A DNA stretch of 64,000 nt, taken from Actinomycetota bacterium. Lineage in GTDB: Bacteria; Actinomycetota; Actinomycetes; S36-B12. The notes beneath the pieces are model-generated. The model was given only the letters and a program-made list of their open reading frames with translations, was not told the origin of the DNA and made no database searches. The DNA lies in contig JAFMFD010000009.1 of the NCBI GenBank assembly GCA_017856385.1, positions 10-64,009 on the forward strand. Direction: 5' to 3'. The translations under genes were made by a program, and so were the position numbers. Positions within the stretch are counted from its first letter, which is position 1. The number at the start of each line of letters is the position of its first letter. Below, one piece after another: positions 1 through 64,000 of the stretch.

Positions 1-497
1 GAGGAGGTGAGCTGGACTCCCGCGGGGACGGTGATGGGGGTGATGGTCTTGGTGGCGAGGGTGGCGGCGTACCAGGTGCGCTGGCCGGTGGGGGCGATGA
101 CCTCGATGGCCGCGGTCGCGCCGTTCGCGCTGGTGAGCAGGGTGCAGACCAGCGTGGCGCTCGTGGCGAAGCCGGGAGCGGCAACCGTGCCCACCAAGGC
201 GGCCTTTCCGGTCTTCGCCGAGACGGTGAGGAGCGACGGGGGTGCGCTTGGCAGGCCCGCGCTCACCGTGACGACCACATCGCCGGTCGCGGGAACGCCC
301 AGGGCTGGTGCCAGGTACCGCGACGCGGCGCTCGGCGGGTCGGTGTAGGTGCAGTCCATGCCCTTCGCCCCGATCGAGGCCACGACGTTGCCCGCAGGCA
401 GGAAGACCTCGTCGGCCTCGCGCGGCTTGGCCGACGCGACGGGTGCCCCCGACACCAGGACCACGGAGGCGAGGGTGACGGCAGCCGATGTGCGCAT
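1..497 (-). CDS. hypothetical secreted protein (C-terminal part lies beyond the window edge)
   Basis: Minus-strand ATG (rc of 495-497) preceded by GGGAGGAG (rc of 509-516). Translation MRTSAAVTLASVVLVSGAPVASAKPREADEVFLPAGN... is a signal peptide with an AxA site. The frame stays open to nt 3. It is missing from the ORF track only because no stop lies inside the window. Confidence 0.55.
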   Translation of the reverse strand, partial: MRTSAAVTLASVVLVSGAPVASAKPREADEVFLPAGNVVASIGAKGMDCTYTDPPSAASRYLAPALGVPATGDVVVTVSAGLPSAPPSLLTVSAKTGKAALVGTVAAPGFATSATLVCTLLTSANGATAAIEVIAPTGQRTWYAATLATKTITPITVPAGVQLTS

Positions 498-579
498 CGC
501 TCGGCCGACTCCTCCCACCCCCGCAGGATAGGAGCAGCGAGTCCCCATCGGGCGGGATGACAGCGAATCGATCCCGTGC

Positions 580-1131
580 TCAGGGGTAGGGCACGCCCTG
601 GTCGTCAATGAGGATCTGCACGGGCACGTCGACCTCCTCGAGGCGGGCGCAGCCGCCAAGGAAGGGCAGGTCCATCACGACGGCGAGCCCGATCACGCGC
701 GCGCCGGTCGCCCGCACGAGCTCGATGCCGGCCACCGCGGTTCCGCCCGTCGCCAGGACGTCGTCGACGACCACGACGCTGTCCGCCACCGTGAGCGCGT
801 CCTGGTGCAGCTCGAGCGCGCTCATCCCGTACTCCAGCTCGTACTCCCGGCGATGCACGTCGCGGGGGAGCTTGCCGGGCTTGCGCAGGCTCACGAAGCC
901 GCAGCCGAGCTCATAGGCCAGGGCTGCCGCGAGGGGGAAGCCGCGGGCCTCGATGCCGACGATCATCGTCGGATGCTCCGCCCGGAAGCGGTCGGCCCAG
1001 GCCTGGACGGTCAGCCGCAGGGTGGTGTGGTTGGCGAGGATGCCCGAGAGGTCCTTGAACGAGATGCCGGGTGTCGGGAAGTCGGGCACGACGACGACCT
1101 CGTCCCACAGCGCGGTCAGGCTCGAGCTCAT
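580..1131 (-). CDS. apt: adenine phosphoribosyltransferase
   Basis: MSSSLTALWDEVVVVPDFPTPGISFKDLSGIL... with PRPP-binding loop VVVVDDVLATGGTAVAG (type I PRTase). Start moved to ATG 1131 with GGAAGGGA SD; the 17 upstream codons of the ORF are Arg/Pro junk. Confidence 0.9.
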   Translation of the reverse strand: MSSSLTALWDEVVVVPDFPTPGISFKDLSGILANHTTLRLTVQAWADRFRAEHPTMIVGIEARGFPLAAALAYELGCGFVSLRKPGKLPRDVHRREYELEYGMSALELHQDALTVADSVVVVDDVLATGGTAVAGIELVRATGARVIGLAVVMDLPFLGGCARLEEVDVPVQILIDDQGVPYP

Positions 1132-1231
1132 GGTGTCCCTTCCGGGTCGTGGTGACTGCGGACGGGATCGGCCGAGCCTCACGCATCGTAGGGGTGCGTC
1201 ACGGTGGTGCGGGGCGAGTCAGCCCTGTCAG

Positions 1232-1702
1232 TCAGACCTGCCGGGCCACGTAGCCCCAGGACAGGCTCGTCGCGAGGAAGAGCCAGATCTGGTACGGCAC
1301 GAGGACGGCGCCCATCCACACGGCCTGGCCGAACGCGATGCCGACGATGGGCACGGTGAGCACAGCGGCGGCGGTGAGGGCGAGCGCGGCCCACGCCAGC
1401 TCGTGCGGGACGTAGAACAGGTAGGCCCAGGCGATGGCGAGGGCCACGGTGGCGGCCAGCAGGACGAGGAGGGCCGTGACGCGGCCGGGCGGTGCCTTCA
1501 GGCTGAGCGCGATGCCGACCACGATGAGCATCAGGAAGTTGTAGGGCCAGATGAGCCCGAACACCCAGGGCGGGGGCTGCCACCACGGCTGCTCGAGGGA
1601 GAGGTACCAGGCGCTGCCCGTCGATACCCAGCGGCCGGAACCGATCGCATAGACGACGACGAGGATCACGGCCGCAGCCGCTGCCCCGATCCGCCAGCCC
1701 AC
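1232..1702 (-). CDS. TspO/MBR family tryptophan-rich membrane protein
   Basis: The last ~157 codons of ORF 1232..2344 form a multi-TM, Trp-rich protein (WYLSLEQPWWQPPPWVFGLIWPYNFLML...YQIWLFLATSLSWGY). The upstream 210 codons overlap the opposite-strand secreted protein and look like a GC artefact. Start provisionally GTG at 1702. Confidence 0.7.
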   Translation of the reverse strand: MGWRIGAAAAAVILVVVYAIGSGRWVSTGSAWYLSLEQPWWQPPPWVFGLIWPYNFLMLIVVGIALSLKAPPGRVTALLVLLAATVALAIAWAYLFYVPHELAWAALALTAAAVLTVPIVGIAFGQAVWMGAVLVPYQIWLFLATSLSWGYVARQV

Positions 1703-1792
1703 TATTGCAGTGTGGCACGCGAGGCGTCCCTTCCCCTCGTCGGGCAGACTGGGCCCGTAAGTCAGGCCGTACGTTCGCGCGAAGGGGAACCC

Positions 1793-3112
1793 ATGAGGAC
1801 ACGCTGGGGCAGGATGCTGGCCGCGCTGGGGGCGGCATCGTTGATGGCCACGCTGGGCGCGGGTGCGGCGTCGGCGGCGCAGGAGCGCGTGGCCGCACCG
1901 CCGAGCGCCGACGCGCTGGTGCTCGCAACCAACGCCATGGTGCGCCCCGCCGACTTCACCGACCCGGCCCTCAAGCGCCTCGCGGGCTCCGAGCGGACCT
2001 TCAGCACGGGCTACTTCAACCCCCCTGGCGGCCAGGATCCGCTGCCGGTCTGCGTGAGCGGCCCCAACTACACGACCGTCAACATCCCGCGCGGGGGAGC
2101 CATCGGCTTCATGGCGACCTATGGCGGCGTGACCCAGTACGAGTACAAGTACGCCAACGCCGGCAAGGCATCCAAGGTGTGGAAGTCGCTGAGCTCGCAG
2201 GTGTCGAGTCTGTGCAACGGCTCCTTCACGGCCAACGGGACGACGACCACCAACGCCGCCCGCCGGATCGCCGGGGTGCCCGGTGGTGAGCGCGGCTGGG
2301 AGGTCGTGACGACCGGCAGCCTGAAGGGCTACGTTGCGATTCACCTGATCGGCGACACCGTCCAGATGGTGGCCCGGCCGGGCGGTGAGCGCGCCATTCC
2401 TTCGGCGGCGACCAAGGCGATCGCGGCCCTCGCCGTCAAGCTCGCGGACCGGTGGGCGGGTCGGGCCGACCTGCCGATCACCCAGGAGGCCGTGCTGACC
2501 CAGGCCGAGCGGACCGCGGTGCAGCCGTCGGACATCCCGTCGTCACTGCCGATGGCGACCGCCGCCGACGGCGGATGGAGCAGCTTCCAGGCCGTCAGCC
2601 CGGGCTCCGGCCTGTTCAACTACTGCGCAGCCCAGTCCGACCTCCCGGAGGGCGTGCAGACCTTCGTGACCGCGCTGTTCAACACGGGAGGACCGCTCGA
2701 CATCACCGGCAAGGGCTCGGTCGCGCAGCAGGTCGAGCGGTACGCGTCGGCCGATGCTGCGCGCGCCGCGTGGGACAAGGTGACGGCCTCCATCGCCAAG
2801 TGCAGCAAGAACACCAGTGGACCGATCCCGACCACGAAGAAGGACTACGAGCGCTGGACCAACGGCACTGCATCCGTCAGCGTCGGTGACGTGCCCGGTG
2901 TGTGGTCGAACGTGCTGGTCACCTTCCCCAACCTGGGGAAGAAGGACTACACGCAGGCCAACTACAGCGTCTACCTGCTCGTCGGTGACACCGTCCAGCA
3001 GTTCATGTACTCGCTGGCCCGCACCGGGATCGGCGAGGTCGCGGTCGACACCGCCGCGGTGGAGTCGGTGGCGAAGACCCTCGCCGACAGGTGGGTCTCC
3101 TACGCCGGTTAG
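1793..3112 (+). CDS. secreted protein made of two tandem homologous domains (possibly PknH-like extracellular sensor-domain type)
   Basis: ATG 1793 gives MRTRWGRMLAALGAASLMATLGAGAASAAQ (signal peptide). Both halves end in ...GDTVQ(M/Q)...A(V/K)(K/T)LADRW and each has paired Cys. The 280 upstream codons of ORF 953..3112 are rejected. Confidence 0.75.
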   Translation: MRTRWGRMLAALGAASLMATLGAGAASAAQERVAAPPSADALVLATNAMVRPADFTDPALKRLAGSERTFSTGYFNPPGGQDPLPVCVSGPNYTTVNIPRGGAIGFMATYGGVTQYEYKYANAGKASKVWKSLSSQVSSLCNGSFTANGTTTTNAARRIAGVPGGERGWEVVTTGSLKGYVAIHLIGDTVQMVARPGGERAIPSAATKAIAALAVKLADRWAGRADLPITQEAVLTQAERTAVQPSDIPSSLPMATAADGGWSSFQAVSPGSGLFNYCAAQSDLPEGVQTFVTALFNTGGPLDITGKGSVAQQVERYASADAARAAWDKVTASIAKCSKNTSGPIPTTKKDYERWTNGTASVSVGDVPGVWSNVLVTFPNLGKKDYTQANYSVYLLVGDTVQQFMYSLARTGIGEVAVDTAAVESVAKTLADRWVSYAG

Positions 3113-3145
3113 GGCCTGCCTGCGCGCCATGGCAGGATCGCGCCC

Positions 3146-4780
3146 GTGCAGACGGACGCAGGGACGACGACCATCGCCGCGCACCTGGTGCGTCGGTTCC
3201 GCGAGCTCGGGGTCGACGAGGGGTTCGGCATCGTCGGTGACTTCGCCCTGCGCCTGTTCTCCGCACTGGACGAGGAGGGGTTCCCGCTGCTCGTCGCCAC
3301 CGACGAGCAGGGCGCGGCCTTCGCGGCCGATGCCTACGCCCGACTCCGCGGGTTCGGCGTGGTCGCGACCACCTACGGCGTGGGTGGCCTGAAGGTCGCG
3401 AATGCCGCCGCCAACGCGTGGGCGGAGCAGGTCCCGCTCCTCGTCGTCAGCGGCGCCGCGGGTGTGGCCGAGCGCGCTGGCGACCCGATGCTGCATCACC
3501 GGATCAAGGACTTCGACACCCAGGAGCGGGTGTTCGCCGACCTGACATGCGCGCAGGCCGTCCTGACCGGCCCGCACAATGCGGCCGACGAGATCGACCG
3601 CGTCATCCGGACAATGCTGCAGCAGCAGCGTCCCGGCTACATCGAGGTGCCGCGCGACATGGTGGGCGTCCCCATCGACGCGCCGGATGTCGATCACATC
3701 CATCCGGAGGTCGTCGTCGACGAGGGAGCGCTGCAGGACGCACTCGACGACGTCCTCGCGGAACTGCGCAAGGCGCGGACCGCTGCGATCCACGCCGGCC
3801 TGTTCACGTCACGCCGCGATGTCGAGGAGGCCCTCTTCGGCCTCGCGACGGCCACGGGCATCCCGGTCGCGACGAGCTCCCTGGGACGCGGCGTGTTCCC
3901 CGAGAGGCACCACCTCGGCCTGGGCATGTATCTCGGGGCCGTGAGCACCGAAGCGATCGTGCACCGCGTCGAGGACGTCGATGTCTTCCTCAGCATCGGC
4001 GTCCTCCAGACCGACCTGACCCTCGGCGCCTTCACCGCGCACATCGACCCGGGGCACCAGATCACCATCGCCGATGACGAGGTGACGGTGCACCGCCGGA
4101 CGTACCGTCGCGTGCCGCTGAGCGTGTTCCTGCCTCGCCTGGCCGAGGCCGTGCGGACTGCGGGCATCTCCTTCCCGCACGATCCGATCGCCCTCGACCC
4201 GCCGTTCCAGCCGAGCGACGGCCCCCTGACCGTCGAGCAGGCCATCGAGGCGATCGAGTGGCACATCGACGAGCGGCACGGGCTCCTGCTGGATCCCGGC
4301 GAGCCGCTGTTCGCGTCCGTTCAGCTGCGCATGCCCGCGTGGGCCCTCGGCAGCGCCTACTACGCGACCATGGGCTACGCGGTGCCCGCAGCACTCGGTG
4401 CGGGCAAGGCTGATCCGGAACATCGTCCGGTCGTCATCGTGGGCGACGGCTCGTTCGCGATGACGGGCATGGAGATCGCCGCGTGCGCCTTCCATGGCGT
4501 GCCCGTCATCCTCATCGTCCTCGACAACGAGGGCTACGGCACGCAGCGGCCGATGATCGACGGGCCCTTCAACGACATCCCCCGGCTGGCGGCGGAGGAG
4601 ATGGTCAGGGTGATCGGGCAGGGCCGCGGCTTCCTGGTGCGGACCGAGGTGGAGCTCGATGCCGCGCTCACCGAGGCGATGGCCTCGAACGAGGTCTGCA
4701 TCATCCGCGCGCTGCTGCCGAAGGAGAAGCACAGCGCGGGACTGTCGCGATTGAGCGAGGCGCTGAAGAAGCGCGTCTAG
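3146..4780 (+). CDS. ThDP-dependent 2-keto-acid decarboxylase (indolepyruvate/phenylpyruvate/pyruvate decarboxylase family)
   Basis: N-terminal pyrimidine-binding domain TYGVGGLKVANAAANAWAEQVPLLVVSG, MLHHRIKDF (HH pair), C-terminal GDGSFAMT...LDNEGYG ThDP/Mg motif. GTG start at 3146. Confidence 0.8.
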   Translation: MQTDAGTTTIAAHLVRRFRELGVDEGFGIVGDFALRLFSALDEEGFPLLVATDEQGAAFAADAYARLRGFGVVATTYGVGGLKVANAAANAWAEQVPLLVVSGAAGVAERAGDPMLHHRIKDFDTQERVFADLTCAQAVLTGPHNAADEIDRVIRTMLQQQRPGYIEVPRDMVGVPIDAPDVDHIHPEVVVDEGALQDALDDVLAELRKARTAAIHAGLFTSRRDVEEALFGLATATGIPVATSSLGRGVFPERHHLGLGMYLGAVSTEAIVHRVEDVDVFLSIGVLQTDLTLGAFTAHIDPGHQITIADDEVTVHRRTYRRVPLSVFLPRLAEAVRTAGISFPHDPIALDPPFQPSDGPLTVEQAIEAIEWHIDERHGLLLDPGEPLFASVQLRMPAWALGSAYYATMGYAVPAALGAGKADPEHRPVVIVGDGSFAMTGMEIAACAFHGVPVILIVLDNEGYGTQRPMIDGPFNDIPRLAAEEMVRVIGQGRGFLVRTEVELDAALTEAMASNEVCIIRALLPKEKHSAGLSRLSEALKKRV

Positions 4781-4784
4781 CGCG

Positions 4785-5162
4785 TCACTCCTCCCGCACC
4801 AGCGCAGCAGCGGTCAGAGCCTCGCTGATCGCGCCGGAGGCGGCGAAGGCGGCCATGCCCCAGCCACGTGCCGGCGTGACGCGCCCGGCGATCGCCGCAG
4901 CGGCGAAGGCGAAGGTGTCACTGGCATCACTGATTGCCTGGGCGGCGACCCAGCCTGCGGTCGAGTGGCCTCGCTTCCAGGCCGCAAGAGTGCCCAGGCC
5001 GATGGCGATCTCGCGCGCGCCGAGGAGCCGGCCGACGGAGGCGGTCTGCTGGGGATCAGCGGCCCCCAGCGCCTTGCCCAGGCCCGCGGGATTGATGAGC
5101 AGGCCGGCACCGATGACCACACGGGTCAGTCCGAGCGCCGGTACGACGAAGGCGGGGATCAC
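4785..5162 (-). CDS. small hydrophobic membrane protein (DUF-type, function unknown)
   Basis: 125 codons, Gly/Ala-rich with 3-4 predicted TM segments (VVPALGLTRVVIGAGLLI..., IAIGLGTLAAW..., GMAAFAASGAISEAL). GTG start. Codon bias is consistent with coding, but I see no diagnostic motif. Confidence 0.5.
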   Translation of the reverse strand: MIPAFVVPALGLTRVVIGAGLLINPAGLGKALGAADPQQTASVGRLLGAREIAIGLGTLAAWKRGHSTAGWVAAQAISDASDTFAFAAAAIAGRVTPARGWGMAAFAASGAISEALTAAALVREE

Positions 5163-5240
5163 CTCGTGATCCTGTCACGAGGCCGCGGGGGACGTCACTT
5201 CTGGGACTCGCGGCCCGCGATCGAAAGAGGACCGACGCGG

Positions 5241-6929
5241 CTATATCCCCAGGGTGCTGCGGGGGTAGGCGATCTCCGGGTCGGTGCGCACGTCGACGAC
5301 GTAGGGGAGGCCCGAGGCCAGGGCTCGATCGATGGCCGGGCCGATGTCCTGCGGTCGGAGCACGGTCTCGCCGCCCCCGCCGAGGTCGGTCATCAGCCGT
5401 GCGTAGTCGGTCGACGGCAGGTCGGTGATGACGTCGTACTCGTAGAGCATGCGCATGGGGTGGCGCTCGAGGGCCCAGCCGGAGTTGTTGCCGACGATGA
5501 TGACGACGGGCAGTCGGTGCGTGACGAGGGACTGCAGGTCCATCGCCGAGAAGCCGAGAGCTCCGTCGCCGGCGAGCAGGATCACGGGGGAGTTTGGGTG
5601 GGTGAGGGCTGCGGCCATCGCGTAGCCCGGGCCGGTGCCGAGGCAGCCGTACGGCCCGGGATCCAGCCATCGGCCTGGCTGGGCCGGCTCGATGAACTTG
5701 CCGGCGAAGGAGACGAAGTCACCGCCGTCGCCGATCACCACGGTGTCGCCGGTGAGGCGGGGGAGCAGTGCGCCGTAGACGGCTGCCGGGTGGATCGGCT
5801 CGACGGTGCTGGTGAACGCCTCGTGGTCCGCCTCGCGCGCGGCACTCGTCCTGCCGGCGAGGTCCTGTGCCCACTCCTGCCAGTCCGCACGCCGTGCTCC
5901 GGGGTGCTGGCCCACGGCGGTGGTGAGGGCATCGATGCACGTCGCGAGGTCGCCAGCGATGGTCGTGGCGTCGACATGGGCGGCCTTCTGCGACGGGTCG
6001 TCGACCACGTGCACGACGACGGCATCGCCGAAGTCGCCGTAGTTGAGCCGGAAGTCCAGGGGGGTGCCGACGACGATGACGGCATCGGCACCCTTGAACG
6101 CGGTCGATCGCGCGCGGGTCACGAGCAGCGGGTCACTCGGCGCCAGGACTCCCCGGCCCATGCCGTTGGCGATCGTGGGGATGCCGAGCTCGTGGACCAT
6201 CGCGCGTGCCTGCTCGACGGCGCCTGCCTGCCACGTGTCGCTGCCGAGCACGATGACCGGATGGTGCGCCTCGGCGATGAGGCCGGCTGCGGTGCGCACG
6301 GCGTCGTCGTCGGGAGCGCTGGGCGACGCGTCGGGTGGTGACCACGGTGCCGCCGCACTGGGGGCGAAGAGCGCCTCGAGCGGGATGTCGACGAACACCG
6401 GCCCGCGATGCGACGCATTCGCGAGGTCGAAGGCGCGGGTGACCTCCGCGCGGATGAGCGCCGCATCGTGCACCGTCCACGCACCCTTGGTGATCGACTC
6501 CACGAGGGGCGGCTGGTCGAGCTCCTGCAGAGAACCGGATCCCCAGCGGTAGTCCGGGGCGCGACCGCCGATCACGACGAGCGGCGACCCGTTGAACCAT
6601 GCTCCGGCGATCGCGCTGATGCCGTTCGTCACCCCGGGACCGGCCGTGAGTGCCGCAAGTCCGGACCTGCGCGTGAGCTTGCCGATCGCCTCGGCCGCGA
6701 AGACGGCCGTCTGCTCGTGGCGCACGTCGATCAGCCGCACCGGCCCCGCGTGCTGCGCCTCGCGCGGCGACGATGCCGCGTGGACGCCCTCCTTGCCGCC
6801 GACCGACGCGTCGTAGAGGGGGAAGATGTGGGCGCCGCTCAGGGTGAACAGGGTGGTGACGCCCGCCGCCCGGGCCGCGTCCATCGCGTGGAAGCCGCCG
6901 TGGATCTCGGACCCGACCTCGTCAGCCAT
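5241..6929 (-). CDS. ThDP-dependent enzyme, acetolactate synthase / oxalyl-CoA decarboxylase / 2-hydroxyacyl-CoA lyase family
   Basis: VRHEQTAVFAAEA, TAGPGVTNG, GSGSLQELDQ (OXC/HACL-like), C-terminal GDGALGFS...GNNSGWA ThDP motif. 562 aa. Confidence 0.8.
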   Translation of the reverse strand: MADEVGSEIHGGFHAMDAARAAGVTTLFTLSGAHIFPLYDASVGGKEGVHAASSPREAQHAGPVRLIDVRHEQTAVFAAEAIGKLTRRSGLAALTAGPGVTNGISAIAGAWFNGSPLVVIGGRAPDYRWGSGSLQELDQPPLVESITKGAWTVHDAALIRAEVTRAFDLANASHRGPVFVDIPLEALFAPSAAAPWSPPDASPSAPDDDAVRTAAGLIAEAHHPVIVLGSDTWQAGAVEQARAMVHELGIPTIANGMGRGVLAPSDPLLVTRARSTAFKGADAVIVVGTPLDFRLNYGDFGDAVVVHVVDDPSQKAAHVDATTIAGDLATCIDALTTAVGQHPGARRADWQEWAQDLAGRTSAAREADHEAFTSTVEPIHPAAVYGALLPRLTGDTVVIGDGGDFVSFAGKFIEPAQPGRWLDPGPYGCLGTGPGYAMAAALTHPNSPVILLAGDGALGFSAMDLQSLVTHRLPVVIIVGNNSGWALERHPMRMLYEYDVITDLPSTDYARLMTDLGGGGETVLRPQDIGPAIDRALASGLPYVVDVRTDPEIAYPRSTLGI

Positions 6930-6962
6930 GGGCCCGACCCCTCTCGGACGTGAGGCGCGGTG

Positions 6963-8300
6963 CTAGCGGATCGTGACCTTCCGCGTCGCCACAGCCTTCT
7001 GCTTGCTCGCACCATAGGTGAACGTCACGTACAGGTAGTAGGTGCCTCGTGACATGGTCCTGCGCAGCTTCGTCACCGACTGGCCTGTGCCGTTGACGAG
7101 CCTGACCTTCTTGAGGACCTGAACGTTGGGGGCCTGCACGCTGGGGCGCCTCTTGAGCTGCACCGTGGCCGTGCCTGCGGCCTGCGCGGTCGATGCGGAC
7201 ACCGTCACCTTCAGTCGAGCGCCGCGCACGACACTCGGCCGCGCGACGGCTGCAATGCGCACGGCTGTCGAGCTCGGGTCGCCGGAGGACGGGCTCGGCG
7301 CCGCGGTGGGCTGCGACGCGGATGGGGCCGAGGACGCGGACGGTGACGGGGACGGGGACGGGGACGGAGACGGCGATGCGGTCACCTGGACCGGGGCGGA
7401 CCGCACCACGGCGCCGGTCACGCCGCCAGTGCCGAAGGAGGCGAGCATGAGGTCCGAGGCAACGAGGTATCGACCCTCCTGCCCGGCGGGGACGGTGAAC
7501 GCCACGTTCGTGGCGGCAGCAGTGTTGAAGCCGGACGTGATGCCCTGGCTGACGTCGCTGCACCCGTCGGCCGTCGCATTCCACGAGTACGAGATCGACT
7601 GGCCGAGCGCGAAGGCGTTGGCGTTCGCTGGGCAGGAGTAGACGTTCAGGTACCTGGCCTGGAACGAGGTGCCGGCCGCGAGCGACCACGGCTGTAGGGC
7701 GATGGTGATCTGGCTGGACGAAACCGGGTTCGCAGGCAGCGTGGGACGTGCGCCCGTGGCCAGGGCAGGCCAGACCAGCAGCTGGCTTGGGCCGGTGCCG
7801 GCCTTGGTCGACGTCAGCCCGGTCGCGGTGGACGTCACGCGTGCGGTGACCCGCAGGTACTTGCCCACGTCACGAGCATCGATGGAGTAAGGCGAGTCGA
7901 CATCACTGGGCACCCGCGGACCGTTCTGCGATGTGAAGGGGCCTCTGGTGGAGCGGAGGGTGCACGCCTCGATCGGTGACTCGCGCGTCGGGCATGCGTA
8001 CCACGAGGTCTCTATCGACCCGTCTCGGACGATGCCGCCGCTAGGTTCGTTCGCCTGGATTCGGGCGATCGCGTCGGATCCCACTTGGTCTGCGTCGGGC
8101 ACGGGGCCGAAGGGCTCCCACTGGGCGCCGGTGGTGGTGGCGTTGCCCTGGGCAAGCCGTCCTTGGTAATACGTGATCGTCAAGTCAGGGGGCGCAGGTG
8201 CTGCGTGGGCGGCGGGTGCAGTGACATTCATCGCAAGACCCATGACCAGTGTCGCGCTGGCCAGGGACGTCCAACAGAGTCGTGCGGGAAGGACGGGCAT
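6963..8300 (-). CDS. secreted protein with (Ser-Pro)n linker and C-terminal Ig-like beta domain
   Basis: ATG 8300 with GGAGG SD gives MPVLPARLCWTSLASATLVMGLAMNVTAPAAHAAPAPP (signal peptide). Internal TASPSPSPSPSPSPSASSAPSASQPTAAPSPSS linker. The upstream 48 codons of the ORF are rejected. Confidence 0.75.
   Translation of the reverse strand: MPVLPARLCWTSLASATLVMGLAMNVTAPAAHAAPAPPDLTITYYQGRLAQGNATTTGAQWEPFGPVPDADQVGSDAIARIQANEPSGGIVRDGSIETSWYACPTRESPIEACTLRSTRGPFTSQNGPRVPSDVDSPYSIDARDVGKYLRVTARVTSTATGLTSTKAGTGPSQLLVWPALATGARPTLPANPVSSSQITIALQPWSLAAGTSFQARYLNVYSCPANANAFALGQSISYSWNATADGCSDVSQGITSGFNTAAATNVAFTVPAGQEGRYLVASDLMLASFGTGGVTGAVVRSAPVQVTASPSPSPSPSPSPSASSAPSASQPTAAPSPSSGDPSSTAVRIAAVARPSVVRGARLKVTVSASTAQAAGTATVQLKRRPSVQAPNVQVLKKVRLVNGTGQSVTKLRRTMSRGTYYLYVTFTYGASKQKAVATRKVTIR
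7333..7374. repeat. seven tandem GACGSN hexanucleotide units encoding the (Ser-Pro)n linker
   Basis: gacgcg gacggt gacggg gacggg gacggg gacgga gacggc read directly from the sequence; three central units are identical. Confidence 0.9.
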
Positions 8301-8635
8301 GAACGCCTCCTTGGGAGATCCACTGGTGCGCAGAACGCCACCGACGTGGTGGTGCTCGCGGGTCCTGCGTCGCCAGTTTCGCCGGTAACGGTAGCGCCTA
8401 TGGATGTCGGCGTCCCGGGTCGAGGCGACGTCGATCGGTGGCACATGGCGGAGACGGTCTACGAGGAGGGCTCACCGCATGGTGGCTCGTCTGCGGCCCC
8501 TTCAGTCTCGATCCGGCCCTGGGCCTGTAGCCGTGTGACACCCAGCACCTCCCGCTTCCGTGTCGCCAACGTCGACCGTGCAGTCCCGGCCTCCCGAACG
8601 CGACCCCTAGATTGACCCCCGGCGAAGGAGGAGCG

Positions 8636-9076
8636 ATGGGCGAGATCACCGGGGCGCGGATCCGGGTCACCCGCACGGTGGCCTGGGGTGAGACGGATGC
8701 CGCGGGCCACAACCACTTCGGGGCGGCCTTCCGCTGGCTGGAGGAGACCGAGCACGCCCTCTACCGCTGCCTGGGTTTCGGCAGCGAGATGATCGACCGG
8801 GTGCCCCGAGTCCATGTCGAGGCCGACTACCGCCTGCGCCTGTACTACGGCGACGTGATCGAGTGCCAGGTCGGCGTCGTGAAGGTCGGCTCGTCGTCCT
8901 GCACCTTTGCCCTGGAGGTGAGCAAGGGGGGCGAGGTCGCCATCACCGGGAACTACGTCGTCGTGCACGTGTCGGCCAACACCGAGGGCTCGACCCCCTG
9001 GCCGGAGGAGATGCGGGCCGCGCTGACCTCGTCGGCATCCTTCGCGGTCGCTCCGGTCGTCGAGCCCGGCCCCTGA
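8636..9076 (+). CDS. acyl-CoA thioesterase, 4HBT/hotdog fold
   Basis: ATG 8636 after GAAGGAGGAG. RVTRTVAWGETDAAGHNHFGAAFRWLEETEHALYRCLGF...VHVEADYRLRLYYGDVIE is typical of the YbgC/4HBT family. Confidence 0.75.
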   Translation: MGEITGARIRVTRTVAWGETDAAGHNHFGAAFRWLEETEHALYRCLGFGSEMIDRVPRVHVEADYRLRLYYGDVIECQVGVVKVGSSSCTFALEVSKGGEVAITGNYVVVHVSANTEGSTPWPEEMRAALTSSASFAVAPVVEPGP

Positions 9077-9229
9077 AGCGGGGGGAGCCCTGGCGGCGCC
9101 CCTAGGTCAACAACGGGTAACAAATCCCCAAGGTGATTGCCTATCGCCCTCTCAGGTGTGAAGATGCGTATGCCGTCCGTCTGGCGGTCGCAAATTCGGG
9201 GTGATGCCCCGATCGACTAGGGAGGTTGC

Positions 9230-10519
9230 ATGAGGCGCCGTCTCATGACACTCGCGGTTGCGGTGGGAGCCGCATCGCTCGTATTGACTGGCTGCGTGTC
9301 CTCGAGCGAGGACGCTGCAGAGGAGCCGGCCGCCGAGGCACCGGCGGAGAGCGCGGCCCCGGCCGAGGAGCCGGCTGCCGAGGCACCCGCAGAGGCGCCC
9401 GCCGAGGAGCCTGCGGAGGCGCCCGCGGGCGAGCCGCTGGTGCTCGGCATCGTCCAGGCCGGCAGCGGCTTCATGGGCCCGATCGACAGCCCGGCCCGCA
9501 ACGCCCTCCTGCTGGAGGTCGAGAAGGTCAACGCCGCGGGCGGCGTCAACGGCCAGCCCATCACGGTGGAGTTCGTCGACACCGAGACCAAGTTCGAGGC
9601 CTACGCCCCGGCAGCCGAGGAGGTCATCGGCAAGGGTGCCAACGTGCTCATCGTGACCTGCGACTACGACGTGTCGTCGCCCGCCTCGCTCGTCGCGGAG
9701 GGCAAGAACATCCTCAACGTCGCGCCCTGCATCGGCGATCCCATCTACGGACCCGCCGGCGGCCTGCCGAACGGATTCTCGATCGGCGCCGGCACCCCGG
9801 GTGAGACGACGGTCATGGCGGAGTTCGCGGCCGATCAGGGCTGGAAGACCGCGGTGCTCCTGCGTGACATGTCGATCAAGTACACGCAGAACCAGTGCAC
9901 GATCTTCGACAAGCGCTTCACCGAGCTGGGCGGCAAGGTCCTCGCGACCTACGACTACGTCCAGGGCGACTCGGTCAAGGAGACCGTGTCCAAGATCGCC
10001 GCGGGCGACAAGCCCGACGTCGTCGTCAACTGCGGGTACAACCCGGGTGGCGGCCTCGTGGCCAAGGAGATCCGTGACGGCGGTGTCGACGCGCCGATCA
10101 TCTCGGGCTTCGGCATGGACGGCGACTTCTGGGTGCCGGCCATCGAGGGGCTGAAGGACTACTACGTCGTGACCTACGCATCGAAGAACGGCGACGATCC
10201 CGATGCGGCCGTCAACGACTACGCGGCGGCCTACGAGGCGGCCTACGGCAACCCGCCGGACGTCGGCGGCTTCGTGACCGGCCCGGCCACGCTGCAGCTC
10301 ATCCTGGAGGCCTACAAGCAGGCCGGCAGCTGGGACGGCGACAAGATGACCGCCGCCTTCGAGGCCATGCAGGATGTGCCGACCCTCGCCGGCCCGTCGA
10401 GCTTCTCGCCGGATCTCCACATCAACGTCGAGCGGCCGATGGCTGTCCTCGTCGTGGAAGACGGCAAGCTCAAGTGGGTGGAGGATCGCACTCCGGAGAA
10501 GGTCACCTTCGCCGAATGA
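9230..10519 (+). CDS. ABC transporter substrate-binding lipoprotein, type-1 PBP (LivJ/branched-chain amino acid family)
   Basis: Lipobox LVLTGC, acidic A/E/P linker, then PLVLGIVQAGSGFMGPIDSPARNALLLEVEKVNAAGGVNGQPI typical of Peripla_BP_6. GGGAGG SD before ATG 9230. Confidence 0.85.
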   Translation: MRRRLMTLAVAVGAASLVLTGCVSSSEDAAEEPAAEAPAESAAPAEEPAAEAPAEAPAEEPAEAPAGEPLVLGIVQAGSGFMGPIDSPARNALLLEVEKVNAAGGVNGQPITVEFVDTETKFEAYAPAAEEVIGKGANVLIVTCDYDVSSPASLVAEGKNILNVAPCIGDPIYGPAGGLPNGFSIGAGTPGETTVMAEFAADQGWKTAVLLRDMSIKYTQNQCTIFDKRFTELGGKVLATYDYVQGDSVKETVSKIAAGDKPDVVVNCGYNPGGGLVAKEIRDGGVDAPIISGFGMDGDFWVPAIEGLKDYYVVTYASKNGDDPDAAVNDYAAAYEAAYGNPPDVGGFVTGPATLQLILEAYKQAGSWDGDKMTAAFEAMQDVPTLAGPSSFSPDLHINVERPMAVLVVEDGKLKWVEDRTPEKVTFAE

Positions 10520-11268
10520 TCGATTCGACGTCACCCCGGTCACGCGAGCTCCGCGTGACCGGGGTGACCCGTTCCTTCGCCGGGGTGCAGGCGCTCAGCG
10601 ATGTCTCGCTCAGCGTGCACCCCGGCGAGGTGTTCGGCCTGATCGGCCCCAACGGTGCCGGCAAGTCGACCCTCGTCAACATCATCAGCGGGTACGACCT
10701 GCCTGACTCCGGCTCGGTCACGGTCGACGGCGTGGACATCACTCGCGCCCGCCCGTACACCCGCGCGCGCAACGGCGTGGCCCGCACCTTCCAGCACGGG
10801 CACCTCTTCGGCGGCCTCACCGTCCGCGAGAACCTGCAGGTCACGGCGATGGGCACGGGCAAGTCGCGTCGCAAGGCTGCGACCGTCGCCGACGACCTGC
10901 TCTCCGAGTTCCATCTCCAGGATCGCGCGGATGCCCCTGCGGGCTCCCTGCCCCACGGCGTCGAGCGACGCGTCGGCGTGGCGCGCGCCCTGGCCACCGA
11001 TCCCCAGTACGTGCTCCTCGACGAGCCGGCCGCGGGCCTGAACGAGGGCGAGATCGGCGAGTTCAGCGACAACATCCGCCATCTGCGCGACCGTGGACTC
11101 GGCGTCCTGCTCATCGACCACAACGTCCGCCTGATCCTCAGCGTGTGCGAGCGGATCCACGTCCTCGTGGAGGGCCGCACGCTGCTCGAGGGGACCCCCG
11201 ACGAGGTGCGCAACAGTGAGGAGCTCGCCGTGGCCTACCTGGGACGGAGTGCCAGTGGCCACCGATGA
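10516..11268 (+). CDS. ABC transporter ATP-binding protein (LivG-like)
   Basis: Walker A GPNGAGKST, LSGGQ-type signature region, Walker B LLDEPAAGL. ATGA overlap with the SBP stop. Confidence 0.9.
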   Translation: MIDSTSPRSRELRVTGVTRSFAGVQALSDVSLSVHPGEVFGLIGPNGAGKSTLVNIISGYDLPDSGSVTVDGVDITRARPYTRARNGVARTFQHGHLFGGLTVRENLQVTAMGTGKSRRKAATVADDLLSEFHLQDRADAPAGSLPHGVERRVGVARALATDPQYVLLDEPAAGLNEGEIGEFSDNIRHLRDRGLGVLLIDHNVRLILSVCERIHVLVEGRTLLEGTPDEVRNSEELAVAYLGRSASGHR

Positions 11269-11971
11269 GATCGGCCTGGTCGTCCGCGACCTCACCGTCG
11301 CCTACTCCGGCGTGCCCGCGGTCCGCGGCATCGACCTCGACGTGCCTGCCGGTCACGCCATCGGCCTCATCGGCCCCAACGGCGCCGGCAAGTCCTCGGC
11401 GCTGCTCGCGATCATGGGCGCCGTCCCGCACGGTGGCTCGGTGCAGGTCAACGGCGAGGCCGTCGACGGCCTGGCGCCTGAGCGGGTGGTCCGTCGCGGT
11501 GTGAGCCTCGTGCCCGAGGGCCGCCACGTGTTCGCGGGCCTCAGCGTCAAGGACAACCTGCGCCTCGGCGCCGTCGGCCGCAGGTCCAGCGACGGCGTCG
11601 CCGAGACCCTCGACTACGTCGTGACGCTGTTCCCTATCCTCGCGGAGTTCCGTGACCGTCAGGCCGGGCTGCTGTCTGGCGGCCAGCAGCAGCAGCTGGC
11701 CATCGGTCGTGCCCTCATGGCCGATCCCGACATCCTCATGCTCGACGAGCCGAGCCTGGGCCTGTCGCCCACGGCGGTCGACTCCGTCTTCGATGCCCTC
11801 GCCACGATCCGCGAGGCGGGCAAGGCCGTGCTGGTCGTCGAGCAGCGCGCTGAATTCACCGTGGCCTTCTGCGAGCGCACCCACGTGCTGCACGACGGCG
11901 TGATCACGATGACCCTCAAGCCCGAGGACGCCACCAACGTGCAGGTCCTGACCGAGGCGTACTTCGGATGA
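11255..11971 (+). CDS. ABC transporter ATP-binding protein (LivF-like)
   Basis: GPNGAGKSS, LSGGQQQQLAIGRAL, MLDEPSLGL. Start uncertain (GTG 11255 or nearby), overlapping the end of the previous gene. Confidence 0.85.
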   Translation: MATDEIGLVVRDLTVAYSGVPAVRGIDLDVPAGHAIGLIGPNGAGKSSALLAIMGAVPHGGSVQVNGEAVDGLAPERVVRRGVSLVPEGRHVFAGLSVKDNLRLGAVGRRSSDGVAETLDYVVTLFPILAEFRDRQAGLLSGGQQQQLAIGRALMADPDILMLDEPSLGLSPTAVDSVFDALATIREAGKAVLVVEQRAEFTVAFCERTHVLHDGVITMTLKPEDATNVQVLTEAYFG

Positions 11972-12849
11972 ACCAGTTGATCCAGTCCCTGGTGGACGCC
12001 ATCTCCGCAGGTGCGACGCTCGGACTCGCCGCCCTGGCCATCGGCCTGGTGTTCGGCGTCATCCGGCTCGCGAACTTCGCCCAGGGCGAGATCATCACGG
12101 CCTCGGCCTACTCCATCATCTTCACCTGGCAGCTGGGCTGGTACGTCGCGATCCCCATCGCGATCCTGATCGGCGTCATCCTGTCGCTGCTCATGGAGGT
12201 CGGCGTCTTCTCGCGCATGCGCATGGCGACGCCCGCGACCCTGCTCGTCGCCAGCTTCGGCCTGAGCTTCCTGCTGCAGCGGGTCTACGAGCTGTTCTTC
12301 GGCAACAACGTGCGCACTGCGCCCGTGGCCCCGGAGCTCGCGCAGTCGCTGGAGATCGGCGGCATCCGTGTGCAGCTGCTCTCGGTGGCGACCATCATCA
12401 TCGCGGCTGTGATCCTCGTCGCCCTCGTGCAGTTCCTCAACAGGTCGATCTGGGGCCTGCAGCTCCAGGCCGCCGCGGCGGACTTCCGGATCGCGCGTCT
12501 GGTGGGCATCCCCGCCAGCCGGGTCATCGGGCTGAGCTTCGCGCTGAGCGGCATCCTCGCCGCCGCCGTCGCATTCGTGAGCACGGTCAAGACGGGAGCC
12601 GTCGGCCCGCCCTTCGGCGTCCCGATCGTGATCCTGGCGCTCATCGGCGCGGTGATCGGCGGCATCGACAAGATCTACGGCGCCCTCGCCGGCGGCTTCC
12701 TCGTCGGCTTCGCGACGTCGATGCTCGCGAGCTGGCTGCCGTCCGACATGAGCAACTTCCGCGACGCCTACGTGTTCCTGCTCGTCATCATCGTCCTGAT
12801 CTTCCGACCGTCTGGACTGCTCGTTCGCGGGGGGACGGTGCGCACATGA
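11968..12849 (+). CDS. branched-chain amino acid-type ABC permease (LivH-like)
   Basis: 293-aa polytopic protein. ATGA overlaps at both ends. NFAQGEIITASAY motif typical of LivH. Confidence 0.85.
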   Translation: MNQLIQSLVDAISAGATLGLAALAIGLVFGVIRLANFAQGEIITASAYSIIFTWQLGWYVAIPIAILIGVILSLLMEVGVFSRMRMATPATLLVASFGLSFLLQRVYELFFGNNVRTAPVAPELAQSLEIGGIRVQLLSVATIIIAAVILVALVQFLNRSIWGLQLQAAAADFRIARLVGIPASRVIGLSFALSGILAAAVAFVSTVKTGAVGPPFGVPIVILALIGAVIGGIDKIYGALAGGFLVGFATSMLASWLPSDMSNFRDAYVFLLVIIVLIFRPSGLLVRGGTVRT

Positions 12850-13907
12850 AGGAGCGCAGCCTGCTGTGGCGCCTGGGCCCGCTGTGGTCGCTGGTCGTCC
12901 TGCTCGTCATCGTCTACGCCGTCACCGTCGTCACGAGCTACCTCGGCGACAGCGTCCAGGTCCAGTTCCAGTACGCCCTTGTCAATCTCGTCATCGTGGT
13001 CGCCCTCTACATGTTCATCGGCACCTCCGGGGTGCTCAGCTTCGGCCATGTCGCCTTCGTGGCGCTGGGCGCCTGGACGGTCGGCCTGCTCACCATCGAG
13101 CCGGAGCTCAAGCGCAACCTCCTGTCGGACATGTTCCCCGTCCTGTTCGACATCCAGGCGCCGTGGTTCCTGGCGATCTTCATCGGCGGCCTCGTGGGCG
13201 GCCTGCTCGCCCTGATCGTCGCGCCGGTTCTCATGCGCCTGAACGGCCTCCAGGCCGGCATCGCGACGTTCGCGCTGCTCCTCGTCGTCGGGCAGGTGCT
13301 GACCTACTGGTCGAGTATCGGGCCGCGCAGCGGCCAGTCGATGGTCGGCATCCCGGACGTGCTGGACCTGCAGACCACCATGTTCTTCGCCCTCGGCGCG
13401 ATCGTCGTGGCCTGGCTGTTCCAGCGATCCCGCCCCGCACGCCTGCTGCGCGCGGCGCGCGAGGACGGCATCGCGGCGGCCGCCTCCGGCATCAACGTGG
13501 TGACCCAGCGCGTCATCGCCCTGGCCCTGTCCGGGCTCATCGCCGGGATCGCCGGAGGGCTCTTCGCCCTGACCAACCGGGTCGTGCAGGCGAGCCTGCT
13601 CGGCATCGAGCTGACCTTCATCACGCTGGCGATGCTCGTGCTGGGCGGCATGCTCTCGCTGAGCGGCGCCGTCATCGGTGCCCTGGTGTTCAGCCTGATC
13701 GACCTCGTCCTGGTGCGGCTGCAGAACGGCGTCGAGCTGGGCTCCTACGTGGTGTCGATCCCGCAGGGCACCCGGCCGATCATCCTCGGCGCGATCCTGG
13801 TCCTCATGCTGATCTTCAGACCGAGCGGCCTGACCGGCGGTCGGGAGATCGTGTGGCCGTTCCGCCGTACACCGCCGCTCCCCGGCGTGCCCCCGACGAA
13901 CGAGTAG
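12846..13907 (+). CDS. branched-chain amino acid-type ABC permease (LivM-like)
   Basis: 353-aa polytopic protein (GVLSFGHVAFVALGAWTVG...) coupled by ATGA to the LivH-like gene. Confidence 0.85.
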   Translation: MKERSLLWRLGPLWSLVVLLVIVYAVTVVTSYLGDSVQVQFQYALVNLVIVVALYMFIGTSGVLSFGHVAFVALGAWTVGLLTIEPELKRNLLSDMFPVLFDIQAPWFLAIFIGGLVGGLLALIVAPVLMRLNGLQAGIATFALLLVVGQVLTYWSSIGPRSGQSMVGIPDVLDLQTTMFFALGAIVVAWLFQRSRPARLLRAAREDGIAAAASGINVVTQRVIALALSGLIAGIAGGLFALTNRVVQASLLGIELTFITLAMLVLGGMLSLSGAVIGALVFSLIDLVLVRLQNGVELGSYVVSIPQGTRPIILGAILVLMLIFRPSGLTGGREIVWPFRRTPPLPGVPPTNE

Positions 13908-13963
13908 TCAGCCCGGCGAGGCGCTCGGCGCCCTGGCGCAGGCTTGAGCCTAGGCTGACGGCT

Positions 13964-14734
13964 ATGTGGTCCAAGCGCAGTGCAACCGTCGTGGTCACCG
14001 TCCTGTGCTCAGTGCTGTGGTGGGCGGGTGTGGCGCATGCTGCTGCGCAGGTCGACCAGCAGAACGACCTGACGTCCAATGTGACATCGTCATCGGCGGC
14101 CGGGAACTACGGCGGTCAGTCCTTCACCGCCGGGCTCACCGGCCGGCTCACGCAGATCGATGTGCAGGTGAGCCGAAGTGGCAGCTCCGGCCCGCTTACC
14201 GTAGGTGTCTACGCCACGTCGGGGGGCCTGCCCACGGGATCGGCACTCGCATCCCAGACCATTCCTGAGGCGGACCTGCCGACGTTGGCCGGGTGGTTGA
14301 GCGTGGTGTTCACATCGCCGGCGAGCGTCGTCTCCGGCACGCAGTACGCGTTCGCGCTGCAGGCACCGTCCACGAGCGGGAGTGGGTCCGTCCAGATCAG
14401 CGCCGTGACCCCGGAGACGTATGCGGGCGGCATCCTGCTGGACAACGGACCATCAGCCTGGCGTGCCAACAACGTTTCGGCTGACATGATCTTCCGCACG
14501 TACGTCGACGTTGCCTCCTCCGGTGATGTCCCACCGCCGGCGCTTCAGCAGTTCGGCCAACCGAGCAGCGGGACGTGCGACGCCGCGGCCTCACCCGAGC
14601 TGAACTGGGGGGGTGCGACGTCCGGGGGATGGGGTGTGTCGTGGGCGCAGTGGATGAACGGCGGGACTGGCGGACCCGTGTGCACGCGGATGCTGTCCTA
14701 CGCGCCATCGCTCGGCCGTTGGGCCGCCTCCTGA
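13964..14734 (+). CDS. hypothetical secreted protein
   Basis: ATG 13964 gives MWSKRSATVVVTVLCSVLWWAGVAHAAAQ (signal peptide). Gly/Ser/Thr-rich beta-type body and a Cys pair near the C-terminus. The upstream 366 codons of ORF 12866..14734 overlap the permease out of frame and are rejected. Confidence 0.65.
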   Translation: MWSKRSATVVVTVLCSVLWWAGVAHAAAQVDQQNDLTSNVTSSSAAGNYGGQSFTAGLTGRLTQIDVQVSRSGSSGPLTVGVYATSGGLPTGSALASQTIPEADLPTLAGWLSVVFTSPASVVSGTQYAFALQAPSTSGSGSVQISAVTPETYAGGILLDNGPSAWRANNVSADMIFRTYVDVASSGDVPPPALQQFGQPSSGTCDAAASPELNWGGATSGGWGVSWAQWMNGGTGGPVCTRMLSYAPSLGRWAAS

Positions 14735-14740
14735 GTCAGG

Positions 14741-16324
14741 TCAGGAGCTGCGCAGGGTGCCGCTGTCGAGAGCGTCACGCAGTGCCTTGCCCGTCTCGTC
14801 CGACAGGGCGAGGGTGCGCAGGTTCTTCAGGCGATGGGCGGCATGCGGGTCGTCGGCCAGCCGCGGCACCGCGTCCATAAGGGCCATGAAGTTCCGCATC
14901 CCGTTCGCGTGGGTCTCGCCGTACCCCTTGACCACCTGCTGGCACTCGACGATCTCGCAGGCGAGGTCGACGTTGCGCGGGGCGTACTCGCGCACCAGGC
15001 CGAGCCAGGCGTCGATCCGGGCCTGCTCCTGGCCGAAGCGCAGGGAGCGCCGACGGATCGGCTGCATCCGGGCGAGGAAGTACAGCACGGTGTAGCCCCA
15101 GAACGACGTCGTCTGGATCTTGATGCCCTTGTGCGTGACCCGGTGGATGAGGCGGTTCATCACCTTGGAGTTGAGCAGCCACCGGCCCAGGGCCGTCGGC
15201 ATGGTGTCGGAGATCTCCTCGACCTGCGGGTGGAGGTACTCGCGGATCTGCACCATCTGGGCGTCGTCGGCCCGCGCCTCCTCGGTGCGAATCCGGTCGA
15301 AGCGGCGGGCGCGGACCTTGTGGAAGGCGACCCGGATGGTGTCCTCGTACGTCATCCACAGTGCGGTGTAGCGGGCGGCCTCGGTGGTGAGCCGGTGGTC
15401 GGCCGAGGTGTCGAGGGACGCGACGGAGCCGACGCGATCGAGGTACTCGTCGGCGTACGCCACGTCCTGGTACTCGGCGGTGCGCTTGATGCCCTCGACG
15501 AGCACGAGCCGCGACTCGACCGTCATCTGGGCGATGCGCGCGGCCTGCGACTTCAGGCGGGAGCCGACGAGCGATGCCGGGTCCTGTTGCGCCTGGCGCA
15601 GCACCTGGGGATCGGGGGCATTCGGATCGGGTGGGCGCACCCCGATCTGAATGTCGACCGCGGGCGGGGCGGCGGCGACCCGGAAGCCCTCGCCGAAGGC
15701 CCGCAGGCTGGGCTCGACGCCCTTGCCGCCGGCCCGGATGGCGTCCTCGAACTGCTCGCGGGTGAAGGGCAGCACAGCGGCGCCGGCGATGGCGCCGAAG
15801 AGCACCGCGCTGATCACGCTGCCGGTCTGGTCGGCGATGCGGCCGAAGTCGCCGCGGATGAAGCGCCTGCTCGAGCCCTCGGCGGCGGCGATCAGCTCCG
15901 CGGAGTCGATGCGGCCCTCGCCCATCGCGGTGCGCTCGGGCATCGCATAGGTGCGGCTGGTCGAGCCGATGAGGGTGGTGCGGTCGGGGGTGGCGAAGCC
16001 GCGGAGCACCGAGCGGCCGGCCTCCATCAGCTCGGAGGCCACGACGATGTCGACCTCGCCGGGCGTCGGCATGGTGCCGAGGACGGGGTACCGGCCGTTA
16101 CTGCCGGCCCTGGGCAGCAGTTCGACGTAGTAGACCGTGGCGCCAGTGCGCTGGGCGACGCCGGGCACCGAAGTGCTCTGCGCGAACCAGTCGTTGTCCT
16201 CCGCGAGCGCGACGATCCAGTCGGCGAGCACGCCGCCGCCCTCACCGCCCATCGCGAGGATCGCCATCGTGATGGGCCGCGTCAGGGCAGGGGTGGCGGG
16301 CCGCTCCGGCGCCTCGGCGGTCAT
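14741..16324 (-). CDS. iorB: indolepyruvate ferredoxin oxidoreductase subunit beta family protein (long bacterial form)
   Basis: MTAEAPERP...ITMAILAMGGEGGGVLADWIVALAEDNDWFAQSTSVPGVAQRTGATVYYVELLP (pyruvate/ketoisovalerate oxidoreductase gamma-type domain). ATGA overlap with iorA. Confidence 0.8.
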   Translation of the reverse strand: MTAEAPERPATPALTRPITMAILAMGGEGGGVLADWIVALAEDNDWFAQSTSVPGVAQRTGATVYYVELLPRAGSNGRYPVLGTMPTPGEVDIVVASELMEAGRSVLRGFATPDRTTLIGSTSRTYAMPERTAMGEGRIDSAELIAAAEGSSRRFIRGDFGRIADQTGSVISAVLFGAIAGAAVLPFTREQFEDAIRAGGKGVEPSLRAFGEGFRVAAAPPAVDIQIGVRPPDPNAPDPQVLRQAQQDPASLVGSRLKSQAARIAQMTVESRLVLVEGIKRTAEYQDVAYADEYLDRVGSVASLDTSADHRLTTEAARYTALWMTYEDTIRVAFHKVRARRFDRIRTEEARADDAQMVQIREYLHPQVEEISDTMPTALGRWLLNSKVMNRLIHRVTHKGIKIQTTSFWGYTVLYFLARMQPIRRRSLRFGQEQARIDAWLGLVREYAPRNVDLACEIVECQQVVKGYGETHANGMRNFMALMDAVPRLADDPHAAHRLKNLRTLALSDETGKALRDALDSGTLRSS

Positions 16325-18486
16325 GCGGAGATCCCCTCGAGCCGACGCTCGATGCCGCGCTGGAGGAAGCCGATCCACCGGGTGCGGAACCACTGCTTGG
16401 TGCGGTCCCAGCGGGTGGGATTGCTGATGATCTCGGTTCGGTAGAAGGACGGGCACAGTGCAGCGGCGTGCGCGTTCTCACCGCAGAGGCCGCAGCCGAC
16501 GCAGCTGCTGGTGACGGTGGCGATCGGGTCCTTGCGCAGCGGATCGGGGTTGTCGGTGATCGTCAGCGACGGGCAGCCGGAGATGCGGATGCAGGAGTGA
16601 TCGCCGGTGCAGGTGTCGGGGTCGACGCCGAAACGCTCGCGCACGACGCGCTTGCCGTCCTTGATCGCCTTGGCCATCGCCGGCTTCTCGCGGCGCATCC
16701 GGTTGAGGGTGCACTCGCTCTGGGCGACGATGACCTTCGGGCCCTTCTCCGGGGTCGTGAGCGCCTCCTTGAACAGGTCGCGCATCTCGTCGACCTTGAA
16801 GGTGTTCGTCATCGTGCGGGCCCACTTGACGCCCACGCCGCGCACGGCCTTCTCGATCGGGTGCTTCAGGGAGCGGTTACGCGACTCGCCCTTGGAGGAG
16901 AGCACATCCTGGCCGCCGGTGGCCGCGCTGTAGTTGTTGTCGACGATCACGAGGAGCTGATCGTTCTCGTTGAACACGGCATTGCCGACGCCGCTGGTCA
17001 GGCCGTTGTGCCAGAAGCCGCCGTCGCCCATGACGGCGATCGGACGGCTCATCGCACCGCTGCCGTTGAGTGCCGAGGCGGCGGCCGAGCCCAGCCCGTA
17101 GCCCATCGTGGTGGCGCCGATGTTGAACGGCGGATTGATGGAGAACAGGTGGCAGCCGATGTCGGCGCTCACGTAGTGCTCCCCGACCTCGCGCTGGGCG
17201 AGCGTCAGCGCGGCGAAGATCGGCCGTTCGGGGCACCCGGTGCAGAAGCCCGGGGGGCGCCCCTGCACGAGCTCGGGCTTGATGCGGGGCGCGAAGGGGC
17301 TGCGCGGGTCGTCATGGGGGAGTGTCACGACCGGGGCCTGCCGATCCGCGATCAGGTGCGGGGCGTACTTCGCGATGAAGGCGTGCACGCCCTTCGTCAC
17401 GGCGGCCGGGGTGTACTCGCCGGCGACCGGGAGCAGGTCCTTGCCGTGCAGTTTCGCGGTCGCATCGTTGCGACGCAGGATCGCCTGGATGTTCTGCTCG
17501 ATGTAGTCGGGCTGCCCCTCCTCGACGAGCAGCACCGCACGCTTGCCCTCGCAGAAGCGGACGACCTCGTCGTCGACGACGGGATATGTGACGTTCATGA
17601 TGTAGAGCGGCACCTGGCTGTCGCCGAAGGCATCGGAAAGGCCGAGGAGCTCGAGGGCGCGATTGACGTTGTTGAACAGGCCGCCCTGAAGGATGATGCC
17701 GAAATCGGCGTCCTTCTCCTTGACGAACTCATTGAGCTGGTTGTCCTTGATGTACTTCACGGCAGCGGGCCAGCGCTTGTTCAGCTTCTCCTGCTCGTGG
17801 GCGAAGTTCATCGGCGGCAGCACGATGCGGCTGAGGTCGCGCTCGGGGTTCTCGACCGCCTCGCGCACCGTCATGGACGGGCGCCGGTTGTCCTTGGCGA
17901 TGAAGGATCCGTGCAGGTGGCAGGAGCGCAGGCGCAGCTCGAGGATCACCGGGGTGTTGCTCGCCTCGGAGAGCTCGAACCCCTTCTCGACCATGTCGAC
18001 GATCGCCGTCAGGTTGGGGCGCGGGTCGAGCAGCCACATCTGCGACTTCATCGCGAAGGCGTGCGTGCGCTCCTGCATGATGCTGGAGCCCTCGCCGTAG
18101 TCCTCACCGATGATGACGAGGGCGCCGCCCCGTACCCCGCCTGAGGCGAGGTTTGCGAGAGCATCAGACGCGACGTTGAACCCCACGGTGGACTTGAAGG
18201 TGACCGCGCCGCGCAGGGGGTAGTGGACGGAGGCGCCCAGCATGGCGCCGGCGGTGGCCTCGGACGCGCTGTTCTCGAAGTAGATGCCGAGCTCGGAGAG
18301 GATGTCCTGGGCATCGCCGAGGACATCCATCAGGTGGGAGATCGGAGCGCCCTGGTAGCCGCCCACGTACGCGACGCCGGACTGCAGGAGTGCCTTGGTG
18401 ACGGCGAGGATGCCCTCGCCCCGGAACTCCTCGCCCGCGCCCAGCCTGAGCTCCTGGACCTCGGCGGCGAATGAGCGCTCAGCCAT
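16321..18486 (-). CDS. iorA: indolepyruvate ferredoxin oxidoreductase subunit alpha (ThDP, 4Fe-4S)
   Basis: GILAVTKALLQSGVAYVGGYQGAPISHL..., ThDP motif GDGGFWHNG...VDNNYSAATGGQ, C-terminal ferredoxin-like Cys clusters CTGDHSCIRISGCP and CVGCGLCGE...LCP. Confidence 0.85.
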   Translation of the reverse strand: MAERSFAAEVQELRLGAGEEFRGEGILAVTKALLQSGVAYVGGYQGAPISHLMDVLGDAQDILSELGIYFENSASEATAGAMLGASVHYPLRGAVTFKSTVGFNVASDALANLASGGVRGGALVIIGEDYGEGSSIMQERTHAFAMKSQMWLLDPRPNLTAIVDMVEKGFELSEASNTPVILELRLRSCHLHGSFIAKDNRRPSMTVREAVENPERDLSRIVLPPMNFAHEQEKLNKRWPAAVKYIKDNQLNEFVKEKDADFGIILQGGLFNNVNRALELLGLSDAFGDSQVPLYIMNVTYPVVDDEVVRFCEGKRAVLLVEEGQPDYIEQNIQAILRRNDATAKLHGKDLLPVAGEYTPAAVTKGVHAFIAKYAPHLIADRQAPVVTLPHDDPRSPFAPRIKPELVQGRPPGFCTGCPERPIFAALTLAQREVGEHYVSADIGCHLFSINPPFNIGATTMGYGLGSAAASALNGSGAMSRPIAVMGDGGFWHNGLTSGVGNAVFNENDQLLVIVDNNYSAATGGQDVLSSKGESRNRSLKHPIEKAVRGVGVKWARTMTNTFKVDEMRDLFKEALTTPEKGPKVIVAQSECTLNRMRREKPAMAKAIKDGKRVVRERFGVDPDTCTGDHSCIRISGCPSLTITDNPDPLRKDPIATVTSSCVGCGLCGENAHAAALCPSFYRTEIISNPTRWDRTKQWFRTRWIGFLQRGIERRLEGISA

Positions 18487-18561
18487 GCCTGCCTCCCGTC
18501 ACCGACTCATGATGGAGGAGTGCCCGCCGCGGTGCAATGTGACCTGCGCTACCCCCGGGGG

Positions 18562-19674
18562 TCACCCGACGTCCTGGTGCCCGCCCGTGGCTCCGTACTC
18601 CTCCTCGGCGTGCAGGGCGAGCGAGGTGATCATCGGGAAGTCATTGAACGAGAACAGGAAGGCCGGGTTGTCGGGATCGTCGTTGGCGTGCTCGTGCCAG
18701 GCCCAGGACGGCACGCAGAAGATGTCGTGCTCCTGCCAGTCGAACCGCGTCCCGGCGATGATCGAGTGCCCGCGCCCCTCGGCCACGTGGTAGACGACCG
18801 AGCCGGTGTGCCGGTGGGCCTTGGTCGCCTGCCCGGGCTTGAGCATCTGCATGTGCGCGCCCATGGTGGGCATCACCGAGCCGCCGGTCACCGGGTTGAC
18901 GTACTCCATGATCACGCCGTCGTAGTCGGTGCCGTCGCTGACTCGGCCGAGGTTGACGAGCGCCTCGCGCGTCTGCGCCCATGGGTAGCCCAGGAGCGGG
19001 GAGTAGGCCTTGGTCCAGGTGCGCCGGTCCGGCTTCAGGATGCCGCTCCCGTGCGTGAGGATCGACGTGTTGGGCACTCGTCCGGGCACCTGGTAGAGGT
19101 CCGGATGGACCTCGTAGAAGTTCGCGTCGAGGGCGTTGACGAGCGGAATGTCGAGGCCGTCCTGCCAGATGACGAAGTTGTCGGAGGCCTCGTTGCCGTG
19201 CTCGTGCCAGGTGCCGTTCGGGGTAATGGCGAAGTCGTTCGGCCCGACCACGAGCCGGTCGCCATCGACGATGGTCCAGGCGCCCGTGCCCTCGATGACG
19301 AACCTCAGGGCGGAGGCGGCATGCCGGTGGGCGGTCATCGACTCGCCCGGGTTCATGATCTGGATGCCGCTGTAGAGCAGCCCCACCGCGGCCTTGACGT
19401 CCTTGCGCTCGTCGTTGACGAGGTAGACGACCCGGCGGCCGGCGTCATCGCCCTGGACCAGTGAGGCCGACTCCACGACGAGGGGCCGCATCTCCGAGTA
19501 GCGCCACAGCATGGGGATGGACCGGGGCTGGGGGTACCACGGCTCGATCTCGTTGGCGACGGTCCACAGCGCCCCGGTGCCCAGCTTCTCGAGCCGTGCG
19601 TAGTACTCCTCCAGCTCGGGGGTTTCGGCGACGCGCGCCCGCCCGATCGCCGAGTCGTCCATCTGTCGTGTCAT
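18562..19674 (-). CDS. gentisate 1,2-dioxygenase-family bicupin ring-cleavage dioxygenase
   Basis: N-terminal ELEEYYARLEKLGTGALWTV..., first cupin GESMTAHRHAASALRFVIEG (HRH metal site), second cupin GQATKAHRHTGSVVYHVAEG...WHEH. Confidence 0.8.
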   Translation of the reverse strand: MTRQMDDSAIGRARVAETPELEEYYARLEKLGTGALWTVANEIEPWYPQPRSIPMLWRYSEMRPLVVESASLVQGDDAGRRVVYLVNDERKDVKAAVGLLYSGIQIMNPGESMTAHRHAASALRFVIEGTGAWTIVDGDRLVVGPNDFAITPNGTWHEHGNEASDNFVIWQDGLDIPLVNALDANFYEVHPDLYQVPGRVPNTSILTHGSGILKPDRRTWTKAYSPLLGYPWAQTREALVNLGRVSDGTDYDGVIMEYVNPVTGGSVMPTMGAHMQMLKPGQATKAHRHTGSVVYHVAEGRGHSIIAGTRFDWQEHDIFCVPSWAWHEHANDDPDNPAFLFSFNDFPMITSLALHAEEEYGATGGHQDVG

Positions 19675-19764
19675 CGCAGCCTCGCCCGCTCACGTCCCGA
19701 TTACCCGGGTGAGCCTACTGCCCGGCCTGAGCGGGTGCTACGGTCCGACCGTCGAAAGCGAGCC

Positions 19765-20787
19765 ATGGACTATCCCCGATTCCGGGCCGCAGCCGTGCAG
19801 GCCGCGCCCGTCTTCCTCGACACCGATGCGACCGTCGACAAGGCGTGCTCCCTGATCGCCGAGGCGGCCACCGCCGGCGCGCAGCTGGTCGTCTTCCCCG
19901 AGGTGTTCGTGCCCGGGTACCCGTACTGGAACTGGACGATGACCCCCATCGCCGGCAGCCCGTGGTTCGAGCGGCTCTTCAAGGCCGCGGTCGACATCCC
20001 GGGCCCGCACATCGACCGCCTGTGCGCCGCCGCACGGGCCGCTGGTGCCTTCGTCGTCATGGGCGTCAATGAGCGCGACCCGTACTCGATGGGCACGCTC
20101 TACAACACGCTGGTCTTCATCTCCGACACGGGCGAGGTGCTGGGGACGCACCGCAAGCTGGTCCCCACCTGGGCCGAGAAGCTCACCTGGGCGGGAGGCG
20201 ACGGCAGCTCGCTGCGCGTGTACGACACGACGATTGGACGTCTGGGCGGCCTCGCCTGCGGTGAGAACACCAACACCCTCGCGCGCTTCGCCCTGCTGGC
20301 GCAGGGCGAGAACGTGCACACCGCCAACTACATCGCCCTCCCCACGGCTCCTGAGGACTACGACATGGTCGAGGCGATCAAGGTGCGCGCGATGGCCCAC
20401 TCGTTCGAGGGCAAGGTGTTCACGGTGGTGTCCTGCTCGGCCCTGACGCCGTCGGTCATCGACGTGGTCGCGCACGATGCTGAGTCCCGGCGGCTGCTCA
20501 GTCGCCGGCACTCTGCCGTGAGCTGCATCGTGGGCCCGGACGGCCGGCTCATCGGGGACGCCCTGATCGACGACGAGGGCATCGTCTATGCCGACATCGA
20601 CCTCAACCGCTGCATCCAGGCCAAGCAGATGCACGACATCATCGGCCATTACAACCGCTTCGACGTGTTCTCGTTGCGAGTCAATCGTCGCCCCGCCACT
20701 GCACTCGCGTTCGAGGACGCGGAGTTCGAGGCGATCACCCGTACGTCAACGCCCGAATCACCCGTGGAATCCCAGCAGGAGGACTAG
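19765..20787 (+). CDS. nitrilase / carbon-nitrogen hydrolase (nitrilase branch)
   Basis: Glu-Lys-Cys triad contexts VVFPEVFVPGYP, THRKLVPTWAEK, GGLACGENTN. About 340 aa with the C-terminal extension typical of true nitrilases. Start set at ATG 19765. Confidence 0.75.
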   Translation: MDYPRFRAAAVQAAPVFLDTDATVDKACSLIAEAATAGAQLVVFPEVFVPGYPYWNWTMTPIAGSPWFERLFKAAVDIPGPHIDRLCAAARAAGAFVVMGVNERDPYSMGTLYNTLVFISDTGEVLGTHRKLVPTWAEKLTWAGGDGSSLRVYDTTIGRLGGLACGENTNTLARFALLAQGENVHTANYIALPTAPEDYDMVEAIKVRAMAHSFEGKVFTVVSCSALTPSVIDVVAHDAESRRLLSRRHSAVSCIVGPDGRLIGDALIDDEGIVYADIDLNRCIQAKQMHDIIGHYNRFDVFSLRVNRRPATALAFEDAEFEAITRTSTPESPVESQQED

Positions 20788-20789
20788 CC

Positions 20790-21692
20790 ATGCGACTGTG
20801 CACTTTCTCGATCGACGCCGACCCCCGGCCGCGACTGGGGGCCTTCGTCGACGAGTCGACGGTCGTCGACCTCGTGACGGGACTGTCGGGTCTCGTCGAC
20901 GTCCCCCCAACCATGATCGACTTCATCAACGCGGGGTCGGTCCTGCACGACGCGGTCCGTGAGGCGCTGGCGTCCACGACCGCTTGGTCGGAGGGCGCGA
21001 CCTTCGACCCGGCAGCCATCCGCCTGCACGCGCCGCTGCGCCCGGGCAAGGTCGTGGGGGTCGGCCTGAACTACGTCGAGCACGTCGAGGAGTCCAGCCG
21101 GACGCTCGACACCGCCAAGGAACTGCCGGATCGGCCTGTGCTGTTCAGCAAGCCCGGCACCGCCATCGTGGGCCCCGACCAGCCGATCCGCCACAATGCG
21201 GCGCTCACGCAGCAGCTGGACTGGGAGTGCGAGCTGGCCGTGGTCATGGGTCGGACTGCGCTGGAGGTCTCCGCCGACGATGCCATGGACTACGTGTTCG
21301 GCTACAGCATCGTCAACGACATCAGCGCCCGCGATCAGCGCCGCTCCGGCCAGTGGTTCTACTCCAAGGGCCAGGACAGCTTCGCGCCCTTCGGGCCAGT
21401 GATCGTCACCGCCGACGAGATCGGCGATCCCCACACCCTGCAGCTCCGGCTGACCGTCAACGGGGACCAGCGGCAGAACGGCAACTCGCGGCACATGCTG
21501 TTCCGGATCCCGGTGCTCATCGCCGACATCACGGCGGGCATGACCCTCGAGCCCGGCGACGTCATCGCGACCGGATCCCCCCAGGGCGTGGGCGCGGCCA
21601 TGGACCCGCCCACCTTCCTGCAGCCCGGTGACGTCGTTGAGTGTTCGATCGAGCGCATCGGGACCCTCCGGAATCCCGTCGTCGCGGTCTGA
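20790..21692 (+). CDS. fumarylacetoacetate hydrolase (FAH) family protein
   Basis: GKVVGVGLNYVEH...VLFSKPGTAIVGP...DWECELAVVMG...GYSIVNDISARD...SKGQDSFAPFGP...GDVIATGSPQGVG. Starts 2 nt after the nitrilase stop. Confidence 0.85.
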   Translation: MRLCTFSIDADPRPRLGAFVDESTVVDLVTGLSGLVDVPPTMIDFINAGSVLHDAVREALASTTAWSEGATFDPAAIRLHAPLRPGKVVGVGLNYVEHVEESSRTLDTAKELPDRPVLFSKPGTAIVGPDQPIRHNAALTQQLDWECELAVVMGRTALEVSADDAMDYVFGYSIVNDISARDQRRSGQWFYSKGQDSFAPFGPVIVTADEIGDPHTLQLRLTVNGDQRQNGNSRHMLFRIPVLIADITAGMTLEPGDVIATGSPQGVGAAMDPPTFLQPGDVVECSIERIGTLRNPVVAV

Positions 21693-21775
21693 TCTGGATA
21701 ACTATCTGCGCAAAGTGGATAGATCCTCGGGCCCGGCTGCCCGATAGTGGCCCTCAGCACCCAGAAGGAGGAGAC

Positions 21776-22876
21776 ATGACCAAGGCCATCCTGGACGGCA
21801 GGGACTTCAAGCTCGGCCTGTTCTCGTCGAACTGCTCATCCGGCATGGCGGTCACCAAGGTGGCCGACCGCTGGACCGGCAGCTGGGACGACAACCTGCG
21901 ACTGGTCCGGATCGCCGACGAGGTGGGCATCGACTTCCTGCTCCCCATCGCGCGCTGGATCGGCTACGGGGGCGAGACCAACTTCCACGAGGGCGTACTC
22001 GACCCGATCACCTGGGCGGCGGGCCTGCTCGCGAACTCCAAGCGCATCTTCGTCTTCGCCACGGTCCACACGGCGTTCAACCATCCGATCGTGGTGGCCA
22101 AGCAGATGGCGACCGTCGACCAGATCTCGCACGGCCGCGCGGGCATCAACGTCGTGGCCGGCTGGAACCAGCCCGAGTACGAGACCTTCGGCATGGACCT
22201 CCCGCAGGACCACAACGACCGCTATGCGCTCGCGCAGGAGTGGCTCGACGTCATCCTGAAGATCTGGACCACGCCGGGCCAGTTCGACTGGGACGGGCAG
22301 TTCTTCCATCTCAAGCATGTCGAGAGCCTGCCCAAGCCCTACGACGGGCCGCTGCCGATCCTGAACGCAGGCTCATCCGTCCAGGGCCGGGCCTACGCGG
22401 CGCGAAACGCGAACTTCGGCTTCACCATCGTCGGTGGCCCCGAGGACGGCGCCGGGGTCGTCACCGAGTACACCAAGCTCGCGAAGGACCAGTTCCAGCG
22501 CACGATGGGCTACTTCACCCTCGGCCACTGCGTGGTGCGCCCCACCCGCAAGGAGGCTGAGGACTTCCTCAAGTGGTACGCCGACGACAACGCGGACTGG
22601 GATGCCGTCGACAACCTCATGCGGCTCCAGGGCATGCACGCGCAGTCCTTCACGCCGGAGATGCTGGAGATGTTCCGCGGTCGCTTCGCGGCCGGGCACG
22701 GCACCTGCCCCATCATCGGCACGCCGGACGACGTCGCGGACGAGATCGAGCGCTTCGCGAAGGCGGGCTTCTCGGGCATGACGCTGTCGTTCCTGGACTA
22801 CGCGGAGGAGCTGCCGTACTTCGCGCAGGAGGTCCTGCCGCGCCTCGAGGCCAAGGGTGTCCGCCTGCCACGGTAG
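21776..22876 (+). CDS. LLM-class flavin-dependent monooxygenase, RutA/SfnG-like subgroup
   Basis: ATG 21776 after GAAGGAGGAG. ARWIGYGGETNFHEGVLDPITWAAGLL...VAKQMATVDQISHGRAGINVVAGWNQPEYETFG aligns by eye with the RutA core (GFGGKTEFW...[26 protein letters not shown]). Confidence 0.8.
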   Translation: MTKAILDGRDFKLGLFSSNCSSGMAVTKVADRWTGSWDDNLRLVRIADEVGIDFLLPIARWIGYGGETNFHEGVLDPITWAAGLLANSKRIFVFATVHTAFNHPIVVAKQMATVDQISHGRAGINVVAGWNQPEYETFGMDLPQDHNDRYALAQEWLDVILKIWTTPGQFDWDGQFFHLKHVESLPKPYDGPLPILNAGSSVQGRAYAARNANFGFTIVGGPEDGAGVVTEYTKLAKDQFQRTMGYFTLGHCVVRPTRKEAEDFLKWYADDNADWDAVDNLMRLQGMHAQSFTPEMLEMFRGRFAAGHGTCPIIGTPDDVADEIERFAKAGFSGMTLSFLDYAEELPYFAQEVLPRLEAKGVRLPR

Positions 22877-22892
22877 GTGGTAGGCAGGTGAC

Positions 22893-23507
22893 GTGACTCA
22901 GCGCCGGGAGATCGACCCCGCCGGATCGTCGGCGGTCTACCCACTGCTCGGTGCGCTGGTGACTCCCCGGCCGATCGCCTGGGTGTCCACGGTGTCCGAT
23001 GAGGGAGTCGACAACCTCGCGCCCCACTCGTTCTACCAGGTGGTGAGCACCAGGCCGCCCGTTGTCATGATCGCCTCGATCGGCGAGAAGGACACCGTGC
23101 GCAACATCCGCGCGGTCGGGGAGTTCGTGGTGTGCGGGTCACCGGCGTCGATGATCGACGAGATCAACCTGACCAGCGTCGAGTTCCCGCACGGCGTCAG
23201 CGAGTTCGACGAGATCGGCCTGACGCGCGAGCCGAGTGCGCGGGTCCGGCCGCCGCGCGTGGCTGAGTCCCCGTATGCGCTGGAGTGCCGCTGCATCGAG
23301 CTGCGCGAGGTGGGCAACGCCATCCTCGTGCTCGGGGAGGTCGTCCACATTGCGATCACGGAGGACGCCTTCGAGGGCGATGTCCTCGAGGCGACGCGGC
23401 TGGACCCGGTCGCCCGCCTGGGCGGCAGCCAGTGGAGCAGTTTGGGGGAGATTCGCGACGTGCCTCGGCTGACGCTGGAGGAGTTCGGCTCGATCAGCCG
23501 GCCATGA
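22893..23507 (+). CDS. flavin reductase family protein (two-component monooxygenase partner)
   Basis: LGALVTPRPIAWVSTVSDEGVDNLAPHSFYQVVSTRPPVV is typical of the Flavin_Reduct family. GTG start 16 nt after the LLM stop. Confidence 0.8.
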   Translation: MTQRREIDPAGSSAVYPLLGALVTPRPIAWVSTVSDEGVDNLAPHSFYQVVSTRPPVVMIASIGEKDTVRNIRAVGEFVVCGSPASMIDEINLTSVEFPHGVSEFDEIGLTREPSARVRPPRVAESPYALECRCIELREVGNAILVLGEVVHIAITEDAFEGDVLEATRLDPVARLGGSQWSSLGEIRDVPRLTLEEFGSISRP

Positions 23508-24261
23508 AGCGGCCGCCGTTGACGTCGAGCACCGCACCGGTGATGTACGACGACTGATCACTGGCCAGGAACAGCACTGGATCGACGCACTCGCTGATCG
23601 CGGGCATCCGCCGCAGCGGGATGGAGTCGAGAACCTCGTCACGGTCATGCTCGCTCATGGCATCGAACATGCCCTGCAGCCGACCGGTGAGGAACAGCCC
23701 GGGGGCGATGGCGTTGACGCGGATGCCGTCGGGGCCCACCTCGCGGGCGAGGCGCCGGGTCAGGCCCAGGATGCCGGCCTTGGCCGCGGCGTAGGGGATG
23801 CCGGTGACCGGGCTCGTGCTGCGTCCACCGATGGAGGAGAAGGTGACGATCGAGCCGCCGCCCGCGGCGCGCATGTGGGGCACGCTGGCCACCGCACAGT
23901 GGTAGGTGCCCTTGATGTTCACGTCGATGACCAGGTCGAGGTCGGCGGGCGAGATGTCCTCGAGATCGCGGGGCGTTCCCAGTGATCCGCCGGCTGCGGC
24001 GACGAGGACGTTCAGGCCCCCCAGCTGCGCGGCTGCGGCGTCGACGGACTCGCGCACGGCGTCGGGGTCGCGGACGTCGACGACAGCGCCGCGGGCGGGG
24101 ATCCCCGCCGCCTGGAGGTGCTGCAGCCCTGACGTGAGGGCCTGCTCGCTGGCGTCGACAAGCCAGACGGAGGCCCCCTCGCGCCCCAGGGCTTCGGCGA
24201 TGGCCAGGCCGAGCCCGCCGCCACCCCCGGTGACGAGGGCGACCCTTCCGGTGAACCGCAT
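23494..24261 (-). CDS. SDR family oxidoreductase
   Basis: TGGGGGLG cofactor motif, NVLVAAAG, catalytic S...YAAAK. Its 3' end overlaps the convergent flavin reductase by 14 nt. Confidence 0.85.
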
Positions 24262-24384
24262 GGTTCATCCTCCCGCACGAGGTCGCGATGGGCTCCGGAT
24301 GCCTATCTGCCCGACCAGATATACCGTACTATTGTCGACAGTCACAAATACGCGAGATACTCTGAGGCCGTGAGGGGAGCGCCA

Positions 24385-26742
24385 ATGCGGATCGCGGTCA
24401 TCGGTGGTGGCCCCGGCGGCCTGTACTTCTCCAGCCTGATCAAGCAGCTCGACCCCTCGACCGACATCACCGTGTGGGAGCGCAACGCCCCCGACGACAC
24501 CTTCGGGTTCGGCGTGGTCTTCAGCGACCAGACCCTCAGCGGCATCCGGGCCTCCGACCCCTCCGTCTTCGCGGACATGGGCCGCTCCTTCGCCTACTGG
24601 GACGACGTCGACGTCGACATCGACGGGGTCCGCTTCACGGTCGCGGGCAACGGCTTCGCGGCGATGAGCCGCAAGGAGCTGCTGCATGTCCTGCAGGGCC
24701 GCGCGCATGACCACGGCGTCCCTATCCACTTCAGCACCGAGGCCCCGCCCGTCGAGCAGCTGATGGCCGAGTACGACCTCGTCATCGCGTGCGACGGCAT
24801 CAACAGCGCGGTGCGCGAGCAGTTCGCGCAGGAGTTCGGCACGACGGTGGATCCGCGGGTGTGCAAGTACATGTGGCTGGGCACCGACCTCGTCTTCGAA
24901 GCCTTCGAGTTCTTCATCCGCAACACCCCCTACGGCGTGATGCAGGTGCACGCGTACCCGATGGACGCACACATGAGCACCTTCATCGTCGAGATGCACG
25001 AGGACGTCTGGCGTGCTGCCGGGTTCGACGCCGTCGATCCGGCGTCGCTGCCGCCGGGTGTGAGCGATGAGGCCAGCATCGCGAAGATCAAGGAGGTCTT
25101 CGCCGACGTGCTCGAGGGTCACTCGCTCGTAGCCAACAACAGCAAGTGGGTCGCCTTCCGCACGATCCGCAACCAGACGCTCGTGCACGGCAACCTCGTC
25201 CTGATGGGCGACTCTGCGCACACGGCCCACTTCAGCATCGGCTCCGGTACCAAGCTCGCGATGGAGGACGCGCTCGCCCTGGCGGCCTGCGTGCGGGAGC
25301 AGCCCACGGTCGAGGCAGCCCTGAAGGCCTACGACCAGGAGCGCGGCCCCGTCATCAAGAGCACGCAGCGCTCAGCACAGGCCAGCCTGGAGTGGTTCGA
25401 GGAGTTGTCGCAGTACTCGGGGCAGGACCCGGTGCAGTTCGCGTTCAACCTGATGACCCGCAGCCGTCGCATCACGTACGGCAACCTGCAGGAGCGCGAC
25501 CCCTCCTTCGTCCGCCAGGTCGACGACTGGCTGCTCGAGCACGAGATCGCGCGCGGTCGTGTGCCTGCGGGCACGGCCAGCGTGCCGCCGATGTTCCTGC
25601 CGTACCAGGTGCGGGGCGTGCTCCTGCCGAACCGAGTCGCGGTGTCCGCCATGGACATGTACTCGTGCGTCGACGGCGTTCCCGGTGACTTCCATCTCGT
25701 CCACCTCGGCAGCAAGGCGCTCGGCGGCGCCGGCCTGGTCATGACCGAGATGGTCTGCGTGTCAGCCGAGGGTCGCATCACCCCCGGGTGCGGCGGACTG
25801 TGGAACGACGAGCAGGAGCGGGCCTGGAAACGCATCGTCGACTTCGGCCACACCACCTTCGCGAAGATGGGCATCCAGGTCGGCCACTCCGGTCGAAAGG
25901 GCTCGACGAAGCTCATGTGGGACGGCATCGACCAGCCGCTCGACGAGGGCAACTGGCCGATCCTGGGCCCGTCGCCCCTGCCCTACCTGCCACACAGTCA
26001 GGTACCGGCCGAGATGACCCGGGCCGACATGCAGGAGGTGCTCGACCAGTTCGTCGAGACGGCCCAGCGCGCGGCGCGAGCAGGTTTCGACGTCCTTGAG
26101 CTGCACTGCGCGCACGGCTACCTGCTGTCCAGCTTCCTGACCCCGGTGTCCAACCAGCGCACCGACGAGTACGGCGGCTCGCTGGAGAACCGGCTGCGGT
26201 ACCCGCTCGAGGTCTTCGATGCGGTGCGCGCCGCCTGGCCGGAAGACCGCCCGATGTTCGTGCGCATCTCGGCCACCGACTGGGTACCCGATGGCATCTC
26301 CTTCGACGACGTGCTCGCCATCGCCGGTGCCTTCAAGGATCACGGAACCGACGTCATTGACGTGTCCTCCGGGCAGACCACGCCCGATGCCAAGCCCCTG
26401 TACGGCCGCTCCTACCAGACGCCGTTCTCCGACCGGATCCGCAACATCGTCGGCATCGACACCATGGCCGTGGGTGCGATCAGCTCGTGGGACGACGTCA
26501 ACACGAACATCGCCGCAGGCCGATCCGACCTGTGCGCGATCGGGCGCCCCCACCTGTACGACCCGCAGTGGACCCTGCATGCCGCAGCCGACCAGGGCGT
26601 TCAGGTGCCGTGGCCGCTGCCGTACGTCGGCGGCAGCTGGAAGCCTCCTGCCGGTCGTGCGGAGGACCCCAAGCCGCGGCTCGAGCTCGTTCCGCAGAGC
26701 ACGTCAGTCAATCGACCGAAGCGCTGGCGGCCGCACTCCTAG
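24385..26742 (+). CDS. bifunctional FAD aromatic monooxygenase / Old-Yellow-Enzyme-type NAD(P)H:flavin oxidoreductase (salicylyl-CoA 5-hydroxylase / 2-aminobenzoyl-CoA monooxygenase-reductase family)
   Basis: N-terminal [14 protein letters not shown] (GxGxxG) ...[23 protein letters not shown]-terminal half [12 protein letters not shown]...[12 protein letters not shown]...[14 protein letters not shown] = OYE fold. About 785 aa single chain; SD GAGGGGAG before ATG 24385. Confidence 0.75.
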
Positions 26743-26748
26743 GCCACA

Positions 26749-26793
26749 ACAATGGGCGAACGCCCGAGGAGACAATGGGCGAACGCCCCAGGA
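26749..26793. repeat. tandem 23-bp direct repeat (2 copies) between the hydroxylase stop and the cyclase RBS
   Basis: ACAATGGGCGAACGCCCgAGGA(g) / ACAATGGGCGAACGCCCcAGGA(a). The 17-nt core is identical (26749-26765 and 26772-26788). Each copy contains the inverted half-sites GGGCG-AA-CGCCC. Confidence 0.9.
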
Positions 26794-26804
26794 AAGGAAG
26801 TCGC

Positions 26805-27578
26805 ATGTCCGACCTTGCGAAGCTCGCCGCAGGACTCGTCGACGGTTCGGTGCAGGTCATCGACCTCACCTCGCCGCTGCACTCGGGGACACCGATCCTC
26901 GCGCTGCCGCCGGAGATGGGCCAGACGGCCGTCTTCGAACTCGAGGAGATCAGCCGCTACGACGATCGCGGGCCTGCCTGGTACTGGAACAACTTCCGCA
27001 CCGGCGAGCACACGGGCACGCACTTCGATGCCCCGAACCACTGGGTGACGGGCAAGGATCTCGATGACGTCAGCCAGGTTCCTGCCCAGCGCCTCGTCGG
27101 GCCCGCCGTGGTGATCGACAAGACCGCTGAGGTGGCCGCGAACCCGGACTACTGCCTCTCGCTCGACGACGTCAAGGCGTGGGAGGCCGAGAACGGCCCG
27201 CTGCCTGAGCACGCCTGGGTTCTGTTCCGCACGGGCTGGTCGCAGTACGGCGACGATCCGGCGGCGTTCGCCAACGCCGACGAGAACGGTCCGCACACCC
27301 CCGGCGTGACGCCCGAGGCGGCGCGCTACCTGGCCGAGAGCACCGACATCCTCGGCTGGGGGGTCGAGACCGTCGGCACCGATGCCGGTGGCGCCTTCGC
27401 GTTCGACCCGCCGTTCCCGTGCCACGCGATGTTCATGGGCGCCAACAAGTACGGCCTGACGCAGCTGCGCAATCTCGACAAGCTGCCGGCGAGCGGCGCG
27501 GTCGTGATCGCGGCTCCGCTGCCGATCGTCAAGGGCTCGGGCAGTCCCTGCCGGGTCCTGGCGCTGGTCGCGCGCTAG
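26805..27578 (+). CDS. cyclase-family metal hydrolase (kynurenine formamidase / isatin hydrolase family)
   Basis: ATG 26805 after GGAAAGGAAG. Signature GEHTGTHFDAPNHW (HxGTHxDxPxH). Confidence 0.8.
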   Translation: MSDLAKLAAGLVDGSVQVIDLTSPLHSGTPILALPPEMGQTAVFELEEISRYDDRGPAWYWNNFRTGEHTGTHFDAPNHWVTGKDLDDVSQVPAQRLVGPAVVIDKTAEVAANPDYCLSLDDVKAWEAENGPLPEHAWVLFRTGWSQYGDDPAAFANADENGPHTPGVTPEAARYLAESTDILGWGVETVGTDAGGAFAFDPPFPCHAMFMGANKYGLTQLRNLDKLPASGAVVIAAPLPIVKGSGSPCRVLALVAR

Positions 27579-27591
27579 TCCCGCAGCGGCT

Positions 27592-27612
27592 GGACCTGCA
27601 GGGATCAGGTCC
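27592..27612. terminator. hairpin between convergent genes (possible bidirectional terminator)
   Basis: GGACCTG-cagggat-CAGGTCC, 7-bp stem, overlapping the stop of the minus-strand gene. No U-tract. Confidence 0.3.
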
Positions 27613-29173
27613 GCAGCAGGCGCGACGCCACCTGGAAGCCCGAGCCTCCACCGAGGCCCGGGCCCGGGTGCGTCGACGCGCCGATCTGCCAGAGCCCCTC
27701 GATGCCGGTGTCGTGACCGGTGGCCGTCGCGAGCGGCCGCCACAGGGCGTACTGGTCGACCCGGCAGTCGCCCGCGTAAGGATCTCCGCCGACGAGGTTG
27801 ACGTTCATCGCCTCGAGATCGGTGGGACCGAGCGCGAACTGCGCGATCGCGGCACTCCGGATGTTGGTGATGTGCCGTTCGAGGATTGTGATGACGCGGT
27901 CGGCGTAGGCATCGCGCAGCTGAGGCGTCCAGGTGCCGTCGCCGGGGTCGATCTCGCCCGCGAGGTCGCCGAGGACGTGCCGCGGATTCTCCTGGAGCTG
28001 GATCCACAGCAAGCCCTGGCCCTCCGGCACGCGCGAGGGATCCACCGTGGCGGGCTGGCCCACGACGATGGTCGGGCGCCGGGGGAGCAGGCCGCGGTTG
28101 GCCGCGTTGACCGACTCCGACAGCGAGTCCATGCTGTCGAGGATGTGCACGAGGGCGGTGCCTGCCATCCGCGGATCACCCGTCCAGCGCGGCGGCTCGC
28201 GCAGCGCGATGTGGATCTGGAAGCCCGCGCGACCGAAGCGGAAGCGTTCTGCTGCGGCCCGGCGCGCGGCGTCGGCCTCGGGGGCAAGGGTGCCGTAGAG
28301 CGCGGGCGGGGTGACCGAGGCGAGCACCGCACGCCTGGCGCCGATCGCGGTGCCGTCGGCGAGGACGACACCGGTGGCCCGGTTGCCCGTGACCGTCACC
28401 TTCGCTACGTCCGCGCCGCACAGCACTGTCCCGCCGTTGTCCTCGATGATCGACACGAGCGCGCTGACCAGGCTGCGACCACCGCCGACGGGCACGGGCA
28501 TCCCGCCCATCGCGATCGCGGCACCGATGACGGTGGTGATGAAGGCGCTGCCGGCGTCGTCAGGGCCGAGCCCGTTGTGCAGTGCCCACGGGGTGAGCAG
28601 CGCCCGGGTCACGGGTGAGCTGAACGTGCGCTCGGCCCAGGGTGCGGCGGGCTCGAGCAGGTCGGCGCCACTGGCGGCCAGGCCGTCGCGCCCGAGGCGG
28701 CGGTAGGCCTTCCAGCCGAACTTCCAGGCCGAGCGACGCCAGAAGTCGGTGCCGAGCAGGCCGAACGCGAGGTCGGCCTTGCTGCCGAAGTCGGTCATCA
28801 GTGCGGTCCAGGCCTCGAGGTCGCCGAGCTCGGCCATCTGGGCCGCCGTGATCTCGGGGTTGGACGACAGCACGGCACTGCCGTCGGCGCACACGACCCC
28901 GGTGGGCAGCTCGGTGTTGACGTACTCCAGGCCGCGCGCGGCAAGATCGTCGGCGAGTGCGCCGTAGGCGGGGCCACCGACGAAGAGAGGGTGCCAGCTG
29001 GAGAGCAGCTCGATGGTGAAGCCGGGCACGTGCTCGGTCGACGTCCAGATGGCGCCGCCGGGATGGGCGTTGCGCTCGCACAGCGTGACCGACCATCCCG
29101 CACGGGCCAGCAGGGCTCCGGCGACGAGGGCGTTGATCCCGCTGCCGATGATGACGACGTCGCGCTGCTCCAT
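27605..29173 (-). CDS. NAD(P)/FAD-dependent oxidoreductase, phytoene desaturase (CrtI)/amine-oxidase superfamily
   Basis: MEQRDVVIIGSGINALVAGALLARAGWSVTLCERNAHPGG (dinucleotide fold). C-terminal GASTHPGPGLGGGSG. ATG 29173 after GGAGGTG. Confidence 0.75.
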   Translation of the reverse strand: MEQRDVVIIGSGINALVAGALLARAGWSVTLCERNAHPGGAIWTSTEHVPGFTIELLSSWHPLFVGGPAYGALADDLAARGLEYVNTELPTGVVCADGSAVLSSNPEITAAQMAELGDLEAWTALMTDFGSKADLAFGLLGTDFWRRSAWKFGWKAYRRLGRDGLAASGADLLEPAAPWAERTFSSPVTRALLTPWALHNGLGPDDAGSAFITTVIGAAIAMGGMPVPVGGGRSLVSALVSIIEDNGGTVLCGADVAKVTVTGNRATGVVLADGTAIGARRAVLASVTPPALYGTLAPEADAARRAAAERFRFGRAGFQIHIALREPPRWTGDPRMAGTALVHILDSMDSLSESVNAANRGLLPRRPTIVVGQPATVDPSRVPEGQGLLWIQLQENPRHVLGDLAGEIDPGDGTWTPQLRDAYADRVITILERHITNIRSAAIAQFALGPTDLEAMNVNLVGGDPYAGDCRVDQYALWRPLATATGHDTGIEGLWQIGASTHPGPGLGGGSGFQVASRLLRT

Positions 29174-29238
29174 GAGCACCTCCAGTCTCACCGTATATCG
29201 CCGGTGTGTCGGTCGTCAGTTCTCCATATGATCCGGCC

Positions 29239-30774
29239 ATGGAACTCGATGCCATCGTCATCGGCGCCGGAGTCAACGGGCTGTCCGCTGCGGCGCTGCT
29301 GGGAGCCAAGGGCCGACGCGTGCTGGTGCTCGAGGCCAATCCCGTCCCGGGCGGTGCGGTCCAGACCGCCGAGGTCACGCTGCCGGGATTCCGCCACGAC
29401 CTCTTCGCCATGAACCTCGGCCTGTTCGCCGGTGGACCGGTCGTGGCCGCTCTCGGTGAGCGACTGGCCGCGCACGGGTTCGCGCTGGTGCCCTCGGCCA
29501 AGCCGTTCTGCTCAGTCTTCCCCGACGGCTCGATGCTCGGTGTGGAGGCCGATGTCGAACGCACGGTCGCCAACGTCGCTGCGGTCGCCCCCGAGGACGT
29601 CCGCGCGTGGCAGGAGCTGACGGAGTATCTGGGCCAGGTGGCCCCCACCCTGATCGGTGTCCTCGGCGCTGAGATGCCGTCGCGCTCGCTCATGACGACG
29701 ATGTGGAAGGCGCGTCGGCAGTTCGGCACCACCGGGGTGCTCGAGATCGCCAAGCTTGCGCTGTCGTCGACGCGCGCCTTCACCGAGGAGCACTTCGAGT
29801 CGCCGCGGACGCGCGCCCTCATGGCGTCCTGGGGCATGCACCTGGACTTCGCGCCGGACCTCGCTGGCGGTGCCCTCTTCTCCTTCCTCGAGACGATCGG
29901 CGGGCAGCTGTTCGGCATGGTGATCGGCCAGGGGGGCGCGAGCACCATGATCAACGCGCTCGTCGGCGTGATCGAGGAGTCCGGCGGTCGCGTCGCCTGC
30001 AATGAGCGCGTCACCGAGATCATCGTCGAGAGCGGACGTGCCGTGGGCGTGCGCACCGCCCAGGGGGCGGAGTACCGGGCCTCGCGCGGCGTCATCGCCA
30101 ACGTCAATCCGCGGCTGGTCCCGGCGCTGCTGCCCGAGGACCAGCGGTCCCGGCCCGATGTGGCGCGGGCCGAGACGTTCCGCCCGGGCCTGGCGACGAT
30201 GATGATCCACCTTGCGCTGGACGACTTGCCGGCCTGGACCGCCGAGGGCGCCCGCGACTTCAACTACGTGCACATCGGGCCCTACCTCGACGACATGGCG
30301 ATGACCTATACGCAGGCGGCCGCCGGGCTCCTGCCCGACTCGCCGACCCTCGTCGTCGGCCAGCCGACGGTCAGCGATCCGAGCCGGGCGCCGGAGGGCA
30401 AGCACGTGCTGTGGGTGCAGGTCCGGGTGCTGCCGCTGCACCCGCGCGAGGGCTCGTGGGACGAGATCGGTGAGGCATACGCCGACGGGGTGATCGACAA
30501 GATCGAGCAGTACGCGCCGGGGCTGCGCTCCCGGATCCTCGGGCGCAAGGTCCTCACGCCCGCCGATCTCCAGCGCGCCAATGCCAACCTCGTGCTCGGG
30601 GACTCGCTCGGCGGCAGCCATCATCCGGCGCAGTTCTTCTTCCTGCGGCCGGTGCCGGGCTGGTGGCGGCATCGGACGCCGGTCGACCGGCTGTTCGTCT
30701 GCGGTGCCGGGACGTGGCCGGGCGGCGGCGTGGGCGGCGGCTCGGGGGCGCTGGTGGCTGCAGCTGTCGGCTAG
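29239..30774 (+). CDS. NAD(P)/FAD-dependent oxidoreductase, CrtI/amine-oxidase superfamily (paralogue of 27605-29173)
   Basis: MELDAIVIGAGVNGLSAAALLGAKGRRVLVLEANPVPGG. Collinear with the divergent neighbour through ...TLVVGQPTVSDPSRAPEGKHVLWVQ... and C-terminal GAGTWPGGGVGGGSG. Confidence 0.75.
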   Translation: MELDAIVIGAGVNGLSAAALLGAKGRRVLVLEANPVPGGAVQTAEVTLPGFRHDLFAMNLGLFAGGPVVAALGERLAAHGFALVPSAKPFCSVFPDGSMLGVEADVERTVANVAAVAPEDVRAWQELTEYLGQVAPTLIGVLGAEMPSRSLMTTMWKARRQFGTTGVLEIAKLALSSTRAFTEEHFESPRTRALMASWGMHLDFAPDLAGGALFSFLETIGGQLFGMVIGQGGASTMINALVGVIEESGGRVACNERVTEIIVESGRAVGVRTAQGAEYRASRGVIANVNPRLVPALLPEDQRSRPDVARAETFRPGLATMMIHLALDDLPAWTAEGARDFNYVHIGPYLDDMAMTYTQAAAGLLPDSPTLVVGQPTVSDPSRAPEGKHVLWVQVRVLPLHPREGSWDEIGEAYADGVIDKIEQYAPGLRSRILGRKVLTPADLQRANANLVLGDSLGGSHHPAQFFFLRPVPGWWRHRTPVDRLFVCGAGTWPGGGVGGGSGALVAAAVG

Positions 30775-31568
30775 CGGAACGGCCCGAAGTCCGGCGGGCG
30801 CTTCTCGATGAAGGCCGCGCCGCCCTCCTTGGCCTCGGGGGTGTCGACGTAGAGGTCCAGCACGTCGAACGCGAGCGCCTGGATGCCGACGATGTGGTCG
30901 GTATCGGCGTTGAACGAGTGCTTGAGCGTCTTCAGCGCCGTGGGAGACAGGGCGCAGGCCTTGCGTGCCCACTCCATTGCCAGAGGCATGAGCTCGTCGG
31001 GCTCGACGACGCGATTGACCAGGCCCCAGCGCTCGGCGGTCGCGGCGTCGTACTGATCGCAGAAGAACCAGATCTCGCGTGCGCGCTTCTCGCCGACGAC
31101 GCGGGCGAGGTAGGCGGTGCCGAAGCCCGCATCGAAGCTCCCGACCCGAGGCCCGACCTGACCGAACCGGGCGGTGGAGGACGCCAGCGACACGTCGCAC
31201 AGCACGTGGAGGACATGGCCGCCGCCGATCGCGAAGCCGTTCACCGCGGCGATGACCGGCTTGGGCACCTCGCGCACGAGGCGGTGCAGGCGCTCGACCT
31301 CGAACATGCCGATCTCGGTCTCGCCGTACCCGCCGGTGGCGGCGCGCTCCTTCTGATCGCCTCCGCTGCAGAAGGCCTTGTCGCCGGCGCCCGTCAGGAT
31401 GATGGCGCCGACCTCGGAGTCGACCCAGGCGTAGCGGAACGCATAGATGAGCTCATCGACCGTCCGGCCGCGCAGGGCGTTGTAGCGGTCCGGGCGGTTG
31501 ATCGTGACGACGGCGACGTGGTCGTCAACCGTGTAGGTGATGTCGGTGAACTCTTCGACCCGGATCAT
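30771..31568 (-). CDS. crotonase-superfamily enzyme of the MenB / BadI clade (naphthoate-synthase-like; candidate 2-ketocyclohexanecarboxyl-CoA-type hydrolase)
   Basis: GDKAFCSGGDQKERAATGGYG...VPKPVIAAVNGFAIGGGHVLHVLCDVSLAS...FGQVGPRVGSFDAGFGTAYLARVVGEKRAREIWFFCDQYDA...RPPDF aligns nearly residue-for-residue with MenB. 265 aa, the short BadI-like length. Confidence 0.8.
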   Translation of the reverse strand: MIRVEEFTDITYTVDDHVAVVTINRPDRYNALRGRTVDELIYAFRYAWVDSEVGAIILTGAGDKAFCSGGDQKERAATGGYGETEIGMFEVERLHRLVREVPKPVIAAVNGFAIGGGHVLHVLCDVSLASSTARFGQVGPRVGSFDAGFGTAYLARVVGEKRAREIWFFCDQYDAATAERWGLVNRVVEPDELMPLAMEWARKACALSPTALKTLKHSFNADTDHIVGIQALAFDVLDLYVDTPEAKEGGAAFIEKRPPDFGPFR

Positions 31569-32737
31569 GTCGCCTCCACGAGAACTGCGATTCCCAAACC
31601 CACGCCGATGCAGGCCGTGGCGATCCCGAGACCGCCGCCTCGGCTGCGCAGGTCTCGTGCCGTGTCGACGATGACGCGGGCCGCTGAGGCGCCCACGGGG
31701 TGGCCGATGGCAATCGCGCCGCCGTGCGGGTTGACCTTCGCGACGTCGATCTCGTCGGCCTCGCGCAGCACGGTGAGCACCATCGCAGCGAAGGCCTCAT
31801 TGATCTCGAACACATCGATGTCGGAGTAGCTGAGCCCGGTGCGGGCGAGCAGCTTGCGCATCGCCGGGACGGGTGCGTTCGCGAACCTGTCGGGCTCGAC
31901 GGCGACGACGGCGGACGCGCGGATGTGGGCGATCGGCTCGGCGCCGAGCTCCGCGGCCACGTCCTCGGAGGTCAGCAGTGCGGCGACGGCTCCATCGGTG
32001 ATGGGCGAGGAGTTGCCCGCGGTGACCGTGCCGTCGGGGGTGAACGCCGGCTTCAGCTCCGCGAGCTTCTCCAGCGTCGTGTCGGCGCGGATGGGCTCGT
32101 CCTGGGTGAGGTCCGCCACGGGGATCGCGAAGCCGTCGAAAACTCCATCGTGCCAAGCCGATGCGGCGAGCTCGTGCGAGCGCAGGGCCCACTCGTCCTG
32201 CTCCTCCCGCGTGATGCCGAGTTCGTGGGCGCTTCGCTCGGCGCAGGCGCCAAGGCTGTCGGTCCAGTGGCTCGGAAAGCGCGGATTGACCAGCCGCCAT
32301 CCGACGGTCGTCTGCGCGGCGGGGGTGTCGGGCCCGAGGGGCAGGTCCTCGCGGCGCACGACGAGCGGCGCCCGGCTCATGCTCTCCACGCCGCCGGCGA
32401 CGATGATCTCGGCGTCCTGGGCCCGGATGGCGCGCGCCGCCTGCACGATGGCCTCCGCGCCGGAGCCGCACAGCCGGTTCAGCGTCACGCCGGGGACCGA
32501 GACGGGCAGGCCGGCAAGAAGGGCGGACATGCGCGCGACGTTGCGGTTGTCCTCGCCCGCGCCGTTGGCGTCGCCCATGACGATGTCGTCGATGCGGGCC
32601 GGGTCGAGGCCCGGGTGGGCGGCGACGAGGTCGGTGAGGACGGTGGCGAGCAGGTCGTCGGGGCGCAGGTGGCTCAGGCCACCCCGGTTCCGTCCGAAGA
32701 CGCTCCGCCGGGCATCGACGAGGACGGCTCCAGTCAT
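31565..32737 (-). CDS. acetyl-CoA C-acyltransferase (thiolase)
   Basis: MTGAVLVDARRSVFGRNRGGL...VTLNRLCGSGAEAIVQAA (active-site Cys)...NEAFAAMVL...NPHGGAIAIGHPVGASA...ATACIGVGLG. ATGA overlap with the crotonase gene. Start taken from ORF-track arithmetic (+/-1 nt against my reading). Confidence 0.85.
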   Translation of the reverse strand: MTGAVLVDARRSVFGRNRGGLSHLRPDDLLATVLTDLVAAHPGLDPARIDDIVMGDANGAGEDNRNVARMSALLAGLPVSVPGVTLNRLCGSGAEAIVQAARAIRAQDAEIIVAGGVESMSRAPLVVRREDLPLGPDTPAAQTTVGWRLVNPRFPSHWTDSLGACAERSAHELGITREEQDEWALRSHELAASAWHDGVFDGFAIPVADLTQDEPIRADTTLEKLAELKPAFTPDGTVTAGNSSPITDGAVAALLTSEDVAAELGAEPIAHIRASAVVAVEPDRFANAPVPAMRKLLARTGLSYSDIDVFEINEAFAAMVLTVLREADEIDVAKVNPHGGAIAIGHPVGASAARVIVDTARDLRSRGGGLGIATACIGVGLGIAVLVEAT

Positions 32738-32748
32738 GTAGCGTATTA

Positions 32749-32762
32749 TTGTCGATCGACAA
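32749..32762. promoter_or_regulatory. perfect 14-bp palindrome TTGTCGATCGACAA in a divergent promoter region (candidate operator)
   Basis: Read directly. It lies ~11 nt from the thiolase ATG and ~64 nt upstream of the SDR ATG, in a locally AT-rich stretch (cgTATTATtgtcg). A related 14-mer is at 24325-24338. Confidence 0.5.
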
Positions 32763-32825
32763 GTTAGCGCAATCGCCAGGGGGCTGCGGCCTTCCTCGTG
32801 ATGGCCGCGTGAGGAGGGGTGGGCC

Positions 32826-33593
32826 ATGGCCGGGCGCCCTGCTCTCCGCTGCCTGGTGACGGGGGCCAGTCGCGGCATCGGGCGGACCATCGCTGAGCAC
32901 CTGGCGGCCGACGGGCACCGCGTGGCGCTGACCGCGCGCACCGTCGGCGACCTCGAGGCCCTCGCTGCCGAGCTCCCCGTCCCGACCCTGGTGCTCCCCG
33001 CGGACGTCACTGACCCGGCGGCCCCGGAGCAGCTGGTCGCTCAGGTCGAGTCCGCCTGGGGCGGCCTCGACGTCCTGGTGCTCAACGCGGGCGAGGCGAT
33101 CTCGGCCCCCGTCCACCGCACGGACGACGAGCTGTGGCAGCAGATGATGGACGTGAACCTCACCGCGCCGTTCCGGTTCATCCGTGCCGCTGTGCCATCG
33201 ATGAAGCAGGCCGGGTTCGGGCGCATCGTCGTCGTCGCGAGCATCGCCTCCAAGGTCGGTGCGCCCTACATCACCGCATACGCCGCTGCGAAGCACGGCA
33301 TCCTCGGCGTCGTGCGGTCGGTCGCGATGGAGGTGGCCACCACGGGGGTCACGGTCAACGCAGTGTGCCCCGGATACGTCGACACCCCGCTCACCGCGCG
33401 GTCGCTGGAGACCATCGTCGCGAAGACCGGCGTCGATCTGGCCACCGCGCGCGCGACCCTCGAGGACGCGCACCCCATCAAGCGACTGATCACCACCGAT
33501 GAGGTGGCCTCGGTGGTCGACCTGCTGGTGGCCGACACAGGGGGCATCAACGGGCAGGGCATCGTCATCGACGGCGGGAGCGTGCAATCGTGA
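32826..33593 (+). CDS. SDR family oxidoreductase (3-hydroxyacyl-CoA dehydrogenase-like)
   Basis: VTGASRGIG, LNAGEA, S...YAAAKHG catalytic motif. Confidence 0.85.
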   Translation: MAGRPALRCLVTGASRGIGRTIAEHLAADGHRVALTARTVGDLEALAAELPVPTLVLPADVTDPAAPEQLVAQVESAWGGLDVLVLNAGEAISAPVHRTDDELWQQMMDVNLTAPFRFIRAAVPSMKQAGFGRIVVVASIASKVGAPYITAYAAAKHGILGVVRSVAMEVATTGVTVNAVCPGYVDTPLTARSLETIVAKTGVDLATARATLEDAHPIKRLITTDEVASVVDLLVADTGGINGQGIVIDGGSVQS

Positions 33594-33988
33594 GCATCGA
33601 GCGGATCAACCCGGGCGACCTCGCCCCGCCCATCGGCTTCTCGCACGCCGTCCTCGCCACCGGCGGCACGCCCGTGCTGCTGGCGGGCCAGACCGCACTC
33701 AACGTCGACGGCGTGATCGTGGGCGAGGGCATCGTCGAGCAGTTCGAGGTCGCCCTCGGCAACCTCATGACGGCTCTGCGTGCGGCGGGGGGCAGCGGCG
33801 AGCACCTGGCCAAGGTCACGATCTTCAGCGTCGACCCGGTCGACTACCGCGCAAACGCCCGGGAGCTCGGCGGCGTCTGGCGACGGCTCGTGGGGCGTGA
33901 GTATCCGGCCATGACGCTCGTCGGCGTGACCCGGCTGTGGGACGACGCCGCCCTCGTCGAGATCGAGGGGATCGCGTTCCTGCCGTGA
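33590..33988 (+). CDS. RidA/YjgF/L-PSP family enamine/imine deaminase
   Basis: 132 aa. INPGDLAPPIGFSHAVLATGGTPVLLAGQTAL...GEHLAKVTIF...PAMTLVGVTRL...VEIEGIA. GTGA overlaps at both ends. Confidence 0.8.
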   Translation: MSIERINPGDLAPPIGFSHAVLATGGTPVLLAGQTALNVDGVIVGEGIVEQFEVALGNLMTALRAAGGSGEHLAKVTIFSVDPVDYRANARELGGVWRRLVGREYPAMTLVGVTRLWDDAALVEIEGIAFLP

Positions 33989-36027
33989 GCGACCTGCAGG
34001 CACTCTGGGCCGCGTCGTCGATCGCCGTGATCGGTGCGACGGAGCGCCCCGGAGCACTGGGACGGCTGCCGATCGAGTACCTGCAGCGCTACGGCTATGA
34101 CGGTGCGATCCACCCGGTGAACCCCCGCAGTGCGAGCATCCTCGGGCTGCCCGCGTACCCGTCGATGCGCGATGTCCCGAGTCCCGTCGACCTCGCCCTC
34201 GTCATGGTCCCGGCCGGGTCCGTGCGCGAGGCCGTGCAGGACTGCGCCGATGCCGGCGTGGGCGTGTGCATCGTGATGAGCTCGGGCTTCGCTGAGGCGG
34301 GCGAGGAGGGAGCCGTCGCGCAGCGCGAGCTCGTCGAGATCGCGCGCGGCGCAGGCATGCGCCTGGTCGGCCCGAACTGCATCGGCTCCGTCGGAGGCCC
34401 GCAGCACGTGGTCGCGTCGTTCTCCCCCGTGTTCTCCTCGCCGTCGACGCCCCTGCCGAGCGGTCGCGTCGGCCTGGTCAGCCAGTCGGGCGCCCTGGGC
34501 TTCGGCACGCTCTCGCTCGGGCTCGAGCGGGGTGTCCCGATCGGCGTCGCGGTGACCACGGGCAACGAGGCCGACGTGACGGCGGCCGAGGTGGCGGTCG
34601 CGCTCGCCGCCGATCCGTCGATCGACGCCCTGCTGATGTACGTGGAGTCGCTCGCCGACCTGCCGCGACTGCGCGCTGCTGCAGGGCAGGTGCCCGTCGC
34701 CATCGTCAAGGCCGGGCGCTCCGCGGCGGGTGCCACGGCGGCGGCGTCGCACACTGGCGCTCTTGCGGCACCGGATGCGATCGTCGACGCGGCGCTGGCG
34801 TCGGCGGGCATCGCCCGCGTGCGCGACATCGATGCGCTGCTCGACGTGGGTGCGCTCCTCGCCACCGGTGCGCGGATGCGCGGCACGCGGATCGGCGTGA
34901 TCACGACCTCGGGAGGAAGCGGCATCCTCGCAGCGGACGCCCTGGAGGCCGAGGGCATGTCCCTGGCCCGCCTGGCGGACGCCACCGTCGCCGACCTCGA
35001 GCGAATCGTTCCGTCGTACGGCAACGCGACGAACCCGGTTGATGTCACCGCTGCCGTGATGGCAGAGCCCGGGCTGTTCGAGGAGTGCCTCGAGCGGCTT
35101 GCGCGGGATCCGCAGGTCGACGCCATCGTGGCCTGCTTCGCAGTGCTGGTGGGCGAGGACGTCGCCCGCATCGCGCGGGCGCTGGGCGCGGTGCGCGCTG
35201 CGACGCAGCTGCCTGTCGTGGCCGTGCGAACCGGGTCGGCCTCGCTCGCACCGCAGGGGGCACAGCTGCTCGCAGAAGCGGGTGTGCCCGTCTATCCCAC
35301 ACCGGAGCGGGCGGTCGCCGCGCTGGCGGCCCTGCATCGTGCCTGCGGCCCGCAGGCGCCGCGACCTGCCGCCTTCCCGTCGCTGGCGGTACCACCGGCG
35401 GATGCCTCCGAGAAGGAGGTCAAGGCCCTCCTCGCGGCCGGGGGCCTGAGCGTGCCGGAGTCGGTCGTGGTGACCTCACCGGCCGAGGCCGCCGGGGCGG
35501 TGAGGGGGGTCGGCGGCCGTGCCGTGCTCAAGGCACAGGTGCCGGGACTTCGGCACAAGAGCGATGTGGGCGGGGTGGCGCTCGATGTCACCGAGGCGGA
35601 CGCCGAGGCGGTCTGCGCCCGACTCCTGCAGCTCGGCGGTGATGTCCTCGTGGAGCGCTTCGTCCCGCAGGGCACCGAGGTCATCGTCGGAGTAACCGGA
35701 AGTCCCCTCGGTGCTGTGCTGTCGGTGGGCGTCGGCGGAGTGTTGACGGAGGTCGTCTCAGACGTCGCGCTGCGCCTGCTGCCCGTGACCGAGGGCGATG
35801 TGGAGCAGATGCTGGATGCCACCATGGTGGGGCGCCTGCTCGCCGGCGTGCGCGGCCAGCCGGCTGGCGACCGTCGGGCGCTCGTCGATCTCATCCTGCG
35901 CGTCGCCGATGGCGTGGCATCGTGGCCCGCGGGCTTCGAGCTCGAGCTCAATCCTGTGACTGTGCTGCCCGACGGCTGCTGGATCCTGGACGCGCTGTTC
36001 GTGACCCCCGCTGCAGAGGAGAACTGA
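33985..36027 (+). CDS. ADP-forming acyl-CoA synthetase (acetate--CoA ligase family: CoA-binding + ligase + ATP-grasp domains)
   Basis: SIAVIGATERPGALG (CoA-binding Rossmann), NCIGS, phospho-His loop AASHTGALA, C-terminal ATP-grasp VLKAQVPGLRHKSDVGGVAL. Confidence 0.8.
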   Translation: MSDLQALWAASSIAVIGATERPGALGRLPIEYLQRYGYDGAIHPVNPRSASILGLPAYPSMRDVPSPVDLALVMVPAGSVREAVQDCADAGVGVCIVMSSGFAEAGEEGAVAQRELVEIARGAGMRLVGPNCIGSVGGPQHVVASFSPVFSSPSTPLPSGRVGLVSQSGALGFGTLSLGLERGVPIGVAVTTGNEADVTAAEVAVALAADPSIDALLMYVESLADLPRLRAAAGQVPVAIVKAGRSAAGATAAASHTGALAAPDAIVDAALASAGIARVRDIDALLDVGALLATGARMRGTRIGVITTSGGSGILAADALEAEGMSLARLADATVADLERIVPSYGNATNPVDVTAAVMAEPGLFEECLERLARDPQVDAIVACFAVLVGEDVARIARALGAVRAATQLPVVAVRTGSASLAPQGAQLLAEAGVPVYPTPERAVAALAALHRACGPQAPRPAAFPSLAVPPADASEKEVKALLAAGGLSVPESVVVTSPAEAAGAVRGVGGRAVLKAQVPGLRHKSDVGGVALDVTEADAEAVCARLLQLGGDVLVERFVPQGTEVIVGVTGSPLGAVLSVGVGGVLTEVVSDVALRLLPVTEGDVEQMLDATMVGRLLAGVRGQPAGDRRALVDLILRVADGVASWPAGFELELNPVTVLPDGCWILDALFVTPAAEEN

Positions 36028-36028
36028 G

Positions 36029-37579
36029 ATGGATGTCGGTCGCCTGGTCGCTCGCTCGATGTCCCGCTACCGGGACCGCATCGCGCTCATCGGGCCGGAG
36101 GGCGAGAGCACCTTTGGGCGCACGGGCGGGCGCGCCATGCAGCTCGCGCGCGCGCTGCGCAGTCTGGGCCTGGAGACGGGCGACCGCGTACTCGACCTTC
36201 AGTCGAACCAGAACACCTACATCGAGACCGACCTCGGCATCAGCACTGCAGGGCTGTGCCGCGTCGCACTCAACTACCGGCTCCATCCGAGCGACTGGGT
36301 GCGCATCGCCACCGACTGCTCGCCTCGCGCAATGATCCTCGACGCGAAGTTCTGGGATGACACCGCCGACGTGCGCGCGCTCGTCGACCACGTCATCGTC
36401 ATCAATGGCGAAGCGGACGCCATCCCGTACGAGCGTTTCCTCGGAGAGCAGAGCGCGGAGCCGCTGCTGCTGTCGGTGGATCCGGATGCCCTCGTCTCGC
36501 TCAACTACTCCAGTGGGACGACGGGCCGCCCGAAGGGTGCGATCCGCACCCACCGAAACCGCATGGCGAGCCTGCACAACATGATCACCGACTTCTTCGG
36601 CACGGTCCCCGACGATCGCACGACGTGGCTGCACGCCGGCCCGGTCACGCACACCAGCGGACTCTTCGTGCTCCCGTGCTTCACGTTCGGGGCGACCCAG
36701 ATCGTGCATCCATCCTTCGATGCCGAGGCCGTCGTCGATGCGTTCGAGAACCGCGGGGCCACCGGCACCGCGATGGTGCCGACCATGGTGGCGCGACTGC
36801 TCGCCCTGCCCGACATCTCCCGGGAGCGCATGGCGGGCCTGCAGATGCTGGGCTACGCCGGGGCGCCGATGCCGCCCGAGCAGATCCGCCAGTGCTTCGA
36901 CCGCATCACCCCCCACATGGCGCAGTACTACGGGCTGGTCGAGGCGATTCCTCCCGTCACCGTCCTCGGCCCGGACGACCACGCCCGGGGGATCGCTGGC
37001 GATGTCGAGGTCCTCACCAGCGCGGGCATCCCCTGCAACGGGGTCGAGGTCCGCATCGTGGACGAGGCAGGCGTGGATGTGCCGGTCGGCGAGATCGGCG
37101 AGGTCATCACACGCGGCGACCACGTCATGCGCGGCTACTACGGGCAGGCGGCGGAGGAGGCGACCGTGACCAAGACGGTGCGCGACGGCTGGCTCTACAC
37201 CGGAGATCTCGGGCGCGTAGATGCAGACGAGCGGCTGTACCTCGTCGACCGCAAGGGCGACATGATCATCTCCGGCGGCTACAACATCTATCCGCGCGAG
37301 ATCGAGGACGTCATCGCCTCCGTGCCGGGCGTGCATGAGGTTGCCGTCGTGGGCGTGGAGGACGTGGAGTGGGGCCAGCACGTGACCGCGCTGTTCACCG
37401 TCTTGCCCGGCGCCACGGTCACCACGGAGCAGGTGCTCGACCACTGCCGCACGACCATGGCGTCGTACAAGAAGCCCAAGGACATCCGCATCGTGGACGA
37501 GTTCCCGCTGAACTCCACGGGCAAAATCGCCAAGAAGGTGCTGCGCGAGCAACTCAACAAGGAGGCGCGTGGTGAGTGA
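36029..37579 (+). CDS. AMP-forming acyl-CoA ligase (class I adenylate-forming enzyme)
   Basis: A3 motif YSSGTTGRPKG, YGLVE, A8-like GWLYTGDLGRVD...LYLVDRKGDMIISGGYNIYPREIE, C-terminal GKIAKK. Confidence 0.85.
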   Translation: MDVGRLVARSMSRYRDRIALIGPEGESTFGRTGGRAMQLARALRSLGLETGDRVLDLQSNQNTYIETDLGISTAGLCRVALNYRLHPSDWVRIATDCSPRAMILDAKFWDDTADVRALVDHVIVINGEADAIPYERFLGEQSAEPLLLSVDPDALVSLNYSSGTTGRPKGAIRTHRNRMASLHNMITDFFGTVPDDRTTWLHAGPVTHTSGLFVLPCFTFGATQIVHPSFDAEAVVDAFENRGATGTAMVPTMVARLLALPDISRERMAGLQMLGYAGAPMPPEQIRQCFDRITPHMAQYYGLVEAIPPVTVLGPDDHARGIAGDVEVLTSAGIPCNGVEVRIVDEAGVDVPVGEIGEVITRGDHVMRGYYGQAAEEATVTKTVRDGWLYTGDLGRVDADERLYLVDRKGDMIISGGYNIYPREIEDVIASVPGVHEVAVVGVEDVEWGQHVTALFTVLPGATVTTEQVLDHCRTTMASYKKPKDIRIVDEFPLNSTGKIAKKVLREQLNKEARGE

Positions 37580-39062
37580 GGAGCCGGGCCGGTACCCGTA
37601 CACGCGCGGAATCTCCGCCGATCCCGGGGTGTGGACGATGGGCCAGTACGCCGGCTTCGGCACGGCGGCTGAGACCAACGAGCGGTTCAAGTCCCTCCTG
37701 GCGCAGGGCCTCACCGGCTTCAGCGTGGCCCTCGACCTGCCGACACAGATCGGGCTGGACTCCGACAACGCGCTCTCCCGCGGGGAGGTCGGCAAGGTCG
37801 GCGTGGCCATCGACAGCCTCGCCGACATCGAGGTGCTCATGGATGGCATTGAGTTGGAGCGCATCAGCCAGGTGCGCACGACCGCCAACTCCATCGGCTA
37901 CGTGTGGGCCGCCATGTTCGAGGCGCTCGCGGAGAAGCGCGACGTCGATCCCAACGCGTTCGGCATGTTCATCCAGAACGACGTCCTCAAGGAGTACTTC
38001 GCCCGGGGGACGCAGATCTTCCCGGCGGCCGCCGGCCTGAAGCTCTCGGTGGACGTGATCGAGCACGTCGCGCGCCGGATCCCGCGTTGGGTCCCCCTCG
38101 CGATGAGCGGGTACCACATCCGCGAGGCGGGTTCGAGTGCTGTTCAGGAGATCGCGTTCACCTTCGCCAATGCCCGCGCCTACCTCGATGCGGCCACGGC
38201 TCGGGGGCTGTCGGTCGACGACGTCGCGCCGACCCTGTTCACCTTCCTGTCGAGCAACATGGACTTCATGCCGGAGATCGCCAAGTTCCGAGCGGCGCGC
38301 CGGGTGTGGGCCCGCCTGATGCGGGAGACCTACTCGGCTGCGGACCCGCGGTCGGAGCAGTTGCGCATCTTCGTCTTCACCGCCGGCTCGTCGCTGACGG
38401 CCCAGCAGCCGCTCAACAACGTGGTCCGCACGTCCATCGAGGCCCTGGCGGCCGCGCTCGGAGGAGTGCAGACGATGCACGTGTGCGCCTTCGACGAGGC
38501 GCTCGGCGTGCCTACGGAGGCGGCGGCGACCCTGGCCCTTCGCACCCAGCAGATCGTGGCCTTCGAGACCGGCGTCACCGGCCTGGTGGATCCTCTCGGC
38601 GGCAGCTACCTGCTCGAGGCGCTGACCGATCAGCTTGAGCGCGACATCATGGACGAGATGCACCGGATCGAGCAGCGGGGCGGAGCCCTGAACTGCATCG
38701 AGTCGGGCTACTTCGCCAACGCCCTCTCCGACAGCGCATACGAGCAGGCTCTGGCCGTCGACTCCGGCGAGAAGCCGTTGATCGGCGTCAACCGCTTCGT
38801 GTCCGACCCGGTCTCGTTCGAGGTCTTCGGCATCGATCCGGCGAGCGAGCTCGCCCAGGTGGAGTCACTGGCGCGGATCCGAGCCCAGCGCGACGCCGCG
38901 GCGGTCACAGCAGCCCTCGAGGCCCTGCGTGAGGCAGCGGCGGGCGGCGACAACGTGGTGCCCGCGTGCGTGACGGCGGTGCGCAGCTACGCGACGGTGG
39001 AGGAGATCGCTGACGTGCTGCGTTCGGTGTACGGCACGTGGCAGCCGACCAGCGTGTTCTGA
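37569..39062 (+). CDS. coenzyme-B12-dependent acyl-CoA mutase, large (substrate-binding TIM-barrel) subunit, no B12 domain
   Basis: YPYTRGI...WTMGQYAGFGTAAETNERFK...GFSVALDLPTQIGLDSD...GVAIDSLADIE...IQNDVLKEYFARGTQIFP...MSGYHIREAG...SSLTAQQPLNNVVRT is collinear with methylmalonyl/isobutyryl-CoA mutase catalytic domains. GTG start overlaps the ligase stop. Confidence 0.85.
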   Translation: MVSEEPGRYPYTRGISADPGVWTMGQYAGFGTAAETNERFKSLLAQGLTGFSVALDLPTQIGLDSDNALSRGEVGKVGVAIDSLADIEVLMDGIELERISQVRTTANSIGYVWAAMFEALAEKRDVDPNAFGMFIQNDVLKEYFARGTQIFPAAAGLKLSVDVIEHVARRIPRWVPLAMSGYHIREAGSSAVQEIAFTFANARAYLDAATARGLSVDDVAPTLFTFLSSNMDFMPEIAKFRAARRVWARLMRETYSAADPRSEQLRIFVFTAGSSLTAQQPLNNVVRTSIEALAAALGGVQTMHVCAFDEALGVPTEAAATLALRTQQIVAFETGVTGLVDPLGGSYLLEALTDQLERDIMDEMHRIEQRGGALNCIESGYFANALSDSAYEQALAVDSGEKPLIGVNRFVSDPVSFEVFGIDPASELAQVESLARIRAQRDAAAVTAALEALREAAAGGDNVVPACVTAVRSYATVEEIADVLRSVYGTWQPTSVF

Positions 39063-39063
39063 G

Positions 39064-39945
39064 CTAGTCGCGCCGTGCCTCGCACAGCTCGACCACATGC
39101 TTCTGCGCTGCCTGCGCGAGGTGGTCGTGGAACCAGAAGAACAGCTCGGTCGCCGGTCGGCCGGCCCAGTCGCGAGGCAGGTAGGACATCGGCAGCCCGG
39201 GGTCGATGTAGGGCAGCATCCGCCACGACGTGAGCACGCGGGTGTAGTCGACGAAGGCCCGGGTGCCGTCGACCGTGCCCTGGACGCCGGAGTAGGCGGA
39301 GCGCAGCGGCGAGTACGCCCGCACGAAGTCGGTGTAGTGCGCGGAGATCGCATCGAGGTCCCACCAGGCCCGGATCGCCTCCGGTGTCGGACGGAAGGCG
39401 ATGTGCTCGGCTCGGAAGACGTCGACGTAGTCGGTCACGTTGAGGGCCTCGGCCACGTTGCGTACGTCAGCCTCGAGGGCGCGGGGCGCGATCCACAGGC
39501 CGCCGGTGACCTGGGCGAAGCCCACCTTGGCCAGACGTGAGCGGAGCCGATACCGCACGTCGCGGGCGCTTTCGGGGATCGAGAAGGCCGCGAGGACCCA
39601 CCCCTCTTCGCGGGGCAGCTCGCGACGCTCGAGGACGCGGGCGTCGCCGACGTCGAAGGTGCGTCGCGACGCGCTGCTCAGCGCGTAGCCGGCGGTCCGA
39701 TCGCGCTTGTCGGCCACGAGGATCCCGCGCCTCTTGAACCGCGAGAGCGCGCTGCGGACGGCAGGGTCCTCGATGCCCATCTCGCCGAGCAGGCGCAGGA
39801 TCGTGCTGACCGCCAGCCAGCCGCCGAGGGATCGGCTGTAGGCGCCGTAGACGGTGATGAGGAGGGACTGCGGCCTGCTGGCCCGCACGCTGATGTCGCT
39901 GGGCTCGCCGTCGAAGGCGCTGATCTCGAGATCGTCCACGGCCAT
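39064..39945 (-). CDS. paaX: PaaX family transcriptional regulator
   Basis: LLITVYGAYSRSLGGWLAVSTILRLLGEMGIEDPAVRSALSRFKRRGIL (wHTH) ...GGLWIAPR... C-terminal PaaX_C-like WRMLPYIDPGLP. ATG 39945 after GGGGAGA. Confidence 0.75.
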   Translation of the reverse strand: MAVDDLEISAFDGEPSDISVRASRPQSLLITVYGAYSRSLGGWLAVSTILRLLGEMGIEDPAVRSALSRFKRRGILVADKRDRTAGYALSSASRRTFDVGDARVLERRELPREEGWVLAAFSIPESARDVRYRLRSRLAKVGFAQVTGGLWIAPRALEADVRNVAEALNVTDYVDVFRAEHIAFRPTPEAIRAWWDLDAISAHYTDFVRAYSPLRSAYSGVQGTVDGTRAFVDYTRVLTSWRMLPYIDPGLPMSYLPRDWAGRPATELFFWFHDHLAQAAQKHVVELCEARRD

Positions 39946-39958
39946 GCCGATCTCCCCG

Positions 39959-40537
39959 TCAGGCCGGGTCCACGTGGGCGGCACGCATGCGCGCGAACTC
40001 CACGACCTGCTGGCCGACGGTCCGCAACTGCTCGTGCACGGAGGCGTCGGAGACCGCGCCGTCGGCGTCGAAGGACGTGACGGAGGTGTTCACCGCCCCA
40101 CCGAGGGGCGTGGGCCACCCGCGCAGGGCGTGCACGACCTGCCGCAGTTGGTGCAGCGTGGTGACGCATGCCTGCCAGCCGTAGGCGACCGAGATGCACC
40201 CCACCGCCCGGCCGTGCAGGTAGGGCGCCTCGTCCGCGCGGAGGTCCTCGAGGTAGTCGAGCGCGTTCTTCATCATGCCGCTGATGCCGCCGTGGTAGCC
40301 GGGACTGGCGATGAGGAGTCCGTGCGCGGATCGCACCGCCTCGACGAGCTCTGCGGCCTTGGGTGACCGCTCGTCCGTCTCTGTGTCGTAGATCGGCAGG
40401 ATCAGGTCGGTGCTCGTGAACCACGTGATCTCGGCGCCGGCCTCCTCTGCCGCAGCGGCAGCCAGGCGCAGGGCCTTCTCGCTCGATGAGTTCGGCCGGG
40501 TGCTGCCGCCCATGGCGACGATGCGGATCGGGGCCAT
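39959..40537 (-). CDS. NAD(P)H-dependent FMN reductase family protein
   Basis: IRIVAMGGSTRPNSSSEKAL...LLIASPGYHGGISGMMKNALDYL is typical of FMN_red. Confidence 0.8.
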   Translation of the reverse strand: MAPIRIVAMGGSTRPNSSSEKALRLAAAAAEEAGAEITWFTSTDLILPIYDTETDERSPKAAELVEAVRSAHGLLIASPGYHGGISGMMKNALDYLEDLRADEAPYLHGRAVGCISVAYGWQACVTTLHQLRQVVHALRGWPTPLGGAVNTSVTSFDADGAVSDASVHEQLRTVGQQVVEFARMRAAHVDPA

Positions 40538-41151
40538 CAGGTCTGCCCTTCCTGTCGTCCGCGGCGGAGGTCGGAGGTGACCGCGGCAAGCTGGCGGCCC
40601 TGTGCTCGCGCGGCGAGCAGGGCGTCGTCATCGGGAGCCGCACCCTGGCGCGAGACGAAGGACGCTCCGTAGGGATTGCCGGTGACCTTGCGCACGTGGG
40701 TGTCGCGGTATCCGAGCGGCATGATGAGCGAGCCCCAGTGGTAGCAGTGGTTGTTGATGGCCAGAATGGTGGACTCCAGGCCGCCGTGACCGGTCGATGC
40801 GCTCGTGAATGCGGTGCACACCTTGTCGGCGAGAAGACCCTGCGCCCAGAGCCCGCCCGTCGTGTCAAGGAAGGACTTCAGCTGCGCGGCCGGTCCCCCG
40901 AAGCGAGTCGGCGATCCGAGGGCGATGGCGTCGGCCCACGTGAGGTCCTCGAGCGTCGCAGGGTCGTCGGTGTTCGTGTCGACGAACCCACGCCATCGGG
41001 GATTGGCGTCGATGGCAGCCGCCGGCGCGGTCTCGGCAACTGAGTGGACACGGGTCGTCGCTCCTGCCTCGTGTGCACCCTCCGCGATCGCATGAGCGAG
41101 CTTCGCGATGTTGCCCGTCGACGAGTAGTAGATCACGGCGATGTTCGTCAC
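40537..41151 (-). CDS. wrbA: NAD(P)H:quinone oxidoreductase, WrbA-type flavodoxin-like protein
   Basis: IAVIYYSSTGNIAKLAHAIAEGA...DAIALGSPTRFGGPAAQLKSFLD...STGHGGLESTIL. GTGA overlap with the AraC-family gene and a 1-nt TGATG junction with the FMN reductase gene. Confidence 0.8.
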   Translation of the reverse strand: MTNIAVIYYSSTGNIAKLAHAIAEGAHEAGATTRVHSVAETAPAAAIDANPRWRGFVDTNTDDPATLEDLTWADAIALGSPTRFGGPAAQLKSFLDTTGGLWAQGLLADKVCTAFTSASTGHGGLESTILAINNHCYHWGSLIMPLGYRDTHVRKVTGNPYGASFVSRQGAAPDDDALLAARAQGRQLAAVTSDLRRGRQEGQT

Positions 41152-42101
41152 CGGAACCGCTCTCGCAGCAGGGTGGTCGACGGCTTCTCGCCGAAGCGGG
41201 CGCGGTACTGCACGGAGAAGCGGCCAAGGTGCGTGAAGCCGCAGTCGTAGGCGACCGCTGCCACGGTGGTCGTGCGGGATTCGGCGGCGCGCAGGCGATG
41301 GTGGGCATCCATGAGCCGAACGTCGCGCAGCAGTTGCGAGGGGGTCATGCCGAGCTCGTCATGGACGATCTGCTGGAGCTGCCTCAGGCTCAGGCCGACA
41401 CCACGGGCGATGTCGGTGGTCGTCACGTCGAGACCGTGGTTGCAGCGCACCCAGTCGAGGATGTGCGCTGCCCGTCCGCGTGCGGTGGGCACGTTCCGCG
41501 TGGGCGACCAGGCCAGCACGAGCGCGCTCATGAGCATGTCGTCGAGGGCGTGCGCGAGCGAGGCGACGACGGCAGCGGGCGTCTCGGCTGGCAGCGTGGT
41601 GGTCACGGTCCAGATCTGCCGGCACGCGCGTTCGATCGCGCGGGGTGCGGCGAGTGCCTGTGGATCCGGGTCGATGACGTGCTCGGGACCGAGCACGTCA
41701 GTGGCATGCGCGGCGATGCGGATCGGGTCGCTCGAGACGACGAGCGCTCCTGCGAGCGGATCGGGGTCCATCAGCGTGCTGCACTCCTGGCCCAGGACGA
41801 CCGTCGCGGTGTCGCGCGAGCCGGGCCTGCGGTCGCCGTAGCGCACACCCATGGGGCCGAGCGGCACCGTCGCCACGATCCGGTCGCCGGTGGGCGGCGC
41901 CTCGACCTCCACCTGCCCGCCGTACTTCACGAACACCATGCGCGACTCGGGCAGGGCCAGCACCCCGACCGTCCCGTCGAGTCCGTCGGTGCGGGGTGTC
42001 ACCTCATGGGGTGTGGTGTAGGCAGCGACCTCGTCGCGCAGGGTGCCTCGCTGCCGGGTGTGCACCCAGGACCAGACGGGTGAGTCCACGCTGCCGCGCA
42101 T
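41148..42101 (-). CDS. AraC family transcriptional regulator
   Basis: C-terminal double HTH: [41 protein letters not shown]...[29 protein letters not shown]. Confidence 0.85.
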
Positions 42102-42191
42102 GCCCTCACTCTAGTGCAGTTTCGACGATCGCCACCAAGGTGTCAGACGTCGGTGGGTACGATCGAACAGTCCGATGTGAAGGGAGTCCTC

Positions 42192-42605
42192 GTGGAGTCA
42201 CGGGTCAGGATTGTGGTCGCCAAGCCGGGGCTCGACGGCCACGACCGGGGTGCCAAGGTCATCGCCCGGACGCTGCGTGACGCGGGCTTCGAGGTCGTCT
42301 ACACCGGCCTGCGGCAGACACCGGCCCAGATCGTCGAGGCAGCACTCCAGGAGGACGCCGACCTCATCGGACTGTCGATCCTCTCCGGCGCCCACATGAC
42401 CCTCTTCGCGGAGGTGCTCGACCTCCTGCGGGAGCGCGATGCGAGCGACATTGTGGTCTTCGGGGGAGGCATCATCCCCGACGACGACATCCCGCGGCTG
42501 CTCGACATGGGGGTCGCCGCGATCTTCACCCCCGGCACGCCCACGCAGGACGTGGTGGCGTGGGTGCAGGAGCAGGCCGCGGTGTCAGCCGCCCGGCGCA
42601 CGTAG
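42192..42605 (+). CDS. cobalamin-binding small subunit of acyl-CoA mutase (B12-binding domain protein)
   Basis: GTG 42192 after [37 protein letters not shown] (DxHxxG), GLSILSG (SxL), VVFGGGIIP (GG). Confidence 0.85.
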
Positions 42606-42624
42606 GTCCTGCCCGACGCCGGGA

Positions 42625-42660
42625 GCGGGAAGGCGGGGTGCTGGAACCCCACTTTCCCGC
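42625..42660 (+). terminator. GC-rich stem-loop 20 nt after the B12-subunit stop
   Basis: GCGGGAA-ggc-GGGGT-gctgga-ACCCC-act-TTCCCGC: outer 7-bp and inner 5-bp stems. No clear U-tract, which is common in actinobacteria. Confidence 0.45.
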
Positions 42661-42731
42661 CGTTCAGGGCACGGTGGCCCGAGCGCGCCTAGCGTCCGAA
42701 CTGCCCGTCCAGTCCGTCCAAGGAGCAGATC

Positions 42732-43652
42732 ATGCGCACAATCCCCAGCGTCCGCCAAGCCGCAGCTGTCGGCGCCGCCCTCGCCCTCGTCTCCGGGGTG
42801 AGTGCCACCGGCGCCCAGGCTGCCGAGCTCGTCAACATCCCGGCCATCTCCACGGCGTCCTGGCAGCAGACGGACAAGACGGGAGTTGCCGTCTACGAGT
42901 CGACCAGGCGCGACGTGTACGCACGGGGCTTCTCCACGTCCACCCCACCGACCTCGGTCGAGACCACGACGACGCGCCTGGTCTCGAGAGCCGGAGCCAC
43001 CTCGTTCAGCCGTGAGGTGCGTGACGGATCCTCCCTCGGGACCGGTCGTGACTTCGCATCGCTGCGCCTTGTCGAGGCGCAGGGCGTCAAGGCCGGCGCG
43101 GTCTCCCTCCGCAACCCGACACCGGGGCCATGGCTCACCGCCAACCTCGCCCGCGCTGCCGTGCGCGGCACGCTCCAGGCGTCCTCGATCCCCGCCAGCA
43201 TCCCGGCGACGACAGCCATCACCGGGGTCACCGCGGGCGCGCTGGTCTCGGCGGCCCGCACGTGGCGGGGAGTCCCCATGGTCGAGTTGGTGCGCAACAG
43301 CGTCAAGGTGCTGCCGGAACTCGAGCCGTCCGATGGCATGGTCACGGTGGGACCTGCCGGCTCCCCCTCGCCCGGTTACCTCGCCGGCACGACCCAGTAC
43401 TCATGGACCAAGGCGGCCATCACGCGGCTCAACGGTGACCAGTGCCGCAGCGGTGAGTTCTATCTGCAGGTGAACGACCAGGGCTTGGTGACGGCGTTCC
43501 TCGGCAAGATGACCTGCAAGGACAAGTCGAGCAAGTCCGGTGCCGAGTACCGATGGACGTACGAGCAGCGGGTCTCGTCCTACAACGTCAAGGATGCCGA
43601 CGTGCCCGGGCCCACGACTCCGTCGGTCGCTGCGTCGAGCCTGCGCAGGTAG
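42732..43652 (+). CDS. hypothetical secreted protein
   Basis: MRTIPSVRQAAAVGAALALVSGVSATGAQA signal peptide. AAGGAG SD. No recognisable catalytic motif. Confidence 0.65.
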   Translation: MRTIPSVRQAAAVGAALALVSGVSATGAQAAELVNIPAISTASWQQTDKTGVAVYESTRRDVYARGFSTSTPPTSVETTTTRLVSRAGATSFSREVRDGSSLGTGRDFASLRLVEAQGVKAGAVSLRNPTPGPWLTANLARAAVRGTLQASSIPASIPATTAITGVTAGALVSAARTWRGVPMVELVRNSVKVLPELEPSDGMVTVGPAGSPSPGYLAGTTQYSWTKAAITRLNGDQCRSGEFYLQVNDQGLVTAFLGKMTCKDKSSKSGAEYRWTYEQRVSSYNVKDADVPGPTTPSVAASSLRR

Positions 43653-43667
43653 TTCGGATCGGTCGCC

Positions 43668-44675
43668 TCAGTGCGACAGATCGTGCCGCTGCACCTTGCC
43701 GAGGATGAGCCCCTCGCGGAGCGCGTATGCCGCGGCAGCGGCTCGGTTGGGGGCTTGGATCTTGTCGAGGATGTGTTCGACATGGGTCGCCACGGTGCGA
43801 TGCGAGACCACGAGGGCCTCGCTGATCTCGTTGTTCGAAAGGCCCTCTGCGGCCAGCGTGAGCACCTCCAGCTCGCGGTGGGTCAGGGGGCCGAGGTCGA
43901 TCGAGTCCAGGCTCACCAGGGTGGTGACCGAGGCCTCGGCCGTGCACGGCAGCACCCGGACCCGGAAGAACTCGGTGTCGCCCGGCCACACGAAGGACGA
44001 CCAGGACTTCATCCGCGCGGACTTCCGGGCCACGTTCATCAGTTCTGCGTCCTCGTGGAGCAGGTCGTGCTTGGGCACCCCCGGCAGCGCGATGGCGCGG
44101 CCATGGGCGTCCAGGCCCACGGCCATCGCCGTGGACCCCAGGAGTGAGGTGACCCAGCCCCGTGAGCGCAGGGGGTCGGCCATATTGCCGAGCGCGGTGC
44201 AGAGCTGGGTCAGAACGTCCTTGGCAAGGTCGCTGGGGTGCTGCGGATCGGTCGTCGACAGGTTGATGACACCGACGAACCTGCCGTCGGACGTCCGAAG
44301 GCTCATGGTCAGGCCCTCGCGGTACCCGGCGGGCAGCAGCACGTCCGAGACGGCCCAGTTGTCGAGGGGGTCCCCAGGCAGGTCCTTCATCCGGGTGGCT
44401 CGCCCCGTCTCCGGCAGGTCGAGGAACTCCATGAGCTGGAAGAACTCCGCGCTGTGCAGGTCGTCCAGCACCTGGGGGGAATAGCCGTGCGTGGCCAGCA
44501 TCATGGGATCCCCGGTGAAGGGGTCCAGGGCGATGATCTCGGCCGCCTCGAGGGGGATGAGGGACTTGAGCTCCGCGAGGACGGCCGCGGCCCGGTCCTG
44601 GGGGGAGGCGTGGTCGGAGGCGATGGCCGCAAGTGAACCGGCTGCGCGCATGCCAACAGAGAGGTCGGTCGCCAC
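43668..44675 (-). CDS. LuxR-family transcriptional regulator with N-terminal GAF-like sensor domain
   Basis: C-terminal LTHRELEVLTLAAEGLSNNEISEALVVSHRTVATHVEHILDKIQAPNRAAAAAYA (GerE/LuxR HTH). The N-terminal ~250 aa have a GAF-like pattern. Start uncertain (GTG 44675 or ATG 44651); no obvious SD. Confidence 0.8.
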   Translation of the reverse strand: MATDLSVGMRAAGSLAAIASDHASPQDRAAAVLAELKSLIPLEAAEIIALDPFTGDPMMLATHGYSPQVLDDLHSAEFFQLMEFLDLPETGRATRMKDLPGDPLDNWAVSDVLLPAGYREGLTMSLRTSDGRFVGVINLSTTDPQHPSDLAKDVLTQLCTALGNMADPLRSRGWVTSLLGSTAMAVGLDAHGRAIALPGVPKHDLLHEDAELMNVARKSARMKSWSSFVWPGDTEFFRVRVLPCTAEASVTTLVSLDSIDLGPLTHRELEVLTLAAEGLSNNEISEALVVSHRTVATHVEHILDKIQAPNRAAAAAYALREGLILGKVQRHDLSH

Positions 44676-44735
44676 GGGGGAAGACTGTCAGCCGGGGCAG
44701 CCCTTCGGGCACGAATGACCCGTTCTTTATCAATC

Positions 44736-44766
44736 AGAGATCAAAGATCGGCAGATCGACCGATAG
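44736..44766. promoter_or_regulatory. three direct AGATC(R) repeats at 7-8 bp spacing in the AT-rich core of the LuxR/ABC divergent region
   Basis: agAGATCAaAGATCGgcAGATCGaccGATAgg read directly. GATC at 44739, 44746 and 44754. Locally the most AT-rich part of the 161-bp intergenic region. Confidence 0.4.
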
Positions 44767-44836
44767 GCCCTCTGCCGGGGAACTGGTGGGGTGAGCCCAC
44801 CGGGCGGACTGCGCCCTGATCTGTCATGGAGGCCAC

Positions 44837-46216
44837 ATGAAGCGAACTCGACTCATGGCTGCCGCCGCTTCCGTAGCGGTGCTGTCCGTGGTCCTGAGTG
44901 CCTGCAGCTCCTCTGATTCCGGGGACGCCGCAAGCCCGGCAGCGGAGGAACCCGCCGCCGCCGAGGAACCCGCCGCGGAGGAGCCCGCCGCGGCGGAGCC
45001 TGCTGCCGAGGAGGCCGCCCCGGCCGAGGCCAGCGGCGAGCCCATCACGATCGGCCTGCCGATCGCCCAGTCCGGTCCGGCCGGCATCGCCGATCATGCC
45101 GACTGCCTGAACGGCGCGACCCTCGCGAAGGACCAGATCAATGGTGCGGGCGGTGTCAACGGGCGCCCGATCGAGTTCAGCGTCACCGACCTGGACATCC
45201 TCACGCCCGAGGGCATCACGGCCGGCTTCCAGAAGCTGACCGGCGAGGGTGTTGCTGCCCTCGTCAGCCCCTTCGTGATCATCCCTCCGGCCGCCCTTGA
45301 GGTGGCTGCCACGTACGGCGCGCCGTACATGAGCGGTGACACCAACGTGGACGTGCAGGTCATGCGCGCCTCGGATCCTGCCAAGTACGGCAACTACTTC
45401 GTCGATCCGCCGGAGACGTACTACGGCTCCGGATTCGTCACCTTCCTCACCAACCTTGCTGACTCGGGCTCGTGGACGCCGAAGAACAACAAGGTCGACA
45501 TCATCCGCGGCGACACGGCCTACAACCAGAACATCGCCGCTGCCACCGTCGAGGCCATCGAGGCATCGGGCGGCAAGTGGGAGCTCGGTGAGATCATCGA
45601 CATCACGGCCGGTACGAAGGACTGGTCGCCCGTGCTGCAGAAGCTGGCCGCCAACGATCCCGGTGTGATCATGGTCGATCACTGGATCGGCGCCGAGCTC
45701 GCGTCGTTCTCGCAGCAGTTCGCTGCGGATCCGGTCCCCGGCTCGCTGGTCTACCTCCAGTACGGCCCGTCCCAGCCGGAGTACCTCGACATCGCGGGTG
45801 ACTCCGCGGAGGGCTTCGTGTGGGGCACCGTGATCGGCACCGGCAACACCAGCGCCGAGGACAAGGCCTTCCGCGAGGCCTACCACGCAGCAACGGGCAC
45901 GGACGATGTCACGATGGGCATGGTCTACCCCGCCTGGTGCTACGACATGGTCAACGTGCTTGCTCAGGCGTGGGCCAACACCGATCCTGCGGATTTCGCG
46001 GCGGTCAACCAGTACATCGCATCCACCCCGTACCAGGGCGTGACGGGCTACATCGACTTCGCGAATGGGGTCACCCCCAGCTACCCGAACGATGTCGCCA
46101 GCGCGGCCGAGGGTGTGACGCACTACTTCTACCAGGTTCAGGATGGTCGCCACACGGTCATTGAGCCTGCGGATGATGCCGAGGCACCATTCACCCCGGC
46201 ACCGTGGATGCAGTAG
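44837..46216 (+). CDS. ABC transporter substrate-binding lipoprotein, type-1 PBP (Liv/amide-urea binding family)
   Basis: Lipobox VLSAC, A/E/P acidic linker, ITIGLPIAQSGPAGIADHADCLNGATLAKDQINGAGGVNGRPIEF. GGAGG SD. Confidence 0.85.
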   Translation: MKRTRLMAAAASVAVLSVVLSACSSSDSGDAASPAAEEPAAAEEPAAEEPAAAEPAAEEAAPAEASGEPITIGLPIAQSGPAGIADHADCLNGATLAKDQINGAGGVNGRPIEFSVTDLDILTPEGITAGFQKLTGEGVAALVSPFVIIPPAALEVAATYGAPYMSGDTNVDVQVMRASDPAKYGNYFVDPPETYYGSGFVTFLTNLADSGSWTPKNNKVDIIRGDTAYNQNIAAATVEAIEASGGKWELGEIIDITAGTKDWSPVLQKLAANDPGVIMVDHWIGAELASFSQQFAADPVPGSLVYLQYGPSQPEYLDIAGDSAEGFVWGTVIGTGNTSAEDKAFREAYHAATGTDDVTMGMVYPAWCYDMVNVLAQAWANTDPADFAAVNQYIASTPYQGVTGYIDFANGVTPSYPNDVASAAEGVTHYFYQVQDGRHTVIEPADDAEAPFTPAPWMQ

Positions 46217-46236
46217 GCATCCGGTAGGAGCACTGA

Positions 46237-46968
46237 ATGGCACTGCTGTCCTGCTCGGAGATCACCCTTGATCTCGGCGGTCGCCGCATCCTCGAGGGTG
46301 TGTCTCTCGAGGTGGAGCAGGCGGAGGTTGTAGGTCTTGCCGGCCCCAATGGGGCCGGCAAGACCAGCCTCTTCGAGGTCCTCTCCGGGCGCCAGCTGCG
46401 ACACGGTGGGGACGTCGTCTTCGACGGCGAGTCCGTCGCGAAGCTGCCGATGCGCGAGCGGGTCCAGCGGGGGCTGGTCCGCAGCTACCAGCGCCCGATC
46501 GTCCCCGCAGGCCTGACGGTCGGTGAGACGCTCAATGCGGCGCGCAAGGCCTACAGGGCCTATCCGTCCCGGCTCAAGGTGGAGTGGGCGACGGAGTTCG
46601 TCCACATGCGCGTGCCGCTCGACCAGCCCACCGGCTCACTGGAGACCCTCGAGCGGCGCAAGCTGATGCTGGCCTGCCTGCTACTTCGCTCGCCGCGGAT
46701 CGTCCTGCTCGACGAGCCCGCCTCGGGGCTGACCGGGTCGGAGATCGACGAGATCGACCTGATCGTTCGCCGACTGTCCCAGGAGTACGGCATGGCGGTG
46801 CTGCTCATCGAGCACCGGCTCGAGCTGCTTGCGATGGTCGCCTCACGCGTTCTCGTCCTCGATGTGGGCCGGGTCATCGCGGAGGGGCATCCCGAGCGCG
46901 TCTTCCGCGAGCCCGACGTCCGGGCTGCCTACTTCGACGTGCCCATCACCGGGGACGTGGTGGCCTGA
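46237..46968 (+). CDS. ABC transporter ATP-binding protein (LivG-like)
   Basis: GPNGAGKTS Walker A, LLDEPASGL Walker B. Confidence 0.85.
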   Translation: MALLSCSEITLDLGGRRILEGVSLEVEQAEVVGLAGPNGAGKTSLFEVLSGRQLRHGGDVVFDGESVAKLPMRERVQRGLVRSYQRPIVPAGLTVGETLNAARKAYRAYPSRLKVEWATEFVHMRVPLDQPTGSLETLERRKLMLACLLLRSPRIVLLDEPASGLTGSEIDEIDLIVRRLSQEYGMAVLLIEHRLELLAMVASRVLVLDVGRVIAEGHPERVFREPDVRAAYFDVPITGDVVA

Positions 46969-47690
46969 TGGCGATCCTCCAGATCGAGGGACTGTCGGCC
47001 GGTTACGGCCCGGTGCGCGTCCTGCACGACCTCAACCTCACCGTCAACCCGGGCGAGCGACTCGGCCTCGTCGGGCTCAACGGGCACGGCAAGACCACGT
47101 TCCTCAGCGCCATCGTCGGCCTGACCGGCTGGCAGGACGGGTCGATCCTGTTCCGTGGTGAGCAGATCGGCGGTCGGCGCACGCACGGTATGGGACGCAA
47201 GACCCCGCACATCGTGCGGCAGGGGATCGCCCTCGCCCCGCAGGGCGATGCGATCTTCCCCGGACTGTCGGTCAAGGACAACATCGACGCGGGGGCCTAC
47301 TCCGGAGCCACGTGGCGGTCACGCCGCAAGCGTCGGGAGCGGATCCTCGAGGTGTTCCCCCCGCTGGCGCCCCTGCTGCGGCAGACCGCGGGCACGCTCT
47401 CCGGAGGCGAGCGGCGGATGGTCAGCGTGGGCCGGGCGCTGATGTCCGACGCCTCGCTGTACCTGGTCGATGAGCCGTCGCTGGGCCTGGCCCCGAAGAT
47501 CTCTCTCGGCCTCGTGGCCGCCCTGTGCGAGATCGACCTCGGTGATGGAGCCATGATCATCGCGGAGCAGAACCTGCCGTTGATCGAGGGCCGAGTCGAC
47601 CGCGTTCTCGGCATGCATGCGGGGGAACTCAAGCTCGATGTCGGTGAGGCTCTGGGCGACGTCCCTCCCGCAGCGGAGGTGCATCTGTGA
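46968..47690 (+). CDS. ABC transporter ATP-binding protein (LivF-like)
   Basis: ATG 46968 shares one nt with the preceding TGA. GLNGHGKTT, LSGGERRMVSVGRAL, LVDEPSLGL. Confidence 0.85.
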   Translation: MAILQIEGLSAGYGPVRVLHDLNLTVNPGERLGLVGLNGHGKTTFLSAIVGLTGWQDGSILFRGEQIGGRRTHGMGRKTPHIVRQGIALAPQGDAIFPGLSVKDNIDAGAYSGATWRSRRKRRERILEVFPPLAPLLRQTAGTLSGGERRMVSVGRALMSDASLYLVDEPSLGLAPKISLGLVAALCEIDLGDGAMIIAEQNLPLIEGRVDRVLGMHAGELKLDVGEALGDVPPAAEVHL

Positions 47691-48580
47691 TCGAGGTCCT
47701 GATCAGTGCTCTGGTGCTCGCGTCCATATACGGCCTCGTGGCCATCGGCATCTCCTTCACATGGGCAAGCATCGGCATGCTCAACCTCGCGCAGGGCTTC
47801 ATCTTCACCGCGGGCGGCTACACCGCCTGGCTCTACGCGCAGTACGCCGAGGGCTGGGGCCTGGAAGGTGCGGTCCTTTCGGTCGGGGTCCTCGTGTTCG
47901 GGATGCTCGGCTCGGCGCTGGCAGGGCTCTTCGTCGGGGCCATTGCCTTCCTGCCCCTGCAGGACCGCGACAACTTCCGCACGCGCAGCCTGATCGCGAC
48001 GCTGGCGATCTCGCTCGTCGGCACCCAGGTGTGGCTGATCCTCTTCGGCCCGCAGAACAAGCCCCTGCCACCCGTCTTCGGCGAGGGGCGACTCGAGATC
48101 GGCTCGGCCGGGATCTCCTACCAGCAGGTCGGCACGATCATCGTGGCCTCGCTGATGCTCGCCCTCGTCATCCTGTGGATGCGCAGCAGCCGGCGTGGGC
48201 TCCAGATGCGCGCGATGATGATGAACCCGCTGGGCGCTGCGGTCGTCGGCGTGTCCGTGCGGAGTACGGGCATGCGGGTGCTCGCCATCAGCGGTGCGCT
48301 CACCGGACTGTCGTCGGTTCTGCTCGCCCAGGTCTTCTTCGTCAGCCCCACCTCCGGCGTCCAGCCCTTGACCACCGGCCTGATCATCTCGCTCGCGGGT
48401 GGCCTTGGCTCGATCCCGGGAACGGTCATCGCGGCAGGCGTGATCGGCCTGGCTGAGGCGCTCACGGCCCGGTACCTCCAGCAGTCGCTGGTGCCCTTCG
48501 TGCTCTTCGCGATCGTCGTCGTGATCCTCATCTTCCGGCCACGCGGCCTCGGTGGCCTGCTGGAGGACGTCCGTGAGTAA
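47687..48580 (+). CDS. ABC permease (LivH-like)
   Basis: 297-aa polytopic protein. NLAQGFIFTAGGY motif. GTGA overlap with the ATPase gene. Confidence 0.85.
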   Translation: MIEVLISALVLASIYGLVAIGISFTWASIGMLNLAQGFIFTAGGYTAWLYAQYAEGWGLEGAVLSVGVLVFGMLGSALAGLFVGAIAFLPLQDRDNFRTRSLIATLAISLVGTQVWLILFGPQNKPLPPVFGEGRLEIGSAGISYQQVGTIIVASLMLALVILWMRSSRRGLQMRAMMMNPLGAAVVGVSVRSTGMRVLAISGALTGLSSVLLAQVFFVSPTSGVQPLTTGLIISLAGGLGSIPGTVIAAGVIGLAEALTARYLQQSLVPFVLFAIVVVILIFRPRGLGGLLEDVRE

Positions 48581-50099
48581 CAGTCCACGCCTTGTCGGGC
48601 GCCGCGCCTACCGACCGCACTGGCCGGTCAACTCCGCACGGGTGTTCAAGCGCCGCAGGTGGCCCGGCACGAAGCGATCTGTCCTCAAGCTCTCCGGCCG
48701 GTACAACCCCAAGACCCTGCGCCGCGAGATGGTGCTCACCGACAAGAAGCCGATGTTCTGGTCGGTCGGCCTCGCGGCCCTCCTGCTGCTGCCGATGGGA
48801 GTGGCGTCGGAGCGCTTCTTCACGATGTTCGGGATCATCTGCATCTACGCGGCCATCAACGTGATGTGGACCCTGATCATCGGCACGGCGGGCCTGCAGT
48901 CCTTCGCCACGCTGGCCACCGTCGGCGTGGGTGCCTACGGCGCCGGCTACCTGAGCGTGACGTATGGCCTGCCCTGGCCCTTCATGCTCCTCGTCGGAGC
49001 GGTGCTCGGCGGACTCCTCGGCTGGATCATCTCGCTGCCTGCGCGACGCCTTGATGGCCTCTACTACGCACTCCTCACGCTCGGACTGTCCGAGTTCATG
49101 CGCAACTTCGTCACACAGTCCGACGAGCTCGGTGGAAAGTTCAATGGAGCGCTGTTCGGCGTGGGAAGGATCATCCCTGCGGACCTGCTGACGTCTCGCC
49201 TGGGGCAGTCACTGCTCTACCTCACCGCCTTCATTGCGCTGCTGATCGCGCTTGTCGTGTACCGCTGGGTCAATGGGGGACGCACCGGGCTCCTCCTCCG
49301 GGCTGCAGCGACCTCCAAGGAGGACGAGGCGTTCTCGTCGGCCCTGGGCATCGACTTCAACAAGGAGCGGACGCGCGTCTTCATCATCGCCTCGGCCGTC
49401 CTGGGATTCCTGGGGGCGTTCTACGCCACGTACATCGGCGGCACGTCGCTGCAGATCTTCAGTCTCGAGCTGCTGCTCCTCCTGCTCGCGATGATCGTGA
49501 TCGGCGGGCTCGGGCGGGCTGAGGGGGCCGTCGTCGGCACGGTCATCGTGGTCGGGATCACCCAGTGGTTCACCGACTGGGGACCTTGGCGCATCGTGCT
49601 GGTGGGCGTCCTGGCCCTGGCCTCCGTGCTCTTCACCCGCAACGGCCTGTTCGGGCTCAAGGCCCAGATTGAGGAGATCCGGGACAGGCGCAAGGCGCTC
49701 CACCGGGCGGGCATCACGAGCAGATTTGCGGAGTACCTTCCTCAGCAGGCGCCCGAGGTGCACGACAAATCCGAGATCGTCGGTCGGGTGTTCGAGCGGT
49801 CCCTGCGCGAGCGGCTGCGCTCGTGGATCAGTCCTGAACTGCTGGCGGAGCACGAGGCCAAGCCGCTCGGCCAGCACTCCGACCGGCTCGAGCGGATGCT
49901 CAACTACTTCCGCAAGGCACCTATCCCCGACAAGTACGTGGTGTACTGCGAGGTCCCGTTCGAGTCGTACCGCGTGGTGGCGCTCAGCGGCCTTCCTGGT
50001 GTGCCGCCGCGCATCGTCGACGACAAGAAGTACGCGACCCTGGACGAGGCCTACCACGCCGTCTTCCTGCGCCGCGTCAACGATCTCAGAGCAAACTGA
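48573..50099 (+). CDS. ABC permease (LivM-like) with ~145-aa hydrophilic C-terminal extension
   Basis: TM core from ...MFWSVGLAALLLLPMGV to ...LASVLFTRNGLFGLK. A charged soluble tail follows (IEEIRDRRKALHRAG...YVVYCEVPFESYRVVALSGLPGVPPRIVDDKKYATLDEAYHAVFLRRVNDLRAN) in the same frame with no intervening stop. Start GTG 48573 is provisional. Confidence 0.75.
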   Translation: MSNSPRLVGRRAYRPHWPVNSARVFKRRRWPGTKRSVLKLSGRYNPKTLRREMVLTDKKPMFWSVGLAALLLLPMGVASERFFTMFGIICIYAAINVMWTLIIGTAGLQSFATLATVGVGAYGAGYLSVTYGLPWPFMLLVGAVLGGLLGWIISLPARRLDGLYYALLTLGLSEFMRNFVTQSDELGGKFNGALFGVGRIIPADLLTSRLGQSLLYLTAFIALLIALVVYRWVNGGRTGLLLRAAATSKEDEAFSSALGIDFNKERTRVFIIASAVLGFLGAFYATYIGGTSLQIFSLELLLLLLAMIVIGGLGRAEGAVVGTVIVVGITQWFTDWGPWRIVLVGVLALASVLFTRNGLFGLKAQIEEIRDRRKALHRAGITSRFAEYLPQQAPEVHDKSEIVGRVFERSLRERLRSWISPELLAEHEAKPLGQHSDRLERMLNYFRKAPIPDKYVVYCEVPFESYRVVALSGLPGVPPRIVDDKKYATLDEAYHAVFLRRVNDLRAN

Positions 50100-50114
50100 G
50101 CGATCGGAGAGACA

Positions 50115-52412
50115 ATGGCCAAGATCGCCCTCACCGGGTACACCGACAAGATCAGTGTGGCTCCTGGTGAATCCATCGACGTCAAGGTGAGCGCCGACAA
50201 TGCCACGACGGCGCACGTCGAGATCGTGCGCCTGATCCACGGTGACGAGCACCCGGACGGCCCCGGATTCCTCGAGGAGCTCGTCGTCGCTGACTGCGCT
50301 GGCGACCACGCCGTACGCAAGCAGTTCGTGGACGTGGGCAACGCGGTCGTCGTGGCGGATCCGTCGAACCGGCTCGTCGGCGACGGCCCCATGACCCTGT
50401 GGGCCTATGTCTTCCCCACGACTCCGGCCAAGGGCAGGCAGGTGATCCTCGGGCGCTTCGCGCTCCAGGAGAACGCCGGGTACGCCCTGGGCATCGACGG
50501 CCAGGGCCGGCTGGCCTTCTGGGCCGGGGACGGCTCGGACACCGACGAGGTCGTCTCGCCGGTCCCGCTGATCCACCACACGTGGTACCTCGTCGCGGCC
50601 TCCTTCGACCCTCGGTCGGGTCAGGCGGCGCTGCTCCAGCAGGCGGTGGTGAACCCGTACAACGGGCGCCTGGGCAAGGTTGCGCCGTTCGACCACTACT
50701 CGCTCGTTGAGCAGAAGCTGCGGATCAGGCCCGCGGCACCCTCGTCACCGTTCATGTGGGGTGCAGCACAGAACTCCGCGCCTGTGCGCGGGGTGTTCAA
50801 GGAGTTCCTCTACAACGGCAAGATCGATCGGGCCGGCGTGATCGGTGCAGCCCTGACGGTGGACGACCTGCGACGACTCGCGGACGGTGCCGTCACTGCC
50901 CCGGAGATCGCCCGATGGGACACGACGGCGGGGTACGGCGAGTCCGGAATCGACGACGTCGTGCGTGATATCTCGGGCAATGGCCTGGACGGTGTCGGCA
51001 TCCAGCGGCCGGTCCGCGCGATGACGGGCTACAACTGGAGCGGCAGGCATGACGACTGGCGGGTGGCGCCCGAGGAGTACGGAGGCATCGCCTTCCACGA
51101 CGACGCGGTCATCGACTGTGAGTGGGATACGACGTTCACGTGGCAGGTACCGGTGGGCACGCGCAGCGGTGCCTATGCGGCTCGGGTGACTGCGGGGGAT
51201 GCCGAGGACCACATCCCCTTCTTCGTCCGCCCCGCCGCGCCGACGGCTCCGATCCTGTACCTGATGCCCACGAACTCCTATCTCGCCTACGCGAACGAGA
51301 TGATCGTCCACCACGTGCCGGTGGGGCAGGCGATCCTGTCGCACCCGGCGGTGCTCACCGAGGCCGAGGCGGACTACTACCAGGATCCGCGCTTCGGGCG
51401 GTCCACGTACGACCACCACTCCGACGGCGCGGGCGTGTGCTTCACGTCATGGAATCGGCCGATCCTGAACATGCGGCCCAAATGGCGCTCCTCAGCCATC
51501 GGCACCGTGTGGCAGTTCCCGCGGGACCTCTCGCTCATCGCCTGGCTGGAGAAGAAGGGCTACGCCTACGACGTGGCCACCGACCACGACCTCTCGCGCG
51601 ACGGGATCGACCTGCTGAAGTCCTACTCAGTGGTGCTCACCGGCTCGCACCCGGAGTACTGGAGCGAGGGAAGCCTGAACGCCCTGGAGGACTACGTCGC
51701 CGACGGAGGCCGGCTGATGTACCTCGGCGGCAACGGCTTCTACTGGGTCATCTCCTACCGCGACGGGGAGCCGCAGGTCATGGAGGTGCGCAAGGGCGAG
51801 GCCGGCATGCGTGCATGGCAGGCCGAGCCGGGGGAGTACTACCACCAGACCTCGGCCGAGCGCGGTGGCATCTGGCGCAACCGCGCGCGTCCGCCCCAGA
51901 AGCTGACGGGGGTGGGCTTCACCACGCAGGGGTTCGACGAGTGCCATCCGTACCGGCGGATGCCCGACAGCTACCACAAGTCGGTGGCCTGGATCTTCGA
52001 CGGTGTTGAAGGAGAGGTCTTCGGTGACTTCGGCCTGGCCCTCGGGGGAGCGGCCGGACTGGAGACCGAGCGCTACGACCTCGAGCTGGGGACGCCTCCG
52101 CACACCAAACTGCTGGCGTCGTCGACGTCGTGGTCAGACAACTACGCCAGCGTCCACGAGGACATCCTCTTCAACCACCCGGGCACCCTGGGGACGCAGA
52201 GTCCCTCGGTGCGCGCCGACATGACCTACTTCACGACCGCGAATGATGGTGCGGCGTTCTCCACCGGATCGATCGCCTGGATCAGTGCACTGCCGTGCTT
52301 CGACTTCGAGAACAACTGCTCACGCATCATGTCCAACGTGCTCGACGCATTCATCAAGCCGGGCGCCCTGCCGGGTGGTGCGTGGGATCAGGACGAGAAG
52401 TCCTGGACATAG
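50115..52412 (+). CDS. N,N-dimethylformamidase beta (large) subunit family protein with N-terminal LamG/concanavalin-like domain
   Basis: GGAGAG SD. N-terminal LWAYVFPTTPAKGRQVILGRF...GYALGIDGQGRLAFW...HTWYLVAASFDP (LamG-like). C-terminal VVLTGSHPEYWSEGSLNALEDYVADGGRLMYLGGNGFYWVISY, which I recognise as the DMFase-large-subunit C-terminal domain signature. The call is from memory of the family, not a search. Confidence 0.65.
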   Translation: MAKIALTGYTDKISVAPGESIDVKVSADNATTAHVEIVRLIHGDEHPDGPGFLEELVVADCAGDHAVRKQFVDVGNAVVVADPSNRLVGDGPMTLWAYVFPTTPAKGRQVILGRFALQENAGYALGIDGQGRLAFWAGDGSDTDEVVSPVPLIHHTWYLVAASFDPRSGQAALLQQAVVNPYNGRLGKVAPFDHYSLVEQKLRIRPAAPSSPFMWGAAQNSAPVRGVFKEFLYNGKIDRAGVIGAALTVDDLRRLADGAVTAPEIARWDTTAGYGESGIDDVVRDISGNGLDGVGIQRPVRAMTGYNWSGRHDDWRVAPEEYGGIAFHDDAVIDCEWDTTFTWQVPVGTRSGAYAARVTAGDAEDHIPFFVRPAAPTAPILYLMPTNSYLAYANEMIVHHVPVGQAILSHPAVLTEAEADYYQDPRFGRSTYDHHSDGAGVCFTSWNRPILNMRPKWRSSAIGTVWQFPRDLSLIAWLEKKGYAYDVATDHDLSRDGIDLLKSYSVVLTGSHPEYWSEGSLNALEDYVADGGRLMYLGGNGFYWVISYRDGEPQVMEVRKGEAGMRAWQAEPGEYYHQTSAERGGIWRNRARPPQKLTGVGFTTQGFDECHPYRRMPDSYHKSVAWIFDGVEGEVFGDFGLALGGAAGLETERYDLELGTPPHTKLLASSTSWSDNYASVHEDILFNHPGTLGTQSPSVRADMTYFTTANDGAAFSTGSIAWISALPCFDFENNCSRIMSNVLDAFIKPGALPGGAWDQDEKSWT

Positions 52413-52421
52413 GGGGTGCAC

Positions 52422-53525
52422 ATGGCAACCGGATACGTCTGGCATGAGCTGTACGGCTGGCACGACACCAGTTCGCATGCTGGCCTGCTGCCCCCCAGTC
52501 TCGTCCTGCAGCCCTATCACCACTTCGAGTCGCCGGAGTCGAAGCAGCGCTTCCACTCCCTGCTCGAGGTCTGCGGACTGATCGACCATCTGACGCGCAT
52601 CCAGCCCAAGCAGGCCAGTGACGAGGACATCCTGCGGATCCACACCCCGGAGCACCTCGCGAGGATCAAGGCCGAGAGCGCGACCCTGAAGGGAGGCGAC
52701 GCCGGCGATGGCACCTCCCCCTTCGGACCCCAGGGCTTCGAGATCGCGGCGCTGGCCGCGGGGGGCGCGATCGCGGGACTGAACGCGGTGCTAGCGGGCG
52801 ACGTGACCAACGCCTACGCGCTCGTGCGCCCGCCGGGGCACCACGCCCGACCGGAGACGGGGATGGGCTTCTGCATCTTCGCCAATGCCGCGATTGCCAT
52901 CGCCCAGGCCAAGGCCGCGAACCCCGACCTGCGGGTAGCGACGGTCGACTGGGACGTCCACCACGGCAATGGCACGCAGGCCGCCTTCTACGACGACCCC
53001 ACCGTCCTGACGATCTCGCTGCACCAGGACGACCTGTTCCCGCGGAACAGCGGTGCCATCGAGGAGCGGGGGGAGGGTGAGGGACTCGGCTACGCCATCA
53101 ACATTCCCCTGCCCGCCGGCACCGGCAACGAGGGCTACGCCTACGCGATGCAGACCGTCGTGGTCCCGGCTCTTCGCAGGTTCTCCCCGGACGTCATCGT
53201 GGTTCCGTCGGGGTTTGATGCCAGCTGCTTCGATCCCCTCGGCCGGATGTCGGTCACCGCATCGGGCTACCGGGTCATGACGCGCCAGCTCATGGACGTG
53301 GCCGAGGAGGTGTGCTCTGGACGGATCATGATGACCCACGAGGGCGGCTACTCTCCGACCTACGTCCCGCTCTGCGGGGTCACCGTCCTCAGTGAGATGT
53401 CCGGAGTGCCCGTCGACGTGATCCACGAACTGTATGCGTCCTTCGACACCATGCCGGAGCAGACGCTCAACGACTACCAGCGGTCCGCGGTGGACCGCGC
53501 TGCGGCGGCTGTGTCCTTCGCATGA
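52422..53525 (+). CDS. class II histone-deacetylase-like Zn amidohydrolase (acetylpolyamine/acetoin-utilisation AcuC family)
   Basis: RPPGHHA (His-His dyad), DWDVHHGNGTQ (Asp/His Zn ligands), PSGFDAS (Asp ligand), HEGGYS (catalytic Tyr). All are intact. Confidence 0.85.
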   Translation: MATGYVWHELYGWHDTSSHAGLLPPSLVLQPYHHFESPESKQRFHSLLEVCGLIDHLTRIQPKQASDEDILRIHTPEHLARIKAESATLKGGDAGDGTSPFGPQGFEIAALAAGGAIAGLNAVLAGDVTNAYALVRPPGHHARPETGMGFCIFANAAIAIAQAKAANPDLRVATVDWDVHHGNGTQAAFYDDPTVLTISLHQDDLFPRNSGAIEERGEGEGLGYAINIPLPAGTGNEGYAYAMQTVVVPALRRFSPDVIVVPSGFDASCFDPLGRMSVTASGYRVMTRQLMDVAEEVCSGRIMMTHEGGYSPTYVPLCGVTVLSEMSGVPVDVIHELYASFDTMPEQTLNDYQRSAVDRAAAAVSFA

Positions 53526-55141
53526 CCACTTCACCGTCGACGCGGATCGAGAACGCGACCGTCTGGACGGGCCATCGCCTGCCCGACGGTCGTGTGGAGA
53601 CCACGGACGCCCTGCTCATGCGAGACGGCCGGGTGGTCGCGCTGGGCGCAGCCGCGCGGGCCATGGATGCCGACGAGGTCGTCGACGCGCACGGTGGCTT
53701 CGTCGCCCCGGCCTTCGGCGACGGCCATGTCCACCCGATCTTCGGCGGCCTCGAGCAGCAGTTCGCAGCGGTCCGAGAGGGCACGTCGGTGGAGGAGATC
53801 GCGGCTGCCGTCGGCCGGTGGGCCCACGAGCACCCGGATGCGGAGTGGATCCGCGGCGAGGGGTTCGACCCCACGCTGGCCCCGGGTGGGGTCTTCCGCG
53901 CCGAGTGGCTCGATGCTCAGGTGCCGGACCGGCCGGTGGTCCTGCGTGCCACCGACTACCACACCGTGTGGGTGAACTCCGAGGCTCTGCGCCGTTCGGG
54001 CTACGGCAGGGGAGTCGTCCAGCCGCATGACGGTGAGATCGTGCTCGACGACGACGGTGCGCCCAACGGCACGCTGCGGGAGTGGGGTGCGTGGCGGCCC
54101 GTGTACGCACTTCTTCCCGCCGTCCCGACGGAGCAGGTCGCGGCTGCGATCGACTTCGCGACGTCGTCCTTCGCCCAGGCAGGCCTGACGTGGATCCAGG
54201 ATGCGTGGGTGGAGTCAGCGGACGTCACCGCGTGGCTCGACGCTCTCGACGCCGGAGCGGTGCACGTCGATGTGGACCTCGCGCAGTGGGCGGACCCGAA
54301 CACCTGGCGTGACCAGCTGGCCGGCTTCGTGGATGCCCGCCGGCTCGTCGACGCGCGCGGAGGAGGCCGCATCACGGCGCACACCGTGAAGTTCTTCGCC
54401 GACGGCGTCATCGAGTCGGCGACGGGAGCGCTCATCGAGCCGTACTGCGACTGCCCCCACTCGCGCGGGATCCCCAACTGGGATCCGGAGGAGTTGAAGC
54501 TCGCCGTCGCCGCGGTCGACGCCCACGGCTTCACGCCCCACCTCCATGCCATCGGTGACCAGGCGATCCGCAATGCGCTCGACGCCATGGAGCATGCTGC
54601 CCGCGTCAATGGGCCCCGTGATCGCCGCTGGACCATCTGCCACGTGCAGCTCGTCGATCCCGCCGACATCCCACGCTTCGCCGAACTGGGTGTCATCGCC
54701 AACTTCGAGCCCTACTGGTCGAAGTTCGACTCCTGGCAGAGCGAGCTCAACACCGCTCGACTGGGCGAGGAGCGCCTCAACCGGCAGTTCCAGACCGCGA
54801 CACTCGCGCGGTCCGGAGCACGGATCTCCTTCGGCAGCGACTGGCCCGTGACGACCTACGCCCCGCTCGAGGGCATCCAGGTGGCCGTGACGCGCAAGGT
54901 GAGTCCGGACGAGCCGGCGTGGATGCCGGATGAGCGCATCAGCGTGGACGACGCCCTCGCCGCATACACGTCGGGCGTGGCCTTCCAGGCGGGTCGGGAT
55001 GACGCGGGTGTGCTGAGGCCGGGTGCGGTCGCTGACGTGGTCTGGCTGGGCGCGGACCCGCACACGGTGGATCCGATGCGGATCGGCGGAATCCAGGTAC
55101 TCGGCACCTGGCGCGCCGGCGAGCCGGTCTACCGGCGCTAG
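53522..55141 (+). CDS. amidohydrolase family protein (Amidohydro_3 / YtcJ-like metal-dependent hydrolase)
   Basis: GGFVAPAFGDGHVHPIFGG (HxH), ...HLHAIGDQA..., ...ICHVQL..., ...SFGSDWPV (Asp). ATGA overlap with the HDAC-like gene. Confidence 0.8.
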   Translation: MTTSPSTRIENATVWTGHRLPDGRVETTDALLMRDGRVVALGAAARAMDADEVVDAHGGFVAPAFGDGHVHPIFGGLEQQFAAVREGTSVEEIAAAVGRWAHEHPDAEWIRGEGFDPTLAPGGVFRAEWLDAQVPDRPVVLRATDYHTVWVNSEALRRSGYGRGVVQPHDGEIVLDDDGAPNGTLREWGAWRPVYALLPAVPTEQVAAAIDFATSSFAQAGLTWIQDAWVESADVTAWLDALDAGAVHVDVDLAQWADPNTWRDQLAGFVDARRLVDARGGGRITAHTVKFFADGVIESATGALIEPYCDCPHSRGIPNWDPEELKLAVAAVDAHGFTPHLHAIGDQAIRNALDAMEHAARVNGPRDRRWTICHVQLVDPADIPRFAELGVIANFEPYWSKFDSWQSELNTARLGEERLNRQFQTATLARSGARISFGSDWPVTTYAPLEGIQVAVTRKVSPDEPAWMPDERISVDDALAAYTSGVAFQAGRDDAGVLRPGAVADVVWLGADPHTVDPMRIGGIQVLGTWRAGEPVYRR

Positions 55142-56019
55142 GCCATGACCGCGGAGACCGCGCGCACGTGATCTGCGGTCGACCCGCAGCAGGCACCGAT
55201 CATGTCAATGCCGGCGTCGCGCATATCGGAAGCGAACTCCGCCATCTCCTCGGGGGTTCCGGTGTACACGAACTCGCCGCCCACCAACTGAGGCAGTCCG
55301 GCGTTGGACTGCACGAGGATGCGGATCCCGGTGGGTCGGGTCTCCAGCAGGCCGGCGGCGATGATGCGCATCTCGTCGACGCCGCGGCCGCAGTTGGCAC
55401 CCACGACGTCGGCACCCATGGCGGAGATCTGCTGGGCGGCGGACTGCGGGGTGACCCCCATCATCGTGCGCAGGTTGGTGTCGAAGGACATCGTCGCGAA
55501 GATCGGCAGGCCCGGCGCCGTCCGCTGCGCTGCGGTGATGGCGGCCTGCACCTCGGCAAGGTCGCTCATGGTCTCGATGAGGATTCCGTCGACCCCACCG
55601 TCGACGAGCCCGGCGATCTGCTCGCTGAACAGCGCGATGGCGTCATCCTCGGTCAGGGTCCCGAGCGGCGCCATGAGGTCACCGGACGGCCCGATGTCGC
55701 CGAGGACGAAGCATCCCTCGTAGCGGTCGGCGACCGCGCGTGCCACCCGCGCGCCGGCGGCATTGAGCTCGTGCACGCGGTCCTCGAGGCCATGCATGGC
55801 CAGGCGCGGGCGGGAACCGCCGAACGTGTTCGTGGTCAGCAAGTGTGCGCCGGCCGCCGCGTACTCCTCGAGCACCTGCGACACGACGTCAGGGCGGTCG
55901 ACATTCCACAGCTCGGGTGCACCACCGTCGTCCAGGCCCACCAGCTGGAGCCGCGTCCCCATGGATCCGTCGCCGACCCGGATGCGCCCCTCGTCCAGCG
56001 CCGCTCGCAGCGTGCTCAC
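55138..56019 (-). CDS. homocysteine S-methyltransferase-domain protein (stand-alone Zn thiol methyltransferase, MetH N-terminal module-like)
   Basis: GTG 56019 after GGAGGTG. DGSMGTRL...LLTTNTFG...ILIETMSDL...VGANCGRG (Cys) ...IGACCGST (Cys-Cys) gives a complete Zn site. 293 aa with no pterin or B12 modules. Confidence 0.8.
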   Translation of the reverse strand: MSTLRAALDEGRIRVGDGSMGTRLQLVGLDDGGAPELWNVDRPDVVSQVLEEYAAAGAHLLTTNTFGGSRPRLAMHGLEDRVHELNAAGARVARAVADRYEGCFVLGDIGPSGDLMAPLGTLTEDDAIALFSEQIAGLVDGGVDGILIETMSDLAEVQAAITAAQRTAPGLPIFATMSFDTNLRTMMGVTPQSAAQQISAMGADVVGANCGRGVDEMRIIAAGLLETRPTGIRILVQSNAGLPQLVGGEFVYTGTPEEMAEFASDMRDAGIDMIGACCGSTADHVRAVSAVMA

Positions 56020-56315
56020 CTGCCACCTCCGTAGTCGCTGACGTGCTCGTCGAGGCGCTCTTGGTCCCACTCGTCCTCCAGCGCCTGCGCCAGAGTAGCC
56101 GCGGCCTCGGCCGGGGTGCCCTCGGCGGCGACCCAGGGATCGCGGGCCCACCCGGCGAGGTAGGCATCGGCGTCGGTCTCGCCGGCACGCATCGCGGCCT
56201 CGTCGATGGCCTCCTGAAAGCGCGCGGGCAGGGGGATCTTGACCACCTCGTCACCGTCCCTGGCGGTGACCATCGAAGGGATGCCCTGCCATCGGGTCAG
56301 CTGGACCTCGGTCAT
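56016..56315 (-). CDS. small 'virulence factor'-family protein (conserved WQGIPS motif), function unknown
   Basis: MTEVQLTRWQGIPSMVTARDGDEVVKIPLPARFQEAIDEAA... 4-nt overlaps with both neighbours. Confidence 0.6.
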   Translation of the reverse strand: MTEVQLTRWQGIPSMVTARDGDEVVKIPLPARFQEAIDEAAMRAGETDADAYLAGWARDPWVAAEGTPAEAAATLAQALEDEWDQERLDEHVSDYGGGR

Positions 56316-56521
56316 GCTCGTCCCTCCATGATCGCGAGGGCCTCATGCACCTCGGCGGACAGTTCATCCTGGTGCTCATACGCGTACGCACGCAGGGCGG
56401 CGATCATCGACGGCGCCCAGAAGCTCGTCAGGTGGGCAGCGGTCTGCTGTGATGCATGCGCCCGATCGGGGACGTTGGCCGCGATCTGATTCGCCATGAC
56501 GACCATGCGCTCGGTCATCAT
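56312..56521 (-). CDS. fdsD: formate dehydrogenase subunit delta
   Basis: 69 aa. MVVMANQIAANVP...AAHLTSFWAPSMIAAL matches the FdsD pattern (VxMANQI...HLxxFWxPxM). ATGA coupled. Confidence 0.7.
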   Translation of the reverse strand: MMTERMVVMANQIAANVPDRAHASQQTAAHLTSFWAPSMIAALRAYAYEHQDELSAEVHEALAIMEGRA

Positions 56522-59331
56522 GACAGGGCATCCACCCCAGCATGCTCACGTGCGGCCATCGCAGGTCGCGAGTCTGGGCGGACCTCCACCGCCGTCACCT
56601 TGTACTCCGGGCAGTTGGTGGCCCAGTCGGAGTTCTCGGTGGTCACGATGTTCGCACCGCTCACCGGGTAGTGGAAGGTCGTGTAGACCACGCCGGCCGG
56701 GATGTCCTCGGTCAGGCGGACTCGCAGGGTCGTGCGTCCGGCGCGGCTGGTGACCTCGGCCCAGGTGCCGTCGGCGATGCCCCGCGGCTCAGCATCCGCC
56801 GGATGCATGTCGAGGACGTCCTCCTGGTGCCAGGTCCTGTTGGCTGTGCGCCGCGTCTGCGCGCCGACGTTGTACTGGCTGAGGATCCGGCCCGTTGTCA
56901 GCAGCAGCGGGAATCGCCGGTTGCTGCGCTCGCTCGTCGGCACGTAGGGGGTAGTCACGAACGTCCCGAGGCCCTTGACGAAGTGGTCGACATGCATGAT
57001 CGGGGTGCCGAGGGGTGCGGCCTCGTTGCACGGCCACTGAACGCTGCCGACCCGGTCGAGGAGGTCGAAGCTGACGCCCGCGAAGGTGGGCGTGATCGCG
57101 GCGATTTCATCCATGATCTGCGACGCGTCGTCGTAGCCCATCGGGTAGCCGAGGGCGGTGGCCAGCTCGCATGCGACCTCCCACTCGGCCCGGCCGGTCT
57201 GGGAGGGCATCACCGGCCGGACGCGGTTGATCCGCCGCTCGGCATTGGTGAAGGTGCCGTCCTTCTCCAGGAAGCTCGTGCCCGGGAGGAAGACGTGCGC
57301 GAACGCCGCCGTCTCGTTCAGGAAGAGGTCCTGCACGATGACGCACTCCATCGACCGCAGCGCGTCCTTGACGTGCTCGGTGTTGGGATCGGACTGCGCG
57401 ATGTCCTCGCCCTGGATGAAGATCCCTTTGAACTCCCCGACGGTCGCCGCGTCGAGCATGTTCGGGATGCGCAGGCCCGGGTCGGGCCGCAGTGCCGTTC
57501 CCCACAGGGTCTCGAACTGCTCCCGGACGGTCGTGTCGGAGACGTGCCGGTAGCCGGAGAACTCGTGCGGGAAGGAGCCCATGTCGCACGAGCCCTGCAC
57601 GTTGTTCTGCCCGCGGAGCGGATTGACTCCCACGCCGCGGCGGCCGATGTTCCCGGTGGCCATGGCGAGGTTCGCCATGGCCATCACCATCGTGGAGCCC
57701 TGGCTGTGCTCGGTGACGCCGAGGCCGTAGTAGATCGCGGCATTGCCCGCGGTCGCATAGCGACGGGCTGCGCGGCGGACGGCCTCGGCCGGGACGCCCG
57801 TCTCGGGCTCGAGGGCCTCCGGGCTGTTCTCCGGCAGGCGGATGAAGGACTCCCACGCGGCGAACGACACCGGGTCGCAGCGCTCAGCGACGAAGTCGCG
57901 GTCGATGAGCCCCTCGTCGGCGATGACGTGGGCCATGGCGTTGACGACGGCGACGTTCGTTCCGGGGCGCAGCTGCAGGTGCTCCTCGGCGTGGATGTGG
58001 GGGCTCTCGACGAGGGCGATCCTGCGTGGGTCGATGACGATGAGCCCGGCGCCCTCGCGGATACGGCGCTTCATCCGGGAGGCGAACACCGGGTGGGCGT
58101 CGGTGGGGTTGGCGCCGATGACGACGATGACGTCGGCCTCGGCTACAGACGCGAAGTCCTGGGTGCCAGCGGAGGTGCCGAACGTCTGCTTGAGCCCGTA
58201 GCCGGTGGGGGAGTGGCACACCCGGGCGCAGGTGTCGACATTGTTGTTGCCGAAGGCCGCCCGGATCATCTTCTGGACGACGAACACCTCCTCGTTGGTG
58301 CACCGGGAGGAGGTGATGCCGCCGACGGAGTCCGTGCCGTGGCGCGCCTGGAGGTCCCGGATGCGCGTCGCGGCGAACGCGATGGCCTCCTCCCAGGACA
58401 CCTCGCGCCAGTCGTGGCTGATGTCCTCGCGGATCATCGGCGCCGTGATGCGGTCGGCGTGCGTCGCGTAGCCCCAGGCGAAGCGTCCCTTGACGCACGA
58501 GTGGCCCGCGTTGGCGCCACCCTCCTTGGCAGGCACCATGCGCACGAGTTCGTTGCCGCGCATCTCGGCGTTGAACGAGCAGCCCACGCCGCAGTACGCG
58601 CAGGTGGTCTTGACCACGCGGGTCGGGATCCCGATGTCGATGACGGACTTCTCCTGCAGGGTCGCCGTGGGGCAGGCCTGGACGCAGGCACCACAGGAGA
58701 CGCACTCGCTGCTCATGAAGGGCTCGTCGGCCGACGCGCTGACCTTCGAGCCGAAGCCACGTCCGCTGATGGTCAGGGCGAAGGTGCCCTGGATCTCGTC
58801 GCAGGCCCGCACGCAGCGGCTGCAGGCGATGCACTTGCTGGCGTCGAAGGTGAAGTAGGGGTTGCTCTCGTCCTTGGGTGCTGCGAGGTGGTTCTCGCCG
58901 TCGTAGCCGTACCGGACGTCGCGCAGGCCGACCACCCCGGCCATGTCCTGCAGCTCGCAGTCGCCGTTGGCCGGGCAGGTGAGGCAGTCGAGCGGGTGGT
59001 CGGAGATGTAGAGCTCCATGACGCCCCGGCGGATCCGCGCGACGTGCGCAGTCTGCGTATGGACGACCATGCCCTCGGCGCAGGGAGTGGTGCACGAGGC
59101 GGGCGTCCCGGGGCGTCCGTCGATCTGGACGACGCACAGCCGGCAGGATCCGAACGCCTCCAGGGAGTCGGTGGCGCACAGCTTCGGGACCGATGTTCCG
59201 GCGAGTGCTGCGGCACGCATGACAGACGTGCCCGCAGGCACCTCCACTGCGATGCCGTCGATGGTGACGGTCACGCACTGGTCGGACTCGACGGCAGGCG
59301 TCCCGAGATCGGGTTCATGCAGTGCGGTCAT
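56518..59331 (-). CDS. fdsA: NAD-dependent formate dehydrogenase alpha subunit (Mo/W-bisPGD, 2Fe-2S + 4Fe-4S N-terminal domains)
   Basis: ATG 59331 gives MTALHEPDL...VTIDGIAVEVPAGTSVMRAA...FGSCRLCVV (2Fe-2S), CIACSRCVRAC / CVSCGACVQACP (4Fe-4S), CAYCGVGC, GHSCVKGRF, SSRCTNEE, active-site CARVCHSPT (Cys, no in-frame TGA). The upstream 113 codons of the ORF are rejected. Confidence 0.9.
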   Translation of the reverse strand: MTALHEPDLGTPAVESDQCVTVTIDGIAVEVPAGTSVMRAAALAGTSVPKLCATDSLEAFGSCRLCVVQIDGRPGTPASCTTPCAEGMVVHTQTAHVARIRRGVMELYISDHPLDCLTCPANGDCELQDMAGVVGLRDVRYGYDGENHLAAPKDESNPYFTFDASKCIACSRCVRACDEIQGTFALTISGRGFGSKVSASADEPFMSSECVSCGACVQACPTATLQEKSVIDIGIPTRVVKTTCAYCGVGCSFNAEMRGNELVRMVPAKEGGANAGHSCVKGRFAWGYATHADRITAPMIREDISHDWREVSWEEAIAFAATRIRDLQARHGTDSVGGITSSRCTNEEVFVVQKMIRAAFGNNNVDTCARVCHSPTGYGLKQTFGTSAGTQDFASVAEADVIVVIGANPTDAHPVFASRMKRRIREGAGLIVIDPRRIALVESPHIHAEEHLQLRPGTNVAVVNAMAHVIADEGLIDRDFVAERCDPVSFAAWESFIRLPENSPEALEPETGVPAEAVRRAARRYATAGNAAIYYGLGVTEHSQGSTMVMAMANLAMATGNIGRRGVGVNPLRGQNNVQGSCDMGSFPHEFSGYRHVSDTTVREQFETLWGTALRPDPGLRIPNMLDAATVGEFKGIFIQGEDIAQSDPNTEHVKDALRSMECVIVQDLFLNETAAFAHVFLPGTSFLEKDGTFTNAERRINRVRPVMPSQTGRAEWEVACELATALGYPMGYDDASQIMDEIAAITPTFAGVSFDLLDRVGSVQWPCNEAAPLGTPIMHVDHFVKGLGTFVTTPYVPTSERSNRRFPLLLTTGRILSQYNVGAQTRRTANRTWHQEDVLDMHPADAEPRGIADGTWAEVTSRAGRTTLRVRLTEDIPAGVVYTTFHYPVSGANIVTTENSDWATNCPEYKVTAVEVRPDSRPAMAAREHAGVDALS

Positions 59332-60868
59332 CGTGGCCCTCCGGTGATCGTGACCCTCCGGTGGTCGGGAAGTCCTCGGGAAAGGAGCGGAGCGCACTGA
59401 GGACGGGCATGGGGGTGAGTCCTCCCATCGCGCAGAGCGAGCCGTCGCGCATGACCTCGCAGAGATCCTCGAGCAGTTCGAGGTTACCCCCTGGATCCTC
59501 GCCGCGGCGGATCCGGTCGATGACCTCCACGCCCCGGGTGGAGCCGATCCGACATGGGGTGCACTTGCCGCAGGACTCCTCGGCGCAGAACTCCATCGCG
59601 AACCGCGCCTGTTCGGCCATGTCGACAGTGTCGTCGAAGACGACGACGCCTCCGTGGCCGAGCATCGCACCGTTCGCGGCGAGTGCCTCGTAGGTCATCG
59701 GGACGTCGAGCTGGTCGGCGCGCAGGTAGGAGCCCAGCGGACCCCCGACCTGCACCGCCCGTACGGGGCGGCCTGAAAGCGTCCCTCCGCCCCAGTCCTC
59801 GACCAGCTCGCGCAGCGATACGCCGAAGCCCAGCTCGACGATCCCGCCCCGGGCGATGTTGCCGGAGAGCTGGAAGACGCTTGTGCCGCGGGACGTGTCG
59901 GCGCCATGGCCGGCGTAGGCCTCAGGACCGTGGGCGAGGATCGTCGGGACCGCGGCCATCGTCATGACGTTGTTGATCACGGTGGGCCGGCCGAACAGCC
60001 CGGCGAGCGCCGGGAGCGGAGGCTTGGGCCGCACCATGCCGCGGCGGCCCTCGATGCTCTCGAGCATCGCCGTCTCCTCGCCGCAGACGTACGAGCCGGC
60101 TCCCACGCAGACCTCGATGTCGAAGGAGTGGTCCGAGTCGAGGACTGACGACCCGAGCCAGCCCCGGATGCGGGCGACGTCGATCGCCGTGCGCAGCGTC
60201 GCGATCGCGTCGGGGTACTCGGACCGGACGTACACGATGCCGTGCTCGGCGCCGGTGGCGACGCCAGCGATGACCATGCCCTCGATGAGGGTGAAGGGGT
60301 CGCCCTCCATCAGCACGCGATCTGCGTAGGTGCCGCTGTCGCCCTCGTCGGCGTTGACGACCACGTACTTGCGGTCTGCAGTGGCCTGGGCCACTGTGCG
60401 CCACTTGATGCCTGCGGGAAAGCCGGCACCTCCTCGGCCGCGCAGTCCTGACGCGATGACCGCCTCGACGATGTCGGCCGGTGTGCTCGCCAGAGCGGCA
60501 TGCAGCCCGTCGAGGCCGCCGTCGGCCTCGTACGCCTCCGCATCGACGGGGTCATGCCGGCCGACCCGGGCGAAGGTCAGCCGCTCCTGGCGGGCCAGCC
60601 ACGAGATGTCGTCGACCGGCCCGAGGTGCCGTGGGTGGCTCGCGAGACGTCCGTCGGCGAGTGCGGCGAGGAGCGTCGGCACATCGGCCGGCGTGATCGG
60701 CCCTAGGCCGATGCGCACGTCGGCATCGACCTCGACCAGCGGCTCCAGCCACATCGCGCCACGCGAGCCAGTGCGGATCACCGTGTGGCCCGCTGCAGCG
60801 CAGGCCTCGGCCACGGCATCGGCGCCCACGCTGCGTGCGGAGGAGTCCCGCGGGATGTGCACGATCAT
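59315..60868 (-). CDS. fdsB: formate dehydrogenase beta subunit (NuoF-like, FMN/NAD-binding, 4Fe-4S)
   Basis: GLRGRGGAGFPAGIKW, NADEGDSGTYADR, ESCGKCTPCRIGS...SLCAMG. Overlaps the fdsA start by 17 nt. Confidence 0.9.
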   Translation of the reverse strand: MIVHIPRDSSARSVGADAVAEACAAAGHTVIRTGSRGAMWLEPLVEVDADVRIGLGPITPADVPTLLAALADGRLASHPRHLGPVDDISWLARQERLTFARVGRHDPVDAEAYEADGGLDGLHAALASTPADIVEAVIASGLRGRGGAGFPAGIKWRTVAQATADRKYVVVNADEGDSGTYADRVLMEGDPFTLIEGMVIAGVATGAEHGIVYVRSEYPDAIATLRTAIDVARIRGWLGSSVLDSDHSFDIEVCVGAGSYVCGEETAMLESIEGRRGMVRPKPPLPALAGLFGRPTVINNVMTMAAVPTILAHGPEAYAGHGADTSRGTSVFQLSGNIARGGIVELGFGVSLRELVEDWGGGTLSGRPVRAVQVGGPLGSYLRADQLDVPMTYEALAANGAMLGHGGVVVFDDTVDMAEQARFAMEFCAEESCGKCTPCRIGSTRGVEVIDRIRRGEDPGGNLELLEDLCEVMRDGSLCAMGGLTPMPVLSALRSFPEDFPTTGGSRSPEGHDDRTA

Positions 60869-61284
60869 CGCCGGATCCTGTCCACGAGTGCCTGATTCGT
60901 CGCGCGGCCGACGAGCTCGCCGTTGATGACTGCGGCGGGGCCGAGCGCGCAGTTGCCCATGCAGTACACGTGCGTGACGTCGACCTCGGGACCCACCAGG
61001 GCCTCTGCCTCGTGCCGTAGCTCGCGGGCCCCCACGGCCTGGCAGGCCTCTCCCATGCAGATGCGCACCTCGACGGGGCTCGGCGGAGTCCGGCGCAGGT
61101 CGGAGTAGTAGGTCAGCACCCCGTACACATCGGCGCGGGACACTCCGCAGGCCTGGGCCACGGCAGTGAGCGAGGAGTCCGGCACGTACCCGAAGTGCTC
61201 CTGCAGCGCCTGCAGGGTCGGCAGGATCAGCAGGGGCGGGGTCAGCCCGGACAGGAGCGCCTCCACCGACGCGTCCGTGCTCAT
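60865..61284 (-). CDS. fdsG: formate dehydrogenase gamma subunit (NuoE-like 2Fe-2S)
   Basis: LQALQEHFGYVP...VYGVLTYYSDL...VRICMGEACQ...VYCMGNCALGPA. Confidence 0.85.
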   Translation of the reverse strand: MSTDASVEALLSGLTPPLLILPTLQALQEHFGYVPDSSLTAVAQACGVSRADVYGVLTYYSDLRRTPPSPVEVRICMGEACQAVGARELRHEAEALVGPEVDVTHVYCMGNCALGPAAVINGELVGRATNQALVDRIRR

Positions 61285-62084
61285 GGGCGCACCCGCTCGA
61301 CTCCGCTGTAGGCGTTGCAGCGTCCGTCGCGGGCGAACCCGAGGAGCACGAGTCCGTGCTCGCGGGCCACGTCGACGGCGAGGCTGGTCGGTGCCGAGAC
61401 GGCCGCGATCCCGGCGATCCCGGCCGCCAGGCCCTTCTGGACGATCTCGAACGAGACCCGGCCGCTGACCAGCAGCAGGTGGTCCGTGAGCGGCATGCGC
61501 TCGTTCAGCAGGGCCCAGCCGATCGCCTTGTCGACGGCGTTGTGGCGGCCTACATCCTCGCGGGTGACGACGAGCTCGCCGTCGGGGTCGACCAGTCCGG
61601 CGGCGTGGAGCCCCCCGGTGCGGTCGAATACGCGCTGGGCCCTGCGCAGGTCGGTCATGAGCCGGTCGACGTGCGCGACGCTGATGCCCCAGCCGTCGGT
61701 CTGCAGGGGCGCGGGCGAGAGCCGGACCCCGGCGATCACGTCGGCACTGCAGATGCCGCAGGCGCTCGATGTCACGAAGGCCCGCGGGCGCGGCCCCTCG
61801 ACTCCCGGGGCCAGCGAGATCCGCACGGTGTCGGTGGTGTCGTCCGCTGAAGCGGACAGTGCGGCCAGCGTCGTGATGTCGCTGTGCTCCTGGACGTCCG
61901 ACTCGGCCACGAGCCAGCCGGCGGCGAGCTCGAGATCGTGTCCGGGCGTGCGCATGGTGGTCACCAGCACCTCACCGTCGTTGACGAGCGTGAGCGGTGC
62001 CTCGACAGCGATGGCATCGCCTTGCTCGTGCGCCCCATCGGCGCCGAACCTGACGGTGCTGCGTCGTGCTGTCGTCGCGCTCAT
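61281..62084 (-). CDS. fdhD: formate dehydrogenase accessory sulfurtransferase FdhD
   Basis: MRTPGHDLELAAGWL, SSACGICS, FDRTGGLHAAGL, EDVGRHNAVDKAIG, VSGRVSFEIVQK. ATG 62084 shares one nt with the fhs stop. The upstream 242 codons of ORF 61281..62810 overlap fhs and are rejected. Confidence 0.85.
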   Translation of the reverse strand: MSATTARRSTVRFGADGAHEQGDAIAVEAPLTLVNDGEVLVTTMRTPGHDLELAAGWLVAESDVQEHSDITTLAALSASADDTTDTVRISLAPGVEGPRPRAFVTSSACGICSADVIAGVRLSPAPLQTDGWGISVAHVDRLMTDLRRAQRVFDRTGGLHAAGLVDPDGELVVTREDVGRHNAVDKAIGWALLNERMPLTDHLLLVSGRVSFEIVQKGLAAGIAGIAAVSAPTSLAVDVAREHGLVLLGFARDGRCNAYSGVERVRP

Positions 62085-63748
62085 CAGAACAGCCCGACCA
62101 CCCGGCCATCGACTAGGTCGATGCGCTCGCTCGAGGGGACACGAGGCAGGCCCGGCATCGTCATGATGTCGCCGCAGACCATGACGATGAACTCCGCCCC
62201 GGCGCAGAGGCGGACCTCGCGGATGGTTACGACGTGTCCGGAGGGGGCGCCGCGCAGCTGGGGATCGGTGGAGAACGAGTACTGGGTCTTCGCCACGCAG
62301 ATGGGCAGCGATCCGTAGCCCTCCTCCTGGAGCTCGGCGATCCGCGCGCGCACCTTGCTGTCGGCGGCGACCTCCGAGGCCCCGTACACGCGCGTGGCAA
62401 GGGTCGAGACCTTCTGCCACAGCGTCGCGTCGTCGGAGTACACGAACTCCGGAGCGCTGGGCTCCTCGCACAGGTCGACCACTGCGCGGGCGAGGTCCTC
62501 GGCGCCTGCTCCGCCGTCGGACCAGTGGGTCGCCAGGACCACGCGCGCCCCGAGGGCCGACACCCTGTCCTCGATGAGCGCCAGCTCTGCGGCCGTGTCG
62601 GAGTCGAAGCGGTTGATCGACACGATGCACGGAATCCGGTACGTCTCGCTGACCGTGCGCACGTGGCGCTCGAGGTTCGCCATGCCGCGCTCGAGCGCGC
62701 CGAGGTCCTCCGTGCCGATGGTCGCGAGGTCGGCGCCACCGTGGTACTTCAGGGCCCGGACGGTGGCGACGACCACCGCGGCGTTCGGCCGCAGTCCCGA
62801 CTTGCGGCACTTGATGTCGAGGAACTTCTCCGCGCCGAGGTCGGCGCCGAACCCGGCCTCGGTCACGACGTAGTCGGCGAGCTTCAGGGCCGCCGTGGTG
62901 GCGACTACGGAGTTGCAGCCGTGGGCGATGTTCGCGAACGGACCCCCGTGGACGAAGGCGGGCGTGTTCTCCAGGGTCTGAACGAGGTTCGGGGCGAAGG
63001 CGTCCTTCAGCAGGACGGTCATCGCGCCGTCGGCGTTGAGGTCACGCGCATGGACGGGCCGGCGATCGTGGGTGTAGCCGATCACGATGCTGCCGAGGCG
63101 GCGCTTGAGGTCGTCAAGGCTGGTCGCGAGGCAGAAGATCGCCATGACCTCCGAGGCCACGACGATGTCGAAGCCGTCCTCACGCGGGTAGCCGTTGCCG
63201 GGACCGCCGAGGCCGACGACGATGTCGCGCAGCGCTCGGTCGTTCATATCCAGCACGCGCTTCCAGGTGATCCTGCGCACGTCGATGCCCAGTGTGTTGC
63301 CGTGGTGGATGTGGTTGTCGATCAGCGCGGCGAGCAGGTTGGTGCACAGGCCTATCGCATTGAAGTCCCCGGTGAAGTGCAGATTTATGTCCTCCATCGG
63401 GACGATCTGCGCGTGGCCCCCTCCTGCCGCTCCGCCCTTCATGCCGAATACCGGGCCGAGCGACGGCTCGCGCAGGCAGATCATGGTGCGCTTGCCGATC
63501 CGCGCGAGGCCGTCGCCGAGGCCGACGCTCGTCGTGGTCTTGCCCTCGCCAGCAGGGGTGGGGCTGATGGCGGTGACGAGGATCAGGCGCGCCTCGGGGT
63601 TCTCCGGGAGGTCGGCGAGGTAGTCGAGCGCGATCTTCGCCTTGTAGCGGCCGTAGGGAGACACGGCGTCGTCGGGGATGCCGAGGCGATCCGCGACCTC
63701 GGCGATGGGCAGCATGTTCGCCGCCTGCGCGATCTCGATATCGGACAT
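62084..63748 (-). CDS. fhs: formate--tetrahydrofolate ligase
   Basis: [15 protein letters not shown]...[20 protein letters not shown]...[19 protein letters not shown]...[11 protein letters not shown]. 554 aa. Confidence 0.92.
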
Positions 63749-63757
63749 CGGTGCGGA

Positions 63758-64000
63758 CTACCTCGCTGCCTTGACGGCAGCCAGCAGCTCGGGAAGAAAC
63801 GTGTGCATGTCGTCGACCACGATGTAGTCGGCGTGCGTCATGATCGGCGCCTCCCGATCGGTGTTGATGGCGACGAGAACCTTGGCGTTCTTGCACCCGG
63901 CAAGGTGCTGGGTCGCCCCGCTGATCCCGCAGGCGAGGTACAGGTCCGGTGCGACCTTGGTGCCGGTCTGGCCGACCTGCTCGCTGTGGGGGCGCCAGCC
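63758..64000 (-). CDS. etfA: electron transfer flavoprotein alpha subunit, C-terminal 80 codons (5' part beyond the window)
   Basis: The minus-strand frame reads ...GQTGTKVAPDLYLACGISGATQHLAGCKNAKVLVAINTDREAPIMTHADYIVVDDMHTFLPELLAAVKAAR*. This is the conserved ETF-alpha FAD-binding C-terminus. Stop is the rc of cta at 63758-63760. Confidence 0.75.
   Translation of the reverse strand, partial: GWRPHSEQVGQTGTKVAPDLYLACGISGATQHLAGCKNAKVLVAINTDREAPIMTHADYIVVDDMHTFLPELLAAVKAAR

Follow-up and report, generated by a model that had tools for sequence, protein, structure and literature searches.

A modular gene cluster of freshwater Actinomycetota with a predicted role in the degradation of indole-derived compounds

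The 64 kb window, i.e. the whole stretch of actinomycetotal DNA analysed here, was inventoried using a GC3-based gene call with Pfam and NCBIfam models. Nearly all gene families named in the preliminary description were confirmed in their places (Table 1). They form a supercluster built of four modules (M1–M4) with different phylogenetic distributions. The GC content was flat along the window (0.67–0.73), no tRNA gene or Rfam match was found in it, and no Pfam match to integrase/transposase families was detected among the proteins scanned.

Table 1. Genes of the window (positions counted from its first nucleotide), with module and supporting matches.
Position	Strand	Product	Module	Support
8612–9076	+	4HBT-type acyl-CoA thioesterase, likely member	M2	Pfam 4HBT_2
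9230–13907	+	LIV-type ABC uptake system		Pfam, GC3 frames; binding-protein homologues elsewhere
9230–10519	+	LIV binding protein		Pfam
about 10520–11216	+	gene called from GC3 only
11216–11971	+	LIV ATPase		Pfam
11968–12849, 12846–13907	+	LIV permeases		Pfam
14741–16324	-	IorB-type beta subunit, 2-oxoacid:acceptor oxidoreductase	M1	NF006179, 655 bits (cut-off 348)
16321–18486	-	IorA-type TPP alpha subunit	M1	TIGR03336, 282 bits (cut-off 651)
18562–19674	-	gentisate-1,2-dioxygenase (GDO)-type bicupin	M3	PDB 3bu7, 498 bits
19735–20787	+	branch-1 nitrilase (CN hydrolase)	M3	Pfam CN_hydrolase; NitA 6zby, 230 bits
20790–21692	+	fumarylacetoacetate-hydrolase-family hydrolase (FAH)	M3	Pfam FAA_hydrolase, 245 bits
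21641–22876	+	luciferase-like FMN monooxygenase		Pfam
22893–23507	+	flavin reductase		Pfam
23494–24261	-	SDR1, short-chain dehydrogenase	M2	Pfam
24370–26742	+	bifunctional FAD monooxygenase/OYE reductase (ACMR-like)	M2	NF006101, 1176.6 bits (cut-off 1078)
26802–27578	+	isatin hydrolase orthologue (cyclase family, IadI type)	M1	PDB match, residues, synteny
27605–29173	-	FADox1, CrtI/CrtO-like FAD oxidoreductase	M1	Pfam, NCBIfam
29239–30774	+	FADox2, paralogous CrtI/CrtO-like FAD oxidoreductase	M1	Pfam, NCBIfam
30771–31568	-	MenB/BadI-family crotonase, proposed retro-Dieckmann ring hydrolase	M2	NCBIfam; 2iex MenB, 300 bits
31565–32737	-	thiolase, nearest 3-oxoadipyl-CoA thiolase models	M4	Pfam; pcaF model, 412 bits (below cut-off 597)
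32826–33593	+	SDR2	M2	Pfam
33590–33988	+	RidA-family imine/enamine deaminase	M2	Pfam
33985–36027	+	fused ADP-forming (NDP-forming superfamily) acyl-CoA synthetase	M4	Pfam domain set
36029–37579	+	AMP-forming acyl-CoA ligase	M4	Pfam
37572–39062	+	B12-dependent acyl-CoA mutase, large (substrate-binding) subunit	M4	PF01642, 569 bits
39064–39945	-	PaaX-family regulator	M2	three PaaX Pfam domains
39959–40537	-	FMN reductase		Pfam
40537–41151	-	WrbA quinone reductase		Pfam; NF002999, 163 bits (cut-off 141)
41148–42101	-	AraC regulator		Pfam
42153–42605	+	B12-binding small subunit of mutase	M4	PF02310; TIGR00640, 168 bits (cut-off 57)

In 36 actinobacterial loci from freshwater Nanopelagicales/acI, each 15 kb or longer (GC range given as 42–65% and as 42–69%), co-occurrence was counted up to 10 kb from FADox1. 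The core comprised FADox1, FADox2, the isatin hydrolase orthologue and a divergent IorAB pair; it is called invariant, with the hydrolase found in 36/36, FADox2 in 35/36 and IorA in 24/36 loci. The ACMR-like gene accompanied it in 31/36 loci. The cyclase-family protein, formerly placed with kynurenine formamidase and isatin hydrolase, matched isatin hydrolase LaIHA (PDB 5nnb, E = 6.4e-88) as well as 5nmp and 4j0n, and retained the equivalents of all seven catalytic/metal residues (His69, His73, Asp75, His79, Asp193, His207 and Gln219). Its sequence identifies it as an orthologue of isatin hydrolase in particular, and kynurenine formamidase was rejected in view of the LaIHA-type match. FADox1 was only distantly similar to CrtI (4dgk). 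Its orthologues adjoin isatin hydrolase in acI, Tsukamurella, Tritonibacter, Sphingomonas, Neorhizobium and Brucella; Tritonibacter carries the same five-gene core, with a separate FADox2 orthologue (45% identity). Both flavoprotein genes were missing from the earlier list, though they are core members. We know of no documented activity of CrtI/CrtO-like flavoproteins on indolinones.

The iorA stop and iorB start codons overlap (ATGA), and IorB shows 38–58% identity to its partners in other loci. The pair had been described as converting arylpyruvates to arylacetyl-CoA; the genes are present, but they do not appear to encode a canonical IOR, because IorA scored far below the TIGR03336 cut-off and shares at most 27% identity with the annotated iorA products of anaerobes. 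It belongs to a distinct orthogroup (51–73% identity within it), with 73% identity to Tsukamurella and 58–68% to Proteobacteria. Isatin hydrolase is co-carried in about 40 of the 52 plasmid records with this IorA group and lies no more than 3 kb from IorA in at least 19 plasmid records, while in Sphingomonas the hydrolase, IorA and IorB genes are contiguous and co-directional. On a Variovorax plasmid, the partners of this IorAB are an alpha-hydroxy-acid oxidase and the product of a gene annotated as 'enolase C-terminal domain-like', which we read as mandelate-racemase-like, suggesting an arylglyoxylate-producing context. A canonical arylpyruvate oxidoreductase would also fit the neighborhood in R. 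pomeroyi, where an aminotransferase and an aldehyde dehydrogenase adjoin IorAB. Given the separate orthogroup, the linkage of IorA to isatin hydrolase and the mandelate-type context of one member, the conversion of isatinate to 2-aminobenzoyl-CoA fits better than that of arylpyruvate to arylacetyl-CoA, and IorAB is proposed to be an isatinate (2-aminophenylglyoxylate):acceptor oxidoreductase. The formation of aroyl-CoA from arylglyoxylate has a precedent in PadEFGHI (PMC5109826).

Published work (PMC9613470, PMC12633357, PMC12852158, PMC6221969) describes the conversion of IAA and indole through isatin and isatinate to anthranilate, and iorAB genes carried by iad loci; the three papers covered by a term search assign no role to iorAB. 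Going by the gene lists in papers on the Variovorax iad auxin locus, the IorAB of the window appears to be of the type named iadA/iadB there. In Variovorax, the nine genes iadC to iadK2 suffice to restore the formation of anthranilate in the absence of iadAB, so IorAB is not needed there to reach free anthranilate.

The ACMR-like protein is, by its sequence, of the 2-aminobenzoyl-CoA monooxygenase-reductase/salicylyl-CoA 5-hydroxylase type. It showed 60–62% identity to the products of genes on pAL1, pRLCBG43 and a Tsukamurella plasmid, some of which adjoin confirmed anthranilate-CoA ligase genes. Work on Arthrobacter detected hydroxyanthraniloyl-CoA together with a C7H8O4 CoA ester that was tentatively assigned as cyclohexanedione-carboxyl-CoA (PMC3534580). 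In Ralstonia, Sphingomonas and pAL1, the partners of the ACMR-like gene include genes for RidA, a crotonase, a thioesterase and an SDR2-like protein. RidA was 50–52% identical to that of pAL1, and SDR2 was 42–47% identical to the SDR whose gene immediately follows that of the ACMR-like protein in Ralstonia and Sphingomonas; SDR1, adjacent to the ACMR-like gene, was present in 28/36 loci (65–84% identity). The crotonase fell below the cut-offs of both the MenB (339 vs 380 bits) and BadI (306 vs 468 bits) models; it is 77–94% identical across loci and remains linked despite rearrangements. The thioesterase, lying outside the region first described, has homologues within the cluster in 16/36 loci and 35–36% identity to the thioesterases encoded next to the ACMR-like genes of pAL1 and pRLCBG43. 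The PaaX-family regulator (TIGR02277, 141 bits, below the cut-off of 265) showed 38–39% identity to two PaaX-type regulators of pAL1, which adjoin confirmed anthranilate-CoA ligase genes; the regulator of the window therefore need not sense an arylacetyl-CoA, contrary to the earlier assumption.

In R. pomeroyi, an orthologous nitrilase/bicupin/FAH trio adjoins IorAB, as in the window. Identity to these orthologues was 59% for the bicupin (TIGR02272, 308 bits, below the cut-off of 442), 64% for the nitrilase, whose counterpart lies between IorAB and the bicupin gene, and 52% for FAH, which was also 40–45% identical to pAL1-type FAH. The luciferase-like monooxygenase and flavin reductase genes adjoin FAH in 8/36 loci, and the FMN reductase/WrbA/AraC set is kept in four loci; all five had been omitted earlier. 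Homologues of the LIV binding protein (36–43% identity) adjoin the core in three loci, from which we infer that the ABC system belongs to the cluster. An unassigned ORF follows the LIV permease genes at about 13.9–14.7 kb. With the thioesterase and the transporter counted in, the left boundary of the functional unit probably lies at about 8.6 kb.

The thiolase occurred in the accessory block of 12/36 loci, and all NCBIfam matches of the ADP-forming synthetase were below cut-off. The AMP-forming ligase was rejected as an anthranilate-CoA ligase orthologue (29% identity to the experimentally confirmed pAL1 enzyme, the best match in the window) and was 27% identical to Roseibium IadF. Clusters fed by free anthranilate possess such a ligase, whereas the window has no orthologue of it. 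Nor are IadF, IadG or IadH orthologous to the AMP-forming ligase, thiolase or SDRs of the window, hence nothing ties the cluster to IAA itself. The large mutase subunit kept equivalents of the MCM-type residues Tyr89, Arg207 and Tyr243-His244 and had the same operon context wherever found; many clusters had no mutase within 10 kb. Its proposed kinship with the anaerobic indoleacetate (iaa) pathway was not upheld, as no IaaF-type acyl-CoA dehydrogenase, IaaL-type CoA transferase or hydantoinase was found in the 64 kb, and the nearest cultured homologue adjoins methylmalonyl-CoA epimerase and carboxyltransferase. To our knowledge, no anthraniloyl-CoA pathway has been demonstrated to include such a mutase.

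It had been suggested that the region could equally be a mosaic of independent operons. The four modules differ in distribution. The synteny comparison revealed co-occurrence in all 36 loci, and dozens of independent genomes share this grouping of genes, so their co-location is far above chance. The region is not a random mosaic. Given its flat GC, the absence of tRNA genes and Rfam matches, and the absence of integrase/transposase matches among the proteins scanned, it is not an island in the mobile sense either. A 1.4-Mb acI genome has the order PaaX, thioesterase, FADox2, FADox1, hydrolase, IorA, IorB, ACMR-like gene, SDR1 and crotonase, with no CoA ligase homologue detected within 10 kb. 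Parts of the set are also found in Tsukamurella, roseobacters, sphingomonads and Burkholderiales, and M1 and M2 are joined in a single locus on Tsukamurella plasmid 13, in one cultured genome.

The general idea of an oxygen-dependent CoA-thioester route for indole-/anthranilate-type compounds is supported. In the route proposed, for which we infer every substrate and the order of steps, an indole-type substrate would pass through isatin/dioxindole and isatinate to 2-aminobenzoyl-CoA and on to the monooxygenase/reductase. The two M1 flavoproteins would oxidise an indolinone-type precursor at C3 (candidate entry substrates being dioxindole, oxindole and 2-aminomandelate), the hydrolase would open the lactam to isatinate, and IorAB with CoA would decarboxylate the latter oxidatively, giving 2-aminobenzoyl-CoA directly and making an anthranilate-CoA ligase unnecessary. 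In M2, 2-aminobenzoyl-CoA would be 5-hydroxylated and reduced, the enamine deaminated and the beta-keto ring opened by hydrolysis, with PaaX probably sensing aroyl-CoA. Two routes may follow the monooxygenase/reductase. One would involve RidA, the SDRs, MenB/BadI-like ring opening and M4, which would complete the breakdown of the C7 chain left by ring opening; the substrate of the mutase would have a carboxylate/carbonyl beta to the migrating thioester. The other, M3, may be an alternative aromatic branch cleaving a gentisate- or 5-hydroxyanthranilate-type product to C4 and pyruvate.

The locus is thus most likely a conserved gene set degrading indole-derived compounds via isatin and anthraniloyl-CoA. 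We lean slightly towards regarding the region as a catabolic supercluster for such compounds that freshwater Nanopelagicales Actinomycetota have inherited vertically. The gene combination was not found in the literature searched, and the locus is considered a new variant on known pathways; abundant lake bacteria carry the combination even in their very small genomes.

The GC content lay between 67 and 73% across the entire window, so genes were called by third-position GC, and the families of their products were assigned with Pfam and NCBIfam. Nearly every family listed in the preliminary description for the region at 14.7–42.6 kb was borne out. IorB and IorA were found with their genes coupled through an ATGA overlap, together with a bicupin, a branch-1 nitrilase, a FAH-family hydrolase, two SDRs, the bifunctional FAD monooxygenase/OYE reductase (referred to as ACMR-like), a cyclase-family hydrolase, a MenB/BadI-like crotonase, a thiolase, RidA, ADP- and AMP-forming CoA ligases, a split B12 mutase and PaaX. 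Beyond that list, the region encoded two paralogous CrtI/CrtO-like FAD oxidoreductases (FADox1 and FADox2), a luciferase-like monooxygenase with a flavin reductase, an FMN reductase, WrbA and AraC. The reading frames of SDR2, RidA, both ligases and the mutase overlapped or abutted. The DNA is metagenomic (ENA ERZ27275020). Scans of the window gave no tRNA and no Rfam match, no integrase or transposase Pfam match was obtained among the scanned window proteins, and GC was flat with no compositional break; given these results and a synteny common to relatives, the region is not a mobile island.

Coordinates of features in the window and in compared loci, with the number of actinobacterial loci (36 loci no shorter than 15 kb, GC 42–65%) carrying the feature within 10 kb of FADox1
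Feature	Sequence	Position	Loci (of 36)
TPP enzyme, indolepyruvate/phenylpyruvate decarboxylase-like	window	3146–4780	
TPP enzyme, acetolactate synthase-like	window	5241–6929	
IorB	window	14741–16324	
IorA	window	16321–18486	24
ACMR-like monooxygenase/reductase	window	24370–26742	31
Cyclase (isatin hydrolase orthologue)	window	26802–27578	36
FADox1 (query)	window	27605–29173	
FADox2	window	29239–30774	35
SDR1	window		28
Crotonase	window		21
Thiolase-to-mutase block	window		11–12
Bicupin/nitrilase/FAH/LLM block	window		6–8 (bicupin itself 6)
B12 mutase large subunit	window	37572–39062	
B12-binding subunit of the mutase	window	42153–42605	
306-aa ORF	window	42732–43652	
Putative amide-catabolic cluster	window	43668–55141	
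LIV-type binding protein	window	44837–46216	
N,N-dimethylformamidase beta-subunit-like protein	window	50115–52412	
Histone-deacetylase-family amidohydrolase	window	52416–53525	
Amidohydro_3 protein	window	53522–55141	
Formate-dehydrogenase-like molybdopterin oxidoreductase	window	56518–59670	
Formate-tetrahydrofolate ligase	window	62084–63748	
Third FAD oxidoreductase with SDR	L091	3870–6258	
IorAB locus L096	Variovorax boronicumulans plasmid NZ_CP138497.1	16998–27574	
IorA locus L097	Variovorax sp. PBS-H4 plasmid 3	10001–12349	
iad operon and IorAB locus L099	Ruegeria pomeroyi DSS-3 megaplasmid NC_006569.1	110630–144717	

FADox1 was chosen as the query for a genome scan for its central position in the region, and 77 actinobacterial loci with 60–91% identity were retrieved together with three proteobacterial loci. 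Almost all actinobacterial loci came from MAGs with the label Candidatus Nanopelagicales, Planktophila or acI, and one came from actinobacterium SCGC AAA044-D11, whose complete chromosome measures 1.40 Mb. Ten cluster-bearing MAG contigs with 60–91% identity (L010, L013, L016, L024, L051, L053, L065, L012, L015 and L028) carried the public titles 'Bifidobacterium breve', 'Bifidobacteriaceae', 'Rubrivirga' or 'Rubricoccaceae', which are probably taxonomic mislabels or binning errors.

All window proteins were compared by tblastn with these loci. The genes recurred jointly, and the survey of synteny thereby excluded the outcome, left open in the preliminary description, of a mosaic without co-occurrence. 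Despite this co-occurrence the region was modular, with four groups of genes: both flavoproteins, the hydrolase and IorAB (M1); ACMR-like, SDR1, crotonase, RidA, SDR2, thioesterase and PaaX (M2); bicupin, nitrilase and FAH (M3); and thiolase, both ligases and the mutase (M4). The closest relatives (L011, L012, L014, L015 and L028) were collinear with the window from the bicupin through the mutase. In the streamlined acI genome a compact order was found, namely PaaX, thioesterase, FADox2, FADox1, cyclase, IorA, IorB, ACMR-like, SDR1 and crotonase, whereas in L071 the mutase block directly abutted FADox2, followed by the cyclase and IorAB. Tritonibacter mobilis carried the same five-gene core with separate orthologues of both flavoproteins, plus MarR. 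In Sphingomonas Root720 the cyclase, IorA and IorB genes were contiguous and co-directional, and adjoined a FADox1 homologue, a Rieske oxygenase and ACMR-like. A single locus on Tsukamurella tyrosinosolvens plasmid 13 comprised AraC, SDR, two FADox, IorB, IorA, cyclase, CN hydrolase, MFS, ACMR-like, ligase, thioesterase, cupin, FAH, RidA and PaaX genes. A third FAD oxidoreductase with an SDR, absent from the window, was noticed beside the core in L091 as well as in L019, L039, L040, L041, L043 and L078; this pair showed 46–61% identity between Tsukamurella and several acI loci.

The cyclase matched the isatin hydrolases LaIHA (5nnb, E = 6e-88), 5nmp (deposited as 'Isatin hydrolase', E = 9e-87) and IH-B (E = 3e-81) in the PDB. 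In the phmmer alignment to 5nnb, all seven positions drawn from the list of Mn-binding and catalytic residues of LaIHA (PMC6117287) were kept, that is His69, His73, Asp75, His79, Asp193, His207 and Gln219 in LaIHA numbering. Every strong PDB match was an isatin hydrolase and no chain named kynurenine formamidase occurred among the matches at E ≤ 1e-3; of the two family members named in the preliminary description, isatin hydrolase was thus retained and kynurenine formamidase rejected. On sequence grounds the protein is an orthologue of isatin hydrolase, predicted to convert isatin to isatinate. For FADox1 and FADox2, nothing closer than a distant CrtI match was found in the PDB. It is proposed that they would act on the benzylic carbon of a C8 indolinone, or of the compound formed by its hydrolysis, and oxidise it there, candidate reactions being dioxindole to isatin or 2-aminomandelate to isatinate, and that the hydrolase would yield isatinate. 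The two paralogues might each serve one enantiomer or be partners in a heteromer.

A close known counterpart of this chemistry is the auxin-degrading iad locus. In Variovorax/Bradyrhizobium, IAA is degraded via dioxindole, isatin and isatinic acid to anthranilate, nine genes from iadC to iadK2 are enough for anthranilate formation in Variovorax, and the gene set comprises iadA/iadB (IorA, IorB), iadCDE (Rieske monooxygenase), iadF (AMP ligase), iadG (thiolase), iadH and iadJ (SDRs), iadI (cyclase) and iadK (binding proteins) (PMC9613470, PMC12852158, PMC12633357). A term search of three papers on the iad locus returned no role assigned to iadA/iadB. Like the iad locus (iadA–iadN and iadR of Variovorax/Bradyrhizobium; also Roseibium and Ruegeria), the window combined IorA/IorB-type genes, an IadI-type cyclase and a LIV-type binding protein, and the iad chemistry, with dioxindole, isatin and isatinate as intermediates on the way to anthranilate, resembles that proposed for the window. 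The isatin hydrolases whose crystal structures are known are IadI proteins of Roseibium/Labrenzia, and the window cyclase was 52% identical to IadI. The canonical iadCDEFGHIJ operon is present in Roseibium and R. pomeroyi, whereas the window shared only the IadI-type cyclase, plus the IorA/IorB-type genes. Roseibium IadC, IadD and IadE gave no tblastn match in the window or the actinobacterial loci, and matched only in the Sphingomonas locus L088. IadG and IadH had no match in the window and the best IadF match was 27%, so the window AMP ligase, thiolase and SDRs were rejected as IadF, IadG and IadH orthologues. In place of the Rieske IadCDE the window encoded the two CrtI/CrtO-like flavoproteins, its regulators were PaaX and AraC rather than MarR, and it was fused to a predicted anthraniloyl-CoA lower pathway.

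IorAB had been described as an enzyme converting arylpyruvate to arylacetyl-CoA, a role that closer comparison makes less likely. IorA scored 282 bits on TIGR03336, the IOR-alpha equivalog (cutoff 650.9). A tblastn search of 72,556 plasmid records returned 52 records with 51–73% identity to window IorA, and below 51% there was a gap, the annotated iorA of anaerobes reaching 27% at most. Judged by these sequences, IorAB is not the canonical indolepyruvate:ferredoxin oxidoreductase and belongs to a distinct orthogroup. According to cross-referenced matches, about 40 of the 52 plasmid records also carried an isatin-hydrolase homologue on the same replicon; it lay within 3 kb of IorA in at least 19 records, and in Novosphingobium the two genes were 10–16 bp apart. 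Window IorA was 58–68% identical to IorA on Variovorax plasmids (other than the chromosomal iad locus) and 60–64% to alphaproteobacterial IorA.

The reaction proposed for IorAB is the conversion of isatinate and CoA to 2-aminobenzoyl-CoA and CO2. This role is favoured over one in arylpyruvate oxidation by the hydrolase and IorAB genes being neighbours within operons, and by the compact acI cluster and the window having no anthranilate-CoA ligase orthologue, which clusters fed with free anthranilate do have. It is also favoured by the mandelate to phenylglyoxylate context of IorAB on a Variovorax plasmid and by the precedent of PadEFGHI of Azoarcus/Aromatoleum, which forms benzoyl-CoA from phenylglyoxylate (PMC5109826). 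PadEFGHI is likened by reaction type alone (arylglyoxylate + CoA to aroyl-CoA + CO2), as the window enzyme is of the two-subunit IorAB type and a 2-amino substrate is proposed. The chances that IorAB of the iadA/iadB type is an isatinate (arylglyoxylate):acceptor oxidoreductase, making 2-aminobenzoyl-CoA without ATP, are estimated as about even.

The V. boronicumulans plasmid locus L096 encoded IorA of the same orthogroup (58%) and IorB (41%), followed by a binding protein, an alpha-hydroxy-acid oxidase, LIV permeases and ATPases and an 'enolase C-terminal domain-like' gene, which was read as mandelate-racemase-like; an indoleacetamide hydrolase gene was located 7 kb further on. The locus looks like a mandelate-type pathway ending in an aroyl-CoA with no use of benzoylformate decarboxylase. 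On plasmid 3 of Variovorax sp. PBS-H4 (L097) and five sibling linuron-degrader plasmids, a 68% identical IorA aligned in two pieces was bracketed by IS1071 copies, with no IorB annotated alongside. It has the appearance of a lone remnant picked up by catabolic plasmids and is uninformative.

The ACMR-like protein is a fusion of PF01494 and PF00724 and exceeded the cutoff of NF006101 (1176.6 bits, cutoff 1078). Its counterparts on Arthrobacter pAL1 and Rhodococcus pRLCBG43, with 60–62% identity, are located downstream of quinaldine and alkylquinolone degradation genes and accompanied by a PaaX-type regulator, RidA, FAH, cupin, thioesterases and an AMP ligase. The pAL1 ligase has been shown to be an anthranilate-CoA ligase, and the CoA esters detected in Arthrobacter were anthraniloyl-CoA, hydroxyanthraniloyl-CoA and a C7H8O4 ester, tentatively cyclohexanedione-carboxyl-CoA (PMC3534580). 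In Ralstonia the order was ACMR-like, SDR, MarR, crotonase, acyl-CoA dehydrogenase, anthranilate-CoA ligase, thioesterase and RidA. With the pathway of Azoarcus evansii abm, pAL1 and pRLCBG43 the window had in common, besides ACMR-like, RidA (about 50%), the FAH-family hydrolase (40–45%), a thioesterase (about 36%) and the PaaX-type regulator (38–39%). It differed in having a bicupin instead of a small monocupin, no type-II acyl-CoA thioesterase and no orthologue of the ligase: its AMP ligase was ruled out as an anthranilate-CoA ligase (29% against 52–62% for true orthologues), and such orthologues were detected at 52–53% in loci L045, L072, L076 and L090. The MenB/BadI-like crotonase, the thiolase and the B12 mutase were additions, and the entry proposed is through IorAB, not through a ligase.

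After the ACMR-like reaction, RidA would speed deamination, and opening of the beta-keto ring is ascribed tentatively to the MenB/BadI-family crotonase. The crotonase scored below the MenB and BadI family cutoffs, aligned with MenB 2iex at 300 bits and was 77–94% conserved across the loci. To our knowledge, the steps of the aerobic anthraniloyl-CoA pathway that follow ring reduction are still undescribed. A literature search returned nothing combining isatin hydrolase with anthraniloyl-CoA, or Nanopelagic* with indolepyruvate.

An aromatic branch would be handled by the bicupin, nitrilase and FAH hydrolase. The bicupin matched gentisate 1,2-dioxygenase 3bu7 at 498 bits and TIGR02272 at 308 bits (cutoff 442). 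The three proteins were 59%, 64% and 52% identical, respectively, to a trio adjoining IorAB on the R. pomeroyi megaplasmid, which is followed by an Asp/Glu-racemase-family gene, read as maleate-isomerase-like, with the iadCDEFGHIJ operon 20 kb away. We assume that the R. pomeroyi bicupin may be the very protein crystallised as 3bu7. At L099 of this model roseobacter, MarR, MarR, thioesterase, IorB and IorA genes lay 20 kb from the complete iadCDEFGHIJ-type operon, and facing them were genes for an aldehyde dehydrogenase, an aminotransferase, a CN hydrolase, the bicupin, FAH, the Asp/Glu racemase-family protein and a TTT transporter. A 'nitrilase-related' gene of Tsukamurella gave no match to the window nitrilase and was dismissed as its orthologue; the R. 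pomeroyi gene is the orthologue. Such a layout could explain an old observation of the sequence indole, isatin, anthranilate, gentisate, in which the step from anthranilate to gentisate had no assignment (PMC6221969).

The best PDB match of the mutase large subunit was HcmA (4r3u, E = 1e-136), and the architecture is split. Its motifs GQYAGF, YFARGT and SGYH aligned with 1req and 2xij, and the equivalents of Tyr89, Arg207 and Tyr243-His244 (P. shermanii numbering) were kept, whereas HcmA has Ile and Gln where the window mutase has Tyr and Arg. We take these to be the specificity positions of HcmA; MCM-type residues there imply that the mutase substrate probably has a carboxylate or similar group adjoining the migrating centre. 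The score on NF006944 was 463 bits (cutoff 876). Cultured homologues were 45–51% identical, the nearest, from Brevibacillus (51%), adjoining methylmalonyl-CoA epimerase and carboxyltransferase genes. Many relatives had 78–88% identity, and in every context examined the mutase was in the same operon, with CoA ligase, SDR, RidA, thiolase and crotonase. Unlike MCM and HcmAB, it forms part of an operon for aromatic catabolism, and no MeaB, epimerase or propionyl-CoA carboxylase was found among the scanned window proteins.

The mutase probably serves this pathway, since its frame and those of SDR2, RidA and both ligases overlap or abut and since the block is linked to the core in two gene orders. 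It could simply be a methylmalonyl-CoA mutase that deals with a C3 product, or an arylsuccinyl-CoA mutase. A further option, purely conjectural, is the conversion of 4-oxopimelyl-CoA, the product expected if the deaminated monooxygenase/reductase product underwent BadI-type ring opening, to 2-methyl-3-oxoadipyl-CoA, which the PcaF-like thiolase could split into succinyl-CoA and propionyl-CoA. We take the fused ADP-forming ligase to resemble PauA-type pimeloyl-CoA synthetases, which would fit a C7 dicarboxylate. That IorAB is an isatinate oxidoreductase and the mutase, at the same time, a gamma-ketoacyl-CoA mutase acting on 4-oxopimelyl-CoA is very unlikely as a combined claim.

According to the route put forward in the preliminary description, tryptophan or indolepyruvate would be converted to indoleacetyl-CoA by a canonical IorAB and oxidised to a 2-oxindole derivative, the cyclase would open the ring to (2-aminophenyl)succinyl-CoA, the B12 mutase would rearrange this as IaaGH does, and beta-oxidation (crotonase, SDR, thiolase) would deliver 2-aminobenzoyl-CoA to the monooxygenase/reductase. 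The carboxylate-binding Tyr and Arg of the mutase would suit an arylsuccinyl-CoA, its constant operon partners speak for the route, and so do the aminotransferase adjoining IorAB in R. pomeroyi, the IpdC/PPDC-like decarboxylase in the window and PaaX, as PaaX proteins classically sense arylacetyl-CoA. The anaerobic iaa pathway of Aromatoleum (IaaB, IaaL, IaaGH, IaaF) is moreover known and, like the window, has a split B12 acyl-CoA mutase in a cluster converging on 2-aminobenzoyl-CoA (PMC8360864). However, an IaaF-type acyl-CoA dehydrogenase, an IaaL-type CoA transferase and a hydantoinase-type hydrolase were absent among the scanned proteins of the 64-kb window, which had no Acyl-CoA_dh, CoA_transf_3 or hydantoinase Pfam domain. 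The mutase is accessory (11/36 loci), and 19 of the 36 loci carried IorAB and ACMR-like but lacked mutase, thiolase and ligase genes in the 10-kb range. With the nearest cultured homologue in an MCM context as well, these comparisons lend no support to an analogy to IaaGH. The full isatin-hydrolase active site of the cyclase and the non-canonical IorA also count against this route, which is considered unlikely.

Two further explanations detach parts of the cluster from each other. ACMR-like could be a salicylyl-CoA 5-hydroxylase, for which SdgC of Streptomyces is the precedent, and with the AMP ligase, the bicupin and FAH would take salicylate to gentisate, the hydrolase, IorAB and the FAD oxidoreductases forming a neighbouring, separate pathway. 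The equivalog NF006101 indeed bears the name salicylyl-CoA 5-hydroxylase, and the bicupin, which has a FAH-family hydrolase further along, is closely homologous to a protein deposited as gentisate 1,2-dioxygenase. This is nevertheless quite unlikely, as the closest annotated plasmid relatives of ACMR-like stand in quinaldine/alkylquinolone clusters beside a confirmed anthranilate-CoA ligase, such degradation being understood to yield anthranilate (PMC3534580). Moreover, RidA, a deaminase, is a constant partner. Isatin hydrolase and IorAB accompany ACMR-like in 19 of the 36 loci and also in Tsukamurella, but only 6 of the 36 have the bicupin. Alternatively, independent operons for unrelated substrates might merely be adjacent, the mutase being a housekeeping methylmalonyl-CoA mutase. 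The differing distributions of M3 and M4, the MCM-type active site of the mutase, the MCM context of its nearest cultured homologue and the malic enzyme and sucCD-like genes adjoining the mutase subunits in L005 agree with this. Yet it appears very unlikely, given that M1 and M2 occur together across lineages of 42–69% GC and across phyla, that M4 stays linked to M1 in both the window and L071 in spite of their different gene orders, that M3 lies beside IorAB in R. pomeroyi as it does in the window, with 52–64% identity, and that the SDR2-to-mutase frames overlap or abut.

Further genes lay in the flanks of the window. The first of two TPP enzymes upstream of the cluster was closest to indolepyruvate/phenylpyruvate decarboxylase models (303 bits, cutoff 554), and the second passed PRK05858 'acetolactate synthase' (706 bits, cutoff 587) and also resembled 2-hydroxyacyl-CoA lyase and oxalyl-CoA decarboxylase. 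An arylglyoxylate or arylpyruvate decarboxylase at this site could let isatinate leave the route as 2-aminobenzaldehyde instead. Immediately behind the gene for the B12-binding subunit lay an ORF with high GC3 and no Pfam or NCBIfam match, also called in L003 and L004, two overlapping copies of the window's contig. It was followed by a separate, putative amide-catabolic cluster with a LuxR-type regulator and a LIV-type ABC transporter, whose binding protein had 3h5l as its best PDB match; for LIV-type binding proteins the PDB gave just weak generic LIV-type matches and no ligand clue. In this cluster a formamidase-like protein with DMFA2_C was preceded by a permease gene with a DMF_alpha domain (precomputed call) and followed by the two amidohydrolases. 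Adjoining it were C1 metabolism genes, for a 1050-aa formate-dehydrogenase-like enzyme fused to NuoG-type Fe-S domains and for formate-tetrahydrofolate ligase.

The observation made in the preliminary description was therefore confirmed and extended, while its interpretation was borne out in part only. On the reading favoured here, the cluster joins part of the iad-type isatin route with the anthraniloyl-CoA pathway, with the Rieske front end replaced by CrtI/CrtO-like flavoproteins and a B12 mutase block added. In this way isatin hydrolase, an acyl-CoA-forming oxidoreductase, a 5-hydroxylating monooxygenase/reductase, a GDO-type dioxygenase and FAH are brought together in one cluster. The unassigned gene pair iorAB gains a testable role, its context across three bacterial classes pointing to the formation of 2-aminobenzoyl-CoA from isatinate. 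If this role is true, IorAB links isatin hydrolase to the anthraniloyl-CoA pathway and explains the presence of iadAB in auxin-degradation loci; if the mutase also acts on 4-oxopimelyl-CoA, the aerobic anthraniloyl-CoA pathway would be completed, and this in bacteria that rank among the most abundant in freshwater. We know of no role of CrtI/CrtO-like flavoproteins or of a B12 mutase in this chemistry, and the conserved flavoprotein pair and the mutase may be new enzymes. The modules are present in the cultured, partly tractable T. tyrosinosolvens, T. mobilis and R. pomeroyi DSS-3 and are thus directly testable. That genome-streamlined acI/Nanopelagicales retain the core points to indole-type compounds, for example auxin catabolites or signals of algae and bacteria, as a selected source of carbon and nitrogen in lakes.

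Follow-up and report, generated by a model that had tools for sequence, protein, structure and literature searches.

The crotonase, thiolase, SDR and RidA genes analysed here lie within a widely conserved actinobacterial cluster built around an anthraniloyl-CoA-dearomatising enzyme of the ACMR family. Judging from gene content and sequence, these four genes would form the core of a PaaX-regulated degradation of anthranilate as CoA thioesters through the steps proposed below, a reading that we hold with slightly better than even confidence. For the later part of the pathway, which to our knowledge has never been demonstrated, they seem the strongest candidates available; in this regard, a preliminary description of this DNA had already stated that the steps after the ACMR reaction were only predicted, and no paper demonstrating them was found in the literature searched. 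The anthranilate would probably come from tryptophan or other N-aromatics; neither a tryptophan dioxygenase nor a kynureninase is present in the window, as we call the whole 64-kb stretch of DNA that was analysed.

Organization and conservation of the gene cluster

The features of the cluster are collected in Table 1. The ACMR-family enzyme, 61-62% identical to those of pAL1 and Rhodococcus, is predicted to supply the substrate of the module. Next to it, the cyclase-family hydrolase carries a EHTGTHFDAPNH motif and gave no match to the NCBIfam KynB model.

Table 1. Genes and control regions around the crotonase, with positions in the window.
Feature	Position	Strand	Evidence and remarks
SDR_a, second SDR	23494..24261	-	divergent from ACMR
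ACMR-family bifunctional flavoenzyme (FAD monooxygenase + OYE reductase)	24370..26742	+	NF006101 1176.6 vs 1078
Cyclase-family hydrolase (family including kynurenine formamidase)	26805..27578	+	PF04199 E=2.4e-40; just 3' of ACMR
CrtI/amine-oxidase-fold FAD enzyme	27605-29191	-	divergent from the next
CrtI/amine-oxidase-fold FAD enzyme	29206-30774	+	divergent from the previous
Crotonase-fold enzyme, 265 aa	30771..31568	-	Pfam ECH_1 E=1.4e-66
Degradative thiolase, 390 aa, 3-oxoadipyl-CoA-thiolase-like	31565..32737	-	Thiolase_N + Thiolase_C
Divergent thiolase/SDR promoter region	32738..32825		perfect palindrome TTGTCGATCGACAA at 32749-32762
SDR_b, classical SDR, 255 aa	32826..33593	+	adh_short E=4.7e-57
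RidA-family protein, 132 aa	33590..33988	+	PF01042 58.4 vs 27.3
ADP-forming acyl-CoA synthetase, fused alpha + beta	33985..36027	+	CoA_binding, Succ_CoA_lig, ATP-grasp_5
AMP-forming acyl-CoA ligase	36029..37579	+	AMP-binding; PRK06187 subfamily 415/476
B12-dependent acyl-CoA mutase, large subunit	37569..39062	+	TIGR00641 551.9; last gene of SDR-RidA operon
PaaX-family transcriptional regulator	39064..39984	-	TIGR02277 E=4.1e-41, below cutoff; convergent with mutase gene
B12-binding mutase small subunit	42114..42605	+	TIGR00640 168.1 vs 57.45

Of the related loci, 39 extend for 6 kb or more to either side, 19 of them close and 20 distant (67-73% identity; Nocardioidaceae, Geodermatophilaceae, Pseudonocardia and others), and in these the crotonase is accompanied by a PaaX regulator, RidA, SDR_b and an ACMR-family enzyme. 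Close loci keep the thiolase, RidA and the ADP-forming acyl-CoA synthetase in 18 of 19 cases each, the mutase in 17, ACMR in 16 and SDR_b in 14, and SDR_a adjoins ACMR in 15 of these 19. The distant loci retain RidA (12/20), SDR_b (11/20) and ACMR (8/20), and most of them have no mutase within 10 kb. A PaaX homologue occurs in 8/19 close and 8/20 distant loci, as well as in the pAL1 and Rhodococcus clusters. The minimal cluster, found in Pseudonocardia eucalypti (L080), comprises ACMR, an aryl-CoA ligase, RidA and an SDR, with the crotonase and PaaX genes diverging from them. In proteobacterial ACMR clusters, on the other hand, the MenB/BadI-like crotonase gives way to an enoyl-CoA hydratase of the ordinary kind together with an acyl-CoA dehydrogenase, and the downstream route is thus not universal.

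The TTGTCGATCGACAA palindrome of the thiolase/SDR promoter, which occurs only once in the window in its exact form and is kept at the equal position in related loci, is likely a PaaX-type operator; downstream of it, AATAATACG followed by ATG marks a leaderless-type start of the thiolase. A resembling sequence, ATTGTCGAC, is held by the ACMR promoter, and a PaaX-type site, TGTCGGTCGTCA, lies at 29207 between the two divergent FAD enzymes. Related operator sequences are found at three promoters (thiolase/SDR, ACMR/SDR_a and FAD-enzyme), and TGWCGNNCGWCA-type or TGACGNNCGTCA-type sites appear at the corresponding promoters in other clusters with ACMR.

The unit divergent from the thiolase starts with SDR_b and RidA followed by CoA ligases, as previously described, but it does not end at the ligases, and the mutase large subunit continues the operon. 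Both RidA with respect to SDR_b and the ADP-forming synthetase (its start read from the sequence) with respect to RidA are GTGA-coupled. The AMP-forming ligase, which shares no more than 27% identity with the benzoate-CoA-ligase-type ligase in more distant clusters, is the only candidate within the window for anthranilate activation. For the mutase large subunit, the closest PDB match is HcmA (4r3u). Its pocket is neither of the MCM nor of the HCM type: at 11 positions on which MCM and HCM agree it has other residues, and these are strictly conserved among 31 orthologues. The enzyme retains Tyr89 and Arg207, the residues holding the succinyl carboxylate in MCM, and therefore could be a methylmalonyl-type mutase, which, like its absence near the crotonase in most distant loci, speaks against the role proposed for it below. 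Homologues of the small subunit (66% identical) were found in loci L024, L026, L028 and L030. Moreover, in Chloroflexi loci having neither ACMR nor RidA, a crotonase (72% identical) and a mutase (70% identical) are co-inherited.

The RidA protein scores below the TIGR00004 cutoff (38.5 vs 106.25) and lacks the canonical Arg105, which is replaced by Met, with PAMT instead of PARS. Of the 62 ACMR-linked RidAs, 59 have Met at this position, including those of pAL1, Rhodococcus and Ralstonia. A RidA gene stands alongside ACMR homologues in three otherwise different types of cluster (the one described here, pAL1/Rhodococcus and Ralstonia), whose sole common intermediate is the ACMR product, and RidA is the predicted enamine/imine deaminase for this compound. 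SDR_b, with TGASRGIG, NAG and YAAAK motifs and an Arg after beta-2, is probably an NADPH-dependent ketoreductase whose substrate would be the ACMR product or a keto intermediate further along. In Ralstonia, the C-terminus of ACMR is a fused SDR domain (48% identical to SDR_b) within an uninterrupted 1043-aa ORF. In the simplest scheme, SDR_b has no necessary role, and it is missing from 5 of the 19 close loci.

The crotonase and the thiolase

The crotonase ORF has a third-position GC of 0.93, and genes called independently on the source contig had the same lengths. Its collinearity with MenB, previously noticed, holds as a gap-free alignment to short MenBs (PDB 2iex and 2uzf), and both SGGDQ...GGY and GSFD are found in the sequence. 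Gly86 and Gly133, the oxyanion-hole glycines, are retained together with Ser161, Asp163 and GGY. The C-terminal Tyr context that had also been claimed is however absent: Val240 aligns with Tyr258 of E. coli MenB, a catalytic residue common to MenB and BadI, and no member of the crotonase clade carries a Tyr in this column. The neighbouring Tyr239 pairs with MenB Phe257 and is Y or F across the clade. Without the catalytic Tyr258, the enzyme cannot simply follow the mechanism of MenB or BadI. The enzyme is indeed as short as BadI was said to be, but its 265 aa are uninformative for telling BadI from MenB because Firmicute MenBs have 272-273 aa.

The crotonase shares about 55% identity with MenB and BadI alike, and it remained under the cutoffs of the MenB models (scores/cutoffs of 339/380 and 317.1/342.7) as well as of the BadI model (305.9/467.6). 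In a neighbour-joining tree it is a relative of both families and a member of neither, forming a third clade beside them, other members of which sit in alicyclic acyl-CoA clusters. As stated in the preliminary description, there are no men genes nearby: none was found among the ORFs that were scanned throughout the 64-kb window. Neither of its two ThDP enzymes is a MenD, and the AMP ligase falls far short of the MenE cutoffs. The crotonase is a predicted ring-opening (retro-Dieckmann) hydrolase.

The reported ATGA coupling was confirmed, as the stop codon of the thiolase gene overlaps the start codon of the crotonase gene at 31565-31568. A 481-aa ORF for the thiolase was over-extended and was rejected in favour of the 390-aa version (31565-32737), which is backed by the independent gene call. 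Its translation shows the Cys/Asn/His/Cys motifs, the PcaF models gave 412-415 bits, below cutoffs of ~600, and among solved structures its top matches and closest relatives in the PDB are 7vtr and beta-ketoadipyl-CoA thiolases.

A proposed route and its alternatives

In the route that we favour, a ligase would form anthraniloyl-CoA, which the ACMR-family enzyme would hydroxylate and reduce to 2-amino-5-oxocyclohex-1-ene-1-carboxyl-CoA. The Arg105-less RidA would then hydrolyse the enamine/imine to ammonia and 2,5-dioxocyclohexane-1-carboxyl-CoA or, if the SDR had first reduced the 5-oxo group, to the 5-hydroxy form. The deaminated ACMR product would be a non-benzo analogue of the Dieckmann product of MenB itself, with the 1,4-diketo-2-carboxyl-CoA pattern of the keto tautomer of the latter. 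In a reverse MenB reaction, the crotonase would add water to the 2-keto group and cleave the C1-C2 bond, the thioester enolate being stabilised by the oxyanion hole, to yield 4-oxopimelyl-CoA or 4-hydroxypimelyl-CoA. Thiolysis directly after ring opening, as originally suggested, does not fit, since the predicted product is a 4-oxoacyl-CoA and not a 3-oxoacyl-CoA, and such a gamma-keto ester does not undergo thiolysis. The co-transcribed B12 mutase, which the preliminary description had passed over, could fill this gap by shifting the CoA-carbonyl by one carbon to form 2-methyl-3-oxoadipyl-CoA, which the 3-oxoadipyl-CoA-thiolase-like enzyme would split into succinyl-CoA and propionyl-CoA. Altogether, synteny, the operator, the ACMR-SDR fusion and the RidA subtype speak well for the post-ACMR role first advanced for these genes (RidA deamination followed by a BadI/MenB-like opening), and the missing catalytic Tyr against it. 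In anthranilate-grown Arthrobacter, a CoA ester of C7H8O4 was assigned to cyclohexanedione-carboxyl-CoA (PMC3534580), but the C7H10O5 CoA esters of this bacterium were not reported as anthranilate-specific (PMC3534580), which counts against the scheme.

Among the alternatives, all of which we consider unlikely, the least so is an Oah/BamA-like path in which an SDR reduces the 5-oxo group, and water loss and imine hydrolysis lead to 6-oxocyclohex-1-ene-1-carboxyl-CoA; the crotonase would hydrate it and open the ring to 3-hydroxypimelyl-CoA, a second SDR would oxidise this product and the thiolase would give glutaryl-CoA and acetyl-CoA, the mutase being unrelated or handling a later product. The cluster conserves two SDRs, Ralstonia has one SDR type joined to its ACMR, SDR_b looks NADPH-dependent and hence a reductase, and pimelyl-type pathways, as known from that of benzoyl-CoA, ordinarily end with an SDR plus a thiolase. 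However, the 5-hydroxyl would be gamma to the thioester and its elimination not activated, a dehydratase candidate is absent, the crotonase falls on the MenB/BadI branch rather than on that of Oah, and its linkage to the mutase, Chloroflexi included, would be left unexplained. We find it rather improbable that crotonase and thiolase are a general BadH/BadI-type module for some cyclohexane-carboxylate-like compound, merely placed beside the ACMR genes. Other members of the clade do lie in clusters of the alicyclic or beta-oxidation kind that lack ACMR (Azoarcus sp. KH32C, plasmids of Mycobacterium dioxanotrophicus and Rhodococcus ruber, and the Chloroflexi loci), and an SDR gene also precedes true badI genes, but the link of the crotonase with RidA and ACMR extends across several actinobacterial families, the ACMR promoter has operator sequences in common with that of these genes, and a nitrogen-free alicyclic substrate needs no deaminase-family operon partner.

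A gentisate-type route appears equally improbable, in which 5-hydroxyanthraniloyl-CoA or the dione would be rearomatised to 5-hydroxyanthranilate or gentisate and cleaved by a dioxygenase, RidA would deaminate the ring-fission product, and no cyclic intermediate would be acted on by crotonase or thiolase. The window contains genes for a gentisate-type dioxygenase (gentisate/5-aminosalicylate-dioxygenase-like), a CN-hydrolase and an FAH protein at 18562-21692 which could serve such a route, a point against our scheme; ACMR, thioesterase, cupin, FAH and RidA occur together without a crotonase in the clusters of pAL1 and Rhodococcus, and 2-aminomuconate deaminases are known within the RidA family. 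Nevertheless, the minimal actinobacterial and Ralstonia clusters have RidA but no dioxygenase within 10 kb, the dioxygenase/CN-hydrolase/FAH block is not conserved with the crotonase, and RidA is translationally coupled in the operon divergent from thiolase and crotonase. Less plausible still, the crotonase might hydrate the enamine double bond (a hydrolytic deamination) or open a carbinolamine to an amide, as the counterpart of the ordinary enoyl-CoA hydratase that takes the place of the MenB-like enzyme in proteobacterial, Ralstonia-type clusters, and leave ring opening to another enzyme. The loss of Tyr258 shows an altered active site and a CN-hydrolase is encoded nearby, but a dedicated RidA is always there too, enzymes of the MenB/BadI branch with known activity make or break C-C bonds, and the minimal cluster conserves no other ring-cleaving candidate. 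Finally, we regard a genuine MenB of menaquinone synthesis as very improbable. The top HMM and PDB matches of the crotonase are MenBs, and JGI and older NCBI annotations name close homologues 'naphthoate synthase' or 'DHNA-CoA synthase'. Against this stand the scores under both curated MenB cutoffs, the absence of Tyr258 and of men genes in the scanned ORFs of the window, the separate clade, the current PGAP name of clade members ('enoyl-CoA hydratase-related protein'), and the homologues found in related loci, which are catabolic genes (men genes were not specifically sought there).

Gene layout and promoters of the module

Since the G+C content of the window is about 70%, genes were chosen by third-position GC together with profile searches, and by both the genes named in the preliminary description proved to be real and correctly positioned. 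Independent gene calls for the source contig, an 87-kb metagenomic sequence, give identical lengths. The coupling described between crotonase and thiolase holds as well, with the thiolase stop overlapping the crotonase start in an ATGA. The 481-aa maximal ORF of the thiolase had to be corrected to a gene of 390 aa. A gap of 88 bp separates the thiolase from the divergent short-chain dehydrogenase/reductase (SDR_b), which is followed by RidA and then, as had been noted, by CoA ligases, seen here as an ADP-forming synthetase and an AMP-forming ligase. Moreover, this plus-strand operon extends into the large subunit of a B12-dependent mutase, a gene absent from that description. Upstream of the module lies a member of ACMR, the family of bifunctional flavoenzymes (FAD monooxygenase plus OYE reductase) that dearomatise anthraniloyl-CoA. 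The two FAD enzymes located between ACMR and crotonase are kept in Nanopelagicales relatives, and their nearest solved structures are distant carotenoid desaturases only.

Features of the module and its neighbourhood (positions in the window)
Feature	Position	Strand	Remarks
SDR_a (second SDR)	23494-24261	-	Divergent from ACMR
ACMR-family bifunctional flavoenzyme	24370-26742	+	Upstream of module; NF006101
Cyclase-family hydrolase	26805-27578		Directly after ACMR
Two divergent CrtI/amine-oxidase-fold FAD enzymes	27605-30774		Between cyclase and crotonase
Crotonase, 265 aa	30771-31568	-	ECH_1 E=1.4e-66
Thiolase, 390 aa	31565-32737	-	Upstream of crotonase
SDR_b	32826-33593	+	Divergent from thiolase/crotonase
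RidA-family gene	33590-33988	+	GTGA-coupled to SDR_b
ADP-forming acyl-CoA synthetase	from 33985	+	GTGA-coupled to RidA
AMP-forming ligase		+	3' of ADP-forming synthetase; profile search
B12-dependent acyl-CoA mutase, large subunit	37569-39062	+	Split from small subunit
PaaX-family regulator			Downstream of mutase large subunit, convergent
B12-binding mutase small subunit	42114-42605		Downstream of PaaX, two flavin reductases and AraC regulator

The thiolase/SDR_b intergenic region contains a perfect palindrome, TTGTCGATCGACAA, at 32749-32762. Its exact sequence occurs nowhere else in the window and is kept at the same position in relatives; near-matches (up to 3 mismatches) elsewhere in the window occur at chance level. 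Operator-like sites were counted only where located in promoters. In this regard, a related PaaX-type operator-like site, TGTCGGTCGTCA, is found at 29207 between the two divergent FAD-enzyme genes, and the ACMR/SDR_a promoter carries ATTGTCGAC within the same surrounding sequence. Sites of the TGACGNNCGTCA type occur in the equivalent promoters of distant loci, of the Arthrobacter plasmid pAL1 and of a Rhodococcus plasmid; we take this type to be the operator reportedly described in 2013 by Niewerth et al. for MeqR2, a PaaX-type repressor that responds to anthraniloyl-CoA, and our literature search returned no paper on a MeqR2/PaaX-type operator. After the palindrome comes AATAATACG(A/C)(C/T)ACATG, a layout kept at 32749-32790 of the window and at the equivalent position in related loci (L004-L048). 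Since a few bases separate a -10-like box from the start codon of the thiolase on its 3' side, the sequence suggests a leaderless thiolase transcript.

A crotonase clade beside MenB and BadI

The crotonase belongs to its superfamily over its full length (224.8 bits against a Pfam ECH_1 gathering score of 27), and its Gly69 and Gly115 align with the oxyanion-hole residues Gly86 and Gly133 (E. coli MenB numbering). It scores just below both curated MenB models (317.1 vs 342.7 for TIGR01929 and 339 vs 380 for PRK07396) and far below the BadI model TIGR03210 (305.9 vs a cutoff of 467.6). The comparison set comprised three solved MenBs, a menB located within a men operon and two genes named badI by PGAP, in ali/bad contexts on Cupriavidus and Haematobacter plasmids. 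A small neighbour-joining tree with these sequences, of the kind that had been called for, places the crotonase in a separate, third clade, which shares about 55% identity with the MenB clade and as much with the BadI clade. The proposal that a short length sets BadI-like enzymes apart fails, because Firmicute MenBs of 272-273 aa align without gaps, so that size cannot separate the two families.

From the MenB catalytic set (Gly86, Gly133, Tyr97, Ser161, Asp163 and Tyr258), the crotonase has all but Tyr258. The likeness to MenB previously noticed was thus borne out for GGY and the Ser/Asp motif (Ser-x-Asp, here Ser143 and Asp145) and not for the C-terminal Tyr, since Tyr258 aligns with Val240; the neighbouring Tyr239, which is variable within the clade, aligns with MenB Phe257. 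Across the clade the Tyr258 column holds V, T, A, L or G, whereas it is Tyr in both MenB and BadI, including the two PGAP-named BadI sequences, and therefore the mechanism of the crotonase would be no copy of either. The clade retains the oxyanion-hole glycines, GGY, Ser161, Asp163, Gln154, Gly156 and Trp184, and has as residues of its own Phe106, Glu109, Arg158, Ala164, Phe251 and Leu254.

A role as MenB (DHNA-CoA synthase) deserved consideration, as the enzyme has the length of short MenBs, aligns gaplessly with them at 50-56% identity (PDB 2iex, 2uzf, 4els), and its proposed substrate would show the 1,4-diketo-2-carboxyl-CoA pattern of the MenB product before aromatisation. This role was rejected in view of the sub-cutoff scores, the loss of Tyr258 and the lack of men context: in agreement with the preliminary description, profile searches of the 64-kb window detected no men genes in the ORFs that were scanned, and its two ThDP enzymes are an indolepyruvate-decarboxylase-like and a PRK05858-type protein, not MenD. 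The context is catabolic, unlike that of the menB used for comparison, and the homologues detected in related loci, which were searched with the window proteins, are catabolic genes too. In contrast to MenB, the predicted reaction is hydrolytic, that is, the reverse one, and on a non-aromatic ring. Many metagenomic homologues with 78-100% identity are nevertheless named 'naphthoate synthase' by their sources (JGI, older NCBI), and close ones also bear the older name 'dihydroxynaphthoic acid synthetase' (proteins P0002-P0117), while the more recent PGAP records have 'enoyl-CoA hydratase-related protein'. In freshwater actinobacterial MAGs the MenB label is thus probably misapplied in a systematic way, and it would wrongly point to menaquinone synthesis.

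With BadI, the 2-ketocyclohexanecarboxyl-CoA hydrolase of Rhodopseudomonas palustris (TIGR03210), the crotonase shares about 56% identity, Glu/Asp109, Leu254, an SDR neighbour and the predicted type of reaction, in which a cyclic beta-keto-CoA ester is hydrolysed by retro-Dieckmann cleavage. It differs in having Phe162 and His135, as in MenB, and in a proposed substrate that would carry an extra 5-oxo/5-hydroxy group and derive from an amino compound. The adjoining SDR is divergent from the crotonase unit, and no aliA, aliB or badK homologues are present. Plasmid-borne members of the clade (57-67% identity), named 'enoyl-CoA hydratase-related protein' by PGAP, occur in alicyclic/beta-oxidation clusters. 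Altogether, clade position and context predict a hydrolytic ring opening by this enzyme.

Linkage of ACMR and RidA across genomes

The ACMR protein exceeds the cutoff of NF006101, the ACMR/salicylyl-CoA 5-hydroxylase family (1176.6 vs 1078), and its two-domain architecture, FAD_binding_3 plus Oxidored_FMN, was confirmed. From the RidA and PaaX context we infer that its substrate is anthraniloyl- rather than salicylyl-CoA. RidA itself falls within the wider Rid family (58.4 vs 27.3 for PF01042) and far below the cutoff of the archetypal model TIGR00004 (38.5 vs 106.25). Canonical RidA binds the substrate carboxylate through Arg105, which is replaced here by Met, a change found at that column in 59 of the 62 ACMR-linked RidAs, where PARS becomes PAM[T/A]. 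With the RidA/YjgF deaminases (TIGR00004; PDB 5yu2, 1xrg) it shares the fold, the PF01042 family and the predicted chemistry, hydrolysis of the imine tautomer of an enamine, but its predicted substrate is a CoA thioester instead of a 2-imino acid.

The aerobic 2-aminobenzoyl-CoA pathway of Azoarcus evansii and its abm clusters were reportedly described by Schuhle et al. in 2001. An ACMR-family flavoenzyme, a CoA ligase, RidA and a PaaX-type regulator are common to the abm genes as reportedly described, the 'lower pathway' of pAL1 from Arthrobacter sp. Rue61a (PMC3534580) and the window. The remaining genes differ: the window has the MenB-like crotonase, thiolase, B12 mutase and ADP-forming CoA synthetase, whereas on pAL1 and a Rhodococcus erythropolis plasmid a thioesterase is joined by a cupin and by an FAH protein; in the proteobacterial clusters, as seen in Ralstonia, the enoyl-CoA hydratase is of the ordinary kind and is accompanied by an acyl-CoA dehydrogenase, a thioesterase, MarR and a ligase. 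RidA thus accompanies ACMR homologues in three otherwise unlike cluster types, and the ACMR product is the sole chemical entity common to them, so that deamination of this product by RidA is the most economical reading. A tie of the SDR to ACMR is indicated by the megaplasmid CP076416.1 of Ralstonia solanacearum, where an uninterrupted 1043-aa ORF (10016-13147 of locus L090) encodes a three-domain fusion of FAD monooxygenase, OYE reductase and SDR, with its C-terminal 250 residues 48% identical to SDR_b; ACMR-family matches occur in 137 Ralstonia records, and the fusion was checked in this one.

A genome scan yielded 80 loci, all searched with the proteins of the window, and counts were limited to loci whose sequence extends 6 kb or more beyond the crotonase on both sides. 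In 19 close loci from Nanopelagicales/acI (crotonase 76-93% identical), thiolase, RidA and both CoA ligases are each found in 18/19, the mutase in 17/19, ACMR in 16/19, SDR_a in 15/19 and SDR_b in 14/19. The 20 distant loci (crotonase 67-73%), from Nocardioidaceae, Geodermatophilaceae, Pseudonocardia, Micromonosporaceae, Chloroflexi and others, contain RidA (12/20), SDR_b (11/20), ACMR and PaaX (8/20 each), thiolase (6/20) and mutase (3/20). In the smallest cluster, that of Pseudonocardia eucalypti, ACMR, RidA, SDR_b and a ligase of the benzoate-CoA-ligase type stand divergent to crotonase and PaaX. In three Chloroflexi/Limnocylindria MAGs (L051, L056 and L059), the crotonase (72-73% identical) is divergent from an operon with a family III CoA-transferase, a thiolase and the mutase, whose large subunit is 70-72% identical, and no ACMR, RidA or SDR_b occurs within 10 kb; this crotonase-mutase pair appears to be a portable module. 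The acI loci have an additional tryptophan-2,3-dioxygenase-family gene. In the window, neither tryptophan 2,3-dioxygenase nor kynureninase was detected, nor were the acI-type PLP enzyme, the benzoate-type ligase or the family III CoA-transferase.

A possible route from the ACMR product

The aerobic CoA-dependent anthranilate route was discovered around 1990, and we know of no account of the steps after ACMR in the Azoarcus evansii or pAL1 systems. The earlier statement that these steps were never demonstrated agrees with our literature search, which within its incomplete coverage found no demonstrating paper, and the 2022 version of GapMind omits the pathway 'due to a lack of knowledge' (PMC9007349). 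In this context, the gene set provides an enzyme-by-enzyme scheme testable with purified proteins from cultured carriers, candidates for which include Pseudonocardia eucalypti JCM 18303, Blastococcus mobilis DSM 44272 and Phytoactinopolyspora limicola HAJB-30, and the module is of real interest because an unsolved part of the pathway becomes directly testable.

ACMR gives 2-amino-5-oxocyclohex-1-ene-1-carboxyl-CoA, which RidA would deaminate hydrolytically to cyclohexanedione-carboxyl-CoA. This dione, with its carboxyl-CoA alpha to one ketone and the second ketone para, would have the pattern of the Dieckmann product of MenB before aromatisation, which could explain why an enzyme akin to MenB, and no ordinary hydratase, is encoded in the cluster. 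As it has no fused benzene ring, the dione cannot aromatise, which should favour hydrolysis, the MenB reaction in reverse; the crotonase would then open the ring to 4-oxopimelyl-CoA, an analogue of OSB-CoA. A CoA ester with the formula of the dione, C7H8O4, was reported only from anthranilate-grown Arthrobacter (PMC3534580), and two C7H10O5 esters in the LC-MS table of that work, where colour-coded detection does not let esters be assigned to growth substrates, were not counted as support.

The thiolytic shortening proposed to follow directly on ring opening does not hold, given that 4-oxopimelyl-CoA is a gamma-keto ester and, as such, cannot be cleaved by the thiolase. All acyl-CoA mutases shift the CoA-carbonyl by one carbon, and by such a shift the B12 mutase could convert 4-oxopimelyl-CoA into 2-methyl-3-oxoadipyl-CoA, which a thiolase of the 3-oxoadipyl-CoA type would split into succinyl-CoA and propionyl-CoA. 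The thiolase has the catalytic Cys/Asn/His/Cys motifs and exceeds the general degradative model TIGR01930 (415 vs 240.55); it stays below the PcaF/PaaJ equivalog cutoffs (411.8 vs 597 and 414.8 vs 605), and its nearest solved relatives in a PDB search are of the 3-oxoadipyl-CoA-thiolase type. The literature search, incomplete in its coverage, found no paper on 4-oxopimelyl-CoA metabolism.

The mutase is divided into large and small subunits like 2-hydroxyisobutyryl-CoA mutase (HCM), whose HcmA is the best PDB match of the large subunit (4r3u, 460 bits), and it scores 462.7 vs 876 against PRK09426, a model including the B12 domain, which is here separately encoded. It could be a plain methylmalonyl-CoA mutase (MCM; PDB 1req, 2xij), an enzyme that holds the succinyl carboxylate with Tyr89 and Arg207; its family keeps both residues, along with Gln197, Tyr243 and His244 of MCM, so that a methylmalonyl-type substrate is possible for it. 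The gene is linked to the putative ring-opening crotonase and not to propionate genes. Moreover, a linear C7 route yields no propionyl-CoA for such an enzyme to process, and an ordinary MCM leaves the altered pocket unexplained: 11 positions identical in MCM and HCM differ in this family and are strictly conserved in 31 orthologues (R87G, S164R, T195F, R283T, S285F, H328F, S329V/A, Q330F, W334S, S362T and N366C/S/A). These substitutions favour the mutase as candidate for a rearrangement before thiolysis, as does its inheritance together with the crotonase even in the Chloroflexi loci without ACMR, RidA and SDR_b; most distant loci, against this, have no mutase within 10 kb. We consider the rearrangement by the mutase plausible, unproven and on balance unlikely.

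As for the module as a whole, it very probably works downstream of ACMR, and the roles of RidA as deaminase and of the crotonase as ring-opener are the best supported. The interpretation of the preliminary description is thereby supported in part, direct thiolysis being excepted, and its observations are essentially right, with the Tyr as the one error of functional importance. The genes encode variants of known enzyme families in a known but unfinished pathway, and three of the enzymes may have new specificities: RidA for a CoA ester, the crotonase as a hydrolase that runs the MenB reaction in reverse, and the mutase for a 4-oxoacyl-CoA. That the mutase has a new acyl-CoA specificity and, with an Arg-less RidA on a CoA-bound enamine and a reverse, Tyr258-less MenB relative, completes the aerobic anthraniloyl-CoA pathway is a rather doubtful proposal. 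If true, the pathway would operate in freshwater Actinobacteria of the Nanopelagicales/acI. The cluster, being kept in their genomes with a crotonase identity of 78-93%, bears on their use of tryptophan-derived carbon and nitrogen.

A variant of the preferred route would involve the SDRs. SDR_b, missing from 5/19 close loci, looks NADPH-dependent from an Arg after beta-2 and may act on the 5-oxo group, whose reduction would prevent rearomatisation; the route would then proceed via 5-hydroxy and 4-hydroxy intermediates, with a second SDR re-oxidising after the mutase. Two adjoining genes for flavin-dependent reductases lie between the PaaX and AraC regulators, at 39959-41151. One product is an NADPH-FMN reductase resembling ArsH and the other an NAD(P)H:quinone oxidoreductase of the WrbA type, and they might protect against quinone/hydroquinone by-products of dione intermediates.

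Just upstream of SDR_a/ACMR, a block at 18562-23507 encodes a gentisate/5-aminosalicylate-1,2-dioxygenase-like protein (below cutoff), a nitrilase-superfamily CN-hydrolase, an FAH-family hydrolase, a luciferase-like monooxygenase and a flavin reductase, the last three kept in the closest relatives (L004, L008, L009 and L012). This block may allow rearomatisation by a parallel, pAL1-like route via 5-hydroxyanthranilate or gentisate. Genes at 56518-63748 encode a formate-tetrahydrofolate ligase and, with partners resembling NuoF and NuoE, the alpha subunit of an NAD-linked formate dehydrogenase. They would matter here should the cyclase-family enzyme free formate from N-formylkynurenine, their proximity being otherwise coincidental. 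An indolepyruvate/phenylpyruvate-decarboxylase-like ThDP enzyme is encoded at 3146-4780, and indolepyruvate:ferredoxin-oxidoreductase-like alpha and beta genes, the beta exceeding its curated cutoff, at 14741-18486. The oxidoreductase pair adjoins ACMR in acI loci too, and these indolepyruvate genes hint at a second tryptophan/indole route or, within the same pathway, at a step that involves a 2-oxoacid.

Follow-up and report, generated by a model that had tools for sequence, protein, structure and literature searches.

Known dimethylformamidases and HAAT importers

The closest described enzyme is the N,N-dimethylformamidase (DMFase) of Paracoccus, a solvent-degrading isolate, which cleaves N,N-dimethylformamide (DMF), N-methylformamide, N-ethylformamide, and formamide, whereas acetamides are not cleaved. 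Its small subunit is a free 15-kDa protein that contributes to the substrate entrance, and the large subunit is inactive alone (PMC7686228). The regulator DmfR activates dmfA1A2 in the presence of DMF (PMC4543880). On the Paracoccus aminophilus plasmid pAMI2, these genes occur without an importer. Importers of the HAAT family, such as LivJHMGF for amino acids and UrtABCDE for urea, have a five-component make-up; the cargoes of the family include urea and short amides, and FmdDEF is a member that imports short-chain amides.

Here, we examined a 64,000-nucleotide stretch of DNA (the window) from an uncultured freshwater actinobacterium, in which a DMFase-type enzyme is preceded by a five-gene importer. 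An earlier reading made from the sequence alone (the sequence-only reading) had proposed that the locus combines uptake with hydrolysis around a DMFase large-subunit homologue, and our analysis supports this proposal.

Gene organization

All the genes and domain calls of the locus were confirmed, and the gene order, coordinates, and junctions given in the sequence-only reading were verified throughout. The DmfR-type regulator (43668–44675, minus strand) is divergent from a series of plus-strand genes encoding a lipoprotein SBP (44837–46216), a LivG/UrtD-like ABC ATPase 1 (46237–46968), a LivF/UrtE-like ABC ATPase 2 (46968–47690), a LivH/UrtB-like permease 1 (47687–48580), permease 2 (48573–50099), a DMFase large (beta) subunit homologue (50115–52412), an HDAC-like Zn amidohydrolase of the HDAH class (52416–53525), and a YtcJ-like Amidohydro_3 metallo-amidohydrolase (53522–55141). 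The genes overlap at 46968, 47687–47690, 48573–48580, and 53522–53525, and a gap of 15 nt lies 5′ of 50115. The start of ATPase 2 overlaps the preceding stop codon by 1 nt, with translation from 46968 starting MAILQIEG, and the probable start of the HDAC-like gene is the ATG at 52422. A convergent neighbour operon (55138–63748, minus strand), identified by its Pfam matches, lies outside the module.

Large subunit and active site

The assignment of the 765-aa product of 50115–52412 as a DMFase large subunit was borne out by profile searches (DMFA2_C, E 3e-99, together with Laminin_G_3). The protein aligned over its full length with Paracoccus DMFase (6lvb_A; E 6e-203, 680 bits) and shared 45% amino acid identity with both 6lvb_A and pAMI2 DmfA2. 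Among 75 large subunits, Y399, Y440, H519, E521, and N547, which are all of the known catalytic residues (their roles being taken from PMC7686228), were invariant, and the pocket-constricting position F693 was either F or Y. The Fe ligands and catalytic residues are identical to those of Paracoccus DmfA1/DmfA2 (6LVB, 6LVV), and the mononuclear Fe(III) site of the window protein is predicted to be intact.

Membership in the DMFA2_C family does not fix the substrate, because the family also contains an N-acetyl-(R)-beta-phenylalanine acylase (8HUY, 8I5A), which acts on a bulky N-acetyl amino acid. This solved member also shows that DMFases are not the only characterised representatives of the family, as had been supposed. 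The window protein aligned with 8huy over the full length (E 9e-115), and the same gene architecture might serve another substrate class, with some other small amide, for example an N-formyl or N-acyl amino compound, taking the place of N-alkylformamides. We consider this alternative possible but on balance unlikely. It draws on the relationship to the acylase and on the fact that the identity to proven DMFases is only 45%; however, the acylase is the more distant relative (388 bits, vs 680 bits for DMFase), and the retention of F or Y at position 693 also speaks against it. Furthermore, 8huy and 8i5a were matched through a large-subunit-like chain alone, and the small-subunit query matched no acylase chain.

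Fusion of the small subunit to a permease

The small subunit, overlooked in the sequence-only reading, is present in the window as a domain at the C terminus of the LivM-type permease. The fusion gene (48573–50099, plus strand) encodes 508 aa, in which an N-terminal part (residues 1–381; 48573–49715), consisting of a 55-aa extension, a LivM/UrtC-like membrane domain, and an exit helix, is followed by a flexible linker (residues 382–397; 49716–49763) and a DMFase small-subunit (alpha) domain (DMF_alpha, PF26354; residues 398–508; 49764–50099). These last 111 residues are in frame with the membrane domain. They matched 6lvb_B in a phmmer search (E 4e-14) and shared 33–38% amino acid identity with Paracoccus DmfA1 (38% for the pAMI2 protein, E 6e-21). 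In agreement with a common fold, an AlphaFold2 model of the whole fusion protein (508 aa) matched 6lvv_B and 6lvb_B best in the PDB (target-normalised TM-score 0.81–0.82), across essentially the entire small subunit. The membrane domain (BPD_transp_2, E 4e-22; predicted helices within residues 59–382) weakly resembles type II importers. The basic N-terminal extension is kept across phyla (GRR...NPKTL.RE..DKKP), which supports the GTG at 48573 as the start codon; both this extension and the C-terminal enzyme subunit distinguish the window permease from its Liv and Urt counterparts.

In precomputed annotation, each of the top 120 homologues (50–99% identity) carried both PF02653 and PF26354. The in-frame fusion was found in 71 of the 72 testable loci (38/38 and 33/34), distributed over Actinomycetota and Alpha-, Beta-, and Gammaproteobacteria, and the large-subunit gene directly followed the fusion gene in 64 of 65 (29/30 and 35/35). 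No second copy of either subunit gene was detected within 10 kb in 85 loci. These results indicate that the fusion is genuine and not an artefact. Across the wider family, free small subunits are the usual state, and the literature searched yielded neither a description of this kind of fusion nor a match for a permease-borne subunit of a catalytic complex in the HAAT family. In one homologue (P0189), the small and large subunits lie on a single chain, indicating that the two are physical partners.

The permease tail would be located on the cytoplasmic side, as suggested by the basic flanking residues, the signal-peptide-free large subunit, and the type II-importer-like membrane domain. With the small subunit attached to the inner end of the permease, the large subunit probably works docked on the transporter. 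One point against docking is stoichiometric: each ABC importer contains a single permease of the LivM type, and Paracoccus DMFase is an alpha2beta2 enzyme.

Another explanation for the fusion is mere genetic or expression linkage, with the small subunit being freed by linker proteolysis or internal initiation and acting in a cytosolic alpha2beta2 enzyme. The linker of approximately 16 residues is predicted by AlphaFold2 to be disordered (pLDDT <50) and could undergo post-translational cleavage, and the frequency of free small subunits in the wider family also fits this explanation. In the only natural split, that of Bradyrhizobium betae, the permease and the small subunit are separate overlapping ORFs with the break in the linker and a GTG start for the small subunit, so that tethering may not be essential. 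However, no conserved start codon was found in the linker (most homologues have Ile in place of the one GTG-encoded Val of the window), and the frame has been kept in 71/72 loci that diverge by >50% in sequence and represent several phyla. Selection is not expected to maintain a covalent bond that is invariably cleaved, and we regard the linkage-only explanation as distinctly unlikely.

Importer components

The importer comprises five genes, for a Peripla_BP_6 SBP (Pfam E 9e-28), two BPD_transp_2 permeases, and two ATPases, and is assigned by its domains to the Liv/Urt/Fmd type of the HAAT family, encoded alongside both DMFase-type subunits. No component reaches the Liv or Urt equivalog cut-offs of NCBIfam. 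The translated SBP carries an LSAC lipobox, falls short of the Liv and UrtA cut-offs, and is present in 22/23 and 31/32 loci. ATPase 1 (ABC_tran and BCA_ABC_TP_C; 23/23 and 33/33 loci), ATPase 2 (ABC_tran, E 1e-26; 28/28 and 33/33 loci), and permease 1 (BPD_transp_2, Pfam E 8e-29; 33/33 and 33/33 loci) likewise remained under the equivalog cut-offs, with UrtE and LivF matches under the cut-off for ATPase 2 and permease 1 scoring 124 bits for UrtB (cut-off, 250).

Such permeases are named “branched-chain amino acid ABC transporter permease” in databases, and their Pfam assignments coincide with those of Liv transporters. It is nevertheless hardly credible that this is an ordinary branched-chain amino-acid transporter next to which hydrolase genes lie by chance, given that all components are far under the Liv equivalog cut-offs, that a permease bears an enzyme subunit, and that its gene is nearly always linked to that of the large subunit. 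The best solved relative of the SBP, 3h5l, has no assigned ligand, which leaves some room for a substrate outside the N-alkylformamides.

Regulator and candidate operator

Of the GAF and LuxR-type domains assigned earlier to the regulator, the LuxR/GerE HTH (residues 263–318) was confirmed by Pfam (E 9e-18), whereas the GAF domain fell below the threshold (GAF_2, E 0.002) and is supported by the predicted fold. In the AlphaFold2 model (pLDDT 92.7), a GAF-like sensor is accompanied by another small alpha/beta domain; among the structures that Foldseek matched to the model were LuxR-type receptors, GAF domains of phytochromes, and the GAF domain 3k2n. In line with the LuxR-type control proposed previously, the protein is homologous over its full length to pAMI2 DmfR (27% identity over 325 aa, E 2e-23), and a divergent homologue was found in 19/19 Nanopelagicales-like loci. 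This homology to a DMF-responsive activator is a further point against a different substrate class.

An 18-bp palindrome, ATCGGCAGATCGACCGAT (44747–44764), lies in the divergent intergenic region between the regulator and SBP genes and, being palindromic, is scored on both strands. It is the single such site in the 64-kb window, in which 0.12 matches are expected by chance, and it is kept in the aligned intergenic regions of loci L002, L008–L010, L014, L015, L018, L020, L021, and L026, the copy in L018 being a perfect palindrome. We propose it as a candidate operator of the regulator.

Accessory hydrolases

The active site of the HDAC-like enzyme (Hist_deacetyl, E 1e-87) had been described as intact, and its GHH, DxH, D, and GGY motifs indeed aligned with those of its best solved relative, HDAH (1zz0; E 1e-108). 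Full-length matches, in which the Zn and catalytic motifs were in register, extended across the HDAH class (FB188 HDAH 1ZZ0, PA3774, 9GKU, and 9GKW; E 1e-95 to 1e-108), and the enzyme is close to the propanil hydrolase 9gku and the dimethoate hydrolase 9gkw. A difference from these enzymes is the link to a DMFase operon, seen in one actinobacterial lineage only: the gene is directly 3′ of the large-subunit gene in 24/25 Nanopelagicales-like loci and in 0/34 others. It is a lineage-specific accessory. The Amidohydro_3 enzyme (E 9e-89) has the HxH motif noted previously, and its HxH, K, H, H, and D motifs aligned with 3icj. Its homologues are named just “predicted amidohydrolase YtcJ” in the sources. 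It belongs to the same Pfam family as the N-substituted formamide deformylase NfdA of Arthrobacter pascens and has binuclear-metal motifs; NfdA is among the reaction types of Amidohydro_3 (PMC13081988). The gene occupied the same position in 5/22 close loci and in 0/33 others and is a local accessory.

According to the sequence-only reading, three unrelated hydrolases jointly degrade one complex imported N-substituted amide. The tight coupling in the window, where a 3-nt gap separates the large-subunit and HDAC-like genes and an ATGA overlap joins the latter to the Amidohydro_3 gene, fits such a unit, as does the stable HDAC-like linkage in the Nanopelagicales-like lineage. However, all 34 distant loci that lack the HDAC-like gene retain the importer and both DMFase subunits, the Amidohydro_3 gene is present in only 5/22 close loci, and its family is widespread in Nanopelagicales beyond the DMFase context, making joint degradation very improbable. 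The conserved unit is the importer with the small and large subunits, and what sets the operon apart is the fusion rather than how many hydrolases it encodes. In some lineages, an M20 peptidase and other hydrolases are encoded alongside the module, and these, like the HDAC-like enzyme, would also suit a different class of amide.

Distribution and possible product sinks

The module was kept across related loci. It had been regarded as specifically actinobacterial, but it also occurs on pAt plasmids of Agrobacterium and among the Alpha-, Beta-, and Gammaproteobacteria. The convergent neighbours in the window encode, by Pfam, an S-methyltransferase, the alpha, beta, and gamma subunits of an NAD-type formate dehydrogenase, FdhD, and a formate-THF ligase. 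The sink for formate seen earlier in this operon is thus present, but the argument built on it is weak, as a formate dehydrogenase lay within 10 kb in just 1/17 and 1/25 testable loci; the adjacency recurs in L014 and, independently, in Rhodopseudomonas (L001 and L058). N-methylglutamate-pathway genes lie near the module in a single genome, that of Microbaculum. Sinks for the predicted products, formate and methylamine, adjoin the module in some genomes, which argues against a substrate other than a formamide. Two points run counter to the formamide reading, namely the 45% identity to proven DMFases and the rarity of formate dehydrogenase adjacency.

Proposed mechanism

We propose, with a probability of roughly 0.55, that the locus encodes a DmfR-regulated, transporter-tethered dimethylformamidase system, most likely for the high-affinity uptake of small N-alkylformamides and their hydrolysis at the cytoplasmic face of the transporter; we infer both the docking and the substrate. 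The GAF-like/LuxR regulator would sense the amide and activate the operon from the 18-bp palindrome. The lipoprotein SBP would bind a small neutral N-alkylformamide, which the importer would bring to the cytoplasmic face, where a large-subunit dimer seated on the permease-borne small subunit would cleave it to formate and methylamine or dimethylamine. In the Nanopelagicales-like lineage, the HDAC-like enzyme probably widens the range to amides that the DMFase leaves, such as N-methylated acetamides, and the YtcJ-like enzyme probably does likewise in the window genome.

Cleavage at the transporter would trap a membrane-permeant solute as charged products. In PTS group translocation and in vectorial acylation by FadL/FadD, a solute is chemically trapped on entry, and the window system may follow the same logic. 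Unlike those systems, it would, without energy coupling to the chemistry, couple import to hydrolysis through a covalent tether between a permease and a hydrolase subunit.

Gene organization of the locus and the fused permease

ORF listing, together with Pfam and NCBIfam scans, confirmed the gene order and junction overlaps claimed in the sequence-only reading. A GerE/LuxR-HTH regulator gene on the minus strand (43668–44675) is divergent from eight plus-strand genes. These encode a Peripla_BP_6 lipoprotein binding protein (44837–46216; Pfam), ABC ATPase 1 (46237–46968), ABC ATPase 2 (46968–47690), BPD_transp_2 permease 1 (47687–48580), BPD_transp_2 permease 2 (48573–50099), a 765-aa protein (50115–52412), a Hist_deacetyl protein (52416–53525; E-value of 1e-87), and an Amidohydro_3 protein (53522–55141; E-value of 9e-89). 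The 765-aa protein had been proposed to be a homologue of the N,N-dimethylformamidase (DMFase) large subunit, and the profile search upheld this, with a DMFA2_C match at an E-value of 3e-99 and a Laminin_G_3 domain also present.

The ORF of permease 2, which encodes a 508-aa LivM-type protein, extends approximately 130 residues past its BPD_transp_2 domain. In a search of PDB sequences, this tail matched the small subunit chain of Paracoccus DMFase (6lvb_B) with an E-value of 4e-14, and it shared 38% identity (E-value of 6e-21) with DmfA1, the small subunit encoded by Paracoccus aminophilus pAMI2. The domain lies at 49764–50096, 15 nt before the large-subunit gene, and was detected via the PDB search, the Pfam set used in hmmscan being one without PF26354. 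The AlphaFold2 model of the fusion protein (pLDDT of 80) has four parts, namely a membrane domain, an exit helix (residues 358–382), a disordered linker (382–397), and a well-predicted domain of helices and strands (398–507), the last of which was confidently modelled. The best PDB matches of this model were 6lvv_B and 6lvb_B, with target-normalised TM-scores of 0.81–0.82 over nearly the whole length of the small subunit. The agreement of sequence and model indicates that both DMFase subunits are encoded here, the small one covalently on the importer. The fusion is in frame, with no stop codon between permease 2 and the small subunit and no conserved internal start in the linker, and the GTG at 48573 is taken as the true start of permease 2 because its N-terminal 55 residues are kept across phyla. 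The membrane domain of permease 2 had no match among the PDB sequences, and a simple hydropathy scan was too crude to give its topology.

This arrangement differs from that of the classical DMFase (EC 3.5.1.56), whose small subunit is a free, soluble polypeptide of ~15 kDa; furthermore, the Paracoccus enzyme is an alpha2beta2 assembly, whereas the window locus would supply one small subunit per importer. No description of a fusion between DMFase and a permease or ABC transporter was found in the literature searched, which likewise yielded nothing relevant on the N-acetyl-(R)-beta-phenylalanine acylase of the same family and nothing informative on pesticide hydrolases of the HDAC-like type or on hydrolases of dimethylacetamide. 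Pfam domain annotation already records both domains on one chain. The parts are known (the DMFase subunits, the activator DmfR, and a HAAT-family importer), but their arrangement is apparently undescribed in the searched literature.

Conservation of the fusion and diversity of the small subunits

When one genome per species was scanned with the tail domain, 147 relatives were obtained. The synteny counts rest on the loci of the best 80 of these, which belong to Nanopelagicales-like, Acidimicrobiales, and Gaiellales Actinomycetota and to Alpha-, Beta-, and Gammaproteobacteria; Agrobacterium pAt plasmids share the module layout. Among testable loci, the in-frame fusion was present in 71 of 72 (38/38 Nanopelagicales-like loci and 33/34 others), and the large-subunit gene followed the fusion gene in 64 of 65 (29/30 and 35/35, respectively). 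Genes for the binding protein, both ATPases, and the first permease were present in essentially all loci of either group, and the neighbourhood is thus conserved for the importer and both subunits in essentially all testable related loci. The best 120 permease homologues (50–99% identity) all showed full coverage and carried both PF02653 and PF26354 (DMF_alpha). The sole exception to the fusion was the chromosome of Bradyrhizobium betae P42 (L075:8844–10378), where a permease of 388 aa and a small subunit of 123 aa with a GTG start are encoded by separate ORFs that overlap by 4 nt. The break falls exactly within the predicted disordered linker and could be either a frameshift or a natural split. 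No second copy of the small- or large-subunit gene occurred within the 10 kb searched around any locus, the window itself coming from a MAG of an uncultured actinobacterium.

When the small subunits were clustered at 50% identity, free small subunits filled most of the 304 clusters and fused proteins occurred in very few, indicating that the fusion is one fairly tight clade inside a far more diverse family. The free DMF_alpha proteins matched by the window's small-subunit domain, which make up the bulk of these clusters, are ~115–135 aa long. A previous survey (bioRxiv 10.1101/2021.03.18.435917) reported large-subunit genes in 952 genomes and small-subunit genes in only 41; the diversity of the 304 clusters is far above this number, suggesting that the small-subunit model of that survey was probably too strict. 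One matched metagenomic protein of 891 aa (P0189) carries a small subunit (residues 16–123) and a large subunit (149–889; 37% identity to that of the window) on a single chain, and this Rosetta-stone fusion is independent evidence that the two subunits are physical partners. The nearest free small subunit (P0139) sits on a contig of 504 bp.

The importer

In its make-up, the window importer is of the HAAT family: a single operon encodes a Peripla_BP_6 binding protein, a pair of BPD_transp_2 permeases, and a pair of ABC ATPases. Its scores fell below the NCBIfam equivalog cut-offs that define the LivJHMGF and UrtABCDE systems (for example, UrtB, 124 vs 250; LivG, 141 vs 362; UrtA, 19 vs 493; LivM, 64 vs 366). 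The closest solved binding protein was 3h5l, an uncharacterised paralogue with which even a dmf-locus binding protein of Rhodobacterales shares ~40% identity. Databases list the fused permeases under the name “branched-chain amino acid ABC transporter permease,” a systematic mis-annotation that the present finding corrects.

Other transport genes of this type were also observed. A second set of Liv-type ABC genes in the window includes those for a Peripla_BP_6 binding protein (9221–10519) and a permease (~12972–13688); with a CN_hydrolase gene (19465–20787), it may represent another amide or nitrile uptake system. In the proteobacterial locus L005 (L005:1–6161, on a 4.45-Mb contig), a second Liv/Urt-type ABC operon lies beside the DMF module and ends in a gene for a 787-aa product with ABC ATPase and amidase-signature domains (PF00005 and PF01425), a further case in which part of an importer is joined to an amide hydrolase. 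The flotillin gene that separates the two L005 operons recalls the flotillin/rhodopsin clusters containing a “dimethylformamidase” (PMC10308929).

Apparent competence of the encoded enzyme

The large subunit, which has both the LamG-like and the DMFA2_C domain of the ~85-kDa DMFase large subunit, aligned end to end with the Paracoccus large subunit 6lvb_A (residues 2–752 to 2–759; E-value of 6e-203) and was 45% identical to both proven Paracoccus DMFases. In the Paracoccus enzyme, Y399, Y440, and E521 coordinate Fe(III) in a 2-Tyr-1-carboxylate site, activity requires H519 and N547, the isolated large subunit is inactive, and the two subunits together form the substrate entrance (PMC7686228). 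All five of these residues were invariant in 75 aligned large subunits, comprising the window protein, those of 70 related loci, that of Agrobacterium pAt, and three Paracoccus entries (6lvb_A and the pAMI2 large subunit, the latter entered twice); the pocket-constricting F693 was F or Y throughout. From its sequence, the enzyme of the locus looks competent. DMF, N-methylformamide, N-ethylformamide, and formamide are substrates of the Paracoccus enzyme; acetamide, dimethylacetamide, benzamide, hexanamide, and urea are not. The conserved F693 and the genomic context lend some support to a predicted hydrolysis of DMF or N-methylformamide to formate and the amine. The core idea of the sequence-only reading, namely amide uptake and DMFase-type hydrolysis under a LuxR regulator, is judged to be right, with the substrate being a prediction.

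That reading had also emphasized three hydrolases behind one importer, which the wider set of loci bears out only in part. The HDAC-like gene directly follows the large-subunit gene in 24 of 25 Nanopelagicales-like loci but in 0 of 34 others, and the Amidohydro_3 gene directly follows the HDAC-like gene in only 5/22 and 0/33 loci, respectively. In the Nanopelagicales MAG locus L014, which has 87% small-subunit identity to the window, there was no match to either gene between the large-subunit gene and the formate dehydrogenase operon, suggesting that both were inserted in the sub-lineage of the window. The HDAC-like protein was closest to the HDAH structure 1zz0 (E-value of 1e-108) and was also near propanil and dimethoate hydrolases. 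PPGHHA, DWDVHHGNG, SGFDAS, and EGGYS in its sequence each line up with the corresponding motif of 1zz0; as in the HDAH structure, these are taken to provide the His-His pair and the Tyr of catalysis and the Asp-His-Asp ligands to Zn. Metal motifs (HxH, Lys, His, His, and Asp) are present in the Amidohydro_3 protein, whose homologues bear only the name “predicted amidohydrolase YtcJ.” It shares Amidohydro_3/YtcJ-like family membership with NfdA, the N-substituted formamide deformylase of Arthrobacter pascens. Speculatively, the HDAC-like deacetylase-type amidase and the local YtcJ-like enzyme plausibly cover amides that DMFase cannot cleave.

The regulator and a candidate operator

DmfR of pAMI2 activates dmfA1A2 in the presence of DMF (PMC4543880). 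The window regulator shared 27% identity with DmfR over 325 of 335 aa (E-value of 2e-23), a full-length match spanning the sensor domain and the GerE HTH. Its GAF/GAF_2 score was 18.8 bits against Pfam cut-offs of 22.4 and 28.6, some homologues carry PF13185, and its structural model (pLDDT of 92.7) matched LuxR-type ligand-binding domains and GAF structures such as 3k2n (target-normalised TM-score of 0.68). A regulator of this type was divergent upstream of the module in 19/19 Nanopelagicales-like loci and in 5/30 others. The GerE regulators adjoining the module in proteobacteria have only the HTH in common with the window regulator and DmfR, so that only the actinobacterial loci and Paracoccus have orthologous regulators; at the same position, a LysR gene is found in Rhodopseudomonas and an AraC gene in Betaproteobacteria.

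The intergenic region between the regulator and binding-protein genes contains an 18-bp palindrome, ATCGGCAGATCGACCGAT (44747–44764), which is kept in this region of related loci and occurs nowhere else in the 64-kb window. It is a candidate operator of the regulator. The promoter and terminator scan yielded nothing above chance, its sole terminator-like match being this palindrome, and an Rfam scan of 43000–56600 found no RNA family at gathering score. A 319-aa ORF on the plus strand (42693–43652), coding-like with a GC3 of 0.88 and with no Pfam match, separates a B12-binding-domain gene (42084–42605) from the regulator gene.

Neighbouring genes and possible product sinks

The convergent neighbours of the module encode an S-methyltransferase, a three-subunit formate dehydrogenase, FdhD, and formate-THF ligase. 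At 55138–55141, the Amidohydro_3 (plus strand) and S-methyltransferase (minus strand) genes share 4 nt at their stop codons, so that a terminator has no space between the operons. Formate dehydrogenase had been emphasized as the sink for released formate, and it does adjoin the module in the window, in L014 (a convergent operon ~3 kb past the end of the large-subunit gene), and downstream in Rhodopseudomonas; however, it occurred within 10 kb in just 1/17 Nanopelagicales-like loci and 1/25 others. In Microbaculum marinum (L090:1–4826), GATase, GXGXG, and Glu_synthase genes, resembling N-methylglutamate synthase, lie with Gln-synt_C and DAO genes directly upstream of the module, a weak link between the module and methylamine use that concerns this one genome. 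No methylamine pathway was found in the upstream half of the window, where CoA-ligase, thiolase, mutase, and amine-oxidase genes are present. Taken together, the neighbouring formate dehydrogenase, formate-THF ligase, and N-methylglutamate-pathway genes hint weakly at formate and methylamine as products.

A possible mechanism and its significance

The cargo of the importer would be a small N-alkylformamide. The small-subunit tail would lie on the cytoplasmic side, as suggested by its basic flanks, the absence of a signal peptide from the large subunit, and the resemblance of the membrane domain to type II importers. If the tethered small subunit serves as the assembly point of the large one, hydrolysis would take place at the importer exit. 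Such tethering would help because small amides freely cross membranes and would leak out before a soluble enzyme acted. In its strongest form, the large-subunit dimer could assemble solely at its own importer, on the cytoplasmic face and via the permease-borne small subunit, and transport-coupled hydrolysis would trap membrane-permeant neutral formamides as formate and methylammonium; we tentatively give this a little over one chance in three.

The locus shows where one set of “missing” small subunits is, namely on the permease of a dedicated and presumably high-affinity importer. It also offers a tractable case of an enzyme wired physically to an ABC importer, which bears on the retention of small, neutral, leaky solutes. 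The preprint on the Paracoccus DMFase regarded DMF as man-made, a view under which the natural role of DMFase has no explanation. Small formamides and acetamides are reported to be common atmospheric amides with both natural and man-made sources (PMC5297639). The persistence of the fused arrangement across phyla, and in planktonic lineages that are abundant, is an argument for a small formamide as the natural substrate. If the docked-only assembly is true, its conservation among abundant Nanopelagicales-like actinobacteria of freshwater, Rhodobacterales of the sea, and rhizobia of soil would indicate a natural and widespread flux of N-methylformamide/DMF-type amides, and such a flux would account for the age and wide distribution of an enzyme supposed to be xenobiotic.
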